Of a stretch of 64,000 bases of DNA, positions 1 through 64,000 are shown one piece after another (within the stretch, counting starts at the first letter, position 1; each line of letters starts with the position of its first letter). This DNA comes from an uncultured Bacilli bacterium. GTDB lineage: Bacteria; Bacillota_I; Bacilli_A; RF39; UBA660. The DNA lies in assembly GCA_948479395.1 (NCBI GenBank), contig CAOLUI010000002.1, positions 1,282 through 65,281 on the forward strand, written 5' to 3'. The position numbers and the translations under genes are program-made. Under the pieces are notes generated by a model, which searched no databases, was not told the DNA's origin, and saw only the letters and a list, made by a program, of their open reading frames with translations.

Positions 1-1049
1 GACATAATGTTTTTATTGTAGTTTTTGTAACATTTCTTTGTAGTTTAGTGACAACTCCAATTGTAAGAAGAATTGCAGTGCATATTAAAGCTTTAGATTA
101 TCCGAATGCCAGAAGACTTAATAAAGTAGCTATGCCTACTATTGGAGGTTTAGCAATATTCTTTTCTTTTATGTTAGGATATATGTTATATGCTAGAAGT
201 AGTATTCAAATGTTATCGATATTAATGGGAAGTTTTATTTTAGTATTAATGGGGATTATTGATGATATAAGTCCTATTAAAGCTAAATATCAGTTAGTAG
301 CTCAGATAATAGCAGCGGGAATAATTACTTTTTATGGCAATATAACTTTGGATTATATAAGCTTTTTGGGATTAAATTTAACTTTTTTAGCTCCTTGGAA
401 TTATATTATTACGATAATAATTATTGTTGCTATTGTTAATGCAATTAATTTGTCTGATGGTTTAGATGGATTATGTTCGGGGGTAAGTGCTATTTATTTT
501 TTAACTATTGCTATAATTGCTTTTATTATGAATACAAAAGAGGGGCTAGATACAACATTAGCATTAATAATGTTGGGTTCTATTTTAGGATTTTTGGTTT
601 ATAATTTTCCTCCTGCGCAGATATATTTGGGAGATACGGGAAGTAATCTACTTGGATTTATTATTGCAGTAACAGCTCTTTTGGGGTATAAAACAGCAAC
701 TTTTACTTCTTTAATTATTCCCTTGGTTATTTTAGCAACCCCGATAATAGATGTTTTGTTTTCTATCATTAGACGAATTTCTAAGGGGCAGAACCCTTTT
801 AATACACCCGATAAGCAACATTTGCATCATCAATTATTAAAAATGCAGTTTTCTACGCGTTCATCTTTGTTGATAATTTATGCAATAGATATTTTATTTG
901 CGGGTATTTCAATATTTTATGCTTTAGGAAATACTTATTATGCAATATTTATATATATTGGTCTTATGATTATTTTTTTGTTTATTGTATTAAAAACAGA
1001 TATTTTATTTAAGCGAAGTAAGGATAAAAAAAATGAAAAGAATACTTAA
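1..1049 (+). CDS. tagO: Undecaprenyl-phosphate GlcNAc-1-phosphate transferase (WecA/TagO, MraY-like); 5' end runs off the window
   Basis: ORF 48..1049 stays open in frame back to base 3, with a hydrophobic helix upstream. Polytopic membrane protein with PTIGGLAIF and NLSDGLDGL motifs typical of the MraY/WecA family. Confidence 0.8.
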   Translation, partial: HNVFIVVFVTFLCSLVTTPIVRRIAVHIKALDYPNARRLNKVAMPTIGGLAIFFSFMLGYMLYARSSIQMLSILMGSFILVLMGIIDDISPIKAKYQLVAQIIAAGIITFYGNITLDYISFLGLNLTFLAPWNYIITIIIIVAIVNAINLSDGLDGLCSGVSAIYFLTIAIIAFIMNTKEGLDTTLALIMLGSILGFLVYNFPPAQIYLGDTGSNLLGFIIAVTALLGYKTATFTSLIIPLVILATPIIDVLFSIIRRISKGQNPFNTPDKQHLHHQLLKMQFSTRSSLLIIYAIDILFAGISIFYALGNTYYAIFIYIGLMIIFLFIVLKTDILFKRSKDKKNEKNT

Positions 1050-1461
1050 TTTATATAAGAATTATGAAGAAATTATAAATTATTTGGTGGTTGGGGTTTT
1101 GACGACTATAGTGAGTTTAATTATTTATTTTGGTTGTGTTAAAACTTTTTTAGATGCTAATAATCCTTTTGAAATACAAATAGCTAATTTTATATCTTGG
1201 TTTGGTTCTGTAAGTTTTGCTTATATAACAAATCGCTTGTTTGTTTTTAAAAGTAAATCAAAAAAATATATTAAAGAAATAGTAAGTTTTTTTTCCGCAA
1301 GAATATTGACTCTTTTAATGGATATGGGAGTAATGTTTGTTTTAGTTACAATATTAAAAGAAAGTGATACAATTGCTAAGTTATTAAGTCAAATCATGGT
1401 AATAATTGCTAATTATGTTTTTAGTAAGTTATTTGTTTTTAAAAAAAGAAAAGATTCTTAA
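1033..1461 (+). CDS. GtrA-family small membrane protein (lipid-linked sugar translocation)
   Basis: 142 aa with 4 predicted TM segments and a basic C-terminus; overlaps the upstream gene (translational coupling). This size and topology match GtrA-like proteins in polysaccharide loci. Confidence 0.6.
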   Translation: MKRILNLYKNYEEIINYLVVGVLTTIVSLIIYFGCVKTFLDANNPFEIQIANFISWFGSVSFAYITNRLFVFKSKSKKYIKEIVSFFSARILTLLMDMGVMFVLVTILKESDTIAKLLSQIMVIIANYVFSKLFVFKKRKDS

Positions 1462-1508
1462 GAAGGAGTCTTTTTTCATGTGTTATAATATTTTAAAAAG
1501 GTGATAGT

Positions 1509-3788
1509 ATGTTAAAAAAAATTGATAAGTACTTAGGGTATTTTATTATATTTTTACCCTTTCTAGATTTTATTACAGGAATTCTTACTTGGAATGAGAT
1601 TAGTTATAGTCTAGGCTTTATAATAAAAGGAGTGTTTTTGGTATTTGTAATAATTTATCTTTTGGTAAATTATCCTAATAAAAAAATATTCTTATTGATG
1701 GGATTTTATTTTGTAATATATTTTTTATATTTATTAATTAATGATAAGAATTTAATTTTAGAAATAACTAATATTATTAAAATTTTTTATTTACCTATTT
1801 TAATTTTATTTTTTACAATTTATAAGAATTCTAAAATTACTAAAAAAGAAATTAGTTATGTTTTATTTATTTATTTATTACTTTATTTAGGACCAGTATT
1901 TTTGGGATTGGGACATAATATTAAAGAGATATATCCTAATAAAGATTTGTATTTATCTTATTTTTATATTGGCAATGAATTAGTTAATATTTTTATTGGT
2001 TTATTGCCTATTGTTGTTTTGTATTTAATAGAGAGTAATAGTAAATTGTTAAAAGTTTTATTTTCAGTTTTATTATTTTTAGGAATTTGTTTATTAGGAA
2101 CGAAAGCATTTTATTTGAGTTTAGGAATAATTTTAATATATTTTTTGATTCAATATCGCCGAGAGTTTTTTCAAAGTTTGAAAAAGAATCAATTAAAGTT
2201 TTTACTTTTGATAGCGGTGATTATGGTGGGATTAATTGTTTATTTACCTAAAATGAATTTATATCAAAATATAAAAACCGCATTAAATTATTATGAAATA
2301 GAGCATTTTAGAGATTTATGCTCTTGGGAAAATTTGGACCATGTTGTTTTTAGTAATCGTCTTTCTTTTTTAAAAAGTGTTAATAATACTTATGTAGAAA
2401 GTGATTCTTTAGAAAAGTTGTTAGGTTTGGGAAGAGAAAAAATTATAGCTGTAAAGGATGTAGAAATGGATTGTTTTGATATTTTTTATAGCTTAGGATT
2501 AGTAGGGACGGCTTTTTATGTTCTTTTCTTTATTTGGGTTTTAAGGCAGACTAAGCTTAAAAATGTTTATAAGTTTAGTATTATTTTAGTGGTTGTTATT
2601 TCTTGTTTTTCGGGTCATGTTTTGTTAAGCCCAATGGTTAGTACTTATATAGCATTATTGTTTTTAGTTTCAAAAAATGATTTGGGTAAAGAAATACGAG
2701 ATATTTTATTGGTTAGTAACATGTATCCTAGTGATAATTATCCTCATTATGGAATATTTGTGAAGAATACTTATGAACTTTTAAAAGCAAATCAGTTGAA
2801 GATTGATTTAGTAGTTATTTATAAAACCAATAATAAGTTAAAAAAGATATTATATTATTTAAAGTTTTATTTAAAATCTTTTTGGTTAGCTTTATGGAAT
2901 AATTATGATTATATTTATGTGCATTTTGTTTCTCATTCTACTAAAGGGATATTTATTCCATTTATTTGTTCTAAAAATACAAAGTTAGTTTTAAATACAC
3001 ATGGTAATGATATTGTAGCTGATTATGATTTTGAAGTAAGAAATGAAAAGATAAGTGCTAAGTATTTAAAAAGAGCGGATAAAGTTATTGCTTCATCTGA
3101 TTATTTTAAAGATGTCTTAAAAGATAAATATAATATTGAGGATGATAGGATTGTGGTTTATCCGGCTGGAGGCGTTGATTTAAAAAAATTTAAAGTGATG
3201 AATAAAGAAGAGGCGTTGAAAAAGTTAGGTTTGAGTAAAGATAATAAGTATTTTGGATATGTAGCTCGAATTGAAAAAGATAAGGGATATGATACTCTTT
3301 TATTAGCAATAAATGAACTTAAAAAAGAGAAGAAATTGAAGGATAATGTTAAATTTATAATTGTGGGAAGTGGACAAGAAGAAAACATTTTAGAGAAAAT
3401 GATTACGGAATATAAGTTATCCTCTTATATTGTTCGAAAACCATTGGTTGATCAGAAAGAATTAGTATATATATTTAATGCAATAGAGGCTTTTATTTAT
3501 CCCACAAAAAGAAAGAGTGAGAGTTTAGGTTTAACAGGTTTGGAAGCAATGGCTAGTGGTTCTTTAGTAATTGGTAGTAATAAGTATGGACCAAGTTCTT
3601 ATTTGGTTGATGGAAAAAATAGTTTGACTTTTAATCCTTATGATTATAAAGAATTAACTAAAAAAATAGAAGAAGTTTTAAAAATGAAAAAAAAGGATAA
3701 AGATAAATTAGTTAAAAGTGCCTATGAAACTTGTGAAGAGTATAGTATAGAAAAAACTAAAGATATTTTATTAGATATATTTAAATAA
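1509..3788 (+). CDS. Fusion protein: N-terminal polytopic membrane domain (O-antigen ligase/Wzy-like) plus C-terminal GT4 (GT-B) glycosyltransferase
   Basis: The first ~390 aa are extremely hydrophobic with more than 10 TM helices. The C-terminal ~360 aa carry a GT-B signature (SESLGLTGLEAMASGSLVIGS, an E-x7-E-like region). Confidence 0.6.
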   Translation: MLKKIDKYLGYFIIFLPFLDFITGILTWNEISYSLGFIIKGVFLVFVIIYLLVNYPNKKIFLLMGFYFVIYFLYLLINDKNLILEITNIIKIFYLPILILFFTIYKNSKITKKEISYVLFIYLLLYLGPVFLGLGHNIKEIYPNKDLYLSYFYIGNELVNIFIGLLPIVVLYLIESNSKLLKVLFSVLLFLGICLLGTKAFYLSLGIILIYFLIQYRREFFQSLKKNQLKFLLLIAVIMVGLIVYLPKMNLYQNIKTALNYYEIEHFRDLCSWENLDHVVFSNRLSFLKSVNNTYVESDSLEKLLGLGREKIIAVKDVEMDCFDIFYSLGLVGTAFYVLFFIWVLRQTKLKNVYKFSIILVVVISCFSGHVLLSPMVSTYIALLFLVSKNDLGKEIRDILLVSNMYPSDNYPHYGIFVKNTYELLKANQLKIDLVVIYKTNNKLKKILYYLKFYLKSFWLALWNNYDYIYVHFVSHSTKGIFIPFICSKNTKLVLNTHGNDIVADYDFEVRNEKISAKYLKRADKVIASSDYFKDVLKDKYNIEDDRIVVYPAGGVDLKKFKVMNKEEALKKLGLSKDNKYFGYVARIEKDKGYDTLLLAINELKKEKKLKDNVKFIIVGSGQEENILEKMITEYKLSSYIVRKPLVDQKELVYIFNAIEAFIYPTKRKSESLGLTGLEAMASGSLVIGSNKYGPSSYLVDGKNSLTFNPYDYKELTKKIEEVLKMKKKDKDKLVKSAYETCEEYSIEKTKDILLDIFK

Positions 3789-3792
3789 TAAA

Positions 3793-3829
3793 GAACCTAT
3801 AAGAAAAAGATTATAGGTTTTTGTTTTTT
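3793..3829 (+). terminator. Rho-independent terminator-like hairpin
   Basis: aacctata-N10-tataggtt stem followed by tttgttttttt. Confidence 0.55.
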
Positions 3830-3859
3830 TATATGATAAAATATTTATAGAGGGTAAAT

Positions 3860-4708
3860 ATGAAAAATGGAATAGTAATTTTAAATTATAATGATTTTGA
3901 AAATACCAAATTAATGTTAGATGAGATTAAGAATTTTAAAGTGTTAGATTATATAATTGTTGTGGATAATAAAAGTAAAGATGATTCTTTAAAAAAGTTA
4001 AAAAAATATGAAAGTAAAAAGATTAAAATTGTCGAGACTTTAGAAAATCAGGGGTATGCCGCTGGGAATAATGTAGGAATTAGATATTTAATTGATAATT
4101 ATAAAGTTGATAATATTATTATATCTAACCCAGATATTATTGTAAGAGAAGAAGATATTAAAGTGTTAATAAGTGATCTAGAGAAAAAAGATATCGCAGT
4201 TATTGCCCCAGTTGTTAAAGAACCTAATGAAATATCTAGAGGATGGAAGTTACCTACATTTTTTTCAGAATTATTATCAAATGTTCCTTATTTTCATTTT
4301 TTAGAGAATAAAATACTTAGTTATAAGGAAGAAGATTATCAAAAAGATTTGACGCAGGTTGAGGTTGTTAAAGGGTGTTTTTTTATTATAAAAAAAGAAG
4401 TTTTTGAAATAATAGATTTTTTTGATGAGGGAACTTTTTTATATTATGAAGAAATTATAATTGGAAAAAAGTTAAAGGAATTAGGATATAAAACTTTTGT
4501 AGATAATAGAGTAAGCGTTATTCATGCTTTAAGTAAAAGTGTGGATAAGAGTATTAATCGGATAAATAAGTTTAAAATATTAAAGAAAAGTCAATTTTAT
4601 TATGAAAAGTATGTGAATAAGTGGGATGTTTTTAAATTGATTTTGTTAAGAATTTCTTATTATGTAGATTTATTTTTAGTAAGTGTGATTAATTTGTTTA
4701 GGAGGTGA
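3860..4708 (+). CDS. Glycosyltransferase family 2
   Basis: N-terminal GT-A fold motifs (IVILNYND, VVDNKS, a DxD-like region); 282 aa. Confidence 0.7.
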   Translation: MKNGIVILNYNDFENTKLMLDEIKNFKVLDYIIVVDNKSKDDSLKKLKKYESKKIKIVETLENQGYAAGNNVGIRYLIDNYKVDNIIISNPDIIVREEDIKVLISDLEKKDIAVIAPVVKEPNEISRGWKLPTFFSELLSNVPYFHFLENKILSYKEEDYQKDLTQVEVVKGCFFIIKKEVFEIIDFFDEGTFLYYEEIIIGKKLKELGYKTFVDNRVSVIHALSKSVDKSINRINKFKILKKSQFYYEKYVNKWDVFKLILLRISYYVDLFLVSVINLFRR

Positions 4709-4715
4709 ATAAACC

Positions 4716-5888
4716 ATGAAAAATATTATTATTATTGGTTCTCGAGGGTATAAAGCAAGATATGGTGGATGGGAAACTTTTGTTACTAATTTAGTAGAAA
4801 ATTATAATGATAAAGATACTAAATTTCATATTCCAGAACTAACTAACGATAAGTTTAATAAAAATAAAATAATCCAAAAAGATAGAGTTGATTGTTTACA
4901 AGTTTATTCTCCTAAGGTTGGTTTTGTTACGATGTTTATTTATGCAATTAAAGCTTTAAAAAAAATTAATAAATATATTGAAAAAAATAATTTGGATAAT
5001 GTTGTGGTATATATTCTTGGATGTCGAGTTGGACCTTTTTATCATCATTTAATTAAACCTTTACAAAAAAAAGGAATAAAAGTTTATTTAAATCCTGATG
5101 GTTTAGAGTGGATGAGAGATAAATGGAATTTTTTAATTAAACAATGCTTTAAAATAAGTGAGTATTTTATGGTGAAGAATAGTGATGGAATTATATGTGA
5201 TTCTAAAGCCATAAAAAATTATGTTGATATGAGATATAAAAAGTTTAATAAAAAAACTTATTTTGTTGCATATGGAGCTTATTTAAAGCAAAAAGGTGAT
5301 AAAAATATTGTAGTAAATGATTTGTTTAAAAAGTATAAAATAAAAGAAAATAATTATTATCTTATTGTAGGAAGATTTGTGCCAGAGAATAATTATGAGT
5401 TAATAATTAAAGAGTTTATGGAATCTAATACGAAAAAAGATTTAGTTATTATATCTAATGTAGAGGAAAATAAATTTTATAAAGAATTAAGAGAAAAAAC
5501 CAATTTTGATCAGGATAAACGAATTAAGTTTGTGGGAAGTGTTTATGATAAAGAAGCTTTAGTTTATATAAGAAAAAATGCTTATGCTTATATTCATGGA
5601 CATTCTGCAGGAGGAACAAATCCATCTCTTTTAGAGGCTTTGGCAACAACGAAGATAAATATTTTATTTAATGCAGTTTATAATGTAGAAGTTGGTATGA
5701 TGGCGGGGTTGTATTTTAGTAAACAAGAGGGAGATTTAAAAAGGATTATTGAAAAAGTGGATAAGTTGGAAAAGGAAGATATTGAAAAATATAGTAAATT
5801 AGCTAAAGAAAGAATTAAGAAGGAATATACTTGGAAGATTGTGGTTGATAAGTATAAAAAAATTTGGGAAGAAGTTGAGAATAAATGA
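4716..5888 (+). CDS. GT-B glycosyltransferase with N-terminal DUF1972 domain (WchF/RgpA-like)
   Basis: The N-terminus IIGSRGYKARYGGWETFV is the characteristic DUF1972 signature that precedes a GT1 domain. Confidence 0.7.
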   Translation: MKNIIIIGSRGYKARYGGWETFVTNLVENYNDKDTKFHIPELTNDKFNKNKIIQKDRVDCLQVYSPKVGFVTMFIYAIKALKKINKYIEKNNLDNVVVYILGCRVGPFYHHLIKPLQKKGIKVYLNPDGLEWMRDKWNFLIKQCFKISEYFMVKNSDGIICDSKAIKNYVDMRYKKFNKKTYFVAYGAYLKQKGDKNIVVNDLFKKYKIKENNYYLIVGRFVPENNYELIIKEFMESNTKKDLVIISNVEENKFYKELREKTNFDQDKRIKFVGSVYDKEALVYIRKNAYAYIHGHSAGGTNPSLLEALATTKINILFNAVYNVEVGMMAGLYFSKQEGDLKRIIEKVDKLEKEDIEKYSKLAKERIKKEYTWKIVVDKYKKIWEEVENK

Positions 5889-6703
5889 AAAAGATTTTAA
5901 AAAAGACTAAATTATATAATTGGTATGCTAATGCTAATAAAATTAATGAGACTAATCTACGAATTTCAGAGTTAGAAAGAAAGGTTATGCAAAGTCAAGA
6001 GCAAATAAAATGTTTAAATGATTTTGTGATAAAAAATCTTAAGATAGCCAATGAGAATCTTTTTGCAACTATTTTTCATGATACTATAAAGAATAGTGAA
6101 TGGTTAAATATTCCTTTGTCTTTATCATCAGGAGCGATAGGTTATCCTTTTGCTTATATTTTGTATCGTATTTTAGATGAAATTGAACCAAAACATATTT
6201 TAGAAACAGGAATGGGGCAATCGACGAAGATAATTACGGAATATGTGAAATCTCATAAAAATGTAGGACATGACGTAGTAGAACATGATAAGGAATGGAT
6301 TGAGTTTTTTAAAACAAATACAAATATGAGTGAGTTTCAAAATATTCATTTATTGAAGAATTATAAAAAGAAATTTAAAGGGATAGAATTAAATGCTTAT
6401 AAAAATTTTAAAGAAGAATTTAAGGGGCAGAAGTTTGATTTAATTACTATTGATGGTCCTGTAGGAGTTGGGCAAGAATATTCAAGAATGGATATTTTGG
6501 ATATTATTCCAGATTGTTTAGAACAAAAATTTATTATTTTGATTGATGATTGCGAAAGAGTGGGAGAACAAAGAACTATTGAATTATTAGAACAAAAATT
6601 AGAAGATAATAAAATTAAATTTCATAAAGGATATCAGTATTGGGGGGTTACAAGTGTTTATATATGCGTGTCTGATGATTTAGAATTTTTATGTCATATC
6701 TGA
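5885..6703 (+). CDS. Hypothetical protein with N-terminal coiled coil; possible class I SAM-dependent methyltransferase fold
   Basis: ILETGMGQSTKII resembles the glycine-rich motif I of Methyltransf_24-type enzymes, and an acidic DDCE follows a beta-strand. The assignment is weak. Confidence 0.3.
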   Translation: MKKILKKTKLYNWYANANKINETNLRISELERKVMQSQEQIKCLNDFVIKNLKIANENLFATIFHDTIKNSEWLNIPLSLSSGAIGYPFAYILYRILDEIEPKHILETGMGQSTKIITEYVKSHKNVGHDVVEHDKEWIEFFKTNTNMSEFQNIHLLKNYKKKFKGIELNAYKNFKEEFKGQKFDLITIDGPVGVGQEYSRMDILDIIPDCLEQKFIILIDDCERVGEQRTIELLEQKLEDNKIKFHKGYQYWGVTSVYICVSDDLEFLCHI

Positions 6704-7954
6704 TTGGAGAATGAAAAAATGAATAATACTTGTGTGTATACTTGTATTACAGGGGATTATGACAACTTAATTGAGTTAAAAAATAAAGAAAAAGGAATTG
6801 ATTATCTTTGTTTTACTAATAATAAAAGGATAAAGTCTAAAACTTGGAAAGTTATTTATATTGAAGATAAAACTTTAACAGATGTTCAATTAGCAAGAAA
6901 AACGAAAATATTAGGAAATGAGTATACTAAAAAATATGATGTAACAATTTGGATGGATGGAAATCAATTTTTTAAAAGAAGTATTTATGATTTTTTAGAT
7001 ACTTTTGTTAATAATCAGGAAGCAGATTTTATATCTTTTAAACATCATGCTAGAGATTGTATTTATGAAGAAATTAATGCTTGTATGCAATTTAAAAAAG
7101 AGGATAAACAGAAGCTTTTAAAATTAAAAGATTTTTATATAAAAGAAAAATATCCGGCTCATAATGGTTTAATTGAATCAAGTATTATTGTTAGAAAAAA
7201 GGGAAATGAATTAGTTTTAAAAACGATGAAGATGTGGTTTGAATATTTAGTGAAATATACTAAAAGAGATCAATTAACTTTTAATTATTGTGTGTTTAAA
7301 ACAAAAATGCCTATATTTTATATTGATCTAAATATGTGGGATAATGAATGGACAGGATATTACTCTCATAAATCAGAAAATAAGAGATTAGATTTTTATC
7401 GTTTATATTTTGGGGATAGTAATGATTTTGAAATAGAGAAATGTGTTGATGGTTATTATAAACGGAATAAAGATTATTATGAATTTGATATTATTATTCC
7501 TAATGATACTAAGGAAATAGAACTAGAGTTAAGTGAGAAGATAAATTTAATGATAGACAGTTTTGAAGTTAAATATTATAAAAAAATAGTTATAGTTAAA
7601 TTTAATTTTTGTGAAGTAAATAATAATATTTATTTTTATGATAAACCAATTTTTTTGTTTAAGGGAGAGTTTAAAAAAGGGACTTTGCTTAAGTTTAGAG
7701 TTAAACTAAAAGAATTTATAGATGATGGTTTTACGGAATTTTTAGAGGAAGTAAAAAGTTTAAAAACTACTCAGTTTGATTTACAAAAAAATATAATGGA
7801 AAAGGAAAAATTAATAAAAAAACAGGGCAATATTATAAAGTATAATGAGAATGCTTTGAAAGATATAGAAAGTAAATATTTGAAAATTATAAATAGTAAA
7901 AGTTGGAAAATAATTGCAAAATTTCAAAAATTAAAAAGTTTTATGTTTAAATGA
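6704..7954 (+). CDS. Putative glycosyltransferase (DUF616-like N-domain) with C-terminal coiled-coil extension
   Basis: VYTCITGDYDNL...DYLCFTNN resembles the DUF616 family found in polysaccharide loci. The C-terminal ~120 aa are predicted coiled coil. Confidence 0.4.
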   Translation: MENEKMNNTCVYTCITGDYDNLIELKNKEKGIDYLCFTNNKRIKSKTWKVIYIEDKTLTDVQLARKTKILGNEYTKKYDVTIWMDGNQFFKRSIYDFLDTFVNNQEADFISFKHHARDCIYEEINACMQFKKEDKQKLLKLKDFYIKEKYPAHNGLIESSIIVRKKGNELVLKTMKMWFEYLVKYTKRDQLTFNYCVFKTKMPIFYIDLNMWDNEWTGYYSHKSENKRLDFYRLYFGDSNDFEIEKCVDGYYKRNKDYYEFDIIIPNDTKEIELELSEKINLMIDSFEVKYYKKIVIVKFNFCEVNNNIYFYDKPIFLFKGEFKKGTLLKFRVKLKEFIDDGFTEFLEEVKSLKTTQFDLQKNIMEKEKLIKKQGNIIKYNENALKDIESKYLKIINSKSWKIIAKFQKLKSFMFK

Positions 7955-7997
7955 ATATGTAGATAGTAGTATTAAGATATGATATAATTAAGTAAAT

Positions 7998-8753
7998 ATG
8001 GAGGCAAAAATGAAACAAAAGAATTCTAATTATTCAATTAGTGTAATTGATGTAAAAAAATCATTTAAATTGTTTTATGAAAAACCAACAACTTTAAAAG
8101 AACGTTTAGTTTTTTGGAATAAGAAAAAAAGCGATGAACATGAAGTTTTAAAAAATATTAATTTAAATATTAAAAAGGGAGAAACTGTTGCTTTAATAGG
8201 AACAAATGGAAGTGGTAAATCAACTCTTTTAAAATTGATGACTAAAATTATATATCCGACAACTGGGAAAATTATTACTAATGGTAAGCTAACTTCGTTA
8301 TTAGAATTAGGGGCTGGTTTTCATCAAGATTTTACAGGAAGAGAAAATATATATTTTAATGCTGCTATTTTTGGTTTAACCAAAAAAGAAATCGATGAAA
8401 GATTAGAAGATATTATAGAATTTTCTGAATTAGGAGAATTTATTGATAGTCCTGTTCGAACTTATTCATCAGGTATGTATATGCGTCTTGCTTTTTCAGT
8501 TGCCATTAATGTAGAGGCTGATATACTATTAATAGATGAAATTTTAGCAGTAGGAGATCAACACTTTCAAGATAAATGCTTTGAAAAATTAAAAGAATTG
8601 AAAAATAGCAATAAAACAATAGTTATTGTTAGTCACAGTTTAGGAGCAGTAAAATTGTTATGTGATCGAGCTGTATGGCTTTTTAATGGTGAGGTTAAAA
8701 TGGATGGAAAAACAAATGATGTTATTGATGAATACTTAAAGGTGTGTGGATAA
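7998..8753 (+). CDS. tagH: ABC transporter ATP-binding protein, TagH/Wzt-like polysaccharide or teichoic-acid exporter
   Basis: Walker A GTNGSGKST, ABC signature YSSGMYMRL and Walker B LLIDE. Only 251 aa, so there is no C-terminal carbohydrate-binding domain. Confidence 0.85.
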   Translation: MEAKMKQKNSNYSISVIDVKKSFKLFYEKPTTLKERLVFWNKKKSDEHEVLKNINLNIKKGETVALIGTNGSGKSTLLKLMTKIIYPTTGKIITNGKLTSLLELGAGFHQDFTGRENIYFNAAIFGLTKKEIDERLEDIIEFSELGEFIDSPVRTYSSGMYMRLAFSVAINVEADILLIDEILAVGDQHFQDKCFEKLKELKNSNKTIVIVSHSLGAVKLLCDRAVWLFNGEVKMDGKTNDVIDEYLKVCG

Positions 8754-9529
8754 TGATAAGTTTTTTTCAAGAATTGTATAAATATAGAGAACTTTTAAAA
8801 ACGAATGTTAAAAAAGAAATTAGAGGAAAATATAAAGGCTCTTTTTTAGGAGTTTTATGGTCTTTTATAAATCCATTATTAATGACATTGGTGTATGCAA
8901 TTGTTTTTCCTTTTATTTTAAAAAATACAACTCCCCATTATGTAACTTATTTGATAATTGGCATTTTACCATGGAATTGGTTTACGATGGTGATTGCTCA
9001 GGGGACAACATCATTTTTATCTAATGCTGGGATTATTAAAAAAGTTTATTTTCCAAGAGAGATCATACCCATAAGTGTTGTTACGAGTGGACTTGTTAAT
9101 TTTTTGATATCATGTTTGATTATTATAGTATTTCTAATATGTAGTGGAATTGGCTTTAGTAAGTATATTTTATTTTTTCCAATAATTTTGATTGCAGAAT
9201 ATATAGTTTGTTTAGCCGTAGTATTTTTGACTAGTGCAATAAATGTATATATAAAAGATGCCGAGTATATAATTAATTTTTTAGTAACGATGTTATTTTA
9301 TGCGACACCTGTATTATATACGATGGATATGTTTCCAGCTCGATTTCAAAAAATTTTGTTATTAAATCCTTTAGTAACTATTATTAATAGTTATCGAAAT
9401 ATTTTCTTTTATCAAGTGATGCCAGGAATTAAGTCGCTTTTAATAATTATTTTAGTGGGATTAGTTCTATTGTATTTTAGTTATAAAATATTTAAAATGT
9501 TGGAAAAAGGTTTTGCTGAGGAATTATAA
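8744..9529 (+). CDS. tagG: ABC-2 type transporter permease, TagG/Wzm-like
   Basis: 6-TM ABC-2 permease placed immediately after the ATPase; the true start is probably the ATG at 8753. Confidence 0.8.
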   Translation: MWIMISFFQELYKYRELLKTNVKKEIRGKYKGSFLGVLWSFINPLLMTLVYAIVFPFILKNTTPHYVTYLIIGILPWNWFTMVIAQGTTSFLSNAGIIKKVYFPREIIPISVVTSGLVNFLISCLIIIVFLICSGIGFSKYILFFPIILIAEYIVCLAVVFLTSAINVYIKDAEYIINFLVTMLFYATPVLYTMDMFPARFQKILLLNPLVTIINSYRNIFFYQVMPGIKSLLIIILVGLVLLYFSYKIFKMLEKGFAEEL

Positions 9530-10356
9530 TGAAAATAGCGGGAGTAGTTGTATGGTATAATCCAACAAATGATGACAAAAAAAACATTTATAGCTATTTG
9601 GAAAGTTTAGATAAATTATATATTTTTGATAATAGTAGTAAGAAAAACGATTTTAAATTGGATAAAAAAATTGAGTATATTTTTGCTGGAGAAAATGAAG
9701 GTATTGCTAAAGCATTAAATGTTACAGCCAAAAAAGCTATTGAAGACGGGTATGAATGGTTACTTACAATGGATCAAGATACAGTTTTTGAAAATGAAAA
9801 ATTAGAAAAATTAAAGAAGTTTATTGATAAAAAGGAAGCTAATGTCGCTATTATTTGCCCATGGTTAGAGACTAAATTAAAAATAGAAAAAAGTAAACAA
9901 GAACTAGATTATCCTTTAGATGTAATGACTTCTGGTAATTTGTTAAATTTAGCTATTTATAAAAAAATAGGGGGCTTTTTAGAGGAATTATTTATAGATG
10001 GTGTAGATATGGAATTTTGTTTACGTTTAAAAAAGCATGGCTTTAAAATAAAGAGAGTTAATTCGATATCTATTAAACATAATTTAGGGAATATTACTTA
10101 TAAAAATTTTTTAAAAAAAAGTTTATTATGTATGAATCATAATTATGTAAGATATTATTATAGAGTAAGAAATTATCATTATATACATGATTTATATTAT
10201 GATATTGAACCAGAATATTGTAAAAATATTATTAAATTTAGAGCAATGATTTGGTGTATAGTTTTTTATGAAAAAGATAAATATAGAAAGTTACGTGCTG
10301 TATATGAAGGCTATAAAGATTATAAAAAAGGGATTAAGGGAAAATATTATCATTGA
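9529..10356 (+). CDS. Glycosyltransferase family 2 (WbbL-like, possibly a rhamnosyltransferase)
   Basis: VVVWYNPT near the N-terminus and the GT-A DxD (LTMDQD) are typical of GT2 rhamnosyltransferase-like proteins. Confidence 0.6.
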   Translation: MKIAGVVVWYNPTNDDKKNIYSYLESLDKLYIFDNSSKKNDFKLDKKIEYIFAGENEGIAKALNVTAKKAIEDGYEWLLTMDQDTVFENEKLEKLKKFIDKKEANVAIICPWLETKLKIEKSKQELDYPLDVMTSGNLLNLAIYKKIGGFLEELFIDGVDMEFCLRLKKHGFKIKRVNSISIKHNLGNITYKNFLKKSLLCMNHNYVRYYYRVRNYHYIHDLYYDIEPEYCKNIIKFRAMIWCIVFYEKDKYRKLRAVYEGYKDYKKGIKGKYYH

Positions 10357-12533
10357 GGAGTTATAATATGAAAAAAGATAAAATAAAATATTTAATAAGT
10401 AAATCATTAAAAACACTGAAAGAAGAAGGAATTATTAAATTAATAAAAAAGATTTTTAGATATATTAAAATTAAAATTCATAAAACTAAACTTTCTTCTT
10501 GCAAAGATGTATTATTTATTAATGGGTGTTATCTACCTCATCCTGAAAGATATCGAGTTGATCATCAAATGGAACAATTAGAATCTTATGGTTTATCAGT
10601 TAATAAAATTTTTTTTGAAGATTTAGATATTTCGATGTTAAAGTTTTATAGATGTTTTGTTTTTTTTAGATGTCCAATAACGGAACAAATAGATAAATTT
10701 ATTGATAAAGCACATTATTTTAATAAAAAAGTGTTTTTTGATATAGATGATTTAGTAATTAATACAAAATATACAAATACAATTAAATATGTTCAAGAAA
10801 TGTCTCAAAGTGAAAAACATATTTATGATGATGGTGTTAATCGAATGGAAAAGACTTTACAGAAATGTGATTATATTATTACTTCAACGGATTCATTAGC
10901 ACATGAATTAAAAAAATATGGAAAAGAAGTCTTTGTTAATAGAAATGTTGTGTCTGAGAGAATGGTTGAATTATCTAAAGATGCAGTAAAAGATAGAATA
11001 AAAAACGAAAATGAAATTGAAATAGGGTATTTGAGTGGGAGTATTACTCATAATCCTGATTTTGAATTAATTAAAGATTCATTAATTAAAATAATGACTG
11101 AATATGATAATGTTTATTTACGTTTAGTGGGATATTTAAATATTCCAAAAGAATTTGATTGTTTTAAAGATAGAATAAGAGTAAGTCCTTTTGCTGATTG
11201 GCAAGATTTACCTAAAATAATTGCTAAATTGGATATAAATTTAGCTCCAATTGAAGAGTCTATTTTTAATGAAGCAAAATCTGAAAATAAATGGACAGAG
11301 GCGGCCTTGTGTAAAGTGGTTACTGTTGCTTCAGACTTTGGGGCATTTAAAACGAAAATTAAAAATAATGAAACTGGTTTATTATGTAAAACAAAAGATG
11401 ATTGGTATAAAAAATTGAAATTTTTAATTGATAATCCAGAGGAAAGATATCGTATGGCTAATAATGCTTATGATTATGTTTTAAAAAATTGTGTTGCTAC
11501 TTATTCAGGATTAGCTTTAAAGAAGTTTATAACTAGTAAACTAGTAAAAAACTTTGCCTTTGTTTTGCCTACTACAAATATTAGTGGTGGTGTAAATGTA
11601 GTGATTAAACATTGTAATATTTTACGTAATGCGGGTTTTGATGTTTCAATTTTAAATATGGCTCAATCTGATGAAAATATTATCAATAAAGATGGAGAAA
11701 TTAATGTTATAAGTGTATTAAAAACTGATATATTTGGGATATTTAATACTATGATTGCTACTTTATGGACTACTTTAGAATTTATAAAGTCTTATCCACA
11801 AGTTAATAAAAAATTATATTTGGTTCAAAATTTTGAAACTAATTTTTTGAATTATGGAAGTATTTCTAAAAGAGTTGCTAATGCTACATATAATTCATTA
11901 GATGATATAGAATACATTACTATATCAAAATGGTGTGAAAAATGGCTTAAGGAAGATTATGAAAAAGATTCTAAGTATGCTCCAAATGGGATAAATTTAG
12001 AACAGTTTCCTTTTAAGGAAAGAAATTTTAAAGGAAAAATTAAAGTTTTAGTTGAAGGAAACAGTGATGATTATTATAAAAATGTTGATGAAAGTTTTAG
12101 AATAATAGATAAATTGGATAAATCCAAATATGAAATCCATTTTTTATCTTACCAAGGTGAACCTAAAGAGTGGTATTATGTTGATAAGTTTTATCATAAG
12201 GTTCCATATGATGAAGTGGGAAAAATTTATCAACAAGCTGATATTTTAATAAAATCAAGTATTTTAGAAAGTTTTTCCTATCCTCCATTAGAAATGATGG
12301 CTACGGGTGGTATTTGTGTGGTTGTTCCAAATGATGGAAATATAGAATATTTAAAAGATGAAGATAATTGTTTGTTTTATGAACAAGGTAATATAGATGA
12401 AGCAGTTGAAAAAATTGAAAGAATTAGAAATGATAGTAAATTAAGAGAACATTTAATTAAAAATGGCTTAAAAACGGCTGAACAAAGAAGCTGGGAAAAA
12501 ATCGAAAAAGATATAAAAAAGCTTTATATGTAG
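10353..12533 (+). CDS. Large multidomain glycosyltransferase with two GT-B C-terminal-like modules
   Basis: 726 aa. The C-terminus carries a GT1 motif (ESFSYPPLEMMATGGICVV), and an internal region is also GT1-like (KWTEAALCKVVTVASDFG...NNETGLL). Confidence 0.55.
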   Translation: MRSYNMKKDKIKYLISKSLKTLKEEGIIKLIKKIFRYIKIKIHKTKLSSCKDVLFINGCYLPHPERYRVDHQMEQLESYGLSVNKIFFEDLDISMLKFYRCFVFFRCPITEQIDKFIDKAHYFNKKVFFDIDDLVINTKYTNTIKYVQEMSQSEKHIYDDGVNRMEKTLQKCDYIITSTDSLAHELKKYGKEVFVNRNVVSERMVELSKDAVKDRIKNENEIEIGYLSGSITHNPDFELIKDSLIKIMTEYDNVYLRLVGYLNIPKEFDCFKDRIRVSPFADWQDLPKIIAKLDINLAPIEESIFNEAKSENKWTEAALCKVVTVASDFGAFKTKIKNNETGLLCKTKDDWYKKLKFLIDNPEERYRMANNAYDYVLKNCVATYSGLALKKFITSKLVKNFAFVLPTTNISGGVNVVIKHCNILRNAGFDVSILNMAQSDENIINKDGEINVISVLKTDIFGIFNTMIATLWTTLEFIKSYPQVNKKLYLVQNFETNFLNYGSISKRVANATYNSLDDIEYITISKWCEKWLKEDYEKDSKYAPNGINLEQFPFKERNFKGKIKVLVEGNSDDYYKNVDESFRIIDKLDKSKYEIHFLSYQGEPKEWYYVDKFYHKVPYDEVGKIYQQADILIKSSILESFSYPPLEMMATGGICVVVPNDGNIEYLKDEDNCLFYEQGNIDEAVEKIERIRNDSKLREHLIKNGLKTAEQRSWEKIEKDIKKLYM

Positions 12534-12752
12534 CAAGATGTTAAATAAGAATGACTTTAAATATAAGATTTTCAATATTTTGGAAATTGTGTAGGGCAAG
12601 TCATTTTTTATTTTATTAGGTTTTAATCTATAGAAAAGTGAATTGCTTTGAAGTTTTACGATATTTTATTTTTTATAGGATTGCCATATGTAAAATACGT
12701 TTTAGTTGCTTTTCGCTTGAAATTGATGATATACTTTTATTAGGAGAGTAGT

Positions 12753-13352
12753 ATGAAGTTTAAATTGAGATATTTGATTTATGGAATAATTGGGTTAGTT
12801 ATAATTTTGATTAGTGTTTTATTGAAATTTAATGTAAATACTACAATTGGAAATAGTAATATTGTCGCAGTTGATTTTAAAAATGATATGAAAATTGAGA
12901 AAAGTTTTACTTCTTTATATAATGATTTAAATAAGATTGGGATTAAATTTGCAACATATATGTCTAAAAATAATCAAGGTGTTATGAATGTAAGAATTAT
13001 TGATAATTCTAATAATTTGGAAATATATAATCAAGACATAAAATTAAAAAATATTGTTGACAATGAATTTTATTATTTTGATTTTAATAACCAAAAAGAA
13101 TCTAAAAATAAAGAGTATAAAATAATTATAAAAGTTAAAGAAATGGATGATGATACGAATATAGGTATATGGGGCGATTATTCTTTAGATGAGATGGTAA
13201 AAGTTGATGCAAAAGCGATTGATAAAGATTATGTAATTATGGTAAATGGGAAGAATAATGATTATAAATTATTGTTATGTTTGGCTTTTTATGGAGTTAT
13301 TATAGCAATGATTGAAATCTTAAAAGAAAATGGTGGGAAGGTTAGAAAATGA
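12753..13352 (+). CDS. Hypothetical membrane-anchored protein
   Basis: N-terminal TM helix (IYGIIGLVIILISVLL), then a soluble domain and a C-terminal hydrophobic segment. Confidence 0.4.
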   Translation: MKFKLRYLIYGIIGLVIILISVLLKFNVNTTIGNSNIVAVDFKNDMKIEKSFTSLYNDLNKIGIKFATYMSKNNQGVMNVRIIDNSNNLEIYNQDIKLKNIVDNEFYYFDFNNQKESKNKEYKIIIKVKEMDDDTNIGIWGDYSLDEMVKVDAKAIDKDYVIMVNGKNNDYKLLLCLAFYGVIIAMIEILKENGGKVRK

Positions 13353-15199
13353 AAGTTTTAGATAAATTAGAAAATTTGAAAAATAAACATAAGTTTTTAA
13401 TATTAATCATTATTTCTGCACTTATCTTTGCATTTAACGCTTTATTTTATAATCATCAAATATTAAAAATCGATAAAGACAATCGAAATTATTTAGTAGA
13501 TTTTAATAAAAAAAGTGAAATAAAACAAATAAATTTAAAAGGGAAATATGTACGAGAATTAACGATTAAGTATAAAACATCAGATGATTTTCTTATATCG
13601 TATAATGGAGAAGTAGCAAATAATTATGGAGTATATAAAGAATTTAAAAAGGAAGAAACGTGTTATAGTTATGCAGATTCTTGTGGAATAAGGATAAATC
13701 AAAAAGTTGGAATTTTAAATATAGATATAGATTCTTCTGATGTAGATTTGTTAGAAATAAGTGTTAATAATAGTTTTTATTTTAATTGGGTAACATTTGT
13801 TTTTTGGTTTGTTTTGATAAATTTAATATTAGTAATTGTTATGTATAAATCTTATTTTAGTAAAAAATTGCATGTTTTAACTTTTTTGATTTGTGCATCA
13901 CTCGGCTTTTTACTTTTAATTTCGGAGCATAATATGACAACGACAACTTTGGATGATGATAATCATTATGGTGTTTTTAATTCATTAAATAAAACTAGTG
14001 ATGAGACAAGTGTTACTAATTATTATTTAGAAAATTGTTTTGTTAATTTTCGCAGTCAAGATACATTATTTGAAAAGAAAAATTTTCAAAATTTTATGAA
14101 TGAAAATTCCAAAGTGAAAATTGCTAATTTTAAATCAGATGTTAATTTATTAAATACAAATAAAATTAATTATTTACCATTAGCTTTATTATTAAAAGTA
14201 TTAAATATAATAGGAGTGAAACAAACAGTAGCTTTCTTTTTGGGAAGAGTAATGCAACTTTTAATGTATACTATTGTTATTTCATTAGCTGTTAAAATTA
14301 TGCCTAATTATAAGTTATTAATGATGATAATTGGAATACTCCCACAAAGTATATTTTTAGCGACTAATTATAGTTATGATCCAACGGTTACAGCATTTTT
14401 ACTTTTAGCTTTTTCTTGTTTTGCCAATGAATATTTTAATAAAGATAAAAAGATTAAAAAAAGTAATATTTTGATATTTATCTTTGCAGCATTATATGGA
14501 GCATTCCCGAAAGCTATTTATTCACCCATTATATTGCTTATGTTATTATTGCCTAAAGAAAAGTTTTATTCAAATAAACAATACAAATGGTTTAGAGGGA
14601 TAATAGTTTGTTTATTTATTCTTAGTATGGCGACATTTCTTTTACCTCTAATTACTGATCCATCAGCAAGAGCAGATACTAGAGGGGGAGATACCTCATC
14701 GGTTAGACAATTAAAATTAATGTTTCATTGTCCTATTTCTTTTATTAAAACTTTTTGGAATGAAGCTATTTTGAATACTTTTGGAAGACTGCTTTCGCCA
14801 GTAACTTTGGGGCAATTTTCTTATTATGGAAGTATGGGTTTAGATACAAGTTATTTTCTTTTCCTAATATCATTAATTATTGCTTTTGTTTCTGAAAAAA
14901 AGCGTAGCAAAATTCTTTTAAAGGATAAAATTATAATGATATTAATTTATATATTTATTATCTGTTCAATTTGGGGATCAATGTATTTATTATTTACGCC
15001 AGTGGGAGAAGCAACAATTAATGGAGTACAAAATAGATATTTTATTCCATTATTATTGCCAATTATTTATTGTTTTTCAAATATTAAATTGAAAAGTGAG
15101 ATGAATGATAAAAGTTTAATGGTTACATGTTCTCTAATAAGTATTATTGCTATTACTTTACTAATTTATAATCTTGTGATTAAAATGTATTGTTTGTAG
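13349..15199 (+). CDS. Polytopic membrane protein, putative GT-C-type glycosyltransferase or polysaccharide-modifying enzyme
   Basis: 616 aa with more than 10 TM helices. It lies directly upstream of a GtrB-like gene, as in the GtrB plus GT-C three-component glycosylation arrangement. Confidence 0.35.
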   Translation: MKVLDKLENLKNKHKFLILIIISALIFAFNALFYNHQILKIDKDNRNYLVDFNKKSEIKQINLKGKYVRELTIKYKTSDDFLISYNGEVANNYGVYKEFKKEETCYSYADSCGIRINQKVGILNIDIDSSDVDLLEISVNNSFYFNWVTFVFWFVLINLILVIVMYKSYFSKKLHVLTFLICASLGFLLLISEHNMTTTTLDDDNHYGVFNSLNKTSDETSVTNYYLENCFVNFRSQDTLFEKKNFQNFMNENSKVKIANFKSDVNLLNTNKINYLPLALLLKVLNIIGVKQTVAFFLGRVMQLLMYTIVISLAVKIMPNYKLLMMIIGILPQSIFLATNYSYDPTVTAFLLLAFSCFANEYFNKDKKIKKSNILIFIFAALYGAFPKAIYSPIILLMLLLPKEKFYSNKQYKWFRGIIVCLFILSMATFLLPLITDPSARADTRGGDTSSVRQLKLMFHCPISFIKTFWNEAILNTFGRLLSPVTLGQFSYYGSMGLDTSYFLFLISLIIAFVSEKKRSKILLKDKIIMILIYIFIICSIWGSMYLLFTPVGEATINGVQNRYFIPLLLPIIYCFSNIKLKSEMNDKSLMVTCSLISIIAITLLIYNLVIKMYCL

Positions 15200-15217
15200 A
15201 AAAGATGTGATGCAAGA

Positions 15218-15940
15218 ATGGAAAAAAAAGATAAAGTTTTATTTGTTATACCGGCTTATAATGAAGAAGAAAATATTGCCAAAGTTTTAAATGAAATAAA
15301 AAATGATGCTTCTTTTGCGGATATAGTAGTTTTAAATGATTGTTCTAGGGATAATACAAAAGAGATTGTTGAGCAAAATAATGTTAAATGTATTACTAAT
15401 ATTTTTAATATGCGATATGCTTGGAATGTTCAAACTGGTATTAAATATGCCTATCAAAATAATTATGATTATGTGATTCAATTTGATGCTGATGGGCAAC
15501 ATATTGCTAAAGAGGCGATTAAATTATATGAAAAGATGAAAAAAACTAATTGTGATATTGTAATAGGTTCAAGATATTTGAAAGATACTGGTTATCCTTG
15601 TCCTTTATTTCGAAGAATAGGAACAAGAATTTTTGAATTTGTAATTAAACTTTTTTGTAAACAAAGAATTGCTGATCCCTTATCAGGATTTCAATGTTTA
15701 AATAAAAAAGTTATTGAAAGATATGCTATTATGGGAAATTATCCAGAATTCCCTGATGCTAATTTAGTAATAGAAATGTTGCTTTTGGGATATAAAATTG
15801 AGGAAGTTCCGGTTAAAATGCGTTTAAGAGAAGCGGGAGAGAGTATGCACGGGGGAGTTATAAAACCAATTAAGTATATGATAAATATGTTTTATACAAT
15901 TATTTTTATTTTAATTCAATATCCAAGGAAAGGAAAATAG
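15218..15940 (+). CDS. GtrB/CsbB-like GT2 undecaprenyl-phosphate sugar synthase
   Basis: VLFVIPAYNEEENI, DCSRDNT and the DAD motif match Dpm1/GtrB-like GT2 enzymes. Confidence 0.75.
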   Translation: MEKKDKVLFVIPAYNEEENIAKVLNEIKNDASFADIVVLNDCSRDNTKEIVEQNNVKCITNIFNMRYAWNVQTGIKYAYQNNYDYVIQFDADGQHIAKEAIKLYEKMKKTNCDIVIGSRYLKDTGYPCPLFRRIGTRIFEFVIKLFCKQRIADPLSGFQCLNKKVIERYAIMGNYPEFPDANLVIEMLLLGYKIEEVPVKMRLREAGESMHGGVIKPIKYMINMFYTIIFILIQYPRKGK

Positions 15941-15943
15941 ATA

Positions 15944-16279
15944 ATGAAAAAGACTTATTTTATTATTATTGCTCTAGTTGTTTTTGTTTATATAATTAGG
16001 GAGATAAGAAAAAAAAGATTTTCTATTAAAGAAAGTTTTTGGTGGGTAATAGCAGCACTTGTGATGCTTATATTATCAATTTTTCCTTATTCTATAGATA
16101 GATTAGCCAACTTTTTAAAAATTTCTTATCCTCCTTCTTTATTGTTTGTTTTATGTATTGTTTTTTTAGTATTTATAAATTTTAGAAGTAGTAAAAAAAT
16201 TGCAGAACAACAAGAAAAAATAATTGAATTGGGTCAAGAGCTTGCTATAATTAAAGATAAAGTAAGAGGAAAAAAATGA
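15944..16279 (+). CDS. DUF2304-family small membrane protein (common partner of GtrB-like transferases)
   Basis: 111 aa with 3 TM segments and a C-terminal coiled region; it sits at the conserved position after the GtrB-like gene. Confidence 0.55.
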   Translation: MKKTYFIIIALVVFVYIIREIRKKRFSIKESFWWVIAALVMLILSIFPYSIDRLANFLKISYPPSLLFVLCIVFLVFINFRSSKKIAEQQEKIIELGQELAIIKDKVRGKK

Positions 16280-17706
16280 AAAAAAGCACAAAAGTAAATG
16301 TAATATATAATCTTATTTATCAATTACTTACAATATTATTACCCTTAGTAACAACTCCTTATATTTCAAGGGTACTTGGTGCCGATTCTGTAGGAATATA
16401 TGGATATACTTTAGCAATATCCATGTATTTTATATTGTTTGGATCTTTAGGAATTTCGATGTATGGACAAAGAGAAATAGCTAAAAACCAAGACAATGCA
16501 AAGAAATATTCTGTTATTTTTTGGGAATTATGTATTATTCGTTTTATTACAATTTTTATAGCAATTATTATTTATTTAGCTTTGTTTTGTTTAAATAATC
16601 AATATTCTTTATATTATATTATTTTAATCCTTTATATTTTAGCTTCGGCTTTTGATATTAATTGGTATTTTCAAGGGATAGAAGATTTTAGTAAAACCGT
16701 AATTAGAAATATTATAGTTAAATCTTTAGGTTTAGTATTGACTTTTGTGTTTGTTAAAACGGCAAATGATTTATGGATTTATATGTTAATATTTGCTGCG
16801 ACAGAGTTATTAGGCAATTTATCTCTTTGGTTTTATGTTCCAAAATATATTGAAAAGCCAAAGAGAAAAGAACTTAATTTAAAAAAACATTTTAAGTTAA
16901 TTATGCTTTTATTAGTTCCGCAAATAGCTACTCAAATTTATACAGTTTTAGATAAAACGATGGTGGGATTAATAACAAAAGATATGAGTGAAGTAGGTTT
17001 TTATGAACAATCACAAAAAATTGCTAGAGCTGCATTAGTTATTGTAAATGCGATGCAAACTGTAATGAATTCTAAAGTAGCGAATGCCTATATAAAAAAG
17101 AATAATAAAGAACTTGTAAAAAATTTAAAAATTAATTTTGATTATGTATGGTTTTTAGGGATACCTTTAACAATTGGAATGGCTATAGTATCTAGTAATT
17201 TAGTTCCTTGGTATTTTGGTAATGGTTTTGATAGAGTAGAAAATATTTTAAAATTTATTTCGCCAATAATAATTATAATAGGATTAAATGGGGTTACTGG
17301 AATAGTTTATTTAATTCAAACAGAAAGACAAAATATTTATACTAGATCTGTAATTTTTGGGGCTTTAATAAATGTAGTTGCTAATTTTATTTTAATTAAT
17401 TTATATGGAGCAGTGGGAGCGGCAATAGCATCAGTAATAGCAGAAATAGCAATATTTATATATCATTTTAAATATATAAAAAATGTGTATAAAATAAAAG
17501 ATATATTTAAACAATCTAGTAAATGTTTATTTGCAGGTTTAGTTATGGCATTGGCTTTATTATTTTTTATAAATCGTTTGACTCCATCAATTATTCATAC
17601 CATTTTTTTAGTAGGTATTGGGTTTATAACTTATATTGGAATATTATTTATAGTAAAATATGATTATATATGCAATATAATAAACAAAAGAAAAAAATTG
17701 AGGTAA
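16276..17706 (+). CDS. wzx: Wzx-like polysaccharide flippase (MOP/PST family)
   Basis: 476 aa, about 12-14 TM segments, PST-family length and topology. Confidence 0.7.
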   Translation: MKKSTKVNVIYNLIYQLLTILLPLVTTPYISRVLGADSVGIYGYTLAISMYFILFGSLGISMYGQREIAKNQDNAKKYSVIFWELCIIRFITIFIAIIIYLALFCLNNQYSLYYIILILYILASAFDINWYFQGIEDFSKTVIRNIIVKSLGLVLTFVFVKTANDLWIYMLIFAATELLGNLSLWFYVPKYIEKPKRKELNLKKHFKLIMLLLVPQIATQIYTVLDKTMVGLITKDMSEVGFYEQSQKIARAALVIVNAMQTVMNSKVANAYIKKNNKELVKNLKINFDYVWFLGIPLTIGMAIVSSNLVPWYFGNGFDRVENILKFISPIIIIIGLNGVTGIVYLIQTERQNIYTRSVIFGALINVVANFILINLYGAVGAAIASVIAEIAIFIYHFKYIKNVYKIKDIFKQSSKCLFAGLVMALALLFFINRLTPSIIHTIFLVGIGFITYIGILFIVKYDYICNIINKRKKLR

Positions 17707-17710
17707 AAGT

Positions 17711-19672
17711 ATGAAATTATATTTAAGATTAATTTATAGATATTATCGATATACACATAATATAGGAAAAACAATATTGTTTGCAATAAAAGCAATATTT
17801 AAGTATTATTCGCCTAGTAAGAATTTAGAATCTACGGAACAGTTAAAAAGATTATTTAAAAAAATAGAGATTGTTATTCCAGAAAAGGGATTTGTTTACT
17901 TTATAGACATACATAAGACAATTACAAGAAAAAATCGAACAATAGATAATATTACAATTGATTATGAATTTATATTAGAAAATTCTTTAAATGACTTGCG
18001 AAAAAAAGCTCAGAAAATGAGAAATCAAGATTTTAAAGAAGAATTAATTCAAACGATAGAAGCAATAGAGTTATTAATAGATCGAATAATTGCTTTGAAT
18101 ATAAAAAATAATTGTATTCAATATATTAAAAATATTAAAGATAAGAAAGTATTATCTTTTGAGGATGCCTTACAAAGAATATTGTTTTTTAATCAACTTT
18201 TATGGCAAACAAATCATAATTTAAATGGTTTAGGAAGATTAGATTTGATTTTGGAAAAGTTTTATCAAGAAGATATTAAAAAGAATAAAATTACTAAGTC
18301 TAAAGCGACTTTATTAATTACTGATTTTTGTCAAGCGTTAAATAATTATTATTGGGTAAAAAGTAATGGATTAGTAGGAGATACAGGACAGGTGATTATT
18401 TTAGGAGGACTTAGGGATAATGGAACTTATTTTTCTAATGAATTAACGGAAATTTTTATAGAAGTAATAAAAAAATTACAAAAACCAGATCCAAAACTTA
18501 TCTTAAGAGTTGCTAATGATATGCCATCAAATTTATTAGATATGGCTCTTCTATCAATCAAAACTGGAATAGGAAGTCCTCTTTTGTCTAATGATGAGGT
18601 AATTATTCCTAAACTTATTGAATTGGGATATGAAAAAAAAGATGCCTATAATTATTGTACTTCTGCTTGTTGGGAACCATATATTCCGGGAGTTTCTTTT
18701 GATCAAAATAATGTTGATACTTTTGTGTATGCTGAATCTTTAATTCAAGTTTTAGAACAGGAAAACTTAGAATCTATTAATAATTTTGCAGCATTTTATA
18801 AAAAGTATGAAGAATACTTAGAAAGATCTATCAATGATTTTATAAGGAAAGTAAATAGAATTCATTTTGTAAAAGACCCTTTAATTTCTTTAACTTCGCC
18901 TTCTTGTTATATGAATGAATACGATATTGGTGAGGGAGGAGCAAAGTATAATCATTTTGGTTTTACAACAGTTTCGATGTCTAATACGGTAAATTCGTTA
19001 TTGATTATAAAAAAGTATTGTTTTGAGAAAAAAATATTATCTTTAAATGAGTTAAATAAGATTAGAAAAGAAAATTATGGAAGAAAAGAATATGTTGAAA
19101 AATTTAAAAAGGAAAAAAATAGGTATGGCGTTGATAATGAAGAAGTTATTGATTTGACGAAAAAAATAAGTCGAAAAGCATCTAGTATTTTTAGAAAACA
19201 AAAAAATTATCTCGGGGGAATATTTAAAATTGGATTAAGCTCACCATCTTATATAACAAAGAGTAAATTTCCGGCAACTTTAGATGGAAGAAAGAATAAT
19301 GAACCATTTGATGTTCATATTTCTAATGAACTTGCTAGTTATACGGAGATAATAAATTTTGCAGCTAGTATGGATTATGGAGAAAATAGAATAAATGGAA
19401 ATGTTGTAGATATTATGATGAATCCTATTTATTTGACAAATAATATGGAAAAAATAAAAACTTTAATACTAGTCGGAATTAAAAAAGGTTTTTATCAAAT
19501 GCAATTTAATGTTGTTTCTAGCGAAATGCTTATAAAAGCTAAAAGTAATCCAGAAAATTTTAAAAATTTAATAGTTCGAGTTTGGGGTTTTAGTGCTTAT
19601 TTTGTAGATTTACCAGAAAGTTATCAAGATTTACTAATAGAAAGAGCTTTAGAAAATGAAAGTAAGAATTAG
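17711..19672 (+). CDS. Divergent small glycyl-radical enzyme (GRE)-like protein, possibly YjjI/DUF3029-like
   Basis: The C-terminus IVRVWGFSAYFVDLPESYQDLLIERA resembles the glycyl-radical domain (RVSGY...) in two variant positions. A candidate thiyl-Cys loop YNYCTSACWEPYIPG lies about 310 aa upstream of the Gly, as in GREs. The gene overlaps a PflA-type activase gene. Confidence 0.55.
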   Translation: MKLYLRLIYRYYRYTHNIGKTILFAIKAIFKYYSPSKNLESTEQLKRLFKKIEIVIPEKGFVYFIDIHKTITRKNRTIDNITIDYEFILENSLNDLRKKAQKMRNQDFKEELIQTIEAIELLIDRIIALNIKNNCIQYIKNIKDKKVLSFEDALQRILFFNQLLWQTNHNLNGLGRLDLILEKFYQEDIKKNKITKSKATLLITDFCQALNNYYWVKSNGLVGDTGQVIILGGLRDNGTYFSNELTEIFIEVIKKLQKPDPKLILRVANDMPSNLLDMALLSIKTGIGSPLLSNDEVIIPKLIELGYEKKDAYNYCTSACWEPYIPGVSFDQNNVDTFVYAESLIQVLEQENLESINNFAAFYKKYEEYLERSINDFIRKVNRIHFVKDPLISLTSPSCYMNEYDIGEGGAKYNHFGFTTVSMSNTVNSLLIIKKYCFEKKILSLNELNKIRKENYGRKEYVEKFKKEKNRYGVDNEEVIDLTKKISRKASSIFRKQKNYLGGIFKIGLSSPSYITKSKFPATLDGRKNNEPFDVHISNELASYTEIINFAASMDYGENRINGNVVDIMMNPIYLTNNMEKIKTLILVGIKKGFYQMQFNVVSSEMLIKAKSNPENFKNLIVRVWGFSAYFVDLPESYQDLLIERALENESKN

Positions 19673-20417
19673 TAATATTCAGCGCTTTTGTCTTCATGAT
19701 GGGCCTGGTATTCGTACAACTATTTTTTTTAAAGGGTGTAATTTAAAATGTCCTTGGTGTTGTAATCCAGAAAATATGGATTATGAAATAAAGGAATTTG
19801 AAGAAGAAGGGATTGTAAAAAAATGGGGTTATGATATTGAAATAAAAGATTTATATAAGGAAATTATGAAAGATAAAGATTATTATCAAAATGAGGGCGG
19901 AATAACTTTATCAGGGGGAGAAGCATTATTACAAATTACGAAATATGAAGAGTTATTAAAGATGTTAAAAAAAGAAAAAATAAATATTTGTTTGGAAACT
20001 TCTTTAGCTGTGCCAGAAAAAAATGTTGAGATAGCTATGAAATATATAGATGACTATTTTGTAGATGTAAAGATATTATTAAAAAAAGAAGCACAAAATA
20101 TTTTAAATTTAAATATTGATCTTTATCAACATAATTTGGATTTATTAATAAAAAATAATAAAAATATAACTTTAAGATTTCCGGTTAATAAAGAATATAC
20201 TTCTAAGCAAAAAAATATTGAATTAATTGGAAAAGTATTAAAAGAAAATGCTAGTTTAAAAATAGAAATCTTTAAAACTCATAATTTAGGAGAAAGTAAA
20301 TATCAAAAATTAAATAAGCAATATCAAAAAATTTTAGAGATATCAGATCAAGAATTAGAAGCAATTTATAAAGCATTAAAAAGATATACTCAAAATGTAA
20401 AAATAATAGAAATGTAG
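19656..20417 (+). CDS. Glycyl-radical enzyme activating enzyme (radical SAM, PflA family)
   Basis: The N-terminus CLHDGPGIRTTIFFKGCNLKCPWCCNPE is the canonical GRE-activase motif with a CxxxCxxC cluster; 253 aa. Confidence 0.8.
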   Translation: MKVRISNIQRFCLHDGPGIRTTIFFKGCNLKCPWCCNPENMDYEIKEFEEEGIVKKWGYDIEIKDLYKEIMKDKDYYQNEGGITLSGGEALLQITKYEELLKMLKKEKINICLETSLAVPEKNVEIAMKYIDDYFVDVKILLKKEAQNILNLNIDLYQHNLDLLIKNNKNITLRFPVNKEYTSKQKNIELIGKVLKENASLKIEIFKTHNLGESKYQKLNKQYQKILEISDQELEAIYKALKRYTQNVKIIEM

Positions 20418-20425
20418 ATGGTAAT

Positions 20426-22300
20426 ATGAAAAAAAAAATAGCTATATTTACAGGGTTTTATTTGCCTCATCTTGGAGGAGTTGAAACATATACATTTAAT
20501 TTGGCAACGGAGTTAGTTAAACAAGGTTATGATGTGATAATTGTAACTTCAAATTATAATAATGAAAAAAATTATGTCAAAAATAAAATATCAATTTATA
20601 AATTACCAGTTTATAAATTATTTAAAAATAGATATCCGATTTTGAAAAAAAATAATGATTATAAATCATTAATAAATAAATTACAAGATGAAAATATAGA
20701 TTATGTTTTATGTAATACAAGATTTTATACAACGTCTTTTTTAGCTGCAAATTTTGCGAAAAAGAATAATTTACCAATTATTTGTATTGATCACAGTAGC
20801 GGACATTTAAGTGTTGATAATAAAGTCTTAGATTTTTTTGGTGCTATTTATGAACATTTTCTAACTTTCAGATTAAAATATAAAATTAAAGATTATTATG
20901 GAGTTTCTAAAAGGAGTAATGAGTGGTTAAATCATTTTAAAATTAAAGCCTCGGGAGTTTTTTATAATTCAGTTGATAAAAATTTGTATAATGAATACAA
21001 AGATAAAAACTATAGAAAAGAATTTAATAATAAAATTGTTTTAAGTTATGTAGGAAGAGTTATTAAAGAAAAAGGGTTATATAATCTTTTGGATGCTTTT
21101 AAGTTATTAGAAAAAAAATATCAAAATCTTGTTCTGGTAATAGCAGGCGATGGAACTTCTTTAAATGATTTGAAAGAGAAATATAAGAGTAAAAATATTG
21201 TTTATTTAGGAGGAGTAGATCATGATGAAGTAATGAAACTATTGAGTCAAACAGATATTTTTATTCATCCATCAATGTATCCTGAAGGATTGCCTACAGT
21301 TATATTAGAAGCGGGATTAATGAAAAATGTTGTTTTAGCAACTGATCGAGGCGGAACAAAAGAAGTAATAAATAAAAAAACGGGGATTATTATTGAAGAA
21401 AATGTCGAATCAATTGTGGAAAATGTTGAAAAATTATTAAATAATGAAAAATTAATGAATGAATATAAAGAGAATATTCATCAAGAAGTGAAGGAAAAAT
21501 TTACGTGGAATATTAATGCCCAAAAAGTAATTGAAGCTTTTGAAAGGAAAGAAAAAATGGATAATAGTAGTGTTAGTATTTTTGTAGCTGCTCATAAAAA
21601 GGCGAAATTTCCAGACGATAAAATGTATATACCTATTAGAGTAGGGGCGGCTTTAAATAAAGATGATTTTGGATATGTTCGAGATGATACAAAAGATAAT
21701 ATATCTAATAAGAATAAATCTTTTTGTGAACTTACTGCTACATATTGGATTTGGAAAAATGATAAATCAGATATAGTGGGTTTAACTCATTATAGAAGAT
21801 ATTTTTTTAAAAGAAAAAAGAAAATGGATTTTAAGAATATATTAAATAAAAAAGATATTATAAGTATTTTAAAGGATTATGATATTATTGTTCCTAATAG
21901 GACTTTTATAATAAAACATAATGCTAAAAATTCATGGTATAAAACACATATAGCAAAGGATTATGATTTAGTAAGAGATATTATTTCGGAAAAGTATCCT
22001 GATTATTTAGAAAGTTTTGATAAGTTTTCGAGGAAAAAGACTTTATATATTTGCAATATGTTTATTACAAGGAAAGAAATATTTGATGATTATTATTCTT
22101 GGTTATTTGATATTTTATTTGAGTTAGAAAAAAGAGTCGATATTAGCAAGTATGATGATTATAATAAAAGATTATTTGGTTTTATGTCAGAAAGATTGTT
22201 TAATGTATGGTTATTAAACCATAAAGAATTAAAAATTAAACGAATGCCTGTTTATAACACAGATAAGAGACCTTATAATCAATATTTAATGATAAATTAA
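20426..22300 (+). CDS. Bifunctional glycosyltransferase: N-terminal GT4 (GT-B) plus C-terminal DUF4422 (GT111-like galactofuranosyltransferase domain)
   Basis: The N-terminal GT4 domain has GLPTVILEAGLMKNVVLATDRGG. The C-terminal domain starts IFVAAHKKAKFPDDKMYIPIRVGAALN, typical of DUF4422. The gene is adjacent to glf. Confidence 0.65.
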   Translation: MKKKIAIFTGFYLPHLGGVETYTFNLATELVKQGYDVIIVTSNYNNEKNYVKNKISIYKLPVYKLFKNRYPILKKNNDYKSLINKLQDENIDYVLCNTRFYTTSFLAANFAKKNNLPIICIDHSSGHLSVDNKVLDFFGAIYEHFLTFRLKYKIKDYYGVSKRSNEWLNHFKIKASGVFYNSVDKNLYNEYKDKNYRKEFNNKIVLSYVGRVIKEKGLYNLLDAFKLLEKKYQNLVLVIAGDGTSLNDLKEKYKSKNIVYLGGVDHDEVMKLLSQTDIFIHPSMYPEGLPTVILEAGLMKNVVLATDRGGTKEVINKKTGIIIEENVESIVENVEKLLNNEKLMNEYKENIHQEVKEKFTWNINAQKVIEAFERKEKMDNSSVSIFVAAHKKAKFPDDKMYIPIRVGAALNKDDFGYVRDDTKDNISNKNKSFCELTATYWIWKNDKSDIVGLTHYRRYFFKRKKKMDFKNILNKKDIISILKDYDIIVPNRTFIIKHNAKNSWYKTHIAKDYDLVRDIISEKYPDYLESFDKFSRKKTLYICNMFITRKEIFDDYYSWLFDILFELEKRVDISKYDDYNKRLFGFMSERLFNVWLLNHKELKIKRMPVYNTDKRPYNQYLMIN

Positions 22301-22313
22301 TGGTGGTGATAAA

Positions 22314-23423
22314 ATGAAAAAATATGATTATGTAATAGTGGGTGCTGGTTTATTTGGGGCTACTTTTGCTCAAAAAGCGCATGCCGAAGGAAAGAAAGTT
22401 TTGGTTATTGATAAAAGAAGTCATATAGCAGGAAATATTTACACAGAGGAAGTAGAGGGAATTAATGTTCATAAGTATGGGGCCCATATTTTTCATACTG
22501 ATTATAAGGATGTTTGGGATTATATAAATTCTTTTGGGGAATTTAATCGATATACTAATGCACCAATAGCTAGAATTGGAAATGAAATTTATAATATGCC
22601 GTTTAATATGAATACTTTTGCTAAAATATGGGATGATGTATTTACGCCAAAGGATGCGATAAGACATATAAATGAGGAGAAAAAGGAAATTACGGGAGAA
22701 CCGCAAAATTTAGAAGAACAAGCAATTTCTTTGGTCGGAAGAACAATTTATGAAAAATTAGTGAAAGGTTATACGGAAAAACAATGGAATCGTGATTGTA
22801 AAGATTTACCAGCTTTTATTATAAAAAGATTACCAGTAAGGCTTACTTTTGATAATAATTATTTTAATGATAGATATCAAGGAATTCCCATTGGAGGATA
22901 TACTAAGTTGGTAGAGAAAATGTTAGATGGAATTGAGGTAAAGCTTAATACTAATTTTTTTGATGATATAGAATATTATAAAGAAATAGCAGAGTATATA
23001 GTTTATACTGGTCCAATAGATGAATATTTTAATTATTCTTTGGGTACTTTAGAATGGCGAAGTTTAAAGTTTGAAACAAAGGTTTTAGATGAAGAAAATT
23101 ATCAAGGAAATGCTGTTGTAAATTATACGGGTCATGAAGTAGATTATACTAGAGTAATTGAACATAAACATTTTGAATTTGGTAACCAAAGTAAAACAGT
23201 TATAACTTTTGAATATCCAGCAGATTATAAAGAGGGAATGGAAAAATATTATACAATAAATGATGAAAAAAATAATGAATTAGCAGAGAAATATCGTGAT
23301 CTTGCGAAAAAGGAAGAAAAAGTTATTTTTGGTGGAAGACTTGCCGAATATAAATATTATGATATGGATGATGTTATTAAAAGAGCTTTTGAAGTATCAA
23401 ATGAATATTTAAAGGATGAATAA
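22314..23423 (+). CDS. glf: UDP-galactopyranose mutase
   Basis: FAD-binding N-terminus YDYVIVGAGLFGATFA; the length (369 aa) and conserved blocks match Glf. Confidence 0.9.
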   Translation: MKKYDYVIVGAGLFGATFAQKAHAEGKKVLVIDKRSHIAGNIYTEEVEGINVHKYGAHIFHTDYKDVWDYINSFGEFNRYTNAPIARIGNEIYNMPFNMNTFAKIWDDVFTPKDAIRHINEEKKEITGEPQNLEEQAISLVGRTIYEKLVKGYTEKQWNRDCKDLPAFIIKRLPVRLTFDNNYFNDRYQGIPIGGYTKLVEKMLDGIEVKLNTNFFDDIEYYKEIAEYIVYTGPIDEYFNYSLGTLEWRSLKFETKVLDEENYQGNAVVNYTGHEVDYTRVIEHKHFEFGNQSKTVITFEYPADYKEGMEKYYTINDEKNNELAEKYRDLAKKEEKVIFGGRLAEYKYYDMDDVIKRAFEVSNEYLKDE

Positions 23424-23488
23424 ATCATCTTTTTTTTTATTATGGTTTTAAGGTTAAAAAATAGCTTATTAACATATTTAATTATAAA

Positions 23489-23497
23489 TGGTATAAT
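23489..23497 (+). promoter_or_regulatory. Extended -10 promoter element (TGgTATAAT)
   Basis: tggtataat sits 22 nt upstream of the ATG at 23519. Confidence 0.4.
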
Positions 23498-23518
23498 TTT
23501 TTTAGAAAGAAGAATTAA

Positions 23519-25186
23519 ATGAAAAAAAGCAAATTTTTAGATATAAATTATTTTATTATTTTTATAGTATCCTTATTGTTAATTTTTCCACTTATAAACA
23601 ATTTATATTTTGAAGGACACGATACGGGATATCATATAGCTAATATCTTAGCTATAAGTGATAACTTAAGTTATCATAATCTATTTAATTTAAAAATCTT
23701 TCCTTTAATTGCGAATAATTTTGGTTATGGTTCAGGAATATTTTATCCGCAGCTTTCGCATTTCATGGCGGCTTTGATTTATAATGTTTTTCCAAATATT
23801 TTAGTTTTTACTTCTTTGAAAATTACTAATTTTATTATTATTTTTTTATCGGGAATTTTGATGTATAGATTTATGAAAGTATCCACAAAGAATAAAAAAT
23901 TAGCTTTTTTAGCGACGATTTTTTATTTAACTATACCTTATAAAATATATGATTATTTGGTAAGAGATGCAGTAGCTGAGTCTTTAGTTTTTGTTTTTTT
24001 ACCATTAATTTTTTTAAGTTTTTATTATATATTTAATAAACAATATAAAAAGTTTTATATTAATTTTATTATAGGTTATGTGGGGTTGATTAATTCTCAT
24101 TTGGTAATGACTATTTATGTAACTTTATTTTTAATTGTTATTTTAATTACGCAATTTAAAAAGTTTTGGAATAGAGAAATAATTAAGAGGTGTTTTAGAG
24201 CAACTGGAGTAGTTTTATTGATTTGTTTACCATTTATTATTCCTTTAATAACGCATCTGGTAAGGGGCTCTTATGTTGTATTTGATAAAGGGCAAATGGC
24301 CAATAGATTTGGAGTTTATAGCGGCGGATTAAATATTTATCATTATTTTATTGGATGGCCTAAGGAAATTGGATATCATTTTTTAAATATCGTAGGTTTT
24401 TTGTTAGTTATTTATTTGATAGTTAAATTGAAAAAAGCGAATATGATAAAAAGAAAATTACAACAAGATTATTTATTTGCAACTGGTTTAATTTGTACTA
24501 GTTTAGGAATATGGATGTCTTCTTTATTATTTCCGTGGTTTTTAATGCCAAATTTTTTATTAATGATTCAGTTTCCTTGGCGACTAGGGACATTTACGGG
24601 AATAGGAATTAGTATTTTAGTTTATTATGCTTTTTTAGAAATTAAAGATATGTATTGGAATAAAGCGTATATATTAAGTATTATATTTTGTATTTTAGTA
24701 GCTATTTTTTGTATAATGGCTCAAGACTATAAAAAATTGTCTATTGATGATTATAATTTGTCACAACTTGGAATGGGATGGCAAAAAGAATATTTACCCG
24801 TTAAGCTAAAAAAGAAGCAAAAATATTTGAAAAAAAGGGGAAATGATATTTTGGTAATGAAAGGTAATGCCTTAATAACTAATGTAATAAATGATACGCC
24901 ATATCTAAAATTTCGAGTAGATGAGGTATCAGATGCAGTATTAGAGTTACCACGAATTTATTATTTAGGGTATAAAATAACAGTTGATTATGGAGATAAA
25001 AAAGAGAATATTTCTTATAAAGAGAATGAAAATGGTTTTATAGAGATAAGTTTGAAAAAAAGTGCTATAATTGAAGTAGATTATGAAGGAACGCCACTAG
25101 CAAGAATTAGCAATAAAATAAGTGTAATAACTATGATGGGATTTTTGATTTTTATTGTTTTTAAAAGAGGTGAGGAAAATGGCTAA
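23519..25186 (+). CDS. Polytopic membrane protein, candidate GT-C fold glycosyltransferase (ArnT/YfhO-like)
   Basis: 555 aa with about 12 TM helices, a conserved acidic/His motif in the first loop (EGHDTGYH) and a C-terminal soluble domain. It is followed by a CsbB/ArnC-like GT2. Confidence 0.4.
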   Translation: MKKSKFLDINYFIIFIVSLLLIFPLINNLYFEGHDTGYHIANILAISDNLSYHNLFNLKIFPLIANNFGYGSGIFYPQLSHFMAALIYNVFPNILVFTSLKITNFIIIFLSGILMYRFMKVSTKNKKLAFLATIFYLTIPYKIYDYLVRDAVAESLVFVFLPLIFLSFYYIFNKQYKKFYINFIIGYVGLINSHLVMTIYVTLFLIVILITQFKKFWNREIIKRCFRATGVVLLICLPFIIPLITHLVRGSYVVFDKGQMANRFGVYSGGLNIYHYFIGWPKEIGYHFLNIVGFLLVIYLIVKLKKANMIKRKLQQDYLFATGLICTSLGIWMSSLLFPWFLMPNFLLMIQFPWRLGTFTGIGISILVYYAFLEIKDMYWNKAYILSIIFCILVAIFCIMAQDYKKLSIDDYNLSQLGMGWQKEYLPVKLKKKQKYLKKRGNDILVMKGNALITNVINDTPYLKFRVDEVSDAVLELPRIYYLGYKITVDYGDKKENISYKENENGFIEISLKKSAIIEVDYEGTPLARISNKISVITMMGFLIFIVFKRGEENG

Positions 25187-26135
25187 GGAAGTTATAAGTG
25201 TTGTAGTATCTTGTTATAATGAAGAAAAATCTTTACCATTATTTTATAAAGAGTTAAGTAAGATTTTTGATAATATTTCGAAGTATAAGTTAGAACTTAT
25301 TTTAGTAAATGATGGAAGTAAAGATAAAACATTAGATGAAATGAAGAAATTATATAGAGAGGATAATAGAATAAAATATATTTCTTTTTCCAGAAATTTT
25401 GGAAAGGAAGCGGCGATGTATGCGGGGCTTGTTAATACAACAGGAGATTATGTAGCTTTAATGGATGCGGATTTACAAGATCCTCCCTCTCTTCTTCCCG
25501 ATATGCTAGAAATATTAAAAAATGAAGAAAATGAGTATGATTGTGTGGCAACCCGAAGAGTTAGCAGAACAGGAGAACCACCAATTAGAAGTTTTTTTGC
25601 ACGAGCTTTTTATAAAATAATTAATAAGATGTCAGATGTTGAATTAGTTGATGGGGCAAGAGATTATCGTTTAATGAAAAGAAAAATGGTAGATGCTATT
25701 TTAGAGTTAAAGGAGTATAATCGTTTTTCCAAAGGGTTATTTGGCTTTGTGGGTTTTAATACTAAATGGTTAGAATATAAAAATATTGAAAGAGTTGCGG
25801 GAGAGACTAAGTGGTCTTTTTGGAAGTTATTTAAATATGCTATTGAAGGAATTGTTGCTTTTACTACTGTACCTCTTACTATCGCTGCAGTTTTAGGAAT
25901 ATTGTTTTGTATAATTGCTTTTGTAATGATTATAGTAATTATTTTTAAGACTTTAATTTTTGGCGATCCCACGAGTGGCTGGCCTTCAATGATTTGTGTA
26001 ATATTTTTAGTTAGTGGTGTTCAATTGTTTTGTTTAGGGATTATAGGAGAGTATTTATCTAAAACTTATTTAGAAACTAAAAAAAGACCAATTTATATAG
26101 TGAAAGAAACGGAAAAAGATTTAGAAAAAAAATAA
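25155..26135 (+). CDS. GT2 undecaprenyl-phosphate glycosyltransferase (CsbB/ArnC-like) with C-terminal TM helices
   Basis: ISVVVSCYNEEKSLP, NDGSKDKT, DADLQD, plus two C-terminal TM segments. Confidence 0.75.
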   Translation: MFLKEVRKMAKEVISVVVSCYNEEKSLPLFYKELSKIFDNISKYKLELILVNDGSKDKTLDEMKKLYREDNRIKYISFSRNFGKEAAMYAGLVNTTGDYVALMDADLQDPPSLLPDMLEILKNEENEYDCVATRRVSRTGEPPIRSFFARAFYKIINKMSDVELVDGARDYRLMKRKMVDAILELKEYNRFSKGLFGFVGFNTKWLEYKNIERVAGETKWSFWKLFKYAIEGIVAFTTVPLTIAAVLGILFCIIAFVMIIVIIFKTLIFGDPTSGWPSMICVIFLVSGVQLFCLGIIGEYLSKTYLETKKRPIYIVKETEKDLEKK

Positions 26136-26183
26136 GTCTTTTTTTATTTTATGGTATACTACTAATATAGAGGAAGTGTTATT

Positions 26184-29100
26184 GTGAAAATAGTTGTTGA
26201 TGCAAATAAAATTTGTTCTGATATAGCTTATCTTTTTAGTGAAGTAGCGGCAATTTATCCTATTACTCCATCTAGTCCAATGGCTTCAAATATTGATTAT
26301 TTAAATTATACAGAAAAAGGCAATTTATTTAATAATAAAGTTGAAGTAATTGAAATGCAGAGTGAAGCAGGAGCGGCAGGAGCGATGCACGGCTCTTTAT
26401 TGGCGGGAGTTTTAACAACTACTTTTACAGCTAGTCAAGGTTTATTACTTATGATACCAAATATGTATAAAATGGCGGGGGAAATGTTACCAGGAGTTAT
26501 TCATGTGGCTTCTAGAACTGTAGCGACGCATGCTTTATCAATTTTTGGGGATCATAGTGATATTTATGCTACTCGCCAGACAGGTTTTTGCTTGTTAGCC
26601 TCTAGTAATTGCGAAGAAGTAAGAACTAATGCTGCTGTTGCTCATTTAGCAAGTATTGAAGGATCATTACCTTTTTTACATTTTTTTGATGGTTTTAGAA
26701 CAAGTCATGAGGTTAATTCTATAAATTCAGTTGATGAAACGGAGTTTTTAAAATTGATTAATTATGAAAAAATAAATGATTTTAAAAAAAGAATGTTAAA
26801 TGTTGATCATAATGTGACAAAAGGGTTAGCTGAAAATGAAGATATTTATTTTCAATCAATGGAAGCAAGAAATAGTGTTTATAATGAAATACCCGATATA
26901 GTTAATGATTATATGCAAAAGGTAAATAAAATTACGGGAACAAATTGTCAACCTTTTAATTATTATGGCGATAAAATGGCTACGAATATTATAATTGCCA
27001 TGGGTAGTATTATAGATACAATAAAGCTAGTAGTTGATCAAGAAAATAAAAAAGGAAAGAGAATAGGAGTTATTGCGGTTCATTTGTATCGTCCTTTTAG
27101 CGTTAAATATTTACTGGAAGTTTTACCTAAAAGTGTTAAGAAAATAGCAGTTTTAGATCGTACTAAGGAAGCAGGAAGCATGGGAGAACCTTTATATTTG
27201 GATATTCTCTCTGCTTTAAAGGATAAAAATATAGAGATAGTAGGAGGACGATTTGGTCTTTCTAGTAAAAATACAACTCCAGCTGATATTTATAGTGTTT
27301 ATCAAATGTTAGAGGGTAATTTACAAAATAATTTTACAATTGGAATAAAGGATGATGTTACTAATTTAAGTTTAAAAAAATATGATTATTCTTTAAATTT
27401 AGGAGCGAAAGAGATTGTTATATATGGTTTTGGAAGTGATGGGATGGTTAGTGCTAGTAAAGATATTTTAAGAATTGTTGCTGATAAATTAAATAAAGAT
27501 GTTGATGGATATTTTGAATATGATTCTAAAAAAAGCCGAGGTGTAACAGTAAGTAATTTAAGAATAAAAGAAACTAATTTTAAAGCCCCTTTTTATGTAA
27601 TTAATCCTGATATAGTAGTAGTGACGAAAGATGAATATTTTAAAAAGTTTAATATTGTTGATAAAATTAAAAGTAAGGGAATCTTATTAATTAATACAGA
27701 AAGTCTGAAAAGTCTTGATCAAAAAATTAGTGAAAAAGATAAATTATTAATTAAAGAAAGAAAGATCCAGGTTTTAACTATTAATGCTTCTTTAATTGCT
27801 TTAGAAAAGGGAATTAAAGGAAAAATTAATAAAATTATGGAAGTTATAATTTTAAAATTAATTGGGGTAAATGATGCTTTATTACTTGTGGAAGAATCAA
27901 TTAAAAAACAGTTTAAAAATAAAGGTTTGGAAGTAATAACGAATAATAAAGAAGCAATATATGAATCTTTAGAAAATTTGTGTCAGTTAAATTTAACAGA
28001 TAAAAGTTATCAAAAAGAAGAGACTGATAATATATTTGAAAAGATTGAAAGAAGATTAGGAAATGAGTTAGCTGTCAGTGAAGTTTTAGCGATTAAGGAT
28101 GGAACATTTCCTGGAGGATTGGCGAAACTGGAAAAGAGCGGGCTTTCTAAAAGAGTTGCCAAGTGGATACCAGAAAATTGTATTGAATGTGGAAGGTGTA
28201 GTTTTATTTGTCCTCATGCGGTAATTCGTTCTTTTAAAGTAACTGATAAAACTTTAGGGAAAAATAGTAAAATTTATAAAGATTATAATTATTTAATAAG
28301 TGTTAGCGAGAAAGATTGTACAGGGTGTGGACTTTGTATTGATATTTGCCCAGGATTTAAAGGGGAGAAAGCTTTAGAATTGGGAGATTATGATCCAAAT
28401 AAACAAGCTTTAAGTGATTATTATTTTAATGCATATCAGAATCCTGATTCTAATAAAAAAGATACGGTTAATGATTTAAGTTTTGTGAAACCATATTTTG
28501 AGTTTTCGGGAGCATGTGCAGGATGTGGTGAAGCAGCTTATTTAAAAATTTTAACGCAAATTGTGGGGAAGAAATTAATTATAGCTAATGCTACAGGTTG
28601 TTCCAGTATATATGGAGGAAGTGCCCCATCGACCCCTTATAGTATTCCATGGGCTAATTCTTTGTTTGAAGATAATGCTGAGTTTGCTTTGGGAATGTAT
28701 TTAGCTTATAAGCAAAAAAGAAAAATGATTGAAAAAATTATGAAACAGTCTTTATTAGCCGTTAATTTAGAAGTGAAAGAAAAATTTGAAGAATGGTTAA
28801 ATAATCAAGATGATTTTGAGATAACTTATAAGCTCAAAAAAGATTTGACTAATTTAGAAATTTCAAAAGATTTAAGAGATTTGTTAGATTATATTCCAGC
28901 GAGGAGTGTATGGGCTGTTGGTGGTGATGGTTGGGCTTATGATATTGGATTTGGAGGAATTGATCATGTTTTATCAGGAGATAATAAAGTAAAAATATTG
29001 GTTCTTGATACAGAGGTTTATTCGAATACGGGTGGTCAAATGTCTAAATCTTCCCGTTTAGGTCAAGTAGCTGAATTTGCTGATTTTGGTAAGCGAACGA

Positions 29101-29540
29101 GAAAGAAGGATTTGTTCAAAATTGCCATGTGTTATCCTAATTGTTATGTTGGAAGTATTTGTTTAGGGGCAGATTTAAATCATACGCTTAAAACTATTAA
29201 AGAAGCGGAAAATCATAATGGCCCTGCAATAATCATTGCTTATTCTCCTTGTGTTGAACAAGGGATTAAGGGAGGACTTAGTTGTACGACAAAAGAACAG
29301 GAATTGGCTGTTAAATGTGGTTATCAACTTTTAATGCGTTATAATCCTTTAGAAGAAAAATTATATTTAGATTCGAGAGAGCCTGATTTTGAGTTATATG
29401 ATGAATTCTTAAATAATGAAATAAGATATAATTCTTTAAAAATAAAAGATAAAGATTTAGCTGAGAAGTTATTATTTTTAAATAAAGAAAACGCTGTTAA
29501 ACGTTATTATTATTATAAAGAAAAAAGTACTAATAACTAA
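26184..29540 (+). CDS. nifJ: Pyruvate:ferredoxin (flavodoxin) oxidoreductase, single-chain PFOR
   Basis: 1118 aa with two ferredoxin-type CxxCxxCxxxCP clusters (CIECGRCSFICP, CTGCGLCIDICP), a TPP-binding C-terminal domain (GGDGWAYDIG) and a GTG start. Confidence 0.9.
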   Translation: MKIVVDANKICSDIAYLFSEVAAIYPITPSSPMASNIDYLNYTEKGNLFNNKVEVIEMQSEAGAAGAMHGSLLAGVLTTTFTASQGLLLMIPNMYKMAGEMLPGVIHVASRTVATHALSIFGDHSDIYATRQTGFCLLASSNCEEVRTNAAVAHLASIEGSLPFLHFFDGFRTSHEVNSINSVDETEFLKLINYEKINDFKKRMLNVDHNVTKGLAENEDIYFQSMEARNSVYNEIPDIVNDYMQKVNKITGTNCQPFNYYGDKMATNIIIAMGSIIDTIKLVVDQENKKGKRIGVIAVHLYRPFSVKYLLEVLPKSVKKIAVLDRTKEAGSMGEPLYLDILSALKDKNIEIVGGRFGLSSKNTTPADIYSVYQMLEGNLQNNFTIGIKDDVTNLSLKKYDYSLNLGAKEIVIYGFGSDGMVSASKDILRIVADKLNKDVDGYFEYDSKKSRGVTVSNLRIKETNFKAPFYVINPDIVVVTKDEYFKKFNIVDKIKSKGILLINTESLKSLDQKISEKDKLLIKERKIQVLTINASLIALEKGIKGKINKIMEVIILKLIGVNDALLLVEESIKKQFKNKGLEVITNNKEAIYESLENLCQLNLTDKSYQKEETDNIFEKIERRLGNELAVSEVLAIKDGTFPGGLAKLEKSGLSKRVAKWIPENCIECGRCSFICPHAVIRSFKVTDKTLGKNSKIYKDYNYLISVSEKDCTGCGLCIDICPGFKGEKALELGDYDPNKQALSDYYFNAYQNPDSNKKDTVNDLSFVKPYFEFSGACAGCGEAAYLKILTQIVGKKLIIANATGCSSIYGGSAPSTPYSIPWANSLFEDNAEFALGMYLAYKQKRKMIEKIMKQSLLAVNLEVKEKFEEWLNNQDDFEITYKLKKDLTNLEISKDLRDLLDYIPARSVWAVGGDGWAYDIGFGGIDHVLSGDNKVKILVLDTEVYSNTGGQMSKSSRLGQVAEFADFGKRTRKKDLFKIAMCYPNCYVGSICLGADLNHTLKTIKEAENHNGPAIIIAYSPCVEQGIKGGLSCTTKEQELAVKCGYQLLMRYNPLEEKLYLDSREPDFELYDEFLNNEIRYNSLKIKDKDLAEKLLFLNKENAVKRYYYYKEKSTNN

Positions 29541-29555
29541 ATTAGTACTTTTTAA
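29525..29555 (+). terminator. Rho-independent terminator of the PFOR gene
   Basis: Perfect 10-bp stem aagtactaat / attagtactt with a 6-nt loop, followed by ttttaaaa. Confidence 0.6.
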
Positions 29556-29776
29556 AATTCTACATTGAAGCTGCCCCCTGAAGACAGCTTCTAAAAGAAT
29601 AAAAAGGGGTTGACTAGTGTGATACTAGCACCAATTCGCATTAAGTGAATTGGTGATATATATACTAATTGATAAGGCTATTTTTGTCAACATTTTTTTA
29701 ACAAAAATAAAAATTTTTTTAAATATACATTTGTTTTTGTTTTTGCTATAATTTGTTTATAACGAGGAGTTAAGTA

Positions 29777-31756
29777 ATGGAGTTAAAGGATTTAAAAAAA
29801 GTTGGGCCCAAAACAATAGAGTGTTTAAATAAATTAAATATTTATTCTATTGATGATTTAATTTTTTATTATCCTTATCGATATAATATTTATAAACCAG
29901 TTGATATTATAAAAGAAGATTTAACAGATACCATAACAATTAATGCTGTAATTGAGTCAATTCCTAAAATTGTTTATATAAGAAAAAATTTAAATCGTAT
30001 TTCTTTTCAAGCCTTAACGAATAATTTAGTGATTAATGTATCGATTTTTAATAGGGCTTTTTTAAGTTCTAATTTAAAAGTAGGAAAAAATATAATTCTA
30101 ATTGGAAGATATGAAAGAAAAAAAAATAATTTTGTAGCTAGTGATTTGAAATTTGGTTGGATTAAAGATTTAAAAATTGAGCCAGTTTATCATGTTATTA
30201 AGGGTTTAAAAAATACTAATTTAAATTCTTATATTGTAGAAGCTTTAAAAAATAAGCAGGAAGTTGTAGACTATGTTCCAGATTATTTAAATAATGCTTA
30301 TAATTTTATAGAAAAAAAAGAAGCGTTGGATTTTATTCATCAACCTTGTAATTTTGAACAAATAAAAAAAGCTAAGTTAAAGTTAATTTATGAAGAATTG
30401 TTTTTATTTATGTTAAAAATAAATTTTTTAAAAGTGGATAATGAAAAAATAAAAGGGTTACCTCGAAATTTTGATATGGAAAAAGTAAATGATTTTATAG
30501 ATAATTTACCATTTTTATTAACTCTTGATCAACAAAAAGCGATAATTGATTGTTTAAATGATCTAAGGAGTCAAAAAAGAATGAACCGATTAGTTCAAGG
30601 GGACGTAGGAAGTGGTAAAACTATTGTATCTATTGTTGTAATGTATGCTAATGCTTTGAGTGCTTATCAAAGTGCTTTAATGGCACCTACAGAAATTTTA
30701 GCAATTCAACATTATGAAAATATCAAAAAGTTGATGGGTATTTATAATATTAAAGTAGCTCTTTTAGTAGGAAATCAGAAGAAAAGTGAACGAAAGGAAA
30801 TCTTAGAAAAATTACAACGTGGTGAAATAGATATTATTATTGGAACTCATGCTTTAATTAGTGATAATGTCGAGTTTAAAAATTTGGGATTAGTTGTTAC
30901 AGATGAACAACATCGTTTTGGAGTAAATCAAAGAAATAATTTACATAATAAAGGGGTAAAACCAGATATTATTTATATGAGTGCCACACCTATTCCACGT
31001 ACTTATGCACTTACTATATATAACGATATGGATACTAGTATTATTAAAACAAAACCAAGCGGTAGAAAAGAAATTAAAACTTTTTTGAAAAAGGAAAGTG
31101 AATTGAAAGATGTTTTAAAGGAAATTTTAAAGGAAATTAAAAAGGGTCATCAAATTTATGTAGTTGCTCCAGCTATTAATGAAGAAAATGAAGAGGTGTG
31201 GAATGTCAATGCTTTAAAGAAAAGTTTTGATAAAGCTTTTTTGGAAAATGTTAAAATAAGTATATTACATGGTAAAATGAAGGCTCAAGAGAAAGAAGAA
31301 ATAATGCAAGCATTTAAAGCAGGAGAGATTAAAATTTTGATTGCCACAACTGTTATCGAGGTTGGTGTAGATGTTAAAAATGCCACAACCATTGTTATTT
31401 TTAATGCTGAAAGATATGGACTAGCTACATTACATCAATTACGGGGAAGAGTGGGAAGGAATGAAATAGATTCTTATTGTTATTTGATTAGTAATAAAGA
31501 TGTAGATCGCTTAAAAGTTTTGGAACAAAGTAATGATGGTTTTTATATTAGCGAACAAGATTTTTTGATGAGACGAGAAGGGGATTTATTTGGAACAAGA
31601 CAAAGTGGGGATATGGTATTTAAAATTGCGGATTTAAGAAAGGATTTTAAAATTCTTTTACAAGCTAAAAAAGATAGTGAAAAATTTTTAAAAGAAGGAA
31701 ATCATAAAGAGGCAAAATATATGAATATCTTGAATAATATTACTACTATTGATTAA
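29777..31756 (+). CDS. recG: ATP-dependent DNA helicase RecG
   Basis: Walker A GDVGSGKT and DEQHRFGV box, with an N-terminal wedge domain; 659 aa. Confidence 0.9.
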   Translation: MELKDLKKVGPKTIECLNKLNIYSIDDLIFYYPYRYNIYKPVDIIKEDLTDTITINAVIESIPKIVYIRKNLNRISFQALTNNLVINVSIFNRAFLSSNLKVGKNIILIGRYERKKNNFVASDLKFGWIKDLKIEPVYHVIKGLKNTNLNSYIVEALKNKQEVVDYVPDYLNNAYNFIEKKEALDFIHQPCNFEQIKKAKLKLIYEELFLFMLKINFLKVDNEKIKGLPRNFDMEKVNDFIDNLPFLLTLDQQKAIIDCLNDLRSQKRMNRLVQGDVGSGKTIVSIVVMYANALSAYQSALMAPTEILAIQHYENIKKLMGIYNIKVALLVGNQKKSERKEILEKLQRGEIDIIIGTHALISDNVEFKNLGLVVTDEQHRFGVNQRNNLHNKGVKPDIIYMSATPIPRTYALTIYNDMDTSIIKTKPSGRKEIKTFLKKESELKDVLKEILKEIKKGHQIYVVAPAINEENEEVWNVNALKKSFDKAFLENVKISILHGKMKAQEKEEIMQAFKAGEIKILIATTVIEVGVDVKNATTIVIFNAERYGLATLHQLRGRVGRNEIDSYCYLISNKDVDRLKVLEQSNDGFYISEQDFLMRREGDLFGTRQSGDMVFKIADLRKDFKILLQAKKDSEKFLKEGNHKEAKYMNILNNITTID

Positions 31757-31797
31757 ATATAAATTATAAAATATAATTTAATTAGATAGAGGAAAAA

Positions 31798-32415
31798 ATG
31801 AATAGATTAGATATTAAGAAAAAGGCAAAAGCTATTTTGAAAGAAAATTTTAAAGTGTTTTGGGAAGGATATTTAATTATTTTTGCATTATCTTTTGTAT
31901 TAAATTTAGGAATAGGATTAATTTTCGGTAGTTCCATGATTGGGACTGTTTTAAGTTTGGTTGCTTCATGTTTTTCAATGACTTTATCTGTTGGTTTTTA
32001 TTCTTATTTATTAAAAATGATTCGTAAGGAAAGTTTTTCACGAGAGGATATTTTTAAATTTATTAATAAAGTTTTGCCTATTATAGTAATTTCTTTATTA
32101 GTAGGGATATTTTGTTTTTTGTGGAGTATTTTGTTTATTATTCCTGGTATTATTGCAGCACTTAGTTACTCAATGGTATATTACATTTTTACAGAAAATT
32201 CTGAATTAACAGCTATGGATTATTTGGAAAAAAGTAAAAAAATGATGAATGGTTATAAGTTGGACTATTTTTTGTTTAATTTAAGTTTTATGGGGTGGAT
32301 GATTTTATCAATTTTAACTTTGGGTTTATTATTAATTTGGACTTTACCTTATTTTTCAATTTCACAAGCTTTATATTATGATGAGCTTAAGAAAAAAAAT
32401 GTTGATAACTTATAA
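31798..32415 (+). CDS. DUF975-family membrane protein
   Basis: 205 aa with 4 TM segments and the DUF975-like architecture. Confidence 0.5.
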   Translation: MNRLDIKKKAKAILKENFKVFWEGYLIIFALSFVLNLGIGLIFGSSMIGTVLSLVASCFSMTLSVGFYSYLLKMIRKESFSREDIFKFINKVLPIIVISLLVGIFCFLWSILFIIPGIIAALSYSMVYYIFTENSELTAMDYLEKSKKMMNGYKLDYFLFNLSFMGWMILSILTLGLLLIWTLPYFSISQALYYDELKKKNVDNL

Positions 32416-32475
32416 ATTTACAAAATCTGGAAGAATTTATTTGACAAAGTGCGTTTTTCATTATATCATTTTATT

Positions 32476-32590
32476 AGCATGATAGATATCATGCTAACCT
32501 TTCGAAACACTTTTACGATTTTATGTAAAAGTGAATCAACCAAAACCCCCTGAAGAGTAGAACGATTTAAAGTTCTGCTCATTTTTTTGG
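32476..32590 (+). ncRNA. Candidate small RNA (~115 nt) with a C-rich single-stranded motif; putative integration target of the island
   Basis: TTGACA(32441)-17 nt-TATCAT promoter; perfect 10-bp hairpin tagcatgata-GA-tatcatgcta (32475-32496); 9-bp hairpin cacttttac/gtaaaagtg (32508-32533); single-stranded ACCAAAACCCCCUGAAGAG; 9-bp terminator stem (32555-32580) plus U7. Its 3' portion recurs at the module junctions in the island. Confidence 0.45.
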
Positions 32591-32647
32591 CTTAAAATAA
32601 GGGCTTGTAAAAATTAACATTTAATAATTTTTCCTCTCAACTACCAA

Positions 32648-33793
32648 CTAACTACCAAAATCGACTATCGTAGGTTGAGGACAAGTTAGTTTATTTATAG
32701 TATTTACTGCATCACTAAGTTTATCTTTGAACATGTGAGTGTAGGTATCTAAGGTTTCTTCGATGGATGCATGACCTAAGAATTGAGATACAACTGCTAT
32801 ATTAGCATTGTTATTTATTAGTAAAGATGCACAACTGTGTCTAAAGTCATGTAATCTTATTCTTTTGATATTAGCATTTCTAGCAATTTCTATGTTCTTA
32901 TGCCTCATTTGATAGAAAGTTATAGGAATGAAATTTCCAAATATAAACCATTCATCATCAAACTCAGCAAATTGTTTCTGTTCTTCATATAATTGTTTTA
33001 AATCTCTAAAAAGAATTTCAGCAATAGGTAAAACCCTGTTGCTTTTTTGCGTTTTAGGTTTGGTTAATTCATAGTAGGTGGAATTTTCAGAGCCATGAGT
33101 TACTGCTTGTTTGGTAACTGATAATCTTTTATCACTCCAATTAACATCTTTCCATTGTAAGCCTCTAGCTTCACCTCTGCGAAGTCCGCAATAATATAAA
33201 GTTTCATACATACACTTAATTTGTAAGTTAGGTGCAGAAGATATAAATTGATTAAATTCTTCTAAAGTATAAAAGTCCATTTCTTTTTTTATATCTGATG
33301 CCGAAGTAAAAGGTTCCATTCTCCCATAAAACTTATTCATATTGAATCCATAGGTTTTAACAGCCCAATTAATGACTATCTTTAAAAACTTCTGAATTTC
33401 ATTTTTATAACTATTTGAAATGTCTACTTTCATCATTTCAGCTCTCCATTTTTGATAATGAATAGCATCCATATCTTTTAATTTAACTTTATCAAACATT
33501 CCAATATACTTAATTCTATCTCGATAAGTTTTTAAGGTAGAGTATCTTACAATATCTTTTTGAACCTCATAATATTTAGTGTATAACTCTTTGAAGGTCA
33601 TATTCATATCACCTTCAAAGACCTCAGACATTTTTAAATATTCTTTTTCAGCACGCTTGGCTTCTGCTTCCGTTTTGTATGCTTTAGAAAACTTTTTGCG
33701 TTTTTTGCCATCCAAACCGGTCTCCCAAACATACCAAATATATTTTCGACCATCTTTGGTCCATTTCTTTTCTTCTAATAGTCTAACTGCCAT
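32648..33793 (-). CDS. int: Tyrosine site-specific integrase (IME module 1)
   Basis: C-terminal catalytic box HDFRHSCASLLI...LGHASIEETLDTYTHMF (R..HxxR..Y), plus an N-terminal SAM-like domain. Confidence 0.9.
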   Translation of the reverse strand: MAVRLLEEKKWTKDGRKYIWYVWETGLDGKKRKKFSKAYKTEAEAKRAEKEYLKMSEVFEGDMNMTFKELYTKYYEVQKDIVRYSTLKTYRDRIKYIGMFDKVKLKDMDAIHYQKWRAEMMKVDISNSYKNEIQKFLKIVINWAVKTYGFNMNKFYGRMEPFTSASDIKKEMDFYTLEEFNQFISSAPNLQIKCMYETLYYCGLRRGEARGLQWKDVNWSDKRLSVTKQAVTHGSENSTYYELTKPKTQKSNRVLPIAEILFRDLKQLYEEQKQFAEFDDEWFIFGNFIPITFYQMRHKNIEIARNANIKRIRLHDFRHSCASLLINNNANIAVVSQFLGHASIEETLDTYTHMFKDKLSDAVNTINKLTCPQPTIVDFGS

Positions 33794-33888
33794 TATAATT
33801 CCTCCTTTGCTTAGTTTAGACTATTCACGCACTTCAATTGGTAGTTTACCATATTTAGTAGTGTTCTCCAATAGAAGTGCTGATAGTT

Positions 33889-35367
33889 CTATCTTTCTAT
33901 TTCAAAATCCTCTTTATTTTTATTGTTTTTACCATAATAACCATGATTAATAGCATCTGCTATAACTTCATAATCTTCTAATCTTTCTTTAGGCTTATCT
34001 CGTTTTAATACTTTGTCTATTGCCTTACACATTTTTTGGAATAGATTTTTCCACTTATTAACTTCGGTTTCTAATTTAGATTTTAAACTCTCAATATTAT
34101 TATTCAAAATATCTACTAATTCACTTAATTTACTAATTTCCTCTTTTTGCTCTTGGATAGTAGATTTTTGCTCTTTAATAATCTCGTTTCTTTTTAGGAG
34201 TTCTTTATTGTTTTTAAAAGTCTTATTTTCTTCAGTCAGTTTATTTATTTCTATATCTTTATTGGTATTATCAGTAGATAAGATAATTATCTTATGCTCT
34301 AAGCCTCTTGTGTACTTTATGAATCTAAGAACATCATCATCTTTATATCCACCAAATTTTCTTTTAACAGGATTTAAAATTTCTTTGTTACTATCATTAT
34401 TTTCGATATTTTTAAGCCCATTTTTAGAGTTTTCTATAATCTTTAAGGTATTTTCCTTTTCTTTGTTTAATTCTTCTAATTCGGCTTTTTTCTCTGCTAT
34501 ATCGTAATCTAATTTAGTTTGATTTTCTTTATTACTTCCAATATCTCCACGATAGAGATTAAATCCTTTTTCAGTAATAAACTTATTGAAGTCATTTTGC
34601 ATTTGATGAAAAGATATTTTGCCACCTCTATCTTTCCAAAATTGATCACAATTCAAGAAGTTACCTTTGACTTCTTCATATACAATTTTTCCTTTATCAT
34701 CACGAAGTAATTTTGGATTAATAGTAGTAATACCTTTTTTATTTGTTGTTTCTTCTTTTACAACATTACCATTAGCATCTTTTACAAAGCACTTCCTTTT
34801 AACTTTTCTAACAACAGGAACAAAATAGGCTTGTAGGTGAGGTGTATCTTCATCATAATGAATTTGAGCAAGAAGTATATTTTCTTCACCTACATAGTTC
34901 TTTAAAAACTCCATACAGGAATCAAAAAAGTAAGTTACAGCATTTGGTATATCTTCCTTTGATTTTATAACAGGAATCATTACAGCTTGTCCTTTTTTAT
35001 CTCCTGTATGATAAGTTCTACCACTATCTTTAAATTTCATTCCAAGTGCTTGAAAAAACTCAGGACCACTTGTGAATGTTACACCATTTAATAGATTAGT
35101 GTTAGGTCTATCTAGATATTCAATTTTTCTATCCTTTAACTTCTTTTTGACTTCTTGATATAAGTTGTTTTGAGTAAGAGATACATATTCATAATTAAAT
35201 TCTCTTCGTTCAATATCATAATTTCCTGTACCTTTTCTATCCTTCATTTCAACACCGATATTATAAAGGTCTGCTTTCTTATATTGGGTTACTACTCGTA
35301 CTACTTGTTTGCCATCATACAATTTTTTATCCTCCTTTGCTTCTGTGTCTTTAGTAGTAGAGGTCAT
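33889..35367 (-). CDS. mob: MobV-family (Mob_Pre / MobM-like) mobilization relaxase (module 1)
   Basis: HxDExxPHxH motif (HYDEDTPHLQAYF) and an N-terminal relaxase fold, with a long coiled-coil C-terminus. Confidence 0.8.
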   Translation of the reverse strand: MTSTTKDTEAKEDKKLYDGKQVVRVVTQYKKADLYNIGVEMKDRKGTGNYDIERREFNYEYVSLTQNNLYQEVKKKLKDRKIEYLDRPNTNLLNGVTFTSGPEFFQALGMKFKDSGRTYHTGDKKGQAVMIPVIKSKEDIPNAVTYFFDSCMEFLKNYVGEENILLAQIHYDEDTPHLQAYFVPVVRKVKRKCFVKDANGNVVKEETTNKKGITTINPKLLRDDKGKIVYEEVKGNFLNCDQFWKDRGGKISFHQMQNDFNKFITEKGFNLYRGDIGSNKENQTKLDYDIAEKKAELEELNKEKENTLKIIENSKNGLKNIENNDSNKEILNPVKRKFGGYKDDDVLRFIKYTRGLEHKIIILSTDNTNKDIEINKLTEENKTFKNNKELLKRNEIIKEQKSTIQEQKEEISKLSELVDILNNNIESLKSKLETEVNKWKNLFQKMCKAIDKVLKRDKPKERLEDYEVIADAINHGYYGKNNKNKEDFEIER

Positions 35368-35379
35368 TTATTGACCTAT

Positions 35380-35440
35380 CTCACTAGGGCATAGCCCAAT
35401 CGTCAGTTTAAGGGTTCACCCTTAAAAATCCCAAAATAAT
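35380..35440 (-). other. Candidate oriT of module 1
   Basis: Block tgacctatctcactagggcatagcccaatcgt, identical to the one upstream of the second mob gene. It contains the gggc-ata-gccc inverted repeat and is followed by the perfect palindrome ttaagggt-tc-acccttaa. Confidence 0.5.
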
Positions 35441-35502
35441 CACTATCGCCACTTTCATTGCTTTGCAACAAAACGTGCCTCGTTCTTATTTTTAGAAGAT
35501 GA

Positions 35503-36459
35503 TTATTCATCATCTTCGAGGTTAGGTTCTTCATATATACAATGATAAATTCTTTTATCACTTGTTCTGCTCTTAGTTATATAAAGTCCTTCTCTTTGTA
35601 ATAAATCCATATTTGCATTTATCATTCTTCCGAATCGTAATGCTGTTGTTTTTAATTTAGCATCATGAATTATACTAGTAGGAGTAAATTCAAAGTCTTT
35701 CTTTAACGATACATATTTGATAAAGAGTATTAAGTTCTCATCAAGTTCATCATCTTCAACAGGATTACTTATTTTAAAGGTTTGATTTTCGTTTCTTTTT
35801 AAATCCATATCAAATCCAGGAAAATCTCTATTAATTACTTTCATAATTAAATGATTATGGTCATTTCTAGTTTCAAACAAAGTTATTTTCCCATCTATAC
35901 AAGCATCAAAAGCTGTACTACCTAATGTTTCATTTCTTTTATTTAAGTGATGTGTAAATAATATTGTGAGATTATATTTCTCACATAATTCTCTTAACTT
36001 AGGTATTAACTTTTGTGCTACATCTTGAAAATCATTTATATCGTAAGAGATACCTAAATCCATATCTTTAAGCATATCAATGATTACTAATTTATTTGCT
36101 GTTTTATCACCTGAAAAATCATCAATCTCTTCTTCATGGTCAAGTATGCTTATATTAGGTTTTCCATCTCTATCTATAATGAATAAAGAATCCTTTTTTG
36201 GAGTTAGACCTAGTGTTTTATAGCGGTCCTGTAATTGACCAAAATCGGACTCTGTGCTAATATATAAGACAGGTGATGGAATTACTTTGTGTCCTAAAAA
36301 TGGTAATCCATTGGTAAGACAGTAGGAAAGTTGCAGTGCCAACATAGACTTTCCTACTTTAGGTTTTGATACAAGTAAATAAACACCTTTAGACCTCATT
36401 AATCCTTCGATTATGATGTCTTTTTTTGTGCTTGTATCTAATTCTTCAATTAGTTTCAT
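35503..36459 (-). CDS. AAA_25/RepA-like P-loop ATPase (putative replication or helicase-loader protein of the IME)
   Basis: Walker A SKPKVGKSM and Walker B LVIIDM; paralogous to 45794..46741. Confidence 0.6.
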   Translation of the reverse strand: MKLIEELDTSTKKDIIIEGLMRSKGVYLLVSKPKVGKSMLALQLSYCLTNGLPFLGHKVIPSPVLYISTESDFGQLQDRYKTLGLTPKKDSLFIIDRDGKPNISILDHEEEIDDFSGDKTANKLVIIDMLKDMDLGISYDINDFQDVAQKLIPKLRELCEKYNLTILFTHHLNKRNETLGSTAFDACIDGKITLFETRNDHNHLIMKVINRDFPGFDMDLKRNENQTFKISNPVEDDELDENLILFIKYVSLKKDFEFTPTSIIHDAKLKTTALRFGRMINANMDLLQREGLYITKSRTSDKRIYHCIYEEPNLEDDE

Positions 36460-36463
36460 ATCG

Positions 36464-36697
36464 TTATCCTTTCTTTATTCTAGATTCTAAATAACTAATA
36501 TTAATATCTAAATAATCTACAACTTCTTTCATAGGTACTACATGCTTTGGAACCATATAGCCTTGTTTGGTTAGTTTCTCTCTAATGTTTCTTTTAATCT
36601 TTAGAGCAGAGTTCCTACCAACTTGGCTAATCTTCATTAAATCTTCTAAACTACACCATTGTTTTGAAACGATTTCTAAAGTTTCCTCAGCAGTCAT
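36464..36697 (-). CDS. Small DNA-binding protein (excisionase/HTH-like)
   Basis: 77 aa and basic; it sits at the conserved position upstream of rep and is paralogous to 46754..46993. Confidence 0.4.
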   Translation of the reverse strand: MTAEETLEIVSKQWCSLEDLMKISQVGRNSALKIKRNIREKLTKQGYMVPKHVVPMKEVVDYLDINISYLESRIKKG

Positions 36698-36716
36698 TTT
36701 ATCCCTCCTTTCTATT

Positions 36717-36806
36717 TTGTAAGGTTAACCTTACAATTCTATTATGCAATAATTAAACTTTATTGTCAAGAAAAACTTACAAAATTGTTGTGAAAAACTT
36801 ACAGGA
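36717..36806. promoter_or_regulatory. Divergent control region of module 1: 20-bp perfect palindrome plus direct repeats
   Basis: Palindrome ttgtaaggtt/aaccttacaa at 36717-36736; direct repeats gaaaaacttaca at 36771 and 36795; extended -10 tgatataat before the XRE gene. Confidence 0.45.
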
Positions 36807-36863
36807 TATGATATAATGAATTTGGGATGATATTATACCCTAATAAACGAAGGAGTATTTTAT

Positions 36864-37388
36864 ATGGATAAAGAACTTACTTTAAAAGCTTTAATAGAAG
36901 GTGGAAGAGATGTAAAGAATTTTTCTCAAAGAGAACTAGCAAGAAGAATCGGTTTGAGTAATACATCTTTAAATGATCTTGAAAATGGAAAAGTTAAAAA
37001 GCCTGATATAGAGGTATTAAGAAAGATTGCTGAAGAACTTGATTTATCTTTAGAACAATTATTAAAAGCAGCAGGATATGATGCTTTAACAAATTGGTTT
37101 TCTAATGATGAATTTAAAAATAAATCTTCTAGAGATTTAAAAAATATTATTAAAGAAGCAAGAATTTTTAAATATGATATTTTGGATTGGGATAGCAATA
37201 AAAGAGAAGTAGCTAGACATGTAATGGAAAACTTAGATAGAGTAGCATACAAATTAGAACTAATAAGAGATAATAAAGGAATAAATTATACATTAGATCA
37301 AGCAATAGAAGATATTAAAGAATCGTTAAAAGATTTAGAAGATGTTGCTAAAAAATATGATTATAGCAAATTGCCTAAAGATGTGTAG
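36864..37388 (+). CDS. XRE-family HTH transcriptional regulator (module 1)
   Basis: HTH motif QRELARRIGLSNTSLNDLENGK. Confidence 0.75.
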   Translation: MDKELTLKALIEGGRDVKNFSQRELARRIGLSNTSLNDLENGKVKKPDIEVLRKIAEELDLSLEQLLKAAGYDALTNWFSNDEFKNKSSRDLKNIIKEARIFKYDILDWDSNKREVARHVMENLDRVAYKLELIRDNKGINYTLDQAIEDIKESLKDLEDVAKKYDYSKLPKDV

Positions 37389-37406
37389 AGAGTAGGAGGA
37401 AAACTA

Positions 37407-38096
37407 ATGAAAAACAAACCGATTATTGGAATTGTTTCAAAGCATTATGCAAAATATAAAGATAGTAGAACGGATACATTTGTAGGAGATGAATTAAAGC
37501 AAGCGGTTTTTGATAATGGTGGTGTAGCCATTGGAATTTTACCGACTGAGGATAAGATTAAATACAGTGGAGATCATTGGCATGATGATTTATCTAAAGT
37601 TGAAAAAGAAAACTTAATTTCTCAAATTAAACTATGTGATGGAATAATTTTACAAGGTGGAATTGAAACTGATAATTATGAAAGTATTGTTTCGAAATAT
37701 TGTTATGATAATGACATTCCCATATTAGGAATATGTGCAGGACAAAATAATATTGTTAGAGCATTAGGGGGAACGACATGTAAAATACCTAATCCTGAAA
37801 AGCACAATAAATCATTTTATGACTATGCTCATAACATAACAATTAATAAAGATTCGAAGTTTTTTTCTATAGTTAACACAGAGAGTATGCCTGTTAATTC
37901 CATACATCAACGAACAATTAATGAGTGTCCTTTATTAGAAAAAGTAGGATTTTGTGAAAACGGTTATCCAGATGTTGTTGAATCTAAAGATAAAAAATTT
38001 TATATAGGAGTTAGATTTCATCCAGAAAGTCTTTACAAGAAGAATGAATACCATAATAGAATATTTGAATATTTTATTAATTGCTGTAAGAAATAG
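37407..38096 (+). CDS. Class I glutamine amidotransferase-like / gamma-glutamyl hydrolase (peptidase C26) family protein
   Basis: LGICAGQ catalytic Cys motif and a downstream His (RFHPE). Confidence 0.65.
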   Translation: MKNKPIIGIVSKHYAKYKDSRTDTFVGDELKQAVFDNGGVAIGILPTEDKIKYSGDHWHDDLSKVEKENLISQIKLCDGIILQGGIETDNYESIVSKYCYDNDIPILGICAGQNNIVRALGGTTCKIPNPEKHNKSFYDYAHNITINKDSKFFSIVNTESMPVNSIHQRTINECPLLEKVGFCENGYPDVVESKDKKFYIGVRFHPESLYKKNEYHNRIFEYFINCCKK

Positions 38097-38105
38097 GAGG
38101 ATTGT

Positions 38106-38669
38106 ATGGAAGTTTTAAAAGCAATAGAAGAAAGAAGAAGTATTAGAGCATTTAAGAGTGATGAACCACCCAAAGAAATTATTGAAGATATACTTAATTG
38201 TGGGAGATTAGCACCATCTGCTAAAAATAGGCAACCTTGGTATTTTGTGATAGCAAGGAATGAGATTAAGGACAAGATAGCTGATTTAATGATTAATTAT
38301 ACACTTAATCATGATGATACTATTGAAAGAGCAAAAATAGGCTGTCCTAGTAGTGTTAATCCAACTGCCAATGTAATTAAACAAGCACCTATATTAGTTG
38401 TAGTATTAAGAGAAAAAAATGATAATTGGACAGTTGGAGATAATTTATCAATAGGTGCTTGTGTTGAAAATATTTGTTTAAGAGCAACAGATTTAGGTTT
38501 AGGAAGTTTATGGATAAGAGATACCGTTTATGTAGCTCAGGAAATAGCAGATCTTGTAAAACATGGTGATATGGAATTAAATTGTGCAGTAGCTTTAGGA
38601 TATGCTAATCAATCCCCAAAACAACGACCAAGAAAAAATTTAAATGAAATACTAGAATGGATTGGATAG
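38106..38669 (+). CDS. Nitroreductase family protein
   Basis: N-terminal RRSIRAF, PSAKNRQPW and a C-terminal dimerization region. Confidence 0.75.
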   Translation: MEVLKAIEERRSIRAFKSDEPPKEIIEDILNCGRLAPSAKNRQPWYFVIARNEIKDKIADLMINYTLNHDDTIERAKIGCPSSVNPTANVIKQAPILVVVLREKNDNWTVGDNLSIGACVENICLRATDLGLGSLWIRDTVYVAQEIADLVKHGDMELNCAVALGYANQSPKQRPRKNLNEILEWIG

Positions 38670-38675
38670 ATAAGT

Positions 38676-39173
38676 ATGAAGGTAGAATTAGCAAAAATAG
38701 AAGATTTAGATGCTATACATAAATTAATATATGATAGATGTTTATGGTTTTCAAAAAAAGGTGTAAAAGGTTGGAATATTAATTTTTATCCTAAAAAATA
38801 TAATCAAGATTATTTTAAAGAACAAATGAAAGTTAATCAATTATTCGTAGCAAAATCAAATAATAAAGTATGTGGCGTTATGCTATTAAAAGAAGAAGAT
38901 AAAGATTTTTGGAATGATAATAAACCTTGTTATTATATTCATCATTTAGCAACAGATATTAATCTAAAAGGTATAGGAAAATTATTATTAAACTATGCGA
39001 TAGAACAATGTAAAAAAGATAATAAAGAATGTTTGAGATTAGATTGTTATAAAACCAGTCAATTTCTTAATGATTATTATGAAAAAGTAGGCTTTAATAA
39101 TGTTGGAAGTGGAAACCTTGATGATTATAACTACAATTTATGGGAGATGAAAGTAATAAACAATGAAAAATAA
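38676..39173 (+). CDS. GNAT family N-acetyltransferase
   Basis: Acetyl-CoA motif region HHLATDINLKGIGKLLLNYAI. Confidence 0.6.
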   Translation: MKVELAKIEDLDAIHKLIYDRCLWFSKKGVKGWNINFYPKKYNQDYFKEQMKVNQLFVAKSNNKVCGVMLLKEEDKDFWNDNKPCYYIHHLATDINLKGIGKLLLNYAIEQCKKDNKECLRLDCYKTSQFLNDYYEKVGFNNVGSGNLDDYNYNLWEMKVINNEK

Positions 39174-39591
39174 TGTTATATATAAGGGCTATAAAATAAG
39201 GGTTAGATGTTTAGATTGGGAGCAAATAAATACTTTAGATAAATATTGGAAAACATTTACGAATTTTATTGAATCTGAAAAAATTATTGGGCTAGGTATG
39301 AATTGGACTGATGATTATTTATATTTTGACTATGCTATAGGTGTTATAAATGATGATGATACTTTTAATAAAATTCAAAATATTGATTTTTCTAGCACAG
39401 ATTTTAATGTTGAATATATTGAATTAAATTTATCTAATTTAAATGAATGGGAGACATTTAAAGGTAAGGATAGTGAAATTAAAGAAATATATGAAAATCA
39501 AATAGATTGCTATAATAGAAGTTATGATTATGAATTAGAGTACATTGATAGTAAAGGAAATATAGAAATCAAAATTCATTTTTTAAATTGA
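39163..39591 (+). CDS. Hypothetical protein
   Basis: 142-aa ORF overlapping the upstream stop codon; no recognizable motif. Confidence 0.35.
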   Translation: MKNNVIYKGYKIRVRCLDWEQINTLDKYWKTFTNFIESEKIIGLGMNWTDDYLYFDYAIGVINDDDTFNKIQNIDFSSTDFNVEYIELNLSNLNEWETFKGKDSEIKEIYENQIDCYNRSYDYELEYIDSKGNIEIKIHFLN

Positions 39592-39811
39592 TGTATATAA
39601 TAAAAACTAAACTAAAATGACAAGATGACAGTAGTTTGAGAGGCCCTCATTACTATTGTCATCTTGTCATAAAAAAGATAACTGAAAAAAAGTAGATAAA
39701 GCATTTAAAAATATAGTCAATACCGTTAATGAAGATATTGAAAAAGGGAAATATGTAATAAAAATAGATGATAATGATAGTATAATAAATAAATTAGAGT
39801 ATGGAGAAGAA

Positions 39812-40159
39812 ATGAAAAAAGAGAAATTAGTTAGTGAATTTAATAAGATAAATGCTGGTAGCAATTTAAATGAGATTCAAAAATATATTACTAAAATGAT
39901 GGATGTAAATAGCTTTAACAATACACCTTTAGAATTGTTTTGTTACTTAACTGAAGAAGTTGGAGAATTAGCAAAAGAAATTAGAAAAACAGAAAAAAAT
40001 ATGGATATGGATATAAAAAAAGAATATGAATCTTGTTTAAAACATGAAATAGCAGATGTATTTATATATTTATTGGCAATATGTAATTCATATAATATAG
40101 ATCTTTTAGAAGCTTTTAAAGATAAAGAAAAGATTAATTTGGATAGAGTTTGGAAGTAA
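39812..40159 (+). CDS. MazG-like nucleotide pyrophosphohydrolase
   Basis: EEVGELAKEI...EIADVFIYLLAI is a typical MazG EExxE/D helix pair. Confidence 0.65.
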   Translation: MKKEKLVSEFNKINAGSNLNEIQKYITKMMDVNSFNNTPLELFCYLTEEVGELAKEIRKTEKNMDMDIKKEYESCLKHEIADVFIYLLAICNSYNIDLLEAFKDKEKINLDRVWK

Positions 40160-40890
40160 AAAAGAGAGTTGATAGAATGACTAAAAGCAAAACTTTTTCA
40201 GATAGTGTTCTAGAATTTAATGAATGGTTGGCTAATATATCTTTAGATTTATTTGATAATTATAGCATTAGTAACCCATTTAATGGTAAAAACAAAGAAC
40301 AAATAAAAATGATAACAAATGCATTTTATAAGAAATATTATAATGACAATAATAAAAGATATTTAATACTAGGTAGTTCACCAGCAAGAAAAGGCACAGC
40401 TACAACAGGTATTCCATTTGAAGATGCAAGTCATCTTTATAAAGAAACTGGTATTATGATTGATGACTTTTATATAAATAAATCATCTTCGGATTTTTTG
40501 TATGATGTTATGGCACAATATGGCGGTTGCGAAAAGTTTTATAAGAATTTTTTTATGAGTTTTGTATGTCCATTAGGGATAGTAAATATAAACTCAAAAG
40601 GAAATGAAGTTAATTCAAATTATTATGAAAATAAAAAATTAGAGAATTTTCTCTACAATTTTATTGTTGATTCTTTAAAAAAACAGATTTCTTTTGGAAT
40701 TGATACATCAATATGTTATTGCATAGGAAGTGGAGAAAATTTTAAATTCTTAACAAAAATTAACAATCAATATAAATTATTTGATAAGATTATTGCTTTA
40801 GAACATCCAAGATTTATTATGCAATATAATTCAAAGGATAGGAATAAATATTTGAATAAATACATTAATGCTTTTAATAATAGGAAATAA
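40150..40890 (+). CDS. Uracil-DNA glycosylase superfamily-like protein (family unclear)
   Basis: LILGSSPARKGTATTGIPF resembles UDG motif A (G-x-x-P-G) and LEHPRF resembles motif B (HPS). The assignment is weak. Confidence 0.3.
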   Translation: MEVKKRVDRMTKSKTFSDSVLEFNEWLANISLDLFDNYSISNPFNGKNKEQIKMITNAFYKKYYNDNNKRYLILGSSPARKGTATTGIPFEDASHLYKETGIMIDDFYINKSSSDFLYDVMAQYGGCEKFYKNFFMSFVCPLGIVNINSKGNEVNSNYYENKKLENFLYNFIVDSLKKQISFGIDTSICYCIGSGENFKFLTKINNQYKLFDKIIALEHPRFIMQYNSKDRNKYLNKYINAFNNRK

Positions 40891-41126
40891 AGTAATAAAA
40901 ATTCTTCATAAACAATTGAAATAGGTAAAAATTTATCAAAAAGAATTAAAAATAAAAAAGGAGTAGAATATTTGAGAATAGATATACTCATAATGTTTCT
41001 AACTACCTTTTCAACTACCAAAATTTTAAAATTCATATAATACTTGTTAAATTTAAGTATTTTAAATCCTATTAAAATAAAGGTAAAAGTATTTAAATAA
41101 ACTTTGAAGTGCGTGAACTCTAACCG

Positions 41127-41158
41127 CCCCCTGAAGGAGCGCATAGCGCTCCATTTTT
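41127..41158 (+). repeat. Partial copy of the sRNA 3' end / att-like motif (CCCCCTGAAG plus GC hairpin plus T-run)
   Basis: aagtgcgtgaactctaaccgCCCCCTGAAGgagcgcatagcgctccattttt aligns with 32528-32590. Confidence 0.5.
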
Positions 41159-41272
41159 GTTTATTTATAAGGATTTGCTCATTTCAAAAAATGCTTTAGG
41201 TAATAATTAGGTAATATTTTTTAAAAATTATATATAAAATTTCTATAAACACTTAAAAAAATTGCCAAAATA

Positions 41273-41281
41273 TGGTATAAT
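41273..41281 (+). promoter_or_regulatory. Extended -10 promoter (TGgTATAAT) driving the retron-like ncRNA
   Basis: tggtataat lies immediately upstream of the structured region. Confidence 0.45.
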
Positions 41282-41287
41282 TTATTT

Positions 41288-41545
41288 GTACTTAGAAGCA
41301 GATAATAGCTTTATTTTGTACAATCAATACGGTGTAAGTCCGTGGAACTCTTTTTATGGGAGTATTAGCATTGCTATACGCAATAGCTAGGTAATGATAT
41401 GGAGTCCTTGTGGTTCGCTTGCAGACAAGCTGCAGCTCACCTACAAGTACTAGCCATACATGACGTAATTTGCCAAGTATATGGAGATTAATTAAGAATT
41501 CAGGTCGCTGCTTGCCCCTTTGTATTAATATATTGTATTTTTGTA
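41288..41545 (+). ncRNA. Candidate retron msr-msd-like (or DRT-type) structured ncRNA
   Basis: About 260 nt of non-coding sequence between a promoter and an RBS. It has local GC enrichment and several stem-loops: gctat-acgca-atagc, gcttg-caga-caagc, the gctgcagc palindrome, and an outer cttgtgg / cctacaag stem. It lies directly upstream of a reverse transcriptase. Confidence 0.5.
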
Positions 41546-41559
41546 AAGGAGGTAGGTCT

Positions 41560-41757
41560 ATGAAGAAAAAAGATAAACAAAAAGTTACGATTATTTTCGT
41601 AGTATTAGCATTTAGCTTTTTATTTGTAGTGAAGGTTTTGAATTTAAATTTATCTGAAACATTGTTAAGTTTAAGTTTTATAGGACTTTTAAAAGTCGCT
41701 TTAGAAAATTTTCCTAATGGGGAAGCCCTTCTAACGAAGCTGAGTATTATCACTTAA
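41560..41757 (+). CDS. Small transmembrane protein (~65 aa), candidate retron accessory/effector protein
   Basis: ATG preceded by the strong RBS aaggagg; MKKKDKQK followed by hydrophobic helices. The track ORF 41470..41757 probably over-extends upstream into the ncRNA. Confidence 0.45.
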   Translation: MKKKDKQKVTIIFVVLAFSFLFVVKVLNLNLSETLLSLSFIGLLKVALENFPNGEALLTKLSIIT

Positions 41758-41805
41758 TTAATTGCTGATATATGCTTGGCGTTTTTACGTTTTGGAGATG
41801 ATATT

Positions 41806-42972
41806 ATGAAAACAAAGATAAAAAATACAGAATCAATTTTATATAACAGAGGTAATAAAAAACTTGTGGCTGATTTATTGTCAGATAAGAAAAATAATAT
41901 AATTTTTACTAAAAACGATTTAAATAATATTATATATAAGTATGACAAAAAAGGAATTGTATTTTTTGAAAATAAAAAAACAAAAAGAAGATATAAGAAA
42001 ATGCCAAAAGATTATTCTCCAAAAAAGTATAGAAAATTTACTGATGTATTAGAACCACGTAAAACAGCATTAAAAAGATTAAATAAATATTTGTCCGAAC
42101 TAAAAATACCAAACTATGTTTTTGCAAAAACAGATGGTGGATATGTAAAAAATGCAAGATTTCATAAAGGAAATGTTAATTTTTTATTGATTGATATAGC
42201 TAGCTTTTATCCAAATTGTAAATTTAAAGATGTAAAATGCTTTTTTATGTCTGGTGGAGGATTTAGAATGAAAAATGATTTGGCACAAAGAATGGCTGAA
42301 TTAGTAACAGTACCAGAAAAATCAAATCCTAAAGTTAGGGTTATACCACAAGGATTCTCGACTAGTACATTAATAAGTTTTTTTGCTTATAAAAAAATGT
42401 TTGCAGAATTAAACAAACTAGCATTAGATAATAATTTAGCTTTTAGTACATATGTTGATGATGTAACATTTTCTACAAATGATAAAAATTTTGATTTTAA
42501 TAATATATTAGATAAAATAGATGCAATTTTAAAAACGTATGGTCACCAAAGAAAGGTAGAAAAAACTCAAATATGTTTATTGGATAATGGTAAATGTCCT
42601 ACCATAACTGGAATATGGATTAAAAGACATAAGGTAAGAGCTTCATCAAAAATGTATAAAAAATTAATATATAATTATAGATGGTTAACTTCAAATCCTA
42701 TCATAAATTCTGAGAGTTATTTAAGTTCTTGGAAGCATTTTGTTTCTTTAAACGGATTGTTAAATACTATTGATTATATCGAACCTATAACTCGTCAAAA
42801 AAGGGATTATATTAGAAAATATGTTGATGAGCACAAAAAACATTATTTACTAAATTTATCACCATATACAAAAAAATATAATAGTAATTATTGGAGAGGC
42901 AAGTTTTACAGTGCTTATTTAAGTGATAATTTAGAAGAATTTTATTTGGCAAATAAAGATAAATTAAAATAA
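41806..42972 (+). CDS. Retron-type / defence-associated reverse transcriptase
   Basis: RT motifs FLLIDIASFYPN (motif A-like), IPQGFSTSTLIS (motif B'), STYVDDVTFS (YxDD catalytic) and a retron-like VTG-type motif (PTITGIWIK). 389 aa with no maturase or endonuclease domains. The ATG at 41806 has a ggaga RBS; the track start at 41776 is a TTG. Confidence 0.75.
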   Translation: MKTKIKNTESILYNRGNKKLVADLLSDKKNNIIFTKNDLNNIIYKYDKKGIVFFENKKTKRRYKKMPKDYSPKKYRKFTDVLEPRKTALKRLNKYLSELKIPNYVFAKTDGGYVKNARFHKGNVNFLLIDIASFYPNCKFKDVKCFFMSGGGFRMKNDLAQRMAELVTVPEKSNPKVRVIPQGFSTSTLISFFAYKKMFAELNKLALDNNLAFSTYVDDVTFSTNDKNFDFNNILDKIDAILKTYGHQRKVEKTQICLLDNGKCPTITGIWIKRHKVRASSKMYKKLIYNYRWLTSNPIINSESYLSSWKHFVSLNGLLNTIDYIEPITRQKRDYIRKYVDEHKKHYLLNLSPYTKKYNSNYWRGKFYSAYLSDNLEEFYLANKDKLK

Positions 42973-42976
42973 AAAA

Positions 42977-43008
42977 AGTGGTAAGCTCCTTTGAACTTAC
43001 CATTTTTA
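42977..43008 (+). terminator. Rho-independent terminator after the RT gene
   Basis: tggtaagctcctttgaacttacca stem-loop followed by ttttta. Confidence 0.55.
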
Positions 43009-43013
43009 TGTGC

Positions 43014-44069
43014 TTAAATATCTATTTCTAAATCTTCATCTATAATGTCATTTTCTATAAGATTTTCTTCTTTTATGCGTTTAGCATTTTGGTTAATTAA
43101 CTTTACAATATCTTCTAATTTATTTTGATACATATGAGAATAAGTATTTAGTGTTTCATCTATTTTAGTGTGTCCTAGATATTTTGCTACTAAAGTAATA
43201 CTAGCACCATAATTAATTAAGAATGAAGCACAAGAATGTCTAAAATCATGTACTCTAATTTGTTTAACTCCTGCTTCTTTACAATTAGCATTTTTTCTTC
43301 TTCTAATTGTATCTTTATGAATAGGAAGATCATTTCCAAAAACATACCACTCTTGACTAAAATTTTGATATTGTTTTTGACTATTATATAACTTTTCTAA
43401 ATCTTCTAATAGAATATCATTGATAGGTAAATCTCTGTTGCTATTTTTAGTTTTTAAAGGACTCAATCTATAATTATCAATACTATAAATAGATGGAATT
43501 TGTTTATAAATTTTCATCATTTTATTATTAAAATCAATGTCTTTCCATTGTAGTCCACGAAGTTCACCTTTACGAAGCCCCATATAATATAATGTTTCAA
43601 ATAAAGGTCTAAATAATATATCATTTTCTACTGATATAAATTTATTAAACTCTTCGATAGTAAAAAATTCCATTTCTTTCTTTAATTCGTTTGGATTAGT
43701 AAAATTAGTCATTTTGTTGTACATGGGAGCAAAGTTAAAATCATACCATCTTGTACCAAAATTTAATATTGCTTTTACAAATTTAAATAAATCATTTTTA
43801 TAAGAAGTGGCAAGAGGTAATTTATTAATTTCCTTTTTCCACAATTCAAAATGTTTAATATTCATTTCTCGTAATTTAATTTTATCAAATAATTCTAAAT
43901 ATTTAATTCTATCTCTATAAGTTTTTATAGTGCTTTCTCTAACCTTATCACTTTGGTATTCATAAAATGTTAAATATAAATCTTTAAAAGTCATATCTCT
44001 ATGATTAATTGTTTGATCTAGTGATAACAAAAATTGTCTTTCTGCTTCTTGAGCTTCTTTTTTAGTCAT
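43014..44069 (-). CDS. int: Tyrosine site-specific integrase (IME module 2)
   Basis: VHDFRHSCASFLI...LGHTKIDETLNTYSHMY; paralog of 32648..33793. Confidence 0.9.
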   Translation of the reverse strand: MTKKEAQEAERQFLLSLDQTINHRDMTFKDLYLTFYEYQSDKVRESTIKTYRDRIKYLELFDKIKLREMNIKHFELWKKEINKLPLATSYKNDLFKFVKAILNFGTRWYDFNFAPMYNKMTNFTNPNELKKEMEFFTIEEFNKFISVENDILFRPLFETLYYMGLRKGELRGLQWKDIDFNNKMMKIYKQIPSIYSIDNYRLSPLKTKNSNRDLPINDILLEDLEKLYNSQKQYQNFSQEWYVFGNDLPIHKDTIRRRKNANCKEAGVKQIRVHDFRHSCASFLINYGASITLVAKYLGHTKIDETLNTYSHMYQNKLEDIVKLINQNAKRIKEENLIENDIIDEDLEIDI

Positions 44070-44204
44070 ATATTTTTTAGAACGATATAATTTATTTACA
44101 CCATCTAAACCTTTGTAATAAGTAGAAAAGTACCATTTTCTACCATCCTTAGTTTGTTCTTTTGCTTTTGCTTGAAAAATTGCTATAAAACATCACCCTT
44201 TCTT

Positions 44205-45647
44205 TTATATTTCAATTTCATAATCACCTTTGTCTTTTATTTCGTTTTTATCATAATCATAATAATCGTTATTTATTGCATCTACTATATCTTCATAATC
44301 CTCTAATTTTTCTTTGGGTTTATCTCGTTTTAATAATTTATCTATTGCCTTACACATTTTTTTGAATAGACTTTTCCACTTATTAACTTCAGTTTCTAGT
44401 TTAGATTTTAGACTTTCAATATTGTTATTTAATATATCTACCAATTCACTTAATTTATTAATTTCTTCTTTTTGATCTTGAATAGTAGATTTTTGTTCTT
44501 TAATAATTTCATTCCTTTTTAGGAGTTCCTTATTGTTTTTAAAAGTCTTATTTTCTTCAGTCAGTTTATTTATTTCAATATCTTTATTAGCATTATCTGT
44601 AGATAAGATTATTATTTTATGCTCTAAGCCACGAGTATATTTTATGATTCTAAAAACATCTTCTTCTTTATAGCCACCAAATTTCCTTTTAACAGGATTT
44701 AAAAGTTCTTTATTACTATTATTATTTTCAATGTTTTTAAGACCATTTTTAGAGTTTTCTATAATCTTTAAGGTATTTTCCCTTTCTTTATTTAATTCTT
44801 CTAATTCAGCTTTTTTCTCGGCTATATCATAGTCTAATTTAGTTTGGTTTTCTTTATTAGCTCCTATATCACCACGATAAAGATTAAATCCTTTTTCCGT
44901 AATAAACTTATTGAAGTCATTTTGCATTTGGTGAAAAGATAGCTTACCACCCTTATCTTTCCAAAATTGATCGTTATTTAAAAAGTTACCTTCAATTTCA
45001 TCATAGATGATTTTTCCTTTGTCATCACGAAGTAATTTAGAAACTATAGAAGTAGTACCATCTTTCTTTTTTACTTCTTCTTTGATAATATTTTCATTTT
45101 TATCTTTTACAAAACATTTCCTTTTAACTTTATTAACAACAGGAATAAAATAGGCTTGCAAGTGTGGAGTATCTTCATCATAATGAACCTGAGCGAAAAG
45201 TATATTTTCTTCACCTACATAATTCTTTAAAAACTCTATACAACAGTCAAAAAAGTAGGTAACAGCATTTGGTATATCTTCTTTTGATTCTATAATGGGA
45301 ATCATTACTGCTTGTCCTTTTTTATCTCCTGTATGATAAGTTCTGCCACTATCTTTAAATTTCATTCCAAGTGATTGGAAAAACTCAGGTCCACTTGTAA
45401 ATATTACACCGTTTAATAGATTAGTATTAGGTCTATCTAGATATTCAATTTTTCTTTTCTTTAAAGTCGTTTTTACTTCTTGATATAAATTTGGTTGTTG
45501 AAGTGAAACATATTCGTAGTTATATATTGTTCTTTCAATATCGTAATTACCTGTACCTTTTCTTTTATTCATTTCAACTCCAATATTATAAAGATCATCT
45601 TTCTTATATTGAGTTTCTACTCGTACTACTTGTTTGCCATCATACAA
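44205..45647 (-). CDS. mob: MobV-family relaxase (module 2)
   Basis: HYDEDTPHLQAYF motif; very similar to 33889..35367 along its whole length. Confidence 0.8.
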   Translation of the reverse strand: MYDGKQVVRVETQYKKDDLYNIGVEMNKRKGTGNYDIERTIYNYEYVSLQQPNLYQEVKTTLKKRKIEYLDRPNTNLLNGVIFTSGPEFFQSLGMKFKDSGRTYHTGDKKGQAVMIPIIESKEDIPNAVTYFFDCCIEFLKNYVGEENILFAQVHYDEDTPHLQAYFIPVVNKVKRKCFVKDKNENIIKEEVKKKDGTTSIVSKLLRDDKGKIIYDEIEGNFLNNDQFWKDKGGKLSFHQMQNDFNKFITEKGFNLYRGDIGANKENQTKLDYDIAEKKAELEELNKERENTLKIIENSKNGLKNIENNNSNKELLNPVKRKFGGYKEEDVFRIIKYTRGLEHKIIILSTDNANKDIEINKLTEENKTFKNNKELLKRNEIIKEQKSTIQDQKEEINKLSELVDILNNNIESLKSKLETEVNKWKSLFKKMCKAIDKLLKRDKPKEKLEDYEDIVDAINNDYYDYDKNEIKDKGDYEIEI

Positions 45648-45679
45648 TTTTTATCCTCCTTTGCTTATGTTTCTTTAGT

Positions 45680-45745
45680 AGTAGAGGTCATTTATGACCT
45701 ATCTCACTAGGGCATAGCCCAATCGTGAGTTTAGGGACACGTCCC
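45680..45745 (-). other. Candidate oriT of module 2
   Basis: Same 32-bp block as module 1 (tgacctatctcactagggcatagcccaatcgt), followed by the palindrome tagggac-ac-gtcccta. Confidence 0.5.
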
Positions 45746-45793
45746 TAAAAACCCTGAATATTTTTTGTTCGCAAAAAATATATAATATAAATA

Positions 45794-46741
45794 TTAATAA
45801 TTAATCATAGGTTCTTCATATCTTGCAATATAAACTCTTTCATTAGATGTTCTTTTCTTTGTGATATGCAAACCTTCTTTTTCTAAAGTAATTAAATTAT
45901 TATTTAGTAGCTTACCAAATACTGATGGTTGTATCATTAAACCTAATGTACTGGTAATTTCAGATATAGTAAAAGAGAATTCTTTTTTCTTAATAGCATA
46001 ATTCAAAAATATTTTTAACTCGTTACTTAATTCTTCAATTTCCTCATTAACTACTTCAAATATTAAATTCTCTTTTCTTTTTAAAATAAAATCTCGACTT
46101 TCATAATCTCGACTTTGATAATTAAAATAAATTTTATCTTTTAAATTATTATCTAATTTTAAAGTGATAATTCCATCTACAGCACCATCAATAGCAGTAC
46201 TACCTAATGTAGTATTTGTTTTATTTAGATGATGAAGTAACAATACAGTAATTCCATACTTAGAGCATAATTTTCTATATTTAGGTAATACTATTTGTGC
46301 CATATCTTGGTAATTATATAAGTCAAATTTATCATTTATATAAACTCCATTAAACATATCAATTATTACAAACTTACCTTGATTGATATTAGCAAATTCA
46401 CTAATCTTTTCTTCTAAATCATCTAGGTTTAATTTCTTTTTATCTGATTCTTGTTCTATTAAAAAGAAATTGCTATTAAACTCTAAACTCATTTTCTTAA
46501 TACGATCAGCAATTTGCGAAGAATCCATTTCTGTGCTAATATATAAGACAGGTGATGGATTTACTTTAAATCCTAAAAATATTGTTCCTGTTGCAATAGC
46601 ATGAGCAAGTTGTAGAGCTAATAATGACTTGCCCACTTTAGGACGAGCAACTAAACAATATAAGCCATTAGATTTCATAAGACTATCAACTATGAAATCT
46701 TTTTTTGTGCAATTATTTAGTATTTCATTAATTGTTTTCAA
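45794..46741 (-). CDS. AAA_25/RepA-like P-loop ATPase (module 2)
   Basis: ARPKVGKSLLALQL Walker A and IIDMF Walker B; paralog of 35503..36459. Confidence 0.6.
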   Translation of the reverse strand: MKTINEILNNCTKKDFIVDSLMKSNGLYCLVARPKVGKSLLALQLAHAIATGTIFLGFKVNPSPVLYISTEMDSSQIADRIKKMSLEFNSNFFLIEQESDKKKLNLDDLEEKISEFANINQGKFVIIDMFNGVYINDKFDLYNYQDMAQIVLPKYRKLCSKYGITVLLLHHLNKTNTTLGSTAIDGAVDGIITLKLDNNLKDKIYFNYQSRDYESRDFILKRKENLIFEVVNEEIEELSNELKIFLNYAIKKKEFSFTISEITSTLGLMIQPSVFGKLLNNNLITLEKEGLHITKKRTSNERVYIARYEEPMINY

Positions 46742-46753
46742 ATTTTCTCCTTT

Positions 46754-46993
46754 CTAATTAATTCCTTCTTTTGACATCTTTTGAAGATAATTAATATTAA
46801 TTTTTAAATAATTCACAACTTCATTCATTGGCAACAATTTACTAGGTAATTGATAACCTTTGTTTAACAAATTAATTCTAATTTCACTTTTCAATTTAGA
46901 AGCACTATTTTTGCCTAAACCTGTAAGTTTTCTTAAGTCATTTAAGTCACACCATTGTTTAGAAATCAAATATAATGTTTCTTTTGCGGTCAT
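46754..46993 (-). CDS. Small DNA-binding protein (excisionase/HTH-like, module 2)
   Basis: 79 aa; paralog of 36464..36697 (MTA.ETL...SKQWC.L.DL). Confidence 0.4.
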   Translation of the reverse strand: MTAKETLYLISKQWCDLNDLRKLTGLGKNSASKLKSEIRINLLNKGYQLPSKLLPMNEVVNYLKININYLQKMSKEGIN

Positions 46994-47021
46994 TTATTCA
47001 CCTCACTTTCTATAACTAAAT

Positions 47022-47140
47022 GAGGTTCAAAAACCACTTATTTTTGAACCTCTCTATAATAATTATTACATATTTCTACTATATTAGTCAATATATAATC
47101 GTACAAAAAGTTCAAAAATAATAAAATTTATTGTTTTTAG
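47022..47140. promoter_or_regulatory. Divergent control region of module 2: 12-bp inverted repeat plus reiterated GTTCAAAA boxes
   Basis: gaggttcaaaaa-ccactta-tttttgaacctc at 47022-47052; additional gttcaaaa boxes near 47103 and 47128. Confidence 0.4.
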
Positions 47141-47157
47141 GTTCAAAATAGTATATA

Positions 47158-47706
47158 ATGAATATACGAGGTGTTTTTATGGAAGATCAAACTGTTGGTA
47201 TGTTAATAACAGAAGCTAGAGAGAAAAAAGGAATATCAAAAAATCAACTAGCAGAGTTATGTGGTGTAAGTCATACTGAAATAGCAAGAATTGAATCTGG
47301 AGAACGAGAAGTACCAAATCCTAAAACTTTAAGAAAGATAAGTAAATATATAGATGTAAACTTTAATGAATTAATGTATGCTGCTGGATTAGGTTTACAG
47401 CTTGGCCCTGAAAGTTCTTTATTAAAAGAATATCATTCTAGTTTAAGAGGTCCAAAATTAAAAGAAGCATTGGTAAATGCTTTCTGTAGTTTACAAAACT
47501 GTAATAAATTTGAAGAATTTTTAAAAAAGAAGTTAGAAGATAAAAAGTTATCAGAAGAAGAAAAAGAAATTGTTAGACAAACAAAAGAAGATAATTTTTA
47601 TCAAATTCTTACTATTTACGAAACTATAAACCAATTACAAAAAGCTTTAAGACATGAAAAAGTTGAGAATACTGATGAAGATAGTTTATTAGAAAATGAC
47701 AAATGA
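47158..47706 (+). CDS. XRE-family HTH transcriptional regulator (module 2)
   Basis: HTH motif QLAELCGVSHTEIARIESGER. Confidence 0.7.
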   Translation: MNIRGVFMEDQTVGMLITEAREKKGISKNQLAELCGVSHTEIARIESGEREVPNPKTLRKISKYIDVNFNELMYAAGLGLQLGPESSLLKEYHSSLRGPKLKEALVNAFCSLQNCNKFEEFLKKKLEDKKLSEEEKEIVRQTKEDNFYQILTIYETINQLQKALRHEKVENTDEDSLLENDK

Positions 47707-47771
47707 CAGATAGATAAGGGGACCTATATTTTAATGTCATAGTGTCATAGATACAAAGAGGTGATTAAAAA

Positions 47772-48299
47772 ATGGAAATTACTTTATTAAGACATGCTGA
47801 AAGTGAATATAATAAAATAGGATTATTGCAAGGTAGAATAGATTGTAATTTAAGTGATGAAGGTATAAGGCAAACTAGAGAAAGAGTTAAATCATTTGAT
47901 AGTAGTAGTTATGATGTATGTTTCACATCACCATTAAAAAGAACTCTATTAACAGCTCAAATATTAGTTCCTAATTTACCAATTATTTGTGATGATCGTA
48001 TTATCGAAAGAAGTTTAGGTGACTGGGAAGATACACCAACATCTGATGAAAAGAAATTTTTATTAAATAATATTAATTCAACTCCACCTAATGGGGAATC
48101 AACTTTAGAAATAACAAAAAGAGTTGAGAACTTTGTTGAATTCTTAAAAGATAACTATAGTGATAAAAGAGTTCTTATAGTTACTCATGCTGGAATTGTT
48201 TATGCAATTCAAGTAGCACTTGGTTTAGAAGTGAAACCTATAAACAATTTAGAAACATTAACTATTGATTTAGAAAATAAACACCAAATAAAAAGATAA
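47772..48299 (+). CDS. Histidine phosphatase superfamily (phosphoglycerate mutase-like) protein
   Basis: N-terminal LLRHAES RHG motif and a downstream catalytic His (VTHAG). Confidence 0.7.
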   Translation: MEITLLRHAESEYNKIGLLQGRIDCNLSDEGIRQTRERVKSFDSSSYDVCFTSPLKRTLLTAQILVPNLPIICDDRIIERSLGDWEDTPTSDEKKFLLNNINSTPPNGESTLEITKRVENFVEFLKDNYSDKRVLIVTHAGIVYAIQVALGLEVKPINNLETLTIDLENKHQIKR

Positions 48300-48318
48300 A
48301 ATATAAAAGGAGAATATT

Positions 48319-49158
48319 ATGGTAAAGGAAACTGAAAATTTAATTGAAATTTATAAATTATCTGATGAAGAACATAAAAAAGTTTTAGAATGTCTTAAAA
48401 ATAATTTATTTATTGGTAAGGTATCAGGAAAAACTCCATCAATAGTATTTGTTATAGGTCAGCCAGGTAGTGGTAAAACTACTTTTATAGAAAATTCCGA
48501 TTTATCTAATTATTTAATTATTAATTCTGATGAGTATCGTTATCTTAGCAAATATTCTAAAGAAATTTTATCTAAATATCCAACTCAGTATGCAAAACTT
48601 ACAAATTATGATGCACACTTATGGGGTGATGAATTATTTGATTATGCAATACAAAATGGATATTCTGTTTTGAGAGAAAAGGCTCCAATTGATTTTAGTT
48701 TATTAGAACTAATTAAGACTATATCAAATAATTTCAAAGTTATAATAAATGTGGTTGTTGAAGGAAATTTGGAAAGTTTATTAAGAACCAGAGAAAGATA
48801 TGAAAAAGAAATACTAGAAAACAATAATGCAAAATTATCCAGTATTGAAGCTCATAATAATTGTTATAACTTATTACCAACCTTTATATCGATGTGTATA
48901 TCACTTGGTATAAAAGTTAATTATGTTGTAAAAGGAGATATAATTTTGGCTTTAAATAATCCTCTAGAGCTATTACAAAATATTAGAGCAGAGAGTAATG
49001 AAAAAGCTAGTCTTAATTATAAAGAGAGAATAGATAAAATTAAAGAATCTATGATAAATAGAAATGCACCTGAAGATCAGTTTAATGAACTTCAGAAAAT
49101 TGAAGATATATATATTCAGGTAAATGGTGTTAATAACAATAAAATATCTAAAAAATAA
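48319..49158 (+). CDS. P-loop kinase, zeta-toxin/AAA_33-like
   Basis: Walker A VIGQPGSGKTTF near the N-terminus, as in zeta-toxin-type kinases. Confidence 0.5.
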   Translation: MVKETENLIEIYKLSDEEHKKVLECLKNNLFIGKVSGKTPSIVFVIGQPGSGKTTFIENSDLSNYLIINSDEYRYLSKYSKEILSKYPTQYAKLTNYDAHLWGDELFDYAIQNGYSVLREKAPIDFSLLELIKTISNNFKVIINVVVEGNLESLLRTRERYEKEILENNNAKLSSIEAHNNCYNLLPTFISMCISLGIKVNYVVKGDIILALNNPLELLQNIRAESNEKASLNYKERIDKIKESMINRNAPEDQFNELQKIEDIYIQVNGVNNNKISKK

Positions 49159-50112
49159 TATAATGAAAGCGAGTGAAATTATGAGAAAAGCATATTCTGT
49201 AATTACAAATTTTAGTGATGAAGCAATTAGAATATTAAAAGATAATAATATTGATTTGACAATAAGAAATTCTGAAGTTGTTCCTAATTCCGAAGAATTA
49301 ATTACTTTACTTCAAGAATATGACATTATAATAATTGGAGTAAAAACTATTGTTAAAAAAGAAATTCTTGAACATATAGATTCTCATAAAGTAATAGCAA
49401 CTTTATCTATTGGATTAGATCATATAGATAATGAGGTAAAAAAATCTAATTTAGTTACAGTTTTAAATATAAAGGATGCTAATACAGTTTCTGTAGCAGA
49501 GCATATTTTCTCCTTTATCCTTTCGCTTAATAAAAGAATAACAGAATCAAATGACTTGGTATTACAAAAGAAAGGACATAAAAAGAATTTGCATGAAAGA
49601 CCTGAAGATATAAGTGGTAAGAAATTAGTTTAATAGGTGCAGGAAATATCACAAAAGAAGTTATAAAAATAGCTAAAATATTTAATATGGAAATATCTTG
49701 TTTTACTAGAACTCTTCATAAACACAACGATTTATTAAATTTAGGAATTAATTTTAAAACCTTAGATGAAATATTAAAAGAAAGTGATATTATTAATGTA
49801 AGTATTCCTTTAACAGATGAAACTAGAAATTTAATATCTAAAGATAAGATTGATTTAATAAAATCAACAGCAACATTTATTAATACTTCTAGAACTGATA
49901 TAGTAGATACAAAAGCATTAATAGAAAAGGCAGATGAATATAATACTTTCTATGTAGGACTTGATATAGATTTAGGTGGGTATGAAGAAATATTTTCTAA
50001 ATTTAGAAATAATGTGATTGTAACTCCTCATATAGCGGGTGTATCAAAACAAGCTATAACAAGAATGGATAATGAACTTGCAAACAAGATTGTAAAAATA
50101 GTTAGGAGATGA
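49124..50112 (+). pseudogene. D-isomer-specific 2-hydroxyacid dehydrogenase, disrupted by a -1 frameshift
   Basis: ORFs 49124..49633 and 49687..50112 are the N- and C-halves of one dehydrogenase. The GxGxxG NAD motif is split: ...GKKLV* then IGAGNITKEV in the next frame. Restoring one G near 49629 gives GKKLGLIGAGNI. Confidence 0.6.
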
Positions 50113-50116
50113 TGGT

Positions 50117-51235
50117 ATGAATCTAAATGAAATAAATCAAAGAATTAGTGATAGATTAGATTGCTTTTATTGGCAGACGGATAGAAAAATAAGTGCTAAA
50201 AAAGCAGCCATGATATGGAAAGATAGACATTCTGCTATAACTAATGAAGAATTGTTAGATATGATTAATGCAGAATTAAAAGAAGATAAATTAGCATACA
50301 TCAAACCATTTGATGAAAATGCCCAAACAAGTTTAGGAAATGTAAATTCAGTAAGAGTTGGAGTTTTAGAAAGTGGAAAAGAGGTAATAATAAGATGTCA
50401 TCCAAAAGGTATAAGAAATGGTTATTTCTATGCTGAAAGTTTAGCCTCTCAAATTGCATTAAAAAATGGACTTCCTGCTTATAAAACTTATTATATTCAC
50501 GAATTAGAAAATGAAAGTGATATCTCTTATCAAGTTATAGAGAAATTAGAGGGGGATACAGTTCAATTTAGTTTAAAAGAACATCCTGAAAATGAAGAAC
50601 AACTTGTTATTGAAATGGGAAAAACTATGGCAAGACTTCATAAAATAAGAGTTAATGGATTTGGTCCTTTTGATAATGAACAAGCTAAGAATGGTAATTT
50701 AAAAGGGTTACATAAATCACTAAAAGATTCAATAAATGCAGGATTAGAAGAAAATCTTGAAAGATTAGTTACATACAATATTTTAACCAAAGAAGTAGCA
50801 GATAAAATGAAAAAACTATTTGATGATAACGAATTACTTAACTCAGATACATCAGTTTTAATTCATAATGATTTTGCTGATTGGAATTTATTAACTGATG
50901 GTAATACTATAACAGGTATTATAGATTGGGATGAATGTGTTGCAGGAAATCCTATTCAAGAAATAGCTTGTTGGTCAACATTCTTTGATCCAGAAAGAAT
51001 CAAACCATTTTTAAAAGGATATTTTAGTGAAACAGCAGTATATGATAATTTTGATGAGATGTTTCAATTAATGAGATTAAGATATACCATTTCAAAAATG
51101 GCTTTAAGAATCAAAAGATACACATATGAGCAAACACCATTTTTAAAAAGTATGATTGAAAAGGGAGAAAAACATTTAGAAGAGTTATCAGAAATATTTA
51201 ATCTTAATGAAAATATTAATATTCAGAATAAATAA
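50117..51235 (+). CDS. Phosphotransferase enzyme family (APH/choline-kinase-like) protein
   Basis: Catalytic loop HNDFADWNLL and metal-binding IDWDE, typical of APH-fold kinases. Confidence 0.65.
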   Translation: MNLNEINQRISDRLDCFYWQTDRKISAKKAAMIWKDRHSAITNEELLDMINAELKEDKLAYIKPFDENAQTSLGNVNSVRVGVLESGKEVIIRCHPKGIRNGYFYAESLASQIALKNGLPAYKTYYIHELENESDISYQVIEKLEGDTVQFSLKEHPENEEQLVIEMGKTMARLHKIRVNGFGPFDNEQAKNGNLKGLHKSLKDSINAGLEENLERLVTYNILTKEVADKMKKLFDDNELLNSDTSVLIHNDFADWNLLTDGNTITGIIDWDECVAGNPIQEIACWSTFFDPERIKPFLKGYFSETAVYDNFDEMFQLMRLRYTISKMALRIKRYTYEQTPFLKSMIEKGEKHLEELSEIFNLNENINIQNK

Positions 51236-51247
51236 AGGAGGAAAATT

Positions 51248-51613
51248 ATGAATAAGGAAAAATATGAAAGTTGGACAAAAGAATTTATGGAATCTTGGAA
51301 AGAATTGGATTGGGAAAGAACTTTAAATACATTAGATAAAAATGTTGAATATTATGAAAATCCAATCGATAAACCATGTAGTAATTTTGAAGAAGTAACA
51401 AACTTATGGAATGTCGTTGCTGATAATCAAAAAGATATAGATTATAAGTTTGAAATTGTTGCTTTTAATGAAAATACTTGTATTATTAATTGGCAAATGA
51501 CTAGAGTAATGACAAAAATAAATGAAAAACAAGAAATTGATGGTATATTTCAAATCTCATTAAATAATGAGGGTAAATGTACATATTTTAAACAATGGAG
51601 ATTTACAAGATAA
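51248..51613 (+). CDS. NTF2/SnoaL-like small protein
   Basis: 121 aa with an alpha+beta barrel-like pattern; weak assignment. Confidence 0.3.
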   Translation: MNKEKYESWTKEFMESWKELDWERTLNTLDKNVEYYENPIDKPCSNFEEVTNLWNVVADNQKDIDYKFEIVAFNENTCIINWQMTRVMTKINEKQEIDGIFQISLNNEGKCTYFKQWRFTR

Positions 51614-51772
51614 TTAGTTAATTAAAAATTAAAATTTTAGGTAATAATTAGGTATTAAAATTCTAGATTTTTATTAAAATTTTCTAATTATTATTAATTA
51701 AAAATAAGCAAAATTAAACTAAAAATAAGGGAAAAGTGAAAAATTGTTTCAAAAAGAACTGAAAAAATTTCG

Positions 51773-51810
51773 CCCCCTGAAGAGTCAGCGAAAGCTGGCT
51801 CACTTTTATT
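51773..51810 (+). repeat. Partial copy of the sRNA 3' end / att-like motif
   Basis: cgCCCCCTGAAGAGtcagcgaaagctggctcacttttatt. Confidence 0.5.
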
Positions 51811-51899
51811 ATTATAAAATCTTAATATGGTAAAATCCTAAGAAAAATTTACTAGATATGTTATAATTATTTTAGAATGAATGAAGAAGTTAAGATAGT

Positions 51900-52040
51900 T
51901 GGCAAGAATCATTAAATAATAAATCTTTAAACGATCTTGAAAAAGGAAAATTGACCAAAAAGGACAATATGAGAAATCAGCAAATTTTGACTGATGTCAA
52001 GCCGCTTTTATATATGGATCATTAGGATGTAAAAAATGTA
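51900..52040 (+). pseudogene. Remnant of an XRE-family regulator gene (third, decayed module)
   Basis: Translates to ESLNNKSLNDLEKGKLTKKD..., homologous to the SLNDLENGK segment of 36864..37388. It lacks the N-terminal helix and a start codon. Confidence 0.45.
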
Positions 52041-52139
52041 TGAAACTTAGTCGAGAATAGGATGGCAAATTAAGCAATATAACAAAAGAAAAGTTTACAT
52101 AAATGTAAAAAGTTTGATTAGTATATAGGAAGTAAAAAT

Positions 52140-52650
52140 ATGATAATACAAATAGATATAGATAACACACTTACAGATATTGAAGATGATTTAATGAATG
52201 CGGCATTTGATTATGCAAAAAGTTTAAATAAAACTATAAATACTAATCGTTTAGAATCAATGGATGATAACAATGATGGAAATAAATATCAAAAAATATT
52301 TGCTTTTAATTATGAAGAACTTAAATATTTTTTAAAAGAGATATAAGAAAGAATTACTGATAAAGATAAACCAAGATACTTAGCTTCAGAAATAATAGAA
52401 TTACTTCATTTAGAAGGGAAAAAAATAATTATATTACAACAAGATATTTAGAATTTCATGATAATCCATATAAACAAAGTGAAATGTGGTTAAAAAAGAA
52501 CAATATTTATTATGATAAATTAATTGTTAATGTTAGAAAAAAAGGTGAAATTTGTAAACAGGAAAAAATAGATTTATTTATAGATGATAATATTAGTAAT
52601 TGTTTAGATGTAACAAAATATGGAATAAAAACAATTATCTTAAATAAGTA
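52140..52650 (+). pseudogene. 5'(3')-deoxyribonucleotidase (NT5C-like HAD) gene, frameshifted
   Basis: The N-terminal HAD motif IQIDIDNTLTD is in ORF 52140..52346. The C-terminal half (EMWLKKNNIYYDKLI...IDLFIDDN) is readable only in another frame at about 52430-52650. Confidence 0.5.
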
Positions 52651-53277
52651 AAAAATAAAAGATAATATGATAGTATCATTCGATAATTGGAAAGATATTT
52701 ATGATTATATAAAAAATGAAGGTGAATAAAATATGATTATGTTTTAAAATTAGGGTTTGATAAGAAATAGAAAATTATATTCAAAATATTAAAAATACTT
52801 CATAAGAAAATAATATATCAGATAAAGAAAAAATTGGAGACTAATATCACTATTTATATATTTGTGAAGTAGAAGACAAAAGTCCAGTGAAAGGACTATT
52901 AAAAAAAAATAGATAGTAAATTAAAAAAATAATAAGTTAAATATGACAAAGAAAATTTGGAAATATTTCCTTAAACTAAGCGTTATGATTGTCACTTATA
53001 AAATTGATTAGTCGCGACAAATCAATTTGAAAGAAATAGTCGTGTATGAAGAAATTACTGAAAATTTAGAAGAGCAATTAGCAGATAAAGAACTATTAGA
53101 AATAAAAAAGCATATTGTTCATCTTAGGTTTTTTTTAGGACTATACGTATCGATAAAAAATAAATGTAAATTTTGATGAAATTAAATTAAAGATTCTTAT
53201 TTTTATGTAACTATTATAACAATTTTTAAAACTTTAAAATTATATTTTTAATCAAATAAACAAATTAAAATTTAATA

Positions 53278-53318
53278 CCACCTGAAGAGTCAACAAAATC
53301 TAGCTCATTTTTTTTTGA
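53278..53318 (+). repeat. Divergent copy of the sRNA 3' end / att-like motif (possible attR)
   Basis: taCCACCTGAAGAGtcaacaaaatctagctca followed by T9. Confidence 0.45.
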
Positions 53319-53424
53319 AGCTTATATAATGATAATTTCAAATTAAAGTTATATAATAAAATGATTTTTAATTATCAATTGATATTCAAAAGAAAATACG
53401 TTATATTAGCAATGGTGATAGACT

Positions 53425-53730
53425 GTGGAAATAACAGATATATTAAAGCTAACAAAAATATCCATGAATTATGGAACATATGATATGGTTCCCACAGTTA
53501 AAAATCGTGTGTCAAAGCGGAAGTATGGGTTATCACAATTTGATATTGAAGATTATATAGCGAGTTTAGAAGAAGAAAATTTGTATAAGGGCCCTGAACC
53601 AGATAGGAATTGCCCAGGAGAGGAACTATTTATTTTTAAAAAAGAGATAGTAGCCAATGTTATTTTTTATACTAAATTAAAATATAAGAATAATCAGATA
53701 AAGATATTGTCTTGTCATGAAGATGAATAA
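53425..53730 (+). CDS. MqsR-family toxin-like protein (mRNA interferase)
   Basis: 101 aa. The central block KYGLSQFDIEDYIASLEEENLYKG aligns with MqsR ELGLDFDGMCNVIIGLSESDFYKS, and the C-terminal KILSCHEDE aligns with LIVSFKEK. Confidence 0.5.
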   Translation: MEITDILKLTKISMNYGTYDMVPTVKNRVSKRKYGLSQFDIEDYIASLEEENLYKGPEPDRNCPGEELFIFKKEIVANVIFYTKLKYKNNQIKILSCHEDE

Positions 53731-53744
53731 TTAGGAGTTATATA

Positions 53745-54701
53745 ATGGAGAATAGAGAAAATTTAAGAGTTAGAAAAATAAAAACCAAAGTAAAAGAAAA
53801 GGAAATTGAATTTGAAGAATATTATGTGATTGATCCATATACAAAAGAAGAAATATTTGATAGAAATATTGAATTAGAAAATGATTTAAGATTATATGAT
53901 ATTTATAAAAAACAAGTTAATTTATTAACTTCTGAAGAAATTAAAGCAATAAGAAAAAAATATGAAATGAATCAAAAAGAATTTGCTTTAGCAATTGGTC
54001 TTGGAGAAATAACAATTCATCAATTTGAAAATGGTTCTATTCAAACTGACTTTGTAGATTCGATTATAAGATTAAGTGAGGATCCTGATATAATGTATAA
54101 TTTTTTAAATAAAAATCAATATAATTTTTCGGAAGAAGAATATTTAAAATTTTTGAATAAGGTTTATTTACTCAAAAATTTAAAAGAACATAAAATTGCT
54201 CATTTTAATTTAAATGAAGTAGGTAATTTAGATTTTAGAACAGAAGATGTTTTATCTGTGGCGAATCAATTAATAGTTAAATATAATAATAGAGTTGATC
54301 AATTGAGCGAAAAATATGATATTGAAGATGTGTGCAGTGTAGCTGAATATATAACCCCTTTAAAACTTCAAAAATTATTATATTATATTCAAGGGCTATC
54401 AGCAAGGGTGTATGGTAAGCCAGCATTTAATAATCATATTTATGCTTGGTCATATGGTCCTGTTATTAGTGATGTATATCATGTGTATAAAGGAAGAAAT
54501 TTAATAACAACACCTAATGATAATATTAAAATAAGTGAAGGTTTGAATAAAATTATAGATATTGTTATTTCAAGTTATGGTCAAATAGAAGCAGAAAAAT
54601 TAATTGATTTAACTCATCAAGAAGAGCCATGGATTAATACACCAAAAGATCATATTATAGATTTCGATTTAATTAAAAAATATTTTGAACAAGTTTATTA
54701 A
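53745..54701 (+). CDS. Antitoxin-like protein: MqsA-type HTH fused to a Panacea (DUF4065) domain
   Basis: HTH segment LTSEEIKAIRKKYEMNQKEFALAIGLGEITIHQFENG. The C-terminal block QKLLYYIQGLSARVYGKPAFNNHIYAWSYGPVISDVY is the Panacea/DUF4065 signature. Confidence 0.65.
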   Translation: MENRENLRVRKIKTKVKEKEIEFEEYYVIDPYTKEEIFDRNIELENDLRLYDIYKKQVNLLTSEEIKAIRKKYEMNQKEFALAIGLGEITIHQFENGSIQTDFVDSIIRLSEDPDIMYNFLNKNQYNFSEEEYLKFLNKVYLLKNLKEHKIAHFNLNEVGNLDFRTEDVLSVANQLIVKYNNRVDQLSEKYDIEDVCSVAEYITPLKLQKLLYYIQGLSARVYGKPAFNNHIYAWSYGPVISDVYHVYKGRNLITTPNDNIKISEGLNKIIDIVISSYGQIEAEKLIDLTHQEEPWINTPKDHIIDFDLIKKYFEQVY

Positions 54702-54800
54702 AAATTAAAATAAAAAAAATATAAGCTTATATTTAATTGAGTTTATTTTTAAGATAGTTTAGATTTTTTTTAATTATTAATTATAATATTATGAAAAAAA

Positions 54801-55502
54801 TTAGATATGATTTTTAAATATATTTAATTTTTCTTTTTTATTTAAAGTTGCAAGTAATACACCATTTTGGAAATTAATTTTTTTCTTTTTTAGTTCATTT
54901 TGTAGCCATTTTTCATCTTTGTGGAATTTTTTTAAGTTTTCTGATTTGATTTTGCCATCAATTATTATTTCATTACAAAAAGTTTGCTTAGTGTCTTTTT
55001 TTAATTCGGTTTTAAAATCAATTGGAGTACTTGTTTGATATTCTTCTTTAGGCAAAAAACTTATTTTCCCACTGGTTTCTAAAATGGCATAATTTAAAAC
55101 ATTTAAATCATAATATCCATTAAGTCTTGCTTGTTCAATAAATTTGTATATAGGTATTTTTGTTTTTTGTAAATTTTTAAAATTAAATTCCCCGTTTTCC
55201 ATTAAAATTGTAGGTTTACCATTTAATAAGTTATTGATTTCTTCATTTTTAATGGACAAATAAGATAGAATAAAACCAGTAAGGCCAAATATTAAAATTG
55301 CTGTAATGCCATATAAAAAGTTTTCTTCTAAAGTTAAAATAATATCTGCAGCAATACTTCCGATAGTTATACCTATTATGTAATCATATATTGTAAATTG
55401 AGAAATATGTTTTTTTCCAAGTAATTTAGTGGTTAATAATAAGGTTAAAATTGCCAAGATAGAGCGCATGCCTATTCTACTAATTTCATTTAAATTAATC
55501 AA
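54801..55502 (-). CDS. DUF421/YetF-family membrane protein
   Basis: N-terminal TM pair, then the DUF421 core and a C-terminal soluble domain; 233 aa. Confidence 0.65.
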   Translation of the reverse strand: MINLNEISRIGMRSILAILTLLLTTKLLGKKHISQFTIYDYIIGITIGSIAADIILTLEENFLYGITAILIFGLTGFILSYLSIKNEEINNLLNGKPTILMENGEFNFKNLQKTKIPIYKFIEQARLNGYYDLNVLNYAILETSGKISFLPKEEYQTSTPIDFKTELKKDTKQTFCNEIIIDGKIKSENLKKFHKDEKWLQNELKKKKINFQNGVLLATLNKKEKLNIFKNHI

Positions 55503-55673
55503 TTTATATCACCATTAATTAGTATGGAAAGATATTTTAAAAGTTATTCTTTAAGCGATTATATTATAAAAATGAAAAAGAACTATTTTATAGTTAAAAT
55601 AGTATTTAATAAATTAGATTTTGTAAATTTTTTTAATTTAGCCGAAAAAAAATATTACTTCGAAAAAAAATTG

Positions 55674-55682
55674 TGCTATAAT
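55674..55682 (+). promoter_or_regulatory. Extended -10 promoter (TGcTATAAT) for the MATE gene
   Basis: tgctataat lies about 30 nt upstream of an aggaga RBS. Confidence 0.4.
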
Positions 55683-55720
55683 GAGTGAGTTTTAAAATTA
55701 AAAATATTTTTTAGGAGATC

Positions 55721-57688
55721 ATTATACAAGAATTAAATTTAAGTAAAGAGAAAATTGGAAAATTAATTTTAACCTTTTCAATACCTTGTGTAATAAGTAT
55801 GTTAATTAATTCTATTTATAATATAGTTGATCAAATTTTTATTGGAAAAGGAGTAGGAACTCTTGGTAATGCGGCAACAAATATAATTTTTCCTTTAATA
55901 ATAATATTTAATGCCACAGCTGGTCTTATAGGAAATGGCGCTTCAGCTAATCTTTCTTTAAAATTGGGAGAAGGAAAAAAAGAGGAAGCTGGCAAAAATA
56001 TTGGGCAAGCTATCGTCTTAACATTTTTAATATCTATTGTCTTATGTTTATTAGCATACATATTTTTACCTCAATTAGTTTATTTATTTGGCTGTACGAA
56101 GAGTGTTTATCCTTATGCGCTTATGTATGGAAGAATTATTATAATTGGGGCGCCATTTATGATTATATATTCTGTTTTATCTAGTATTATTAGGGCAGAT
56201 GGTTCACCTAAATACTCGATGATGATGCTTGTTATAGGCGCTATTATTAATATTATTTTGGATCCTATTTTTATTTTTGTTTTTGATATGGGAGTAAAAG
56301 GTGGAGCTTTAGCAACAGTAATAGGACAAATTGTATCTTTTGTTATTGCTATTTTTTATCTTAAAAAGACGAAATCAGTTAATTTAAATAAAAAAGATTT
56401 TAAGTTAAATAAAAATATTTTCAGAATATTATCTTTAGGAATTTCTTCATTTATTACTCAGATAACAATTTTAGTTTTGTTTATATTTATGAATAATGTT
56501 ATGACAAAATATGGAGCTTTATCAAAATATGGAGCCGATATTCCATTATCTGTTTATGGTGTAATATCTAAGATTAATAGTTTATTTATTTCAACAGTTT
56601 TAGGGGTTTCTATTGGAGCTCAACCAATTATTGGATTTAATTATGGTGCAGGAAAAGAATTAAGAGTTAAGGAAACGTTAAGAAAAGTGTTAATAATAAA
56701 TTTTGGAGTGGGAGTATTTTTTAATGTATTATTTATTTTATTTCCTGAACAAATAGCTAATGTTTTTATTTCTAAAAGTGATCCAGCTTATAGATTATTT
56801 ATAGAATTTGCAGTTTTAATGTGTCGTTCTTTTTTGTTGGTTTGTTCTTTGAATGCTTTAGAAATGACAACTAGTATTACAATTCAATCTTTAGGTAAGG
56901 TAAAAAAATCAACAGTTGTGTCTTTTATTAGACAAATTTTACTTTTAATTCCCATTTCTTTATTTTTAGGAATTGTTTTAAATAAGGGTATATATGGTAT
57001 TTTATATGCAGGAGCTATAGCGGATATAATATGTTTTATTATTACAATATTTATATTTAGATCAGAATATATAAAATTAGGAAGAAATGAAATTAAAGAA
57101 GAAAAAAAGGAAACAAAAGTTTTAGAAGTAAATGAGAAAAATATTAATTTTTCAAAAGTTATTACTATTGCACGAGACTATGGTAGTGGTGGAAGATATG
57201 TGGCACAATTATTAGCTAAAGAATTAGGAATTCATTGTTATGATAAAGAAATAATAAGACTTACTGCTAAAGAGTCTGGTTTTACTAAGGATTTTGTGAC
57301 TCAATCAGAAGAAATTAAAAAAAATTATTATGTTATTGATGATAGAATGTTTATTGCTGAAACAAAGGTTATTAAAAATTTAGCAAAAAGTTCTTGTGTA
57401 ATTGTTGGAAGATGTGCTGATTATATATTAAAAGATAAAAAAAATGTAGTAAAAGTATTTTTGTATAGTGATGATAGTGATAAAGAAAAACGGGCAGTTA
57501 AATATTATAATTTAAATAAAAAGATAGCTAAGAAGAAAATTAATCAAATAAATAAAGAACGAGCTAAACATTATGAGTATTATACTAATAGGAAATGGAA
57601 AGACGTTAATAATTATGATATTATGTTGAATGTTGATAGTTATGGAGTAGAAAAAACAGCTAAAATAATTGCCAATATTTTAAGATAA
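55721..57688 (+). CDS. MATE-family efflux transporter fused to a C-terminal cytidylate kinase-like (Cytidylate_kin2) domain; non-ATG start
   Basis: About 12 TM helices. The frame stays open upstream of the first ATG (55799) to an ATT/ATA at 55721/55724, right after an aggaga RBS; the conserved MATE N-terminus ..LNLSKEKIGKLILTFSIP is encoded there. C-terminal domain ITIARDYGSGGRYVAQLLAKELGIHCYDKEII matches the Cytidylate_kin2 signature. Confidence 0.7.
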   Translation: MIQELNLSKEKIGKLILTFSIPCVISMLINSIYNIVDQIFIGKGVGTLGNAATNIIFPLIIIFNATAGLIGNGASANLSLKLGEGKKEEAGKNIGQAIVLTFLISIVLCLLAYIFLPQLVYLFGCTKSVYPYALMYGRIIIIGAPFMIIYSVLSSIIRADGSPKYSMMMLVIGAIINIILDPIFIFVFDMGVKGGALATVIGQIVSFVIAIFYLKKTKSVNLNKKDFKLNKNIFRILSLGISSFITQITILVLFIFMNNVMTKYGALSKYGADIPLSVYGVISKINSLFISTVLGVSIGAQPIIGFNYGAGKELRVKETLRKVLIINFGVGVFFNVLFILFPEQIANVFISKSDPAYRLFIEFAVLMCRSFLLVCSLNALEMTTSITIQSLGKVKKSTVVSFIRQILLLIPISLFLGIVLNKGIYGILYAGAIADIICFIITIFIFRSEYIKLGRNEIKEEKKETKVLEVNEKNINFSKVITIARDYGSGGRYVAQLLAKELGIHCYDKEIIRLTAKESGFTKDFVTQSEEIKKNYYVIDDRMFIAETKVIKNLAKSSCVIVGRCADYILKDKKNVVKVFLYSDDSDKEKRAVKYYNLNKKIAKKKINQINKERAKHYEYYTNRKWKDVNNYDIMLNVDSYGVEKTAKIIANILR

Positions 57689-57745
57689 ATTTATTTAATA
57701 TTTAATGAAAAAAATGCTATAATAAAAGATATTGGAAGGATTTTT

Positions 57746-58447
57746 ATGCCGCAAAAGGATTTTGGAAATTTTATCAAAGAAATTAGAAAAAAGAATAATT
57801 TAACCCAAAAACAATTAGCTGAAAAATATAATGTTACTTATCAAGCAGTTAGTAAATGGGAAAATGGTAAAAATATGCCTGATATGCTACTTATAAAACA
57901 AATGAGTACAGATTTTGGAATAAGTATTGAGGAATTATTAGATGGAGATTATAAAAAAAGTAAAAAGAAAAAAATCTCATTACTAATTATCTTGGGAATA
58001 TTTATTATTATTTTTTTGGGTGTAATTTTAATATTTATTTTTAAACAATCACAAAAAGAAAATAATTTTCAATTCAAGACTTTATCAAGTGAATGTAAGA
58101 ATTTTGATATTTCAGGTAATATTTCTTATAATGAAAATAAATCGGCGATATATATTACTAATATTAAATATTGTGGGAAAGATGATAGAGAAGAATATAA
58201 AGAGATAGAGTGCATTTTATATGAATCTAATAATAATATCGAAAGAAAAGTTAGCACATTTAAATCAAAACAGAAAGTAAAGTTGGAAGATTTTTTACAG
58301 AATGTTACTTTGTCAATTGATAATTATAAAAAAATTTGTAAAGAATATAAAGAAGGTAGTTTATACCTTTCTATAAATGCGACTGATTTTAATAATAAAA
58401 TTAGAACTTATAAAATTCCTTTAAAGTTTGATAGCTGTTCAAAATAA
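57746..58447 (+). CDS. Membrane-anchored XRE-family regulator (HTH, one TM helix, extracellular domain)
   Basis: HTH LTQKQLAEKYNVTYQAVSKWENGK, then the TM helix ISLLIILGIFIIIFLGVILIFIF, then a Cys-containing C-terminal domain. Confidence 0.65.
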   Translation: MPQKDFGNFIKEIRKKNNLTQKQLAEKYNVTYQAVSKWENGKNMPDMLLIKQMSTDFGISIEELLDGDYKKSKKKKISLLIILGIFIIIFLGVILIFIFKQSQKENNFQFKTLSSECKNFDISGNISYNENKSAIYITNIKYCGKDDREEYKEIECILYESNNNIERKVSTFKSKQKVKLEDFLQNVTLSIDNYKKICKEYKEGSLYLSINATDFNNKIRTYKIPLKFDSCSK

Positions 58448-58553
58448 AATTGTAATTTTACGAACTCAACTGAATGTTGAGTTTTTTCAACCATTTAGTT
58501 ATAGTTTTTTAAAAATATTTATTATAAGATGAAGTGGCAAAGGAGAAGAGGAT

Positions 58554-59258
58554 ATGAAAAAAAGATTAATTTGGATATTAGTGATAATTGCTAGTATTTT
58601 ATTAGGAGGAATAGGAAGTTTTTTAATTTTTGGTAAAACTAATAAGGAAGAATTATTACCTAAGCAAGAAAAATCGGAAGGATTAAGAGGAATATACGAT
58701 ATTGATAAAAATATTAATGAAAAAACGATTGATAATTATTTAGGAAGAAGCGATACCGTATATCGAGATGTGAGGATGCTTATGGATACTGCTACATGGG
58801 AAAATAAAGGCGGAGAAAGAGAATTAACAGGATTTGTAGAAGGATTTGAAGTTGTACCTTATGCTTTTTTAACAGAATTTCCACAGGAATATATAGATCA
58901 AAAAGCAAGTGAGAATGTATCTGGTTTGTATAAAGGAAAAACTTTATTTTCTTTAGATAAGAATGGTGAATATGTAGCTAACTATAAAGAGTCAATGGAA
59001 ATATTAGAATATCTTTTTCCTAAAGATAAATATATTTTTTTGATGTGTGGAGCAGGTGGTTATGCTAATTTTACAAAACAGATGTTAGTTTCTTTAGGTT
59101 GGGATAAAGATAAAATATATAATGTTGGTGGTTATTGGAATTATGAAGGAAATCATCGAATTAGTACGGTAAATAATTATGGATCTGAAATGAAATATGA
59201 TTTTTGGAAAGTAAATTATCATGATATTAATTTTGATAATTTATCAGAGATTAAATAA
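58554..59258 (+). CDS. Membrane-anchored rhodanese-like domain protein
   Basis: N-terminal TM helix. Rhodanese-like C-terminus with active-site-like FLMCGAGGYA and ...YNVGGYWNYEG. Confidence 0.4.
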   Translation: MKKRLIWILVIIASILLGGIGSFLIFGKTNKEELLPKQEKSEGLRGIYDIDKNINEKTIDNYLGRSDTVYRDVRMLMDTATWENKGGERELTGFVEGFEVVPYAFLTEFPQEYIDQKASENVSGLYKGKTLFSLDKNGEYVANYKESMEILEYLFPKDKYIFLMCGAGGYANFTKQMLVSLGWDKDKIYNVGGYWNYEGNHRISTVNNYGSEMKYDFWKVNYHDINFDNLSEIK

Positions 59259-60145
59259 TGAAAAAAAGATTATTCGTATATTTTGGAATAGGATTAATAT
59301 TTATACTAACCATAATGACTGTTTTATTATTTGTTAATAAAAAAGAAAAAAAGTTTTATTTAGAAAATCATTATTATACTTCTAGCGATGTGAAAGAGAT
59401 AAAAATGGACGATTTAAGTGATTTAATTAACAAAAAGGAATCTTTTGCTGTATTTGTATATCAACCTATGTGCGTTACTTCTTCAGATTTTGAAAAAGTT
59501 TTAAATGACTTTCTTGAAGATAACCAAATTAGTATTTATAAGATAGCTTTTTCAAATATTAAAGATACTGAAATAGGAAATTCAGTAAAATATTATCCGT
59601 CTTTTATGATTTTTAATCGGGGTAAAATGGTAGATTTTTTAGAAGCTAATAAAGATGAAGATGTTTTATATTATACTTCAAAAGAAAGTTTTGAGAGTTG
59701 GTTTACTAAATATATTAAATTAAAAGATAATTCTTTGAAAGAAGCGAAAATAGTTGAAGAAAATGAAGATAAGGAAGACTCTTTTTTTAAAGATATTAAT
59801 TTAGAAAAGGTGGTAAAAGAAGAAAATAAGGTAAATATTTATTTCTTTTATGGTCAAGGTTGTCCTCATTGTGAGGAAGAATTTGAGTTTTTTGAAAGTA
59901 TAAAAGAAAAATATGCTAATTATTATAATCTTTATTCTTTTGAGACTTGGTATAATGAGGAAAATGCGAAACTTATTTATACATTTGCTGATAGCATGGG
60001 AGATAAAATAAAAGGAGTTCCTTATACTATTATAGGAGATAAATCTTTTAATGGTTTTAGTGAGAAATATAAAAAAGATTTTATTAAAGCAATAGAGGAG
60101 CAACATAAAAGTAATTATGATGTTTATTTTGACAAAATAAAATAA
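59258..60145 (+). CDS. Membrane-anchored thioredoxin-fold thiol:disulfide oxidoreductase (CPHC active site)
   Basis: N-terminal TM helix. Two Trx-like modules; the second has FYGQGCPHCEEEFEFF (CxxC = CPHC, DsbA-like). Confidence 0.6.
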   Translation: MKKRLFVYFGIGLIFILTIMTVLLFVNKKEKKFYLENHYYTSSDVKEIKMDDLSDLINKKESFAVFVYQPMCVTSSDFEKVLNDFLEDNQISIYKIAFSNIKDTEIGNSVKYYPSFMIFNRGKMVDFLEANKDEDVLYYTSKESFESWFTKYIKLKDNSLKEAKIVEENEDKEDSFFKDINLEKVVKEENKVNIYFFYGQGCPHCEEEFEFFESIKEKYANYYNLYSFETWYNEENAKLIYTFADSMGDKIKGVPYTIIGDKSFNGFSEKYKKDFIKAIEEQHKSNYDVYFDKIK

Positions 60146-60215
60146 GAGTATATTGATCAATATGCTTTTTTTAAGGTATAATATTCTTAATTAATTGAGT
60201 AATGAGGTAATATAA

Positions 60216-60551
60216 ATGAAAAAAATTTTACTATTTTTAATAATTGGTACATTTTTAGCGGGTTGTAATAAAAAGGTAAATGAGCTGTCTTATAAAGATT
60301 TAATGAAAGAAAAAGATTATATAATTGTGGATGTAAGAACAGAAGAAGAGTTTAGGGAAAGTCATATTAAAGATGCTATTAATATTTCTTATGAAAAAAT
60401 AGATGGTAGTGAACTTGATAAAAATAAAAATATTTTTGTTTATTGTCGGAGCGGGAAGAGAAGCAAAATTGCTTTTGAAAAATTGAAGAATTTAGGATAT
60501 GAAGTTTATGATTTAGGTGCTTTTGCCGAAATAGATTTACCAAAGGAGTAA
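60216..60551 (+). CDS. Rhodanese-like lipoprotein
   Basis: Lipobox LAGC; single rhodanese domain with active-site VYCRSGKRS. Confidence 0.7.
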   Translation: MKKILLFLIIGTFLAGCNKKVNELSYKDLMKEKDYIIVDVRTEEEFRESHIKDAINISYEKIDGSELDKNKNIFVYCRSGKRSKIAFEKLKNLGYEVYDLGAFAEIDLPKE

Positions 60552-60554
60552 TAA

Positions 60555-61106
60555 ATGATGAAAATAAAATTAAGTGATAAAGCAACAAAAGAATTTTTTG
60601 ATGAATTTTTAAATGTAACCTGTTGTTATGAAAAAATAAAAAAAGATCCAACTAAAAAAATAGTTCCTTATACTAAAGAAATAATTAAATATATGTTAAT
60701 GATCTTTTTTTTAAATATTTTATTACTGTGCGCTTTTTTAATTCTTAAAGATAAGATTATTATGGTAGGTTTTTTGATTGATTTTATTTTAATGATAATA
60801 ATGTTTTGTTATTTATTATTGGTTAATTCGAAACTAAATAAGTTATTAAATGGAGATAAAATGGGAGAAATTGAACTGGATAAAACTAAGGTTTTGTTAA
60901 ATACTTTTAATGGACAATCGGTGAGATTTAATTGGACTGCATTAGAAGCAATAGTTATTTATAAATATGGTTTTTATTTAGTTCCTAAAGATATGAAAGG
61001 AATTATTTTAGCAATTGGAATAGAAGATCAAAAAAAATTTTTTAATTATATAAACAAAAATAAAATAAAAGTTAAAATTGTAGATAATTCAAAATTATAT
61101 AAATAG
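60555..61106 (+). CDS. Hypothetical membrane protein (YcxB-like)
   Basis: Two central TM helices; no catalytic motif. Confidence 0.35.
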   Translation: MMKIKLSDKATKEFFDEFLNVTCCYEKIKKDPTKKIVPYTKEIIKYMLMIFFLNILLLCAFLILKDKIIMVGFLIDFILMIIMFCYLLLVNSKLNKLLNGDKMGEIELDKTKVLLNTFNGQSVRFNWTALEAIVIYKYGFYLVPKDMKGIILAIGIEDQKKFFNYINKNKIKVKIVDNSKLYK

Positions 61107-61125
61107 GATAAAATAATATAAAAGA

Positions 61126-62130
61126 TTATTTAAGATATAAATCATAATATTCATCATATGTTAAGTTCTTATTAACAACATCAGTTGCAATTTCTATACC
61201 TAAATATCTAAGGTGCCATGGTTCTTCAATATATCCGGTGATATGTTGGTTTTCTTTGGTATAACGAACGATAAAACCAAATTTATATGAATTTTCTTTA
61301 AGCCATTTTGCATCATTTTCCTTAATGTAGTTATATCCTTCACTCCAAACATCTACAGCGAGTCCGGTTTGGTGTTCAGAGTGTCCTGGTCGTGCAGAGT
61401 AGGTATCGGCTTTTTCTTTACCATCTTTTATAACATAATTGTTATAAATAATTTCTTGGCGCTCATAAGAACGGTAAGCACTATAAGGACGAATGTATAG
61501 ATTATCTAGTTTAGCTTTAGAAACTAGTTCTTCAAAAGCATCTGCCGCTTTTTCGCGTAATTGATATTTAGAGTCGTAGCTAAGACTTTTTAAATCTTGA
61601 GGTTCATATTTTTCTAGGGTGTGGTATTTATTGACTAAAACAGTATATTCACTACTATTTTTTATAGAATTAATATTGGTATAAAAGTCATGATCAAGGC
61701 CAATATTTACTTTTAAAACTGCTTCCTCTAAAGAACAATTATTTTTAGTTCGATATTCTTCGTATCTATTTAGTTCATTAATTTCAAAGTTATGAATATT
61801 ATGGTATTTAGCAAAAATAGTATTAATATCTTCTGGAGAGTAATTATTAGAAAGAAGAGAATTTATTTCTTGAATAAAATTTTTTCTTTCAATATAATCA
61901 ATATTTTGATAAAACGTAGCATATTGTTCTTGAAAGTCATTACTTTCTAAAGCTATTTCTAAGGTTTTAGAATAAGTATTTTTGTCAATTTTTTCTAAAA
62001 TATGGTATTTTTTCATTAATGAAACCGCCTTACTATTATAAACTATTTTATTATTACTTTTAAAAAAATATGTAAATGAAAAAAAGATAGTTAATAAAAT
62101 AAGGCTTAAAAAAATTATTTTTTTATTCAT
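61126..62130 (-). CDS. VanY-like D-Ala-D-Ala carboxypeptidase (peptidase M15B)
   Basis: SAYRSYERQ...ARPGHSEHQTGLAVDV zinc-binding motifs; N-terminal signal/TM. Confidence 0.75.
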   Translation of the reverse strand: MNKKIIFLSLILLTIFFSFTYFFKSNNKIVYNSKAVSLMKKYHILEKIDKNTYSKTLEIALESNDFQEQYATFYQNIDYIERKNFIQEINSLLSNNYSPEDINTIFAKYHNIHNFEINELNRYEEYRTKNNCSLEEAVLKVNIGLDHDFYTNINSIKNSSEYTVLVNKYHTLEKYEPQDLKSLSYDSKYQLREKAADAFEELVSKAKLDNLYIRPYSAYRSYERQEIIYNNYVIKDGKEKADTYSARPGHSEHQTGLAVDVWSEGYNYIKENDAKWLKENSYKFGFIVRYTKENQHITGYIEEPWHLRYLGIEIATDVVNKNLTYDEYYDLYLK

Positions 62131-62490
62131 ATATTATGATTCCTTTACTTATAATATTATAGTATTTTATTTTATAAATAATATCAATAGTAAAGTTTAT
62201 TATAATTTTGATAGGAGGAATATTTTGTCAAATAGATTACCAAATTATACAGCAAAAGCAGAGAATATTAATATTATTACGCATGTAAAAGGAGCAATTT
62301 TTACTATAATAGGCTTTTTAATATTGTTTTTTAGCTATTAAAATTTGTGAATTGAGCATATAAATGTTTATTTGATAATTTTGGTATTTTTTTATGGTTT
62401 TGTTATTAGGAGAATTTAATGCACTATTTAATTATTTTGTCCTTTAGAATATTTTAAATTGTTTTTCATACGCTTTAACAGAGGTGAATT

Positions 62491-63639
62491 ATGAAGAAGT
62501 TGTTATTTGGATTTGGAATATTTTGGCTTTTTACTTTGTCAGTATTTGCTCAAGAAGATTTAGCTCCTAATTCTAAAAGTGCTATTTTATTAGAAATATC
62601 AACAGGAAGAGTTTTATATGAAAAAAATGCTAATGAAAAACTAGCTCCAGCATCAATGACGAAAGTTATGAGTATGCTTTTGATTATGGAAGCAATTGAT
62701 GCAGGAAAGTTAAGTTTTGATGATGATGTTATAATTAGTGAGAAGGCTTCTAGTATGGGTGGAAGTCAAATATTTTTACAAACAGGAGAAAAATATAAAG
62801 TTAAAGAATTATTAAAAGGAATAGCGATTGCAAGTGGAAATGATGCGGTCGTTGCTATGGCGGAAAAGGTTAGTGGAAGTGTAGAGGCATTTGTAAGTGA
62901 AATGAATAAAAGAGCTAAAGGACTAGGACTTACCAATACTCATTTTGATAATCCTCATGGACTTGATAGTGAAAATCATTATACAACAGCTAAGGATATG
63001 AGTATTATGGCGCAAGAATTATTGAAACATGAGGATATTTTAACTTTTACAAGCATTTATGAAGATTATTTGAAAAAAAATGATGGTTCTAGTATATGGC
63101 TGGTAAATACAAATAAATTAGTGAGATTTTATGATGGAGTAGATGGTTTAAAAACTGGATTTACAACAACTGCTGGGTATTGTGTTACAACAACAGCTAA
63201 GAAAAATAATATGCGTCTTTTATCGGTTGTTATGAATGCTTCTTCTAGTGATTTAAGAAGTAAGGATACAACTAACATGTTAAATTATGGTTTTAATAGT
63301 TATCAGTTAAATATAATTTTTAATAAAGAGAAGGATTTAGGGAAAATAAAGTTAGAAAAAGGTAAGGTAAAAGATGTAAATATTTTTTTGGAAAATGATA
63401 TTACAATTTTAGCCAAAGCGGGAGAACAATTAGAAAAATATGACTACAATATTGTAGTAGATGATTTAAATTTACCATTAACTAAAAATCAAAGAGTAGG
63501 TCATGTTGAAATAATAGATAATGAAGGGAATATTATAAAAGAAGAAAATTTAATTATTAAAGAAAATGTTGAAAAAGCTAATATTTGGGATTTATTTAAA
63601 AGAACTTTGGAATCTTTAAATAGTGGTAATACTATATGA
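62491..63639 (+). CDS. Serine-type D-Ala-D-Ala carboxypeptidase (peptidase S11, DacA/DacF-like low-MW PBP)
   Basis: Signal peptide, SxxK (SMTKVMS), SGN and KTG motifs. Confidence 0.85.
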   Translation: MKKLLFGFGIFWLFTLSVFAQEDLAPNSKSAILLEISTGRVLYEKNANEKLAPASMTKVMSMLLIMEAIDAGKLSFDDDVIISEKASSMGGSQIFLQTGEKYKVKELLKGIAIASGNDAVVAMAEKVSGSVEAFVSEMNKRAKGLGLTNTHFDNPHGLDSENHYTTAKDMSIMAQELLKHEDILTFTSIYEDYLKKNDGSSIWLVNTNKLVRFYDGVDGLKTGFTTTAGYCVTTTAKKNNMRLLSVVMNASSSDLRSKDTTNMLNYGFNSYQLNIIFNKEKDLGKIKLEKGKVKDVNIFLENDITILAKAGEQLEKYDYNIVVDDLNLPLTKNQRVGHVEIIDNEGNIIKEENLIIKENVEKANIWDLFKRTLESLNSGNTI

Positions 63640-63777
63640 AAATAATTAAATATTATTTTCAATTTTTTTTTGTGATGAATATATTGAAAAAAAAGACTCA
63701 TGATAATAAAGACTTATTTTTTTAGAATAATTTATGTTAGAATAAAGAAATTAAGTTTTAGAAAGAGGAATATATTT

Positions 63778-64000
63778 TTGATAAAATTTATAAAAAGATT
63801 AATATGGTTAGGAGTTATAGGCTTATTGTTTTTGGGGATAAAAAATAATTATTCTTTAATAGAGAATAATATAAAAGGAATAATTGCAAATGTTCTAGAT
63901 TCAAATAAAGATAATTGGACTAAATTTATTTCTTTAGGTGAGCTTGTTAATGACAAAGAGATAGATTCTTTAAAAGATTCGGGAATTACGGGAGATAATT
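63778..64000 (+). CDS. Hypothetical protein, 3' end runs off the window
   Basis: Open frame starting around 63778 (LIKFIKRLIWLGVIG... signal/TM) and continuing to the window end. Confidence 0.3.
   Translation, partial: MIKFIKRLIWLGVIGLLFLGIKNNYSLIENNIKGIIANVLDSNKDNWTKFISLGELVNDKEIDSLKDSGITGDN

Follow-up and report, generated by a model that had tools for sequence, protein, structure and literature searches.

The locus described here raises the question of what a glycyl radical enzyme (GRE) and its activating enzyme could be doing within a cell-wall polysaccharide operon. The characterized GREs are all catabolic except ribonucleotide reductase, and glycans receive no mention in a superfamily review of June 2026 (PMC13450708). 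In the literature searched, we found no published link of GREs with polysaccharide biosynthesis, capsule, flippase, galactofuranose (Galf), or Methanobacter. An earlier note on the DNA analyzed here (the window, a 64,000-nucleotide stretch from an uncultured Bacilli bacterium) had proposed that this operonic GRE makes a glycan or its precursor by a radical reaction not yet described. The polysaccharide part of this proposal is strongly supported by the related loci, the accompanying Wzx and Galf genes, and natural gene fusions, while the dehydration or deoxygenation is still something that we infer. Altogether, the GRE/activase pair is very probably dedicated to surface-glycan biosynthesis and not to fermentation or catabolism, given that all 80 related loci are polysaccharide loci, that a conserved Wzx and Galf genes travel with it, and that Wzx-GRE and glycosyltransferase-GRE fusions occur.

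A GRE-activase pair within a polysaccharide operon

The co-directional locus begins with genes for a WecA/TagO-like glycosyltransferase (GT), GtrA, an O-antigen-ligase-like protein plus GT4, GT2, DUF1972-GT1, a TOD1-like protein, an ABC transporter, and GTs, and continues with DUF2142, a PpgS-like GT2, DUF2304, Wzx, the GRE, the activase, GT4-GT111, Glf, DUF6541, and GT2 (Table 1). As the earlier note described, the 653-aa GRE lies between wzx and the GT4-DUF4422 gene and overlaps its activase, with coordinates and genes unchanged. The GRE open reading frame (ORF) starts 4 nt past the wzx stop, with GAGG 8 nt 5' of its ATG, and shares 17 nt with the activase ORF. DUF4422 is the GT111 galactofuranosyltransferase fold (PMC12269835). 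The GT2 of cluster c5 is found farther upstream in the window; in related loci, its usual place is directly upstream of wzx/GRE. The identical locus was also found in other metagenome contigs, some of them from mouse gut. The DNA has a GC content of 24 to 25% and encodes RecG and a single-chain PFOR, which suggests a bacterium. Rfam gave no match in the window.

Table 1. Coordinates of the polysaccharide locus and of the GRE and activase features in the window
Feature	Position	Strand	Basis or remark
Co-directional cell-wall polysaccharide locus, whole	48..26135	+	
GT2 of cluster c5, rhamnosyl-/GlfT1-like	9529..10356	+	
Wzx flippase	16276..17706	+	PF01943; belongs to the Wzx cluster that is inherited together with the GRE
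GRE, 653 aa, short CXE-type family	17711..19672	+	ATG start
GRE N-terminal basic/aromatic amphipathic segment, residues 1-36, MKLYLRLIYRYYRYTHNIGKTILFAIKAIFKYYSPS	17711..17818	+	
GRE beta1 motif RTIDNITIDYE	17936..17968	+	Asn80 at the position of PD His166
GRE Cys loop SACWEP, residues 318-323	18662..18679	+	Cys320 catalytic, Glu322 of CXE, family-specific Trp321
GRE Gly loop IVRVWGFSAYF, residues 621-631	19571..19603	+	Gly626 predicted radical-bearing
GRE-activating radical SAM enzyme, 253 aa, single-cluster, PflA-sized	19656..20417	+	
Activase CX3CX2C cluster motif CNLKCPWCCNPE, residues 28-39	19737..19772	+	
Bifunctional GT4 + DUF4422 glycosyltransferase	20426..22300	+	Pfam
Glf, UDP-galactopyranose mutase	22314..23423	+	TIGR00031, 409 bits

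A short GRE family of the eliminase/isomerase type

By its domains and motifs, the ORF is a member of the PFL-like division of the GRE superfamily, matching PF02901 (PFL-like, E 2.5e-65, residues 137 to 511) and PF01228 (Gly_radical, E 5.3e-13). Cys320 and Gly626 are separated by 306 residues, close to the figure of about 310 given earlier. The Gly motif, previously described as divergent, is only mildly so, since R-V-x-G-[FY]-S-A-x-F is also found in PflD and in propanediol (PD) and glycerol (GDH) dehydratases, and Trp at x is the signature of the family. Among 78 aligned family members (38 to 51% identity to the window protein), C320-W-E-P is invariant together with R623, V624, G626, and S628, and Trp625 is kept in at least 93% of the sequences. 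The invariant C320-W-E322 is the CXE motif, the hallmark that defines the 1,2-eliminase and isomerase classes of GREs (PMC13450708).

The AF2 model (pLDDT 89.4, pTM 0.90) predicts the full GRE fold, a ten-stranded beta/alpha barrel in which the Gly and Cys hairpins meet centrally, and not the missing barrel that would have spoken against the earlier note. A truncated enzyme or pseudogene was ruled out because the fold is fully modeled, homologues normally have 650 to 700 aa, and the catalytic residues are invariant. The size deficit compared to PflD falls mainly before and just after beta1, with ~106 residues fewer up to query residue 138. Across the family, the first 45 residues carry a median net charge of +8, compared to -1 for the whole protein, and include 7 aromatics. 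We propose that residues 1 to 36 could be a membrane-docking element, standing in for some of the N-terminal dimer helices of canonical GREs (PMC13450708).

A scan of GTDB species-representative genomes confirmed 270 relatives. The family occurs in gut bacteria and methanogens, gut Firmicutes and Methanobrevibacter among them. The best sequence matches of the window GRE are eliminase/isomerase-type GREs, and a 29%-identical sister GRE sits in a sugar-catabolic locus. Membership in the YjjI/DUF3029 group, which had been suggested as a possibility, was not supported by the profile searches, which gave no TIGR04040 or PF11230 match at E<=0.01, and was rejected; faint PF11230 marks were seen in two distant homologues only. 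Orthology with glycerol/propanediol dehydratase, CutC, HypD, IslA, and others was likewise rejected, key residues being different and the scores being far under the equivalog cutoffs: 236.8 bits against 678.2 for the PFL2/glycerol dehydratase subfamily (TIGR01774, profile positions 243 to 782 only) and 147 against 1050 for CutC. The activase scores 186.1 bits with NCBIfam TIGR02494 (cutoff, 174.35) but 120.8 with the PflA equivalog TIGR02493 (cutoff, 231.75) and 84.7 with the YjjW model (cutoff, 250.2), so that the general TIGR02494 activase subfamily is the only one of these in which it can be placed. The GRE and its activase belong to an undescribed, distinct short-GRE family without a dedicated curated model.

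The glycerol and 1,2-propanediol dehydratases (PDB 1R8W and 5I2A) have the same fold (Foldseek TM, 0.79 to 0.85) and the same CXE motif, whereas their activases carry extra Fe-S clusters that the window activase lacks. With only six Cys in total, the latter has no ferredoxin-type insert and thereby resembles the PFL-AE (PflA) activases, which share its ~250-aa size, single CX3CX2C cluster, and GRE-adjacent gene, although it falls under their equivalog cutoff. PflD/YbiW (PDB 8ID0, 8YJO, and 8ID7), the C-O lyases of 1,5-anhydromannitol-6-P and 1,5-anhydroglucitol-6-P known as "GRE isomerases," are 20 to 23% identical to the window GRE, which is ~110 to 125 residues shorter, mostly at the N terminus, and has W321, W625, N80, H169, N334, H536, and N564/D567 as family-specific residues. 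Moreover, PflD/YbiW are catabolic ("anhydroglycolysis"), whereas the window family is encoded in biosynthetic glycan loci.

Conserved association with polysaccharide clusters, Wzx, and Galf genes

We fetched 80 related loci, 37 of which have full flanks (at least 8 kb on each side). All 80, from several bacterial groups and one archaeal genus, are polysaccharide clusters, contrary to the possibility that homologues would never be linked to such loci. The gene pair is conserved as well: the activase accompanies the GRE in 74 loci, is broken off by contig ends in 3 more, and is absent within 10 kb in the last three. The activase of locus L027 is frameshifted. Locus L070, from the Lachnospiraceae genome MGYG-HGUT-00136, has the order GRE-Wzx-AE, and L081, from Pilosibacter fragilis CSJ-4, has no activase nearby. 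The near-constant placement of the GRE in polysaccharide clusters points to an undescribed radical step, sensitive to oxygen, in the making of the sugar coat. In 55/80 loci there is a Wzx of one BLAST cluster, mostly abutting the GRE; these Wzx proteins show a median pairwise identity of 44%, and their identities track those of the GRE (r = 0.60, compared to r = 0.81 for the activase). In L088, there is no Wzx, and an ABC transporter is used instead.

After the activase and Wzx, the commonest neighbor is Glf, present in 25/37 full-flank loci and separated from the GRE block by at most one gene in 30/44 loci; in L064 and L066, it even lies inside the block (GRE-Wzx-Glf-AE). Of the 37 full-flank loci, 31 have at least one gene for Glf, GT111, or a Galf transferase of the WbbI-like type, a count taken from GRE loci only. 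A Galf-related target of the GRE seems the likeliest, and we put it forward tentatively.

Natural fusions with Wzx and GT2 domains

The GRE is fused to Wzx in P0178 and P0220 and to a c5-type GT2 in P0131, P0145, and P0157, and the fused domains fall in the same clusters as the usual GRE neighbors. These fusions are unlikely to be assembly artifacts because they come from five independent 50%-identity cluster representatives and because, in all four cases checked on contigs (P0178, P0220, P0131, and P0145; loci L085 to L088), the basic linker is kept and an activase gene follows. Each is known from just one contig. Together with the basic N terminus, the Wzx-GRE fusions point to the membrane, which is the most likely location of the GRE.

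A proposed model of radical sugar tailoring before export

We consider it fairly probable that the GRE performs a radical, C-O-cleaving tailoring of a sugar in the repeat unit that Wzx exports, presumably Galf linked, on the cytoplasmic side of the membrane. In this model, the activase would use SAM and its single [4Fe-4S] cluster to generate a radical on Gly626, which would be passed to Cys320; the Cys320 thiyl radical would then take a hydrogen from a carbinol carbon of the sugar, Glu322 of the CXE motif would deprotonate the hydroxyl of that carbon, and the neighboring C-O bond would be cleaved by 1,2-elimination (dehydration) or isomerizing C-O lysis. Such CXE-type C-O chemistry on a sugar seems, on balance, to be favored. 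The product would be a deoxy-keto or deoxy-aldehydo sugar built into the repeat unit that the adjacent Wzx exports, and the GRE would act together with the c5-type GT2 and Wzx at the membrane face. The target could be UDP-Galf supplied by Glf or a Galf residue on a lipid-linked intermediate. Against this model, the active site of a GRE is usually buried and takes up small substrates (PMC13450708). Moreover, a keto or aldehyde product should call for a follow-up enzyme, but neither a reductase, an aminotransferase, nor any other candidate recurs consistently among the 37 full-flank loci, the commonest being an SDR (11/37).

Other cytoplasmic enzymes that tailor lipid-linked repeat units, such as polysaccharide pyruvyl transferases and O-acetyltransferases, are likewise encoded beside GTs and Wzx and act before the flip, but they use polar chemistry and unrelated folds, whereas the window GRE would use a radical. 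PS_pyruv_trans genes occur in several of the related loci.

A more specific version, which we regard as unlikely, would make this family the first GREs to tailor a glycan intermediate at the membrane. The GRE, docked by its basic N terminus with GT2 and Wzx, would receive UDP-Galf or the Galf of an undecaprenyl-PP-linked repeat unit in a diol-dehydratase-like active site and dehydrate the C5-C6 diol to a 5-deoxy-6-aldehydo or 6-deoxy-5-keto furanose. Glycerol/propanediol dehydratases act on 1,2-diols, and the C5-C6 diol of Galf, which is exocyclic, may be regarded as chemically analogous to their substrates.

Alternative explanations

The alternative that survives best, although we hold it to be rather improbable, is that the substrate is a soluble pyranose NDP-sugar, which the GRE would deoxygenate or dehydrate anaerobically, with Galf merely a co-component of the repeat units. 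Such a reaction would be akin to the first half-reaction of class III ribonucleotide reductase or to that of AprD4, a radical SAM sugar diol dehydratase. AprD4 is, however, not a GRE, class III ribonucleotide reductase belongs to the other GRE division and requires an external reductant, and neither is known to be linked to Wzx-dependent glycan assembly. The CXE motif and the sugar-handling relatives would fit such an enzyme, as would the lack of any Galf gene within 10 kb in 6/37 full-flank loci. The fusion partner in P0136, like the c21 neighbors, resembles the nucleotide-sugar-binding N-domain of PglD and therefore favors a soluble NDP-sugar over a lipid-linked substrate; with the GT2-GRE fusions, it would suit channeling of a donor sugar. 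On the other hand, apart from Glf, the 37 full-flank loci have no nucleotidyltransferase or precursor gene in common, Glf lies inside or beside the GRE block in most loci, and the Wzx-GRE fusions and basic N terminus indicate the membrane.

Still less probable, it appears, is a substrate that is small and not a sugar, such as glycerol, 1,2-propanediol or another polyol, or a choline-like amine, from which the GRE would make a polysaccharide substituent or precursor. This alternative draws on GDH and PD being among the best matches (E 1e-41 to 1e-45) and on LicD and IspD-like genes, which are minority neighbors (7/37 full-flank loci each), but the equivalog scores given above speak against it, and no conserved transporter or kinase for such a molecule was found among the related loci. 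Residue His166 of PD is taken as the counterpart of GDH His164, for which a general-acid role has been proposed, and Asp447 binds the diol in GDH. In HMMER alignments, the window GRE has Asn at both sites: Asn80, kept in at least 93% of the family, aligns with the beta1 His (alignment weak around beta1), and Asn334, invariant in the family, with Asp447. The polyol precursor considered in the earlier note is disfavored because these substrate-binding residues are replaced.

Finally, a catabolic or fermentative GRE merely located in the locus, or an inactive relic, without a glycan role, could accord with the catabolic nature of all characterized PFL-like GREs (PMC13450708), the frameshifted L027 activase, and the three loci without one nearby, but is highly improbable in view of the 80/80 polysaccharide clusters, the co-direction with the GRE of 342/376 genes within 6 kb, the Wzx and GT2 fusions, the invariant catalytic Gly, Cys, and Glu, and the absence of microcompartment, aldehyde dehydrogenase, and transporter genes near the GRE in the related loci.

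Implications for anaerobe surface glycans

If radical tailoring of an exported sugar is correct, a populous GRE family would take part in surface-polysaccharide assembly, a biosynthetic and membrane-associated role new to the superfamily, and would include the first PFL-like GRE of archaea to which a role can be assigned. Under the specific Galf-diol version, gut Firmicutes and Methanobrevibacter would display on their surfaces a new sugar, made only in anoxia and recognized by a dedicated Wzx subtype. More generally, strict anaerobes of the gut and rumen would make an "oxygen-dependent-to-lose" sugar modification, unreported by standard glycan chemistry, that could bear on phage receptors, immune recognition, and strain typing. 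Wzx, the GRE, its activase, and Glf form a small cassette and constitute a directly testable target.

The polysaccharide locus

The window has a very low GC content (22 to 29%), and ORF and profile annotation delineated a single codirectional run of polysaccharide genes from ~48 to 26135, after which come PFOR and RecG genes. Within this run, the ORF of the 653-aa glycyl radical enzyme (GRE) starts 4 nt past the wzx stop, with GAGG 8 nt 5' of its ATG, and is overlapped by 17 nt by that of the 253-aa activase. The ORF check confirmed all the coordinates and motifs that the earlier note had read for this pair, namely, SACWEP (residues 318 to 323) and IVRVWGFSAYF (621 to 631) in the GRE and CNLKCPWCCNPE (28 to 39) in the activase. 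The DUF2142, PpgS-like GT2, and DUF2304 trio resembles a module of three components for extracytoplasmic glycosylation (PpgS being of the polyprenyl-phosphate sugar synthase type), and it also lies upstream of wzx/GRE (neighbor clusters c13, c9, and c11) in about 6 to 10 of the related full-flank loci, i.e., the 37 loci in which the GRE is flanked by 8 kb or more on either side. An Rfam scan of the 64 kb at the gathering threshold found no RNA family.

Genes of the polysaccharide locus in their order along the window
Feature	Positions	Remark
WecA/TagO-like initiating transferase		First gene
GtrA		Second, after the WecA/TagO-like transferase
O-antigen-ligase/Wzy_C-like membrane domain fused to GT4, 759 aa	1509-3788	After GtrA
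GT2, then DUF1972-GT1		After the ligase-like/GT4 fusion
TOD1/MUCI70 glycosyltransferase-like domain protein, 416 aa	6704-7954	After DUF1972-GT1
ABC transporter pair, then further GTs		After the TOD1/MUCI70-like gene
c5-type GT2	9529-10356	Window copy of the cluster fused to GRE elsewhere
DUF2142 polytopic membrane protein, PpgS-like GT2, DUF2304, in a row	13349-16279	Directly upstream of wzx
Wzx (flippase)	16276-17706	
GRE, 653 aa	17711-19672	
Activase, 253 aa	19656-20417	
GT4+DUF4422 protein	20426-22300	
Glf (UDP-galactopyranose mutase)	22314-23423	TIGR00031, 409 bits
DUF6541-like membrane protein, then GT2		Last genes, after Glf

A distinct family of short GREs

The 653-aa protein matches PF02901 (E 2.5e-65, residues 137 to 511 on profile positions 241 to 639) and PF01228 (E 5.3e-13), but its top NCBIfam model, TIGR01774 (PFL2/glycerol dehydratase subfamily), reaches 236.8 bits where its cut-off demands 678.2, and the equivalogs for sulfopropanediol dehydratases, HypD, CutC, decarboxylases, and PFL are matched far under cut-off. 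The membership in a YjjI-like group that had been suggested did not hold, the YjjI model being absent among its NCBIfam matches, and profile searches found no family-specific model in NCBIfam or Pfam. The activase is above the cut-off of the general GRE-activase model TIGR02494 (186.1 versus 174.35 bits) and does not pass PflA, CutD, or other NCBIfam equivalog models. Since its TIGR02494 alignment leaves out the ferredoxin-type insert and it has only six Cys in all, it is a single-cluster, PflA-sized activase.

An AlphaFold2 model of the GRE, built with 27 homologues, was confident (pLDDT 89.4, pTM 0.90) and gave query-normalised Foldseek TM-scores of 0.79 to 0.85, so that a model without the GRE barrel, the structural outcome by which the earlier note's idea would have been refuted, did not arise. 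The protein is short chiefly at its N-terminal side, with residue 138 aligning to residue 244 of the GRE isomerase PflD. As Asn80 aligns to His166 of 1,2-propanediol dehydratase (PD), ~79 residues lie ahead of beta1 versus ~165. The dimer interface, conserved in GREs, is formed by N-terminal helices (PMC13450708), and we infer that it is altered here.

A word-indexed search at E<=1e-10 retrieved 849 homologues; nearly all of the best 120 are 650 to 696 aa long, with 47 to 79% identity. When 1.84 billion cluster representatives were searched exhaustively, 625 matched at E<=1e-30, other GRE families included. Throughout an alignment of 78 members (38 to 51% identity to the window protein), C320-W321-E322-P323, R623, V624, G626, and S628 are invariant, and W625, N80, H169, and H536 are kept in at least 93%. 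PflD, PD, and the B12-independent glycerol dehydratase (GDH) differ from the family at conserved W321, W625, R156, K262, K506, H536-I-S, N564, and D567, which on sequence comparison look family-specific; W321 and W625 flank the two radical-bearing residues. The CXE motif, which is characteristic of GRE eliminases and isomerases (PMC13450708), is retained. Orthology with glycerol or propanediol dehydratase is ruled out by Asn334 at the position of GDH Asp447 and by Asn80 at PD His166, which is equated with GDH His164.

Conserved neighborhood and spread of the family

In species-representative genomes, 270 encoded relatives were confirmed by a scan; 80 of their loci were retrieved, and the ORFs in these were called and clustered. 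The activase is present in 74/80 (72 by clustering, L027 with a frameshift in its copy, and L051 with the gene 5 kb off); among the remaining six, the contig ends too early in three, and the activase is absent within 10 kb in the other three. These latter loci (L077, L081 from Pilosibacter fragilis CSJ-4, and L084) have the order Glf-GT111-GRE, with a 660-aa HAD-like protein or LicD after the GRE, and their activase may be encoded elsewhere.

A Wzx of a single BLAST cluster occurs in 55 of the 80 loci, mostly abutting the GRE, in the order Wzx-GRE-activase in Clostridia/Bacilli MAGs and GRE-Wzx-activase in Lachnospiraceae and Oscillospiraceae. Flippases that serve differing repeat units usually diverge much further than these GRE-linked Wzx proteins, whose median pairwise identity is 44% and whose identities correlate with those of the GREs (r = 0.60; activase versus GRE, r = 0.81), and the pattern therefore looks like that of a cassette. 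The other neighbors are all polysaccharide genes (GT2, GT4, GT111, LicD, IspD-like, SDR, acyltransferases, Wzy-like, initiating and pyruvyl transferases), 342/376 genes within 6 kb run in the direction of the GRE, and no microcompartment, aldehyde dehydrogenase, or substrate-transporter gene was seen near the GRE in the related loci. The expected linkage of homologues to polysaccharide loci was thus decisively upheld. A conserved 322-aa protein without a Pfam or NCBIfam match (cluster c7; L009 12760-13728 and 17 other loci), absent from the window, often lies between the activase and Glf or directly ahead of the GRE and may be an undescribed transferase of the cassette. L082 carries two family GRE copies, at 1-1200 (cut by the contig end) and about 9845-11870.

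According to MAG bin labels, which are possibly erroneous, the family is found mostly in Clostridia, Lachnospiraceae, Oscillospiraceae, and Bacilli of the gut and rumen, with one bin each of Eggerthellaceae, Muribaculaceae, and Aeromonadales. Moreover, 15 of the 80 loci belong to Methanobrevibacter genomes or MAGs (L018, L019, L021, L024, L025, L030, L033-L036, L040, L045, L047, L048, and L067) and hold Wzx, Glf, and GT111 genes from the same clusters as the bacterial loci, which suggests that the cassette moved between gut bacteria and archaea.

Fusions and proposed cellular location

Among 50%-identity representatives, natural fusions join the GRE to Wzx (P0178, 1125 aa; P0220, 1053 aa), to GT2 (P0131, P0145, and P0157, about 988 aa), or to a small N-terminal PglD_N-like domain of cluster c21 (P0136, 815 aa). 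The fused Wzx (c2) and GT2 (c5) domains belong to the same clusters as the usual free-standing neighbors. On their contigs (L085 to L088), P0178, P0220, P0131, and P0145 are all followed by the activase within a polysaccharide locus (4/4), one of which (L088) has an ABC transporter in place of Wzx. Over their first 45 residues, family members show a median net charge of +8 and seven aromatics, the whole protein being at about -1, and this basic segment persists as a linker in the fusions. Together, the fusions and the basic, aromatic N terminus argue that the GRE probably sits at the cytoplasmic membrane face, next to the flippase and the final transferase.

In two fusion loci, the activase is followed by a further gene: directly, by a second radical SAM protein with Radical_SAM_C after the Wzx-GRE fusion (L085 5252-6160), and by an 870-aa ferredoxin/FrhB-like/polysaccharide-pyruvyl-transferase fusion after the GT2-GRE fusion (L088 11809-14421).

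Galactofuranose and the proposed reaction

Most capsule and O-antigen loci lack glf. It occurs in 25 of the 37 full-flank GRE loci, where only the activase and Wzx are more frequent and where it is commoner than any single glycosyltransferase cluster; an enrichment of galactofuranose (Galf) genes is probable. Glf lies inside, beside, or one gene from the GRE block in 30/44 loci, for example, GRE-Wzx-Glf-activase in L064 and L066, and the window order is activase, GT4-GT111, Glf. DUF4422 corresponds to the fold of GT111 galactofuranosyltransferases (PMC12269835), cluster c22 is similar to the WbbI beta-1,6-galactofuranosyltransferase (280 bits, under the model's cut-off), and the c5 GT2 weakly matches GlfT1. 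A Glf, GT111, or WbbI-like gene is present in 31/37 full-flank loci.

The most likely mechanism is a radical C-O cleavage of a sugar. The activase would generate the radical on Gly626, the Cys320 thiyl radical would abstract H from a sugar carbinol carbon, Glu322 would deprotonate the hydroxyl with cleavage of the neighboring C-O bond, and Cys320 would hand H back, yielding a deoxy-carbonyl sugar. UDP-Galf, or the Galf residue of a lipid-linked repeat unit, is a candidate substrate; speculatively, the exocyclic 5,6-diol of Galf could be a chemical analogue of GRE diol dehydratase substrates. Against the proposal count the lack of a conserved downstream reductase across the related loci and the 6/37 full-flank loci without Galf genes. 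GRE active sites are normally buried and small (PMC13450708), which also counts against it, as does the PglD_N-like fusion, a hint at a nucleotide-sugar substrate.

Place among known GREs

The classes listed in the 2026 superfamily review are limited to RNR, formate lyases, decarboxylases, X-succinate synthases, eliminases, isomerases, and aminoacyl radical enzymes; according to it, the PFL-like GREs characterised so far all come from bacteria and no archaeal one has a known function, and polysaccharide, glycan, and capsule are not mentioned (PMC13450708). Full-text literature searches linking the glycyl radical with polysaccharide biosynthesis, capsule, flippase, galactofuranose, or Methanobrevibacter returned nothing relevant. 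Altogether, the pair has a familiar architecture and probably serves a new biosynthetic role in association with the membrane.

A sister short GRE with its activase upstream, an uncharacterised catabolic GRE, is found at L089 7393-9501 and L090 6968-9076, where FAD oxidoreductases are also encoded. This protein (P0232, 702 aa, 29% identical) and its activase lie in a sugar-catabolic locus with a sugar ABC transporter, TIM, SIS, and an AraA-like isomerase, and P0221 (35% identical) lies again in a polysaccharide locus. Hence, the short-GRE branch seems to handle carbohydrates generally, with one lineage seemingly recruited into biosynthesis.

Follow-up and report, generated by a model that had tools for sequence, protein, structure and literature searches.

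Integrative mobilizable elements (IMEs) that combine a tyrosine integrase with a MobV relaxase are known from Firmicutes, for example IMESag-rpsI and Tn6215 (PMC5704250; Coluzzi et al., PMC5357655). Site-specific accretion gives rise to tandems of IMEs, CIMEs and ICEs (review PMC5704250; Coluzzi et al., PMC5357655). The term CIME denotes a remnant of an IME or ICE that still has its att sites and no longer has its integrase and transfer genes. In enterobacteria, the small RNA (sRNA) genes ryeB and ryeE serve as phage targets (cited in PMC3603311).

The 64-kb window analyzed here (the whole stretch of DNA, 64,000 nt) contains the motif CCCCCTGAAGA, allowing up to one mismatch, at five sites, every one on the plus strand. 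Three copies are exact (copy 1, 29574-29584; copy 2, 32546-32556; copy 4, 51773-51783), and two are variants (copy 3, 41127-41137, CCCCCTGAAGG; copy 5, 53278-53288, CCACCTGAAGA). A sequence-only reading had noted this recurrence as exceeding chance, and rightly so: 0.16 matches are expected in shuffled sequence, none of 100 shuffles reached five, and no copy lies in the window outside 29.5-53.3 kb. Its positions were correct for four copies and 2 nt off for the fifth (53280 instead of 53278). The five copies represent two different things. Copies 2-5 are very probably serial att sites, delimiting two mobilizable islands that are still intact and a third that has decayed, all at the end of an sRNA gene that we denote sRNA-A, with copy 1 being part of the terminator of another small RNA, sRNA-B, and unrelated to integration.

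The sRNA-A gene (32441..32590, plus strand) comprises a promoter (TTGACA-17-TATCAT, 32441-32469, the best promoter match of its region), two hairpins, a single-stranded segment AAUCAACCAAAACCCCCUGAAG and a terminator followed by a T-run (32555-32580 plus T-run, supplied by the first island, IME1). The predicted transcript of about 110 nt spans approximately 32476-32590 on the plus strand, and at its end the invariant single-stranded stretch UCAACCAAAACCCCCUGAA precedes the terminator. Sequence comparison predicts that sRNA-A is a real structured RNA. It matches its covariance model at 32474-32554 with 75.5 bits, as the only full sRNA-A in the window, and has a fold z-score of -7.4. Among 83 distinct homologues, 94.9% of the cells are paired (shuffles, 71%; slid controls, 30-51%), and compensatory changes occur in all 17 pairs; a promoter-like sequence was found in 67/79 homologues and a T-run in 75/79. 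In other species sRNA-A is conserved downstream of recG or DUF975. All four loci reached through the neighbouring DUF975 protein (77-39% identity) keep the 19-mer, with both hairpins differing; at loci L026-L145, which were retrieved by the exact 19-mer pattern, its invariance is partly by construction. Searches of Rfam and for tRNAs gave no match to sRNA-A. That the target is a conserved sRNA gene, with the motif forming the end of its invariant single-stranded segment, had been overlooked by the sequence-only reading.

RsaE and RoxS are regulatory sRNAs of Firmicutes with a C-rich seed. Like these, sRNA-A and sRNA-B appear to be short RNAs with hairpins, an intrinsic terminator and an unpaired C-rich stretch (CCCCCU in sRNA-A, ACCCCUUU in sRNA-B). 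Unlike RsaE, neither RNA matched the Rfam RsaE family even at E <= 10, and no G-rich ribosome-binding site complementary to the C-rich seed was found in the window.

Two IMEs lie in tandem downstream of sRNA-A, both exactly at CCCCCTGAAG: IME1 (32556..41136, 8,581 bp) and IME2 (41137..51782, 10,646 bp). They have a common backbone, consisting of a tyrosine integrase (32648-33793 in IME1 and 43014-44069 in IME2, minus strand), a MobV-like relaxase (33889-35367 and 44205-45647, minus), an AAA_25 ATPase (35503-36459 and 45794-46741, minus), a small ORF (77 aa, 36464-36697, and 79 aa, 46754-46993, minus) and an XRE regulator (36864-37388 and 47158-47706, plus). IME2 further encodes a retron-type RT (41776-42972, plus). 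The cargo of IME1 (37407-40890) includes an amidotransferase, a nitroreductase, GNAT, MazG and UDG, and that of IME2 (47772-51613) a histidine phosphatase, a zeta-toxin-like protein, an APH-like kinase and others. The relaxases match the NCBIfam MobV model with E = 9e-24 and 2e-22, their scores of 84.5 and 80.5 lying below the curated cut-off of 100. No excisionase was recognized in either element, and the 77-aa and 79-aa ORFs had no family match. Candidate oriT sequences at 35372-35431 (IME1) and 45695-45754 (IME2) suggest that mobilization could proceed through the MobV-like relaxase, and the integrases presumably catalyze the integration of their elements.

As in the Firmicutes IMEs, integrase, relaxase, regulator and cargo are present and mating-pore genes are absent, the insertion affects only the 3' end of its conserved target gene and does not inactivate it, and direct att repeats flank the elements. 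Unlike in those IMEs, the target is an sRNA gene, neither a tRNA gene nor a protein-coding one; the segment of identity is only 9-13 bp; and in place of the displaced 3' part the gene receives not a duplicate but a terminator that is non-homologous to it. A further difference lies in the hosts, uncultured low-GC gut Bacilli/'Tenericutes' represented by metagenome-assembled genomes only; mobilization and excision of the elements are predicted. In line with accretion tandems, the integrases of the array members are distantly related (46% identity between IME1 and IME2, the relaxases being 85% identical) and have one specificity, and a decayed CIME-like member keeps its att sites.

The ends of the elements follow a regular layout. 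Copy 2, the attL of IME1 (32546..32558, plus strand), holds the core CCCCCTGAAG and a 13-mer, CCCCCTGAAGAGT, that it has in common with copy 4. Copy 3 (41127..41152, plus) is the junction of IME1 attR and IME2 attL, where the core CCCCCTGAAG is followed by the IME2-supplied terminator GGAGCGCATAGCGCTCC, and copy 4 (51773..51801, plus), the IME2 attR, consists of the core and the terminator GAGTCAGCGAAAGCTGGCTC. Just inside both ends of each IME we found element-specific repeats that may be arm-type sites bound by the integrase. In IME1 these are paired AACTACC direct repeats (32639..32656 and 41001..41019, plus), and the four sites at 32639, 32650, 41001 and 41013 are the only AACTACC occurrences on the plus strand of the window; in IME2 they are TTTAGGTAATAATTAGGTAAT at the left (41195..41215, plus) and TTTAGGTAATAATTAGGTATT at the right (51636..51656, plus). 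The right end of IME1 is constant as far as GAACTCTAACCG-CCCCCTGAA; beyond this point, three different neighbours follow in the contigs compared, namely IME2, another terminator (in GCA_951801365.1) and a further element with an integrase. Elsewhere, an IME1 whose integrase is 100% identical occupies the equivalent position in a slightly divergent sRNA-A, next to different upstream genes.

Empty sites provide direct observation of the boundaries and of the presence/absence polymorphism. Both IMEs are absent from four metagenomic contigs of the same species from four samples (L003, L005, L006 and L007). On both flanks their sequence agrees with the window without a single mismatch, for 2.8-5.7 kb left of core 2 and for 0.9-5.2 kb right of core 4. 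Missing from these contigs are exactly the intervening 19,227 bp, and the left and right matches both include the 13-mer CCCCCTGAAGAGT; because the contigs join there, the insertion boundaries lie inside the motif. In strains without the two IMEs, sRNA-A is completed by the copy 4 terminator GAGTCAGCGAAAGCTGGCTC.

These strains also carry the decayed CIME-like element (51783..53287, 1,505 bp), in which we found an XRE-gene fragment of 18 aa and short ORF fragments, and neither integrase nor relaxase. Positions 51912-51950 are 87% identical to the xre gene of IME1. At its far end copy 5 (53278..53306, plus strand) combines a mutated core (CCACCTGAAG) with a terminator hairpin that has decayed, and the regions of copies 4 and 5 share 72% identity along 58 nt. 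Judging from this similarity and from its position, with no intact partner genes alongside, copy 5 appears to be what is left of this element's attR, and it may be the oldest sRNA-A 3' end that survives. The proposal that the motif copies are att cores left by successive integrations is thus borne out for copies 2-5 by the empty-site breakpoints, the IME1 right-end contexts and the arm repeats, and fails for copy 1, which belongs to the sRNA-B terminator. The flanks that copies 2-5 had been said to have in common hold in part: AAGTG...AACC is plain upstream of copies 2 and 3, copy 4 has only a far-off AAGTGAA, and the sequence upstream of copy 5 lacks it; a hairpin and T-run directly follow copies 2, 3 and 4, and the decayed hairpin of copy 5 does not qualify as a terminator.

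The sequence-only reading had also offered a genome-wide family of terminators or regulatory elements, which would lie near mobile modules by coincidence. The terminator-like hairpins and T-runs after copies 2-4 would fit such a family, but the motif accompanies only 3 of the 11 terminator-like sites on the plus strand of the window and none of the 6 on the minus strand, only one full sRNA-A is present in the window, and all copies are confined to the 29.5-53.3 kb interval. Moreover, the 19-mer occurs once per metagenomic contig, always in an sRNA-A context, with extra cores only downstream and in direct orientation, and the terminators vary between copies whose boundaries are insertion/deletion breakpoints. 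We therefore regard this alternative as extremely improbable.

Serial att sites at sRNA-A agree with what is found at other loci. Of the 71 metagenomic loci that extend at least 1.5 kb past sRNA-A, 12 have a related integrase (about 40-58% identity) on the minus strand no more than 700 nt away, 19 have one anywhere downstream, and 14 have a second direct core copy; identical terminators recur after unrelated sRNA bodies. By these comparisons, the sRNA-A 3' end is an integration hot spot for related integrases in many gut-metagenome contigs. As with enterobacterial prophages and islands in tRNA, tmRNA and sRNA genes, a structured non-coding RNA gene would serve as attB, the crossover lies near its 3' end, the element restores the gene end and the site is a hot spot. 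Unlike those prophages, the elements in the window are IMEs, and scans of viral contigs found neither the 19-mer nor the predicted IME1 attP junction. The sRNA-A family, in contrast to the enterobacterial targets, is absent from Rfam, and the crossover falls at the junction of the single-stranded segment and the terminator; therefore terminators are exchanged.

Copy 1 has a different context. It was correctly placed in the loop of a GAAGCTG/CAGCTTC hairpin (29567-29591), which we assign to the predicted sRNA-B gene (29520..29690, minus strand) between PFOR and recG, both of them housekeeping genes. A promoter (TTGACA-17-TAGTAT, 29690-29662, minus) would yield a transcript from about 29655 to 29520, with two 5' hairpins, an invariant CAACCCCUUUUUAUUCUUU stretch and then the hairpin, whose top UCUUCAGGGGG has motif copy 1 as its plus-strand complement; the RNA probably ends at a bidirectional hairpin (29522-29553) that overlaps the PFOR stop codon. 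Rfam gave no match to sRNA-B. The minus-strand promoter is present in all 23 distinct homologues, 20/23 have a U-run behind the hairpin when the minus strand is read, against 0/23 for the plus strand, G.U pairs number 41 on the minus versus 2 on the plus strand, and the motif lies within the minus-strand RNA terminator in 20/23. Copy 1 is accordingly read not as an att site but as the sequence complementary to the G-rich top that caps the predicted sRNA-B terminator hairpin.

One could instead see copy 1 as an att relic or secondary site, in which case the stretch from copy 1 to copy 2, with recG and DUF975, would be or have been part of an inserted block. Its exact 11-mer is identical to the core, with an estimated chance of about 1e-4 on this strand from base composition; beyond the 11-mer, the only further similarity to the other copies is a possible, weak one (CCCCCTGAAGA..CAGC). 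Yet the order PFOR - sRNA-B - recG - (DUF975) - sRNA-A is conserved across species in which DUF975 is only 39-77% identical, the hairpin stem covaries under a conserved top, the U-run and G.U bias mark a terminator of a minus-strand transcript, and on the sRNA-B side of sRNA-A, upstream, no integrase homologue was detected at any locus except for one weak match (L132, 25% identity). Such an origin of copy 1 is very unlikely.

A further explanation of the match is RNA-RNA complementarity: CCCCCUGA(AGA) of sRNA-A would pair with the sRNA-B top UCAGGGGG, one RNA acting as sponge or partner of the other, and integrases would exploit the most conserved segment of sRNA-A. The complementarity extends over 11 nt here and 8 nt (CCCCCUGA/UCAGGGGG) in most other loci having both RNAs, in many species a distance of 2-4 kb separates the two genes, which flank recG, the hairpin top is conserved in 20/23 homologues while its stem covaries, and this duplex was predicted in 2/3 wild-type co-folds (empty-site A plus B; the L049 pair), with no gain for a mutant-B control. 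However, the G-run of sRNA-B is predicted to be paired (wobble with UCUU), leaving only CAG open, and the net gain of the predicted heterodimer is just 0 to -3.9 kcal/mol. B variants at L087, L079 and L081 lack the G-rich top, a pattern search found sRNA-B upstream of recG in only 22/36 suitable loci, sRNA-A, being invariant, offers no covariation to compare, and the G-run could alternatively pair with sRNA-B's own CAACCCCU stretch. We consider this pairing a tentative idea, rather unlikely as the explanation.

We propose the following history for the serial att sites at sRNA-A. The chromosomal gene downstream of recG and DUF975 ends in UCAACCAAAACCCCCUGAA and an intrinsic terminator, and a family of tyrosine integrases would cross over in the 9-10 bp core CCCCCTGAA(G), at the boundary of the single-stranded stretch and the terminator. 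The attP of an incoming IME would comprise the element's right end, the core, and a terminator hairpin and T-run that the element brings along, so that the sRNA gene would stay intact on integration; each event would provide sRNA-A with a new terminator and shift the old one, now preceded by a core copy, to the opposite end of the element. An old element would have entered first and would since have been stripped of its integrase and mobilization genes, leaving the remnant at 51783-53287 with copy 5 as attR; IME2 and IME1 would then have entered att sites of the array, in either order, resulting in sRNA-A/core2 - IME1 - core3 - IME2 - core4 - remnant - core5. This mechanism is classical, textbook site-specific accretion; what is new are the previously undescribed target RNA, sRNA-A, and its possible partner RNA, sRNA-B.

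We found the C-rich motif CCCCCTGAAGA, allowing up to one mismatch, at five sites in the window, all on the plus strand (copies 1-5, at 29574, 32546, 41127, 51773 and 53278; the sequence-only reading had placed the last one at 53280, 2 nt off). Copy 3 has G as its last base, and copy 5 starts with CCACC. Dinucleotide shuffles gave an expectation of 0.16 sites, and five sites were reached in none of 100 shuffles, so that the recurrence noticed earlier is indeed beyond chance. An 11-mer containing five consecutive C residues is very improbable here because the window has only 24% G+C and G far outnumbers C on the plus strand. The motif had been interpreted mainly as att repeats left by successive integrations; this is right for four of the five copies (copies 2-5) and wrong for copy 1, and the underlying mechanism is a known one. 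The hairpin described around copy 1 can be seen on reading the site, and the downstream hairpin and T-run were found directly after copies 2-4. After copy 5 the hairpin is degenerate.

Other samples contained contigs of this species, which we retrieved via the DUF975 protein encoded upstream of the array and used to define the junctions. In L003, L005, L006 and L007, the small-RNA gene that bears copy 2 (sRNA-A, around 32476-32590 on the plus strand) is joined directly to the sequence beyond copy 4 of the window. Comparison with the window showed 0 mismatches, for 2.8-5.7 kb to the left of the junction and for 0.9-5.2 kb to its right. These empty-site contigs lack exactly 19,227 bp, which is the sum of two tandem elements that we denote IME1 (32556-41136; 8,581 bp) and IME2 (41137-51782; 10,646 bp), and the 13-mer CCCCCTGAAGAGT is common to their left and right sides. 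At its right end, IME1 is identical through GAACTCTAACCG-CCCCCTGAA in three contexts, beyond which lies either IME2 (in the window), the terminator GACGACCGAAAGGTCGTC (GCA_951801365.1), or an element whose integrase differs. A further IME1, its integrase identical, occupies the corresponding position in an sRNA-A that differs slightly and has other genes upstream. The sole sequence common to every junction copy is CCCCCTGAA(G), and the crossover therefore falls within these 9-10 bp. Copy 3 is at once the attR of IME1 and the attL of IME2. Both elements are flanked by direct att repeats and are precisely present or absent between strains, as expected of integrative mobilizable elements (IMEs); neither IME2 without IME1 nor IME1 leading directly into copy 4 was found in this species.

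Each element starts with its own terminator hairpin, so that the sRNA gene is always complete. Excision of IME1 would yield a circle with the predicted attP GTGAACTCTAACCG-CCCCCTGAAG-AGTAGAACGATTTAAAG, that of IME2 a circle with GAAAAAATTTCG-CCCCCTGAAG-GAGCGCATAGCGCTCC, and loss of both elements would restore the attB CAACCAAAA-CCCCCTGAAG-AGTCAGCGAAAGC. A search of viral contigs returned 0 matches for the conserved 19-mer of sRNA-A, TCAACCAAAACCCCCTGAA, and 0 for the predicted IME1 attP junction. Just inside both ends of IME1 lies the repeat AACTACC, whose plus-strand sites in the window number four (32639, 32650, 41001 and 41013), and IME2 carries TTTAGGTAATAATTAGGTA at 41195 and 51636, also just inside both ends. 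These end repeats are plausible arm-type integrase sites.

Upstream of the array lie the genes for PFOR (26184-29540), recG (29777-31756) and the DUF975 protein (31798-32415). The region between 32.6 and 51.6 kb consists of two modules of one architecture, each having on the minus strand a tyrosine integrase, a MobV-like relaxase, an AAA_25 ATPase and a small ORF, and on the plus strand an XRE regulator and cargo. The integrases of the two elements are 46% identical and the relaxases 85%, with 44%, 53% and 35% for the remaining paired proteins. Both integrases match the C-terminal catalytic domain PF00589 (E = 6e-26 for int1 and 3e-27 for int2), int1 also matches the SAM-like N-terminal core-binding domain PF14659 (E = 1e-9), and the scores of both against Xer-type NCBIfam models stay under the equivalog cut-offs; matches to Arm-DNA-bind_4 are weak and below cut-off (E = 0.001 and 0.009). 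Inspection of their pairwise alignment located the catalytic residues of tyrosine recombinases (R...HxxR...Y) in both, within GLR(R/K)GE, HDFRHSCAS and LGH...ETL(D/N)TY(T/S)H. By these sequence features, int1 and int2 are members of the tyrosine recombinase (phage integrase) family.

The relaxases match Pfam Mob_Pre, and NCBIfam MobV with E = 9e-24 and 2e-22; the MobV matches span almost the entire profile and score below its 100-bit cut-off. Immediately upstream of both relaxase genes we identified a candidate oriT of 60 nt (35372-35431 in IME1 and 45695-45754 in IME2; 85% identical), which holds short inverted repeats (GGGCATAGCCC; AAGGGTTCACCCTT). Among the other ORFs searched against Pfam and NCBIfam (10 per element, including every ORF above 150 aa) there was no match to conjugation-pore or coupling-protein families, and we therefore regard the modules as IMEs. 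Their predicted gene content is that of IMEs, with an integrase, a relaxase and a candidate oriT, and without type IV secretion or coupling genes among the ORFs searched. Although the integrases share only 46%, the mob genes of IME1 and IME2 begin with 48 nt that are 96% identical, which suggests module exchange between the two elements.

The retron-type reverse transcriptase encoded beside the IME2 integrase (41776-42972, plus strand) is cargo of IME2 and not a separate module. It matches PADLOC RT_VI (E = 1e-48) and the NCBIfam retron St85-family reverse transcriptase (E = 3e-25), and its region (41250-42972) includes a structured-looking upstream stretch and a small upstream ORF. Further IME2 cargo, at 48319-49158 and 50117-51235, comprises a zeta-toxin-family protein (E = 7e-20) and an APH-type phosphotransferase (E = 5e-21), which could be an aminoglycoside kinase or a kinase of other small molecules.

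The integration target, sRNA-A, is a unit of about 115 nt. Its promoter, TTGACA-17-TATCAT, is the best sigma-70-like promoter of the region (11 of 12 positions), and is followed by two hairpins, the unpaired stretch AAUCAACCAAAACCCCCUGAAG and a terminator; the fold z-score is -7.4. Rfam gave 0 matches at gathering scores in the whole window and, at E ≤ 10 over 29300-32700, only chance-level ones (E = 0.57-8), and ARAGORN called no tRNA or tmRNA. The unit was present in all four loci reached independently via the adjoining DUF975 protein (77, 57, 46 and 39% identity); the 19-mer is intact in all of them, and both hairpins differ in sequence. This 19-mer occurs in at least 120 metagenomic contigs, with about 80 distinct versions among the matches listed.

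We built a covariance model from a curated 22-sequence alignment with a manually set structure line, and realigned 100 matches, 83 of them distinct. Among these 83 (from the matches listed), standard pairs fill 94.9% of cells, compared with 71% in shuffles and 30-51% for slid partners; all 17 pairs show compensatory changes, and 298 cells are changed on both sides compared with 72 expected. RNAalifold predicted no pairs from a plain MAFFT alignment of 82 sRNA-A sequences because the hairpins are misaligned there. Among the matches listed, a promoter-like sequence stands at a consistent distance in 67 of 79 versions, and a T-run follows the hairpin in 75 of 79. sRNA-A is therefore a structured small-RNA gene with its own promoter, an intrinsic terminator and a covariation-backed structure, and we infer that it is expressed. 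In literature full text the conserved strings gave only unrelated primer matches, and among G-rich ribosome-binding sites in the window complementary to the sRNA-A seed we found no convincing target.

In the metagenomic loci, among the matches listed, sRNA-A is nearly always located right after recG, whether or not DUF975 is present. In a minority of loci (L026, L050, L052, L061, L063, L078, L081 and L121) recG lies downstream on the opposite strand, convergent with sRNA-A, so the association with recG survives a change of orientation. The other interpretation offered for the motif was a genome-wide family of terminator or regulatory elements. The window has 17 terminator-like sites, of which three carry the motif, all three being att junctions, and it holds a single full sRNA-A; we therefore rejected a generic intrinsic-terminator or repeat family.

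The same site is occupied in other contigs. Among the matches listed, 71 metagenomic loci had at least 1.5 kb of sequence downstream of sRNA-A. A related integrase (about 40-58% identity) was found on the minus strand within 700 nt downstream in 12 of these and anywhere downstream in 19, and 14 had a second direct core copy 0.2-10 kb downstream. One locus, L042, shares its right-end sequence with IME1. Among the matches listed, unrelated sRNA bodies are followed by identical terminators (for example GGAGCCGAAAGGCTCC or ATCCCAGCCGAGAGGCTGGGAT), a pattern to be expected of mobile elements that carry terminators with them. The region downstream of sRNA-A in the closest other species (L011) has no genes in common with the window.

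Several further patterns were seen at these loci. One terminator with its following sequence, ATCCCAGCCGAGAGGCTGGGATACTTTGTTTTATAAGGG, stands behind clearly different sRNA-A bodies (for example in L013, L056, L076, L092 and L125), which suggests one widely disseminated element family. Many element-borne terminators, those of window copies 2 and 3 included, are followed by the motif TTATAAGGG(C/T)TT. In L090, L127 and L145 an inverted copy of CCCCCTGAAGAG lies about 85 nt downstream of sRNA-A, followed by shared sequence (AACAAAGTCTTAAT), and may mark an oppositely oriented element or a convergent gene. In L091, L104 and L126 the full 19-mer is preceded by shared sequence (AAAAAAGGGCACTTTT) rather than by the sRNA hairpins; they probably represent attR or attP of a further element family, one with a longer segment of sRNA identity.

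Between copies 4 and 5 lies a segment of 1,505 bp (51783-53287), with a fragment 87% identical to part of the IME1 XRE gene, short ORF fragments, and no integrase or relaxase. An alignment of 58 nt that extends to both sides of the core gives 72% identity between the regions of copies 4 and 5; the core of copy 5 has one substitution, and its hairpin fails terminator criteria. Strains without IME1 and IME2 have this segment too. The simplest reading is that it represents an older element that lost its mobility genes and kept its att sites (a CIME), and we infer that it descends from an IME, beside which IME1 and IME2 would later have accreted. The array has the features of site-specific accretion: an internal att shared by adjacent elements, and a decayed member between copies 4 and 5. 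Directly beyond the relic att, a two-gene module (53425-54701) is present in all strains examined; it encodes a 101-aa protein with a weak match to MqsR toxin (E = 0.002) and a 318-aa protein with HTH and SocA/Panacea domains (E = 5e-20).

Copy 1 has a different origin. The PFOR-recG spacer in which it lies is conserved across species and contains a hairpin whose stem covaries and whose top is kept, with CCCCCTG in 20 of 23 distinct homologues. All 23 have a minus-strand promoter (TTGACA-16..18-TAnnnT). Behind the hairpin, 20 of 23 show a U-run when read on the minus strand and 0 of 23 when read on the plus strand, and G.U occurs at non-Watson-Crick positions 41 times on the minus strand and 2 on the plus. 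As all of these signals point to the minus strand, we conclude that the unit is a minus-strand small RNA, sRNA-B, with a predicted transcript from about 29655 to 29520. The conserved region (29520-29690) has 23 homologous loci (for example L012, 7473-7584, and L049, 79-190) and is not in Rfam. The RNA comprises two 5' hairpins, the invariant 36-nt stretch GCUAGUAUCACACUAGYCAACCCCUUUUUAUUCUUU (Y being C in most homologues and U in the window), and a terminator with the top (U)CU(C/U)CAGGGGG. In this species no U-run directly follows the hairpin, and sRNA-B probably ends at a bidirectional hairpin overlapping the PFOR stop codon. Copy 1 is thus the complement of the sRNA-B terminator top and not an att site. 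Copies 1 and 2 are separated by housekeeping genes in conserved synteny, and upstream of sRNA-A, where sRNA-B lies, no integrase homologue was found save a weak match (25% identity) in L132.

The C-rich segment of sRNA-A is complementary to the top of sRNA-B over 11 nt in the window and over 8 nt (CCCCCUGA/UCAGGGGG) in most species. Such complementarity between two conserved RNAs located 2-4 kb apart in AT-rich DNA seems unlikely to be due to chance, and a direct interaction is possible. However, the G-run of sRNA-B is itself predicted to be paired, co-folding yields a marginal gain (0 to -3.9 kcal/mol), three sRNA-B variants lack the G-rich top, and sRNA-B was found upstream of recG in only 22 of 36 suitable loci. 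Full-length RNAduplex gave long, uninformative AU-rich pseudo-duplexes. Alternatively, the CAACCCCU stretch of sRNA-B may pair with its own G-run, sRNA-A merely sharing the same type of C-rich seed. We therefore consider it rather doubtful that the two RNAs form a conserved, hitherto undescribed pair flanking recG in uncultured low-GC gut Bacilli, in which the C-rich segment of sRNA-A pairs with the sRNA-B top, one RNA titrates or controls the other, and mobile elements repeatedly swap the sRNA-A terminator. If true, arriving or leaving elements could change a host regulator's stability or dosage through the terminator swap.

That IMEs integrate site-specifically and accrete at a conserved gene's 3' end is standard (PMC5704250, PMC5357655), later IMEs accreting beside an older element have been described in streptococci (PMC5704250), and small-RNA genes such as ryeB and ryeE are phage targets in enterobacteria (PMC3603311). 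The recombination mechanism is therefore not new. Unlike in known IME accretion, the target here is an sRNA family absent from Rfam and widespread in gut metagenomes, the crossover occurs at the boundary of a single-stranded segment and the terminator with 9-13 bp shared, the terminator is exchanged rather than duplicated, and a second sRNA with complementary sequence lies nearby; it is this target family, the boundary crossover with terminator exchange, and the complementary neighbour that are new.

A 24-kb puzzle thus becomes a clean example of IME accretion with base-pair-exact boundaries, and the analysis brought to light two conserved families of structured sRNAs that Rfam lacks, with at least 120 metagenomic contigs carrying one of them. 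The hot spot could help to set the limits of mobile elements in metagenome-assembled genomes of low-GC gut Bacilli/'Tenericutes', which are poorly annotated. Elements have brought a type VI retron, a zeta-toxin-like protein and an APH-type kinase to the site, which is therefore an entry route for defence- and resistance-like genes into uncultured gut bacteria.

Follow-up and report, generated by a model that had tools for sequence, protein, structure and literature searches.

Two related but distinct probable integrative mobilizable elements, one with a retron cassette, arranged head to tail in an uncultured gut Bacilli bacterium

MobV relaxases have a motif III of the form HxDExxPHxH, in which the histidines form a metal-binding triad, and a motif I, HxxR, that contains the catalytic residue (His22 in MobM). 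The core of NBU1, an integrating element of Bacteroides, is ∼14 bp. Tandem accretion of integrative mobilizable elements (IMEs) is a textbook, well-known kind of event, and both tandem IME arrays and their accretion are documented in the literature (PMC5704250). A Cro/C1-type HTH protein occurs in ∼78% of Type VI retrons, and is an essential antitoxin in Retron-Vpa2 and Retron-Sen3 (bioRxiv 10.1101/2025.10.22.683967; 10.64898/2026.04.27.721009). Here we describe an array in a 64-kb stretch of DNA (the window) from an uncultured mouse-gut Bacilli bacterium. The data support the view that the array consists of two related but distinct IMEs, arranged head to tail, one of which contains a retron anti-phage cassette.

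The region 32546–51785 very probably represents two distinct IMEs of one family, brought together head to tail by tyrosine-integrase recombination at the 3' end of a conserved sRNA gene. Five metagenome contigs from five sequencing runs (L003, L005, L006, L007 and L008), in which both flanks are 100% identical to the window, join position 32558 directly to 51773 over a 13-bp overlap, CCCCCTGAAGAGT, showing that the intervening 19,227-bp block is a precise insertion. This insertion, which is polymorphic between strains, extends from 32546/32559 to 51772/51785 and comprises IME1 (32556–41136; 8,581 bp core to core) and IME2 (41137–51782; 10,646 bp core to core, including the retron cassette), the latter displaying an identical 18-mer, TTAGGTAATAATTAGGTA, at both ends. 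A sequence-only reading of this DNA had set the limits of the island at 32441–54750, which the junctions correct. Its proposal that the array arose by repeated site-specific integration at one att site holds because near-identical sister strains lack exactly the 19.2-kb block, and the empty site for which it had suggested a search in related genomes is provided by the five contigs. All of its suggested checks that lent themselves to sequence comparison gave favourable results.

The att core, CCCCCTGAAG, is present at 32546, 41127 and 51773, as expected from the att repeats that tandem integration predicts, with a 9/10 copy at 53278. In total five core matches are observed in the window compared with 0.41 expected, the fifth CCCCCTGAAG, at 29574, belonging to the loop of a normal terminator that follows the PFOR gene. 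Core copy 1 (32546–32558, plus strand, as are all copies), the attL of IME1, consists of CCCCCTGAAGAGT and forms the overlap with 51773–51785 in the empty-site contigs. Copy 2 (41127–41152) is both the attR of IME1 and the attL of IME2, with CCCCCTGAAG followed by the IME2 terminator hairpin GGAGCGCATAGCGCTCC, while copy 3 (51773–51802), the attR of IME2, combines CCCCCTGAAGAGT with the terminator found in empty-site strains. The two outer copies share all 13 bp, and the inner copy shares 10–12 bp with either of them. Copy 2 is chimeric: the sequence on its left accompanies IME1 in other genomes, and the sequence on its right corresponds to the attL ends of IME2-like elements. The core is bordered on its left by the sRNA's invariant single-stranded 3' segment, and on its right by the Rho-independent terminator hairpin belonging to each element. 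As each element carries its own terminator, core 1, which is continuous with the sRNA body, always precedes a terminator. Both attP sites are flanked by lineage-specific tandem arm-type repeats, AACTACCAA in IME1 and TAGGTAAT in IME2, and the layout of core, terminator, tandem repeats and int 3' end recurs in ∼15 related elements.

Both elements display a leftward int-mob-rep-xis backbone, in which all four ORFs are intact, and a rightward operon comprising an XRE regulator plus cargo. The sequence-only reading had described the same backbone, order and orientation in both modules, paralogous Int, Mob and Rep proteins and different cargo; the Pfam-based gene content and order are as claimed, the proteins are 46% (Int), 85% (Mob) and 44% (AAA_25, Rep) identical, and the Pfam hits of the cargo agree. 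In IME1 the minus strand encodes a 381-aa tyrosine integrase (int1, 32648–33793; PF00589, E 6e-26) with SAM-like and arm-binding domains, in which the motifs GLRRGE, HDFRHS and TYTH are readable and which matches the PHROG integrase family phrog_1 (E 4e-71); a 318-aa AAA_25 helicase-like protein (rep1, 35503–36459; PF13481, E 2e-26) matching the helicase part of PHROG primase-helicases; and a 77-aa small Xis-like/HTH protein (36464–36697). The last of these resembles the ICEBs1 excisionase only weakly (E 0.002, below the cut-off), and has relatives that are 44–82% identical in the IMEs of other species. The plus strand encodes the XRE-family regulator (36864–37388; HTH_3, E 9e-14) and a cargo (37407–40890) assigned by Pfam to a GATase/C26, a nitroreductase, a GNAT, a 142-aa unknown, a MazG-like and a UDG-superfamily protein. 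Arm-type direct repeats at the left end (32638–32658, plus strand; CAACTACCAA / TAACTACCAA), which are conserved in contig L014, are partnered by repeats at the right end (41001–41021, plus strand; AACTACC ... CAACTACCAA).

In IME2 the corresponding minus-strand genes encode a 351-aa tyrosine integrase (int2, 43014–44069; PF00589, E 2.7e-27), a 315-aa AAA_25/DnaB_C-like protein (rep2, 45794–46741) and a 79-aa small Xis-like protein (46754–46993) that is similar to, and in the same position as, its 77-aa counterpart in IME1. The R...HxxR...Y residues are readable in both integrases, which share SAM-like and arm-binding N-terminal domains. The XRE-family regulator (47158–47706, plus strand; HTH_3, E 1e-14) precedes a plus-strand cargo (47772–51613) in which Pfam identifies His_Phos_1, a Zeta_toxin-like P-loop kinase, a 2-Hacid_dh (2-hydroxyacid dehydrogenase) broken into two ORFs (49124–49633 and 49687–50112), an APH-like kinase and a SnoaL-like protein. 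Arm-type tandem repeats are found on the plus strand at the left (41196–41216, two copies of TAGGTAAT) and right (51637–51654) ends, and the attL architecture agrees with that of related elements in other species. As IME2 was never found outside the present array, the case for its independent mobility derives from its anatomy and from relatives with 42–59% Int identity.

The relaxases of the two elements are encoded on the minus strand by mob1 (33889–35322), with a likely TTG start at 35322 preceded by AAAGGAGG and a longest ORF extending to 35367, and mob2 (44205–45647), which encodes 480 aa from a TTG start. Mob_Pre (PF01076) scores of 47 bits (mob1) and 51 bits (mob2), against a Pfam threshold of 25.5, derive from alignment over profile positions 100–155 only, and the score with the NCBIfam MobV model NF041497, 84.5 bits, falls short of the cut-off of 100. 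When aligned to MobM (4LVI), motif III in both proteins is HYDEDTPHLQ, the third His being replaced by Gln; no HxxR motif I is clearly visible, and the Mob N-terminal region gave no significant alignment to MobM 4LVI. Judged by these sequence features, the relaxase of both elements is a divergent MobV-like protein. Relaxases of this type are 82–85% identical even among the elements of other species, and the high identity of Mob1 and Mob2 is therefore no pointer to local duplication. Upstream of each mob gene is an oriT-like region on the minus strand (35372–35431 in IME1 and 45695–45754 in IME2) that contains a 32-bp block and a hairpin, AAGGGTGAACCCTT in IME1. The block, which the sequence-only reading had noted as common to both modules, is indeed identical, at exactly 35372–35403 and 45695–45726, while the hairpin differs in sequence, with compensating changes that maintain pairing. 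The conserved block and hairpin upstream of mob point to a putative oriT function.

The retron, a self-contained Type VI-like cassette of ncRNA, small protein and reverse transcriptase (RT) located between the arm repeats and int2, belongs to IME2. All three components are on the plus strand. An extended −10 promoter and structured ncRNA (41253–41559; fold z −2.6), conserved in contigs L149, L150 and L153, precede the gene for a 65-aa hydrophobic small protein (SP, 41560–41757), an ORF that occurs at the same position in four contexts with 31–80% identity. The 388-aa RT (41806–42972) contains RVT_1, with YVDD, NARFH and ITG readable, and matches the PADLOC RT_VI model with an E of 7.6e-49 over positions 19–277 of 279, compared with 8.8e-25 for the next best model; this profile match places the RT in the Type VI clade. 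In the minimum free energy (MFE) fold of the ncRNA (z −2.6) the SP ribosome-binding site (RBS), AAAGGAGG, pairs with CCCCUUU. This pair and several other blocks are kept in four sequences, too few for covariation statistics. No HTH ORF is present in 41137–43010, the RT has no HTH domain, and no conserved HTH neighbour was found in L149, L150 or L153. The ncRNA-SP-RT cassette itself is kept in these unrelated contexts. Two features had been overlooked in the sequence-only reading, the cassette within IME2 (RT at 41806–42972) and the sRNA target gene.

The history of the pair is illustrated by copies of IME1 in other genomes (L014–L022), which are 97–99.9% identical and always end at the core (41136) with differing right-hand neighbours. 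In six of these contigs (L014, L015, L016, L018, L020 and L021) the similarity breaks off precisely at 41136, where the core has its last base, and the terminator and neighbour beyond this point are different in each; the neighbour in L015 is another integrase element, with a third core at its end. The recG gene of the L014 host shows only 64% nucleotide identity, whereas the IME1 cargo shows 97%, which implies recent horizontal transfer. Other genomes contain IME1 but not IME2; accretion must therefore have brought the two together at some stage, which argues against the view that the pair was gained or lost in this chromosome as one composite, through recombination between the outermost att copies, and not by two separate integrations. 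We give this alternative appreciable but clearly minority weight. It is favoured by the distribution within the species, where only both elements (at least five contigs) or neither (five contigs) were seen and single occupancy never was, although sampling is limited and the majority of contigs are short. It is also favoured by the 13-bp identity of the outer cores compared with the 10–12 bp shared by the inner core, and by composite transfer documented for CIME-ICE tandems in a review (PMC5704250). A quite different origin, in which a single ancestral island was duplicated in tandem in situ and the copies then diverged, with replacement of cargo, would explain the common backbone order and orientation, the similarity of the Mob proteins and the identical 32-bp block. 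It is hardly credible, and effectively refuted, given the low Int and Rep identities, the abrupt changes in identity at the edges of the mob-oriT module, the differences in arm repeats and terminators between IME1 and IME2, the near-identical IME1 copies with other partners elsewhere, and the equally high Mob identity in elements of other species.

If the two elements are IMEs, as we favour, Int and the small Xis-like protein would excise either element singly, or the composite, in circular form; this circle may replicate transiently with support from the AAA_25 helicase-like protein; the MobV-like relaxase would nick the oriT-like hairpin region upstream of mob; and the mating pore would be provided by a co-resident conjugative element outside the window. 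Among all ORFs of at least 60 aa in 32546–51785 there was no match to T4SS or coupling-protein families, and no conjugative helper lies within the 64-kb window. A search for circular attP junctions returned only chance high-GC matches in a JGI metagenome scan and none in IMG/VR. The latter result weighs against a PICI-like alternative, in which the modules would be satellites of phages or defective prophages and would owe their transfer to helper phages and not to conjugation. Such satellites likewise have an integrase, a small Xis-like protein, a divergent XRE gene and a primase-helicase-like AAA_25, and the L015 neighbour at the same site contains a satellite-like DUF1064/DUF5906 gene set. 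Nevertheless, with a Mob_Pre/MobV-type relaxase and upstream hairpin region in both elements, and no capsid, terminase, packaging or morphogenesis-redirection genes in either, this proposal is improbable. It is more improbable still that the locus is a static chromosomal island in which the integrases survive as relics and the CCCCCTGAAG copies represent no more than a motif commonly associated with terminators. The copy in the ordinary terminator loop at 29574 is in keeping with such a motif, but the static view is contradicted by the empty-site contigs, with their precise presence/absence polymorphism at the core between flanks that are 100% identical in the lineage, and by the cross-species copies, in which the IME1 boundaries fall at the core; the intact int, mob, rep and xis ORFs of both elements also speak against it.

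To the right of IME2 is a decayed, integrase-less CIME-like remnant (51786–53277), the limits of which are the third core and a degenerate fourth copy (53278–53310, plus strand; CCACCTGAAGAGTCAAC..., with a decayed terminator). It contains an XRE fragment at ∼51912–51965 (LNNKSLNDLEKGKLTKKD, 67% identical to residues 31–48 of XRE1) followed by frameshifted HAD-like ORFs at 52140–52651. The fragment and pseudogenes that the sequence-only reading had assigned to a third module are thus real, but they form an old remnant that is also present in empty-site strains. Indeed, 51786–54701 occurs in strains that lack both modules, and the remnant, which is fixed across all the contigs examined from this lineage, is much older than the IME1 and IME2 insertions. 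Copy 4 is probably too degenerate to function; a right-end copy resembling it was seen in L014.

The gene whose 3' end forms the att site encodes an sRNA of ∼110 nt with strong covariation; it is unannotated and located downstream of recG/DUF975. The promoter, TTGACA-17-TATCAT (32441–32469, plus strand), matches the consensus at 11/12 positions, and a TTGACA/TATAAT pair upstream of the sRNA is kept in ∼100 species. In its present form the gene (32476–32590, plus strand) consists of hairpin 1, hairpin 2 and the single-stranded CAACCAAAACCCCCUGAAG, which are chromosomal, and a terminator (32555–32580) contributed by IME1. The sRNA model R1 matches 32464–32555 with 85 bits, and among 95 distinct sequences compensatory changes occur at 16/16 pairs, with 93.6% of cells paired. 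The empty-site version folds with −36 kcal/mol (z −6.7). Rfam gave no match at gathering thresholds anywhere in the window, the best hit to the empty-site sRNA being RAGATH-12 (E 0.16; 17.9 bits compared with a gathering threshold of 75). The 19-nt 3' motif was found in at least 120 species, the invariance of CAACCAAAACCCCCUGAAG among these matches being partly by construction because the 19-mer was the exact scan query. Of 98 sRNA loci, 74 have recG upstream, and in 12 of 70 species a related full-length integrase is encoded no more than 1.5 kb downstream.

It is possible, and we propose it tentatively, that the att site is a new regulatory sRNA, conserved widely among uncultured low-GC gut Bacilli, that serves as a shared landing pad, with a cargo that includes a mobile HTH-less branch of Type VI retrons. 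If so, an sRNA of ∼110 nt, usually directly downstream of recG and with a strong sigma-A promoter, two covarying hairpins and a C-rich single-stranded segment, would be the common target of a guild of tyrosine-integrase elements comprising IMEs, satellite-like islands and their remnants. As each element brings a different terminator, the 3' end of the sRNA would be swapped at every integration. The retron branch (ncRNA-SP-RT) would pass from one mobile element to another, unrelated one as a cassette of 1.7 kb, and would have to restrain a putative small toxic protein without the antitoxin on which Vpa2 and Sen3 depend.

The array most resembles the canonical MobV IMEs of Firmicutes, such as IMESag-rpsI of Streptococcus agalactiae and other streptococcal IMEs (Coluzzi et al. 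2017; Guedon et al. 2017; PMC5357655, PMC5704250), which are likewise 8–11 kb in size, with a tyrosine integrase, variable cargo and no mating-pore genes, and which insert site-specifically at the 3' end of a conserved gene; their MobV-family relaxase and the oriT upstream of mob have MobV-like and oriT-like counterparts here. The elements described here differ in their target, an sRNA gene and not rpsI, a tRNA or another protein gene, in their divergent MobV-like relaxase (Gln in place of the third His of motif III) and AAA_25 helicase-like replication module, and in their host, an uncultured low-GC gut Bacilli lineage. The arrangement recalls ICESt1/ICESt3 and CIMEs at the fda 3' end of Streptococcus thermophilus, as far as these are summarized in a review (Pavlovic 2004, Bellanger 2011, via PMC5704250), and the IME-ICE tandems at tRNA-Lys in S. 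agalactiae, with direct att copies and a chimeric internal att. Also shared are related but distant integrases of common target specificity and a decayed integrase-less remnant between att copies, of which the outer one is degenerate here; in contrast, both intact partners in the present array are IMEs, with no ICE.

The retron resembles Retron-Vpa2 and Retron-Sen3 in its Type VI clade RT (10.1101/2025.10.22.683967; 10.64898/2026.04.27.721009), in the gene for a small hydrophobic protein between structured ncRNA and RT, and in the predicted sequestration of the SP RBS, as in the hyRNA model. It differs in its Firmicutes host and in the absence of the HTH antitoxin gene, both here and where the cassette occurs in three other contexts. 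With respect to the target, NBU1 and tRNA/tmRNA-targeting islands similarly use a short common core in the 3' end of a structured-RNA gene and replace the displaced end, tRNA-targeting islands restoring the tRNA 3' end much as a terminator is supplied here. At this locus, however, replacement is confined to the terminator and spares the mature functional RNA body, and the incoming hairpins have unrelated sequences. A stable-hairpin sRNA gene also acts as attB for prophages in ryeB of Salmonella and ryeE of E. coli (Bobay et al. 2013, PMC3603311). Those are enterobacterial phages, whereas the sRNA described here, which belongs to no Rfam family, is occupied by IMEs and other islands and is used as a site across many gut Bacilli species.

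The two modules of the island share one backbone, with the same order and orientation, as Pfam searches confirmed. In the first integrative mobilizable element (IME1, 32556-41136) the minus strand carries intact genes for a tyrosine integrase (int1, 32648-33793), a Mob_Pre relaxase (mob1, 33889-35367 as the longest ORF), an AAA_25 protein (rep, 35503-36459) and a 77-aa Xis-like ORF (36464-36697), followed on the plus strand by an XRE regulator (36864-37388) and cargo extending to 40890. The second element (IME2, 41137-51782) has a minus-strand backbone of the same composition, also intact (43014-46993), a plus-strand XRE regulator (47158-47706) and cargo to 51613. The proteins are paralogous, as had been proposed, with BLASTP identities of 46% for Int, 85% for Mob and 44% for AAA_25. 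Pfam likewise agrees with the sequence-only reading that the cargo is different in each module: GATase/C26, nitroreductase, GNAT, a 142-aa unknown, MazG and a UDG-superfamily protein in IME1; a histidine phosphatase, a Zeta-toxin-like kinase, a 2-hydroxyacid dehydrogenase divided between two ORFs, an APH-like kinase and a SnoaL-like protein in IME2. Within the IME2 cargo (47772-51235) the Zeta-toxin-family kinase (PF06414, E 6.5e-20) is accompanied by the histidine phosphatase and the APH-type kinase; no epsilon/PezA antitoxin is recognisable for it, and the histidine phosphatase, encoded directly upstream, could be its functional counterpart.

The surrounding sequence is ~25% G+C with a strongly positive GC skew. 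The island is preceded by recG (29777-31756) and a DUF975 membrane-protein gene (31798-32415) and followed by a DUF421 gene (54801-55502, minus strand); (near-)identical contigs derive from mouse-gut metagenomes and from the MAGs GCA_949737775.1 and GCA_949416165.1, and the host is an uncultured gut bacterium of the Bacilli with low G+C. Beyond the DUF421 gene a 629-aa ORF (55799-57688) is a fusion of a MatE efflux domain and a cytidylate-kinase-like domain (PF13189).

The predicted att-like repeats are present at the element ends. Plus-strand copies of the core CCCCCTGAAG lie at 32546, 41127 and 51773, with a one-mismatch copy at 53278; including a further exact copy at 29574, the window holds five matches against 0.41 expected. 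Each of the first three cores is followed by a G+C-rich hairpin and a T-run, the hairpin sequences being unrelated, and the outer copies have 13 bp in common, CCCCCTGAAGAGT. The copy at 29574-29583 forms the loop of a terminator hairpin after a PFOR gene (GAAGCTG-CCCCCTGAAGA-CAGCTTC). It was not accepted as an att site, since one extra copy, in a terminator loop, against 0.41 expected fits chance; it is probably fortuitous, and could be a secondary site.

The empty site was found in relatives. Ten contigs were retrieved by exact match to the DUF975 protein, and of these L003 and L005-L008, from five sequencing runs, are 100% identical to the window until 32558 and again from 51773, with a 13-bp overlap (in L008 the sequence past the junction is merely a 15-nt tail from 51773). 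Since 13 bp is not enough for a repeat to collapse an assembly, the five contigs represent real molecules without exactly 19,227 bp, and the identity of the flanks over up to 8 kb indicates that the presence/absence polymorphism is recent. The empty-site contigs also contain everything from 51786 onward, so the recent insertion does not span the whole 32441-54750 island originally proposed. Of the supposed third, decayed module, the XRE fragment and frameshifted HAD-like ORFs do exist but lie outside the recent insertion, as the empty-site contigs carry them together with core copy 4 and an MqsR-like/Panacea pair. The latter (53425-54701), just outside core copy 4, comprises a 101-aa ORF with weak similarity to the MqsR toxin (E 0.002) and then a 318-aa protein with HTH and SocA/Panacea domains, and looks like a toxin-antitoxin pair.

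The target is an unannotated ~110-nt sRNA gene downstream of recG (32441-32590). To the left of core 1 it shows a promoter close to consensus (TTGACA-17-TATCAT, 32441-32469), then a pair of hairpins and a stretch that is single-stranded. A scan of one genome per species with the exact query CAACCAAAACCCCCTGAAG returned at least 120 loci, one per genome, nearly all in gut MAGs of Bacilli, Tenericutes or Erysipelotrichaceae and many at contig ends. Two matches were chance occurrences in coding sequence; the remaining species, at least 118, again show the promoter, both hairpins and a variable terminator, and have the sRNA once per genome, the C-rich single-stranded 19-mer being an exact match by design of the scan. 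A covariance model built from these loci realigned 96 copies with 93.6% of cells paired and compensatory changes at all 16 pairs, giving a covariation score of 0.62 compared with 0.23 in shuffled and 0.07-0.16 in slid controls. The fold of the empty-site RNA has an energy of -36 kcal/mol (z = -6.7). Upstream, recG lies on the same strand in 74 of the 98 loci having enough sequence; in 51 of the 74 at most 400 nt separate the end of the RecG match from the motif, and 14 more also have a DUF975 match. A full-length Int1/Int2-like integrase follows the sRNA within 1.5 kb in 12 of 70 loci, and identical element ends are found behind it in different species. Together with the conservation of the sRNA, this indicates that the integrases target the 3' part of its gene. 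The sRNA terminator varies from genome to genome, and each element brings a replacement terminator.

Other targets were considered and set aside. A tRNA or tmRNA target was rejected because ARAGORN found no such gene in the window. A 24-aa ORF has its TGA inside the core, but neither the frame nor the ORF is kept in L014, a contig of another species carrying IME1, or in other species, while the hairpins covary. Rfam returned nothing at gathering thresholds in the window and only noise for the sRNA at E<10, and no family fits. Beyond the sRNA gene itself, a scan of the window yielded no mRNA site complementary to the C-rich segment.

The second core is a genuine element junction, as IME1 ends there in other contigs. 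Copies were traced via the UDG-family protein of module 1, whose identical sequence is present in 21 contigs. In L014, L016, L018, L020 and L021, 97-98% nucleotide similarity to the window stops exactly at 41136, the final base of this core, beyond which lie another terminator hairpin and other genes. These contigs belong to a different species (MAG GCA_951801365.1), in which recG is just 64% identical at the nucleotide level and IME1 lacks window positions 32920-36509, comprising most of int, mob and rep. The derivative in L014 (6020-10987), whose cargo is 97% identical, is a freshly made CIME; 64% identity in recG but 97% in the cargo points to recent interspecies transfer. A complete IME1, 99.5-99.9% identical and also ending at 41136, lies behind the same sRNA gene in another chromosomal context in contig L015. 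To its right (L015:10978-18400) is a third kind of element, encoding an integrase, DUF1064 and DUF5906 (primase/helicase-like) proteins, which ends at a further core copy and whose same end occurs directly behind the sRNA in locus L128. From its gene content it looks like a satellite-type island using the same att site. IME1 thus moves between species, and arrays are common at the sRNA site.

The empty site, the cores and the IME1 junction elsewhere all agree with the proposed tandem accretion by site-specific integration at one att site. The order of events is less constrained. Exact-protein look-ups with RT, UDG, Int2 and SnoaL revealed only 'both' or 'neither' IME in the island's species and no single-occupancy state, a pattern that fits stepwise integration as well as the gain or loss of both elements as a composite. 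IME2 was not seen outside the IME1-IME2 array. A degenerate pattern scan of JGI metagenomes for circular/attP junctions gave only 29 unrelated high-GC chance matches, and exact attP1 and attP2 patterns had zero matches in IMG/VR.

Arm-type repeats further delimit the elements. An identical 18-mer, TTAGGTAATAATTAGGTA (two TAGGTAAT units), lies 60 nt right of core 2 (41196) and 120 nt left of core 3 (51637). In IME1 the repeats are CAACTACCAA/TAACTACCAA on the left (32638-32658), kept in L014, and AACTACC/CAACTACCAA on the right (41001-41021). About 15 related elements of other species have a common layout, in which the core is followed by a terminator, an TTTATAAGGGTTTG-like stretch, a pair of tandem repeats (period ~11 bp), a bidirectional terminator and the 3' end of int; each integrase lineage has tandem repeats of its own (TAGGTGGCA, TATGTAACA, TAGGTAGCA or TAGGTACCCA). 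An extra arm-type motif, AACTACCAA, lies on the minus strand at 33838-33847, in the gap that separates the start of int1 from the stop of mob1, and may be an autoregulatory Int binding site.

A 100-nt sliding comparison showed that the two IMEs are mosaic: mob and the region upstream of it (33927-35427) are 76-93% identical, with sharp borders, and the int, rep and xis regions 45-74%. The 32-bp block reported to be shared by both modules is exact (35372-35403 and 45695-45726), and in the adjoining hairpin the sequence differs and the pairing is kept (AAGGGTGAACCCTT versus TAGGGACGTGTCCCTA). Mob proteins of this type are 82-85% identical in other species' elements bearing different Int and Rep, so the conserved mob-oriT-like module is no evidence of local duplication; it is instead a family trait or an often-exchanged cassette. 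A stop at codon 9 raised the possibility that mob2 is a pseudogene, which was rejected as both mob genes have AAAGGAGG before a TTG beyond that stop. This TTG, not the upstream ATG, is the likely start (33889-35322 and 44205-45647), and the upstream extension in IME1 is probably an ORF-calling artefact. The relaxase scores under the NCBIfam MobV cut-off. Alignment to MobM shows HYDEDTPHLQ in Mob1 and Mob2 in place of HLDESTPHMH, the third metal-binding His of HxDExxPHxH thus being replaced by Gln.

IME2 additionally contains ~1.75 kb inserted between the arm repeats (ending at 41216) and the pre-int2 terminator (42975-43010). This retron cassette (41253-42972) comprises an extended -10 promoter (41253-41281) followed by a structured leader, a 65-aa hydrophobic small protein (SP, 41560-41757) and a 388-aa reverse transcriptase (RT, 41806-42972). 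The best model for the RT is PADLOC RT_VI (E 7.6e-49; next model 8.8e-25), and the motifs YVDD, NAxxH and (V/I)TG are readable in its sequence. A separate element with its own att was rejected, there being no core copy between RT and int2; the retron belongs inside IME2 because the arm repeats and attL layout place it there. In the minimum-free-energy fold the SP Shine-Dalgarno AAAGGAGG is paired with an upstream CCCCUUU, and Rfam gave only noise for the leader at E<10. The leader-SP-RT cassette recurs in three other settings (L149:5435-7170, L150:5434-7146 and L153:5438-7152), with RTs 84%, 72% and 52% identical; one setting is next to a restriction-modification system, one within a serine-recombinase element and one next to other tyrosine integrases. 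All three keep the leader motifs as well as the SD/anti-SD pair, and an HTH gene is absent from all four contexts. The cassette thus appears to be an HTH-less branch of Type VI-like retrons and, judged by its varied settings, a mobile module in its own right.

Knowledge of these protein families suggests how the elements would move. Int and the small Xis-like protein (77 or 79 aa; weak ICEBs1-Xis match, E 0.002) would excise circles. The AAA_25 protein would support their replication, since its PHROG match is to the helicase portion of primase-helicases. The relaxase would nick upstream of mob, where the invariant 32-bp block and the paired hairpin lie, and the pore would be supplied by a helper lying outside the window.

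At this locus IME accretion can be seen cleanly and with all limits defined in metagenome-only bacteria, with exact core, arm sites, empty site and cross-species copies, and shows the shuffling of defence and metabolic cargo (retron, MazG/UDG-like genes, Zeta-like kinase, TA modules) in mouse and human gut. Two by-products may be of greater use than the island: modelling of, and searches for, the sRNA family downstream of recG are now feasible, and the retron cassette could help to establish if some lineages can do without the HTH antitoxin. Site-specific integration tools for these uncultured Bacilli could be made from the integrase-attB pairs, whose 10-13-bp core lies in a conserved 19-mer.

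In tandem arrays the integrases of the partners are typically distant relatives and have similar specificity (PMC5704250), and the IME1-IME2 locus fits that description of accretion point by point. sRNA genes are already known as attB of enterobacterial prophages, for example ryeB and ryeE (PMC3603311). Type VI retrons have been described as SP-HTH-RT systems with a 'hybrid RNA' that joins msr-msd to the coding sequence of a small toxic protein; this protein is translationally repressed in Retron-Vpa2 and made constitutively in Retron-Sen3, where the HTH protein neutralises it (bioRxiv 10.1101/2025.10.22.683967; 10.64898/2026.04.27.721009). The HTH gene is usual in such retrons, and the IME2 cassette lacks it. 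IME accretion is already textbook; what goes further is the use of an unannotated sRNA gene as target and the Type VI-like retron cassette without an HTH gene.
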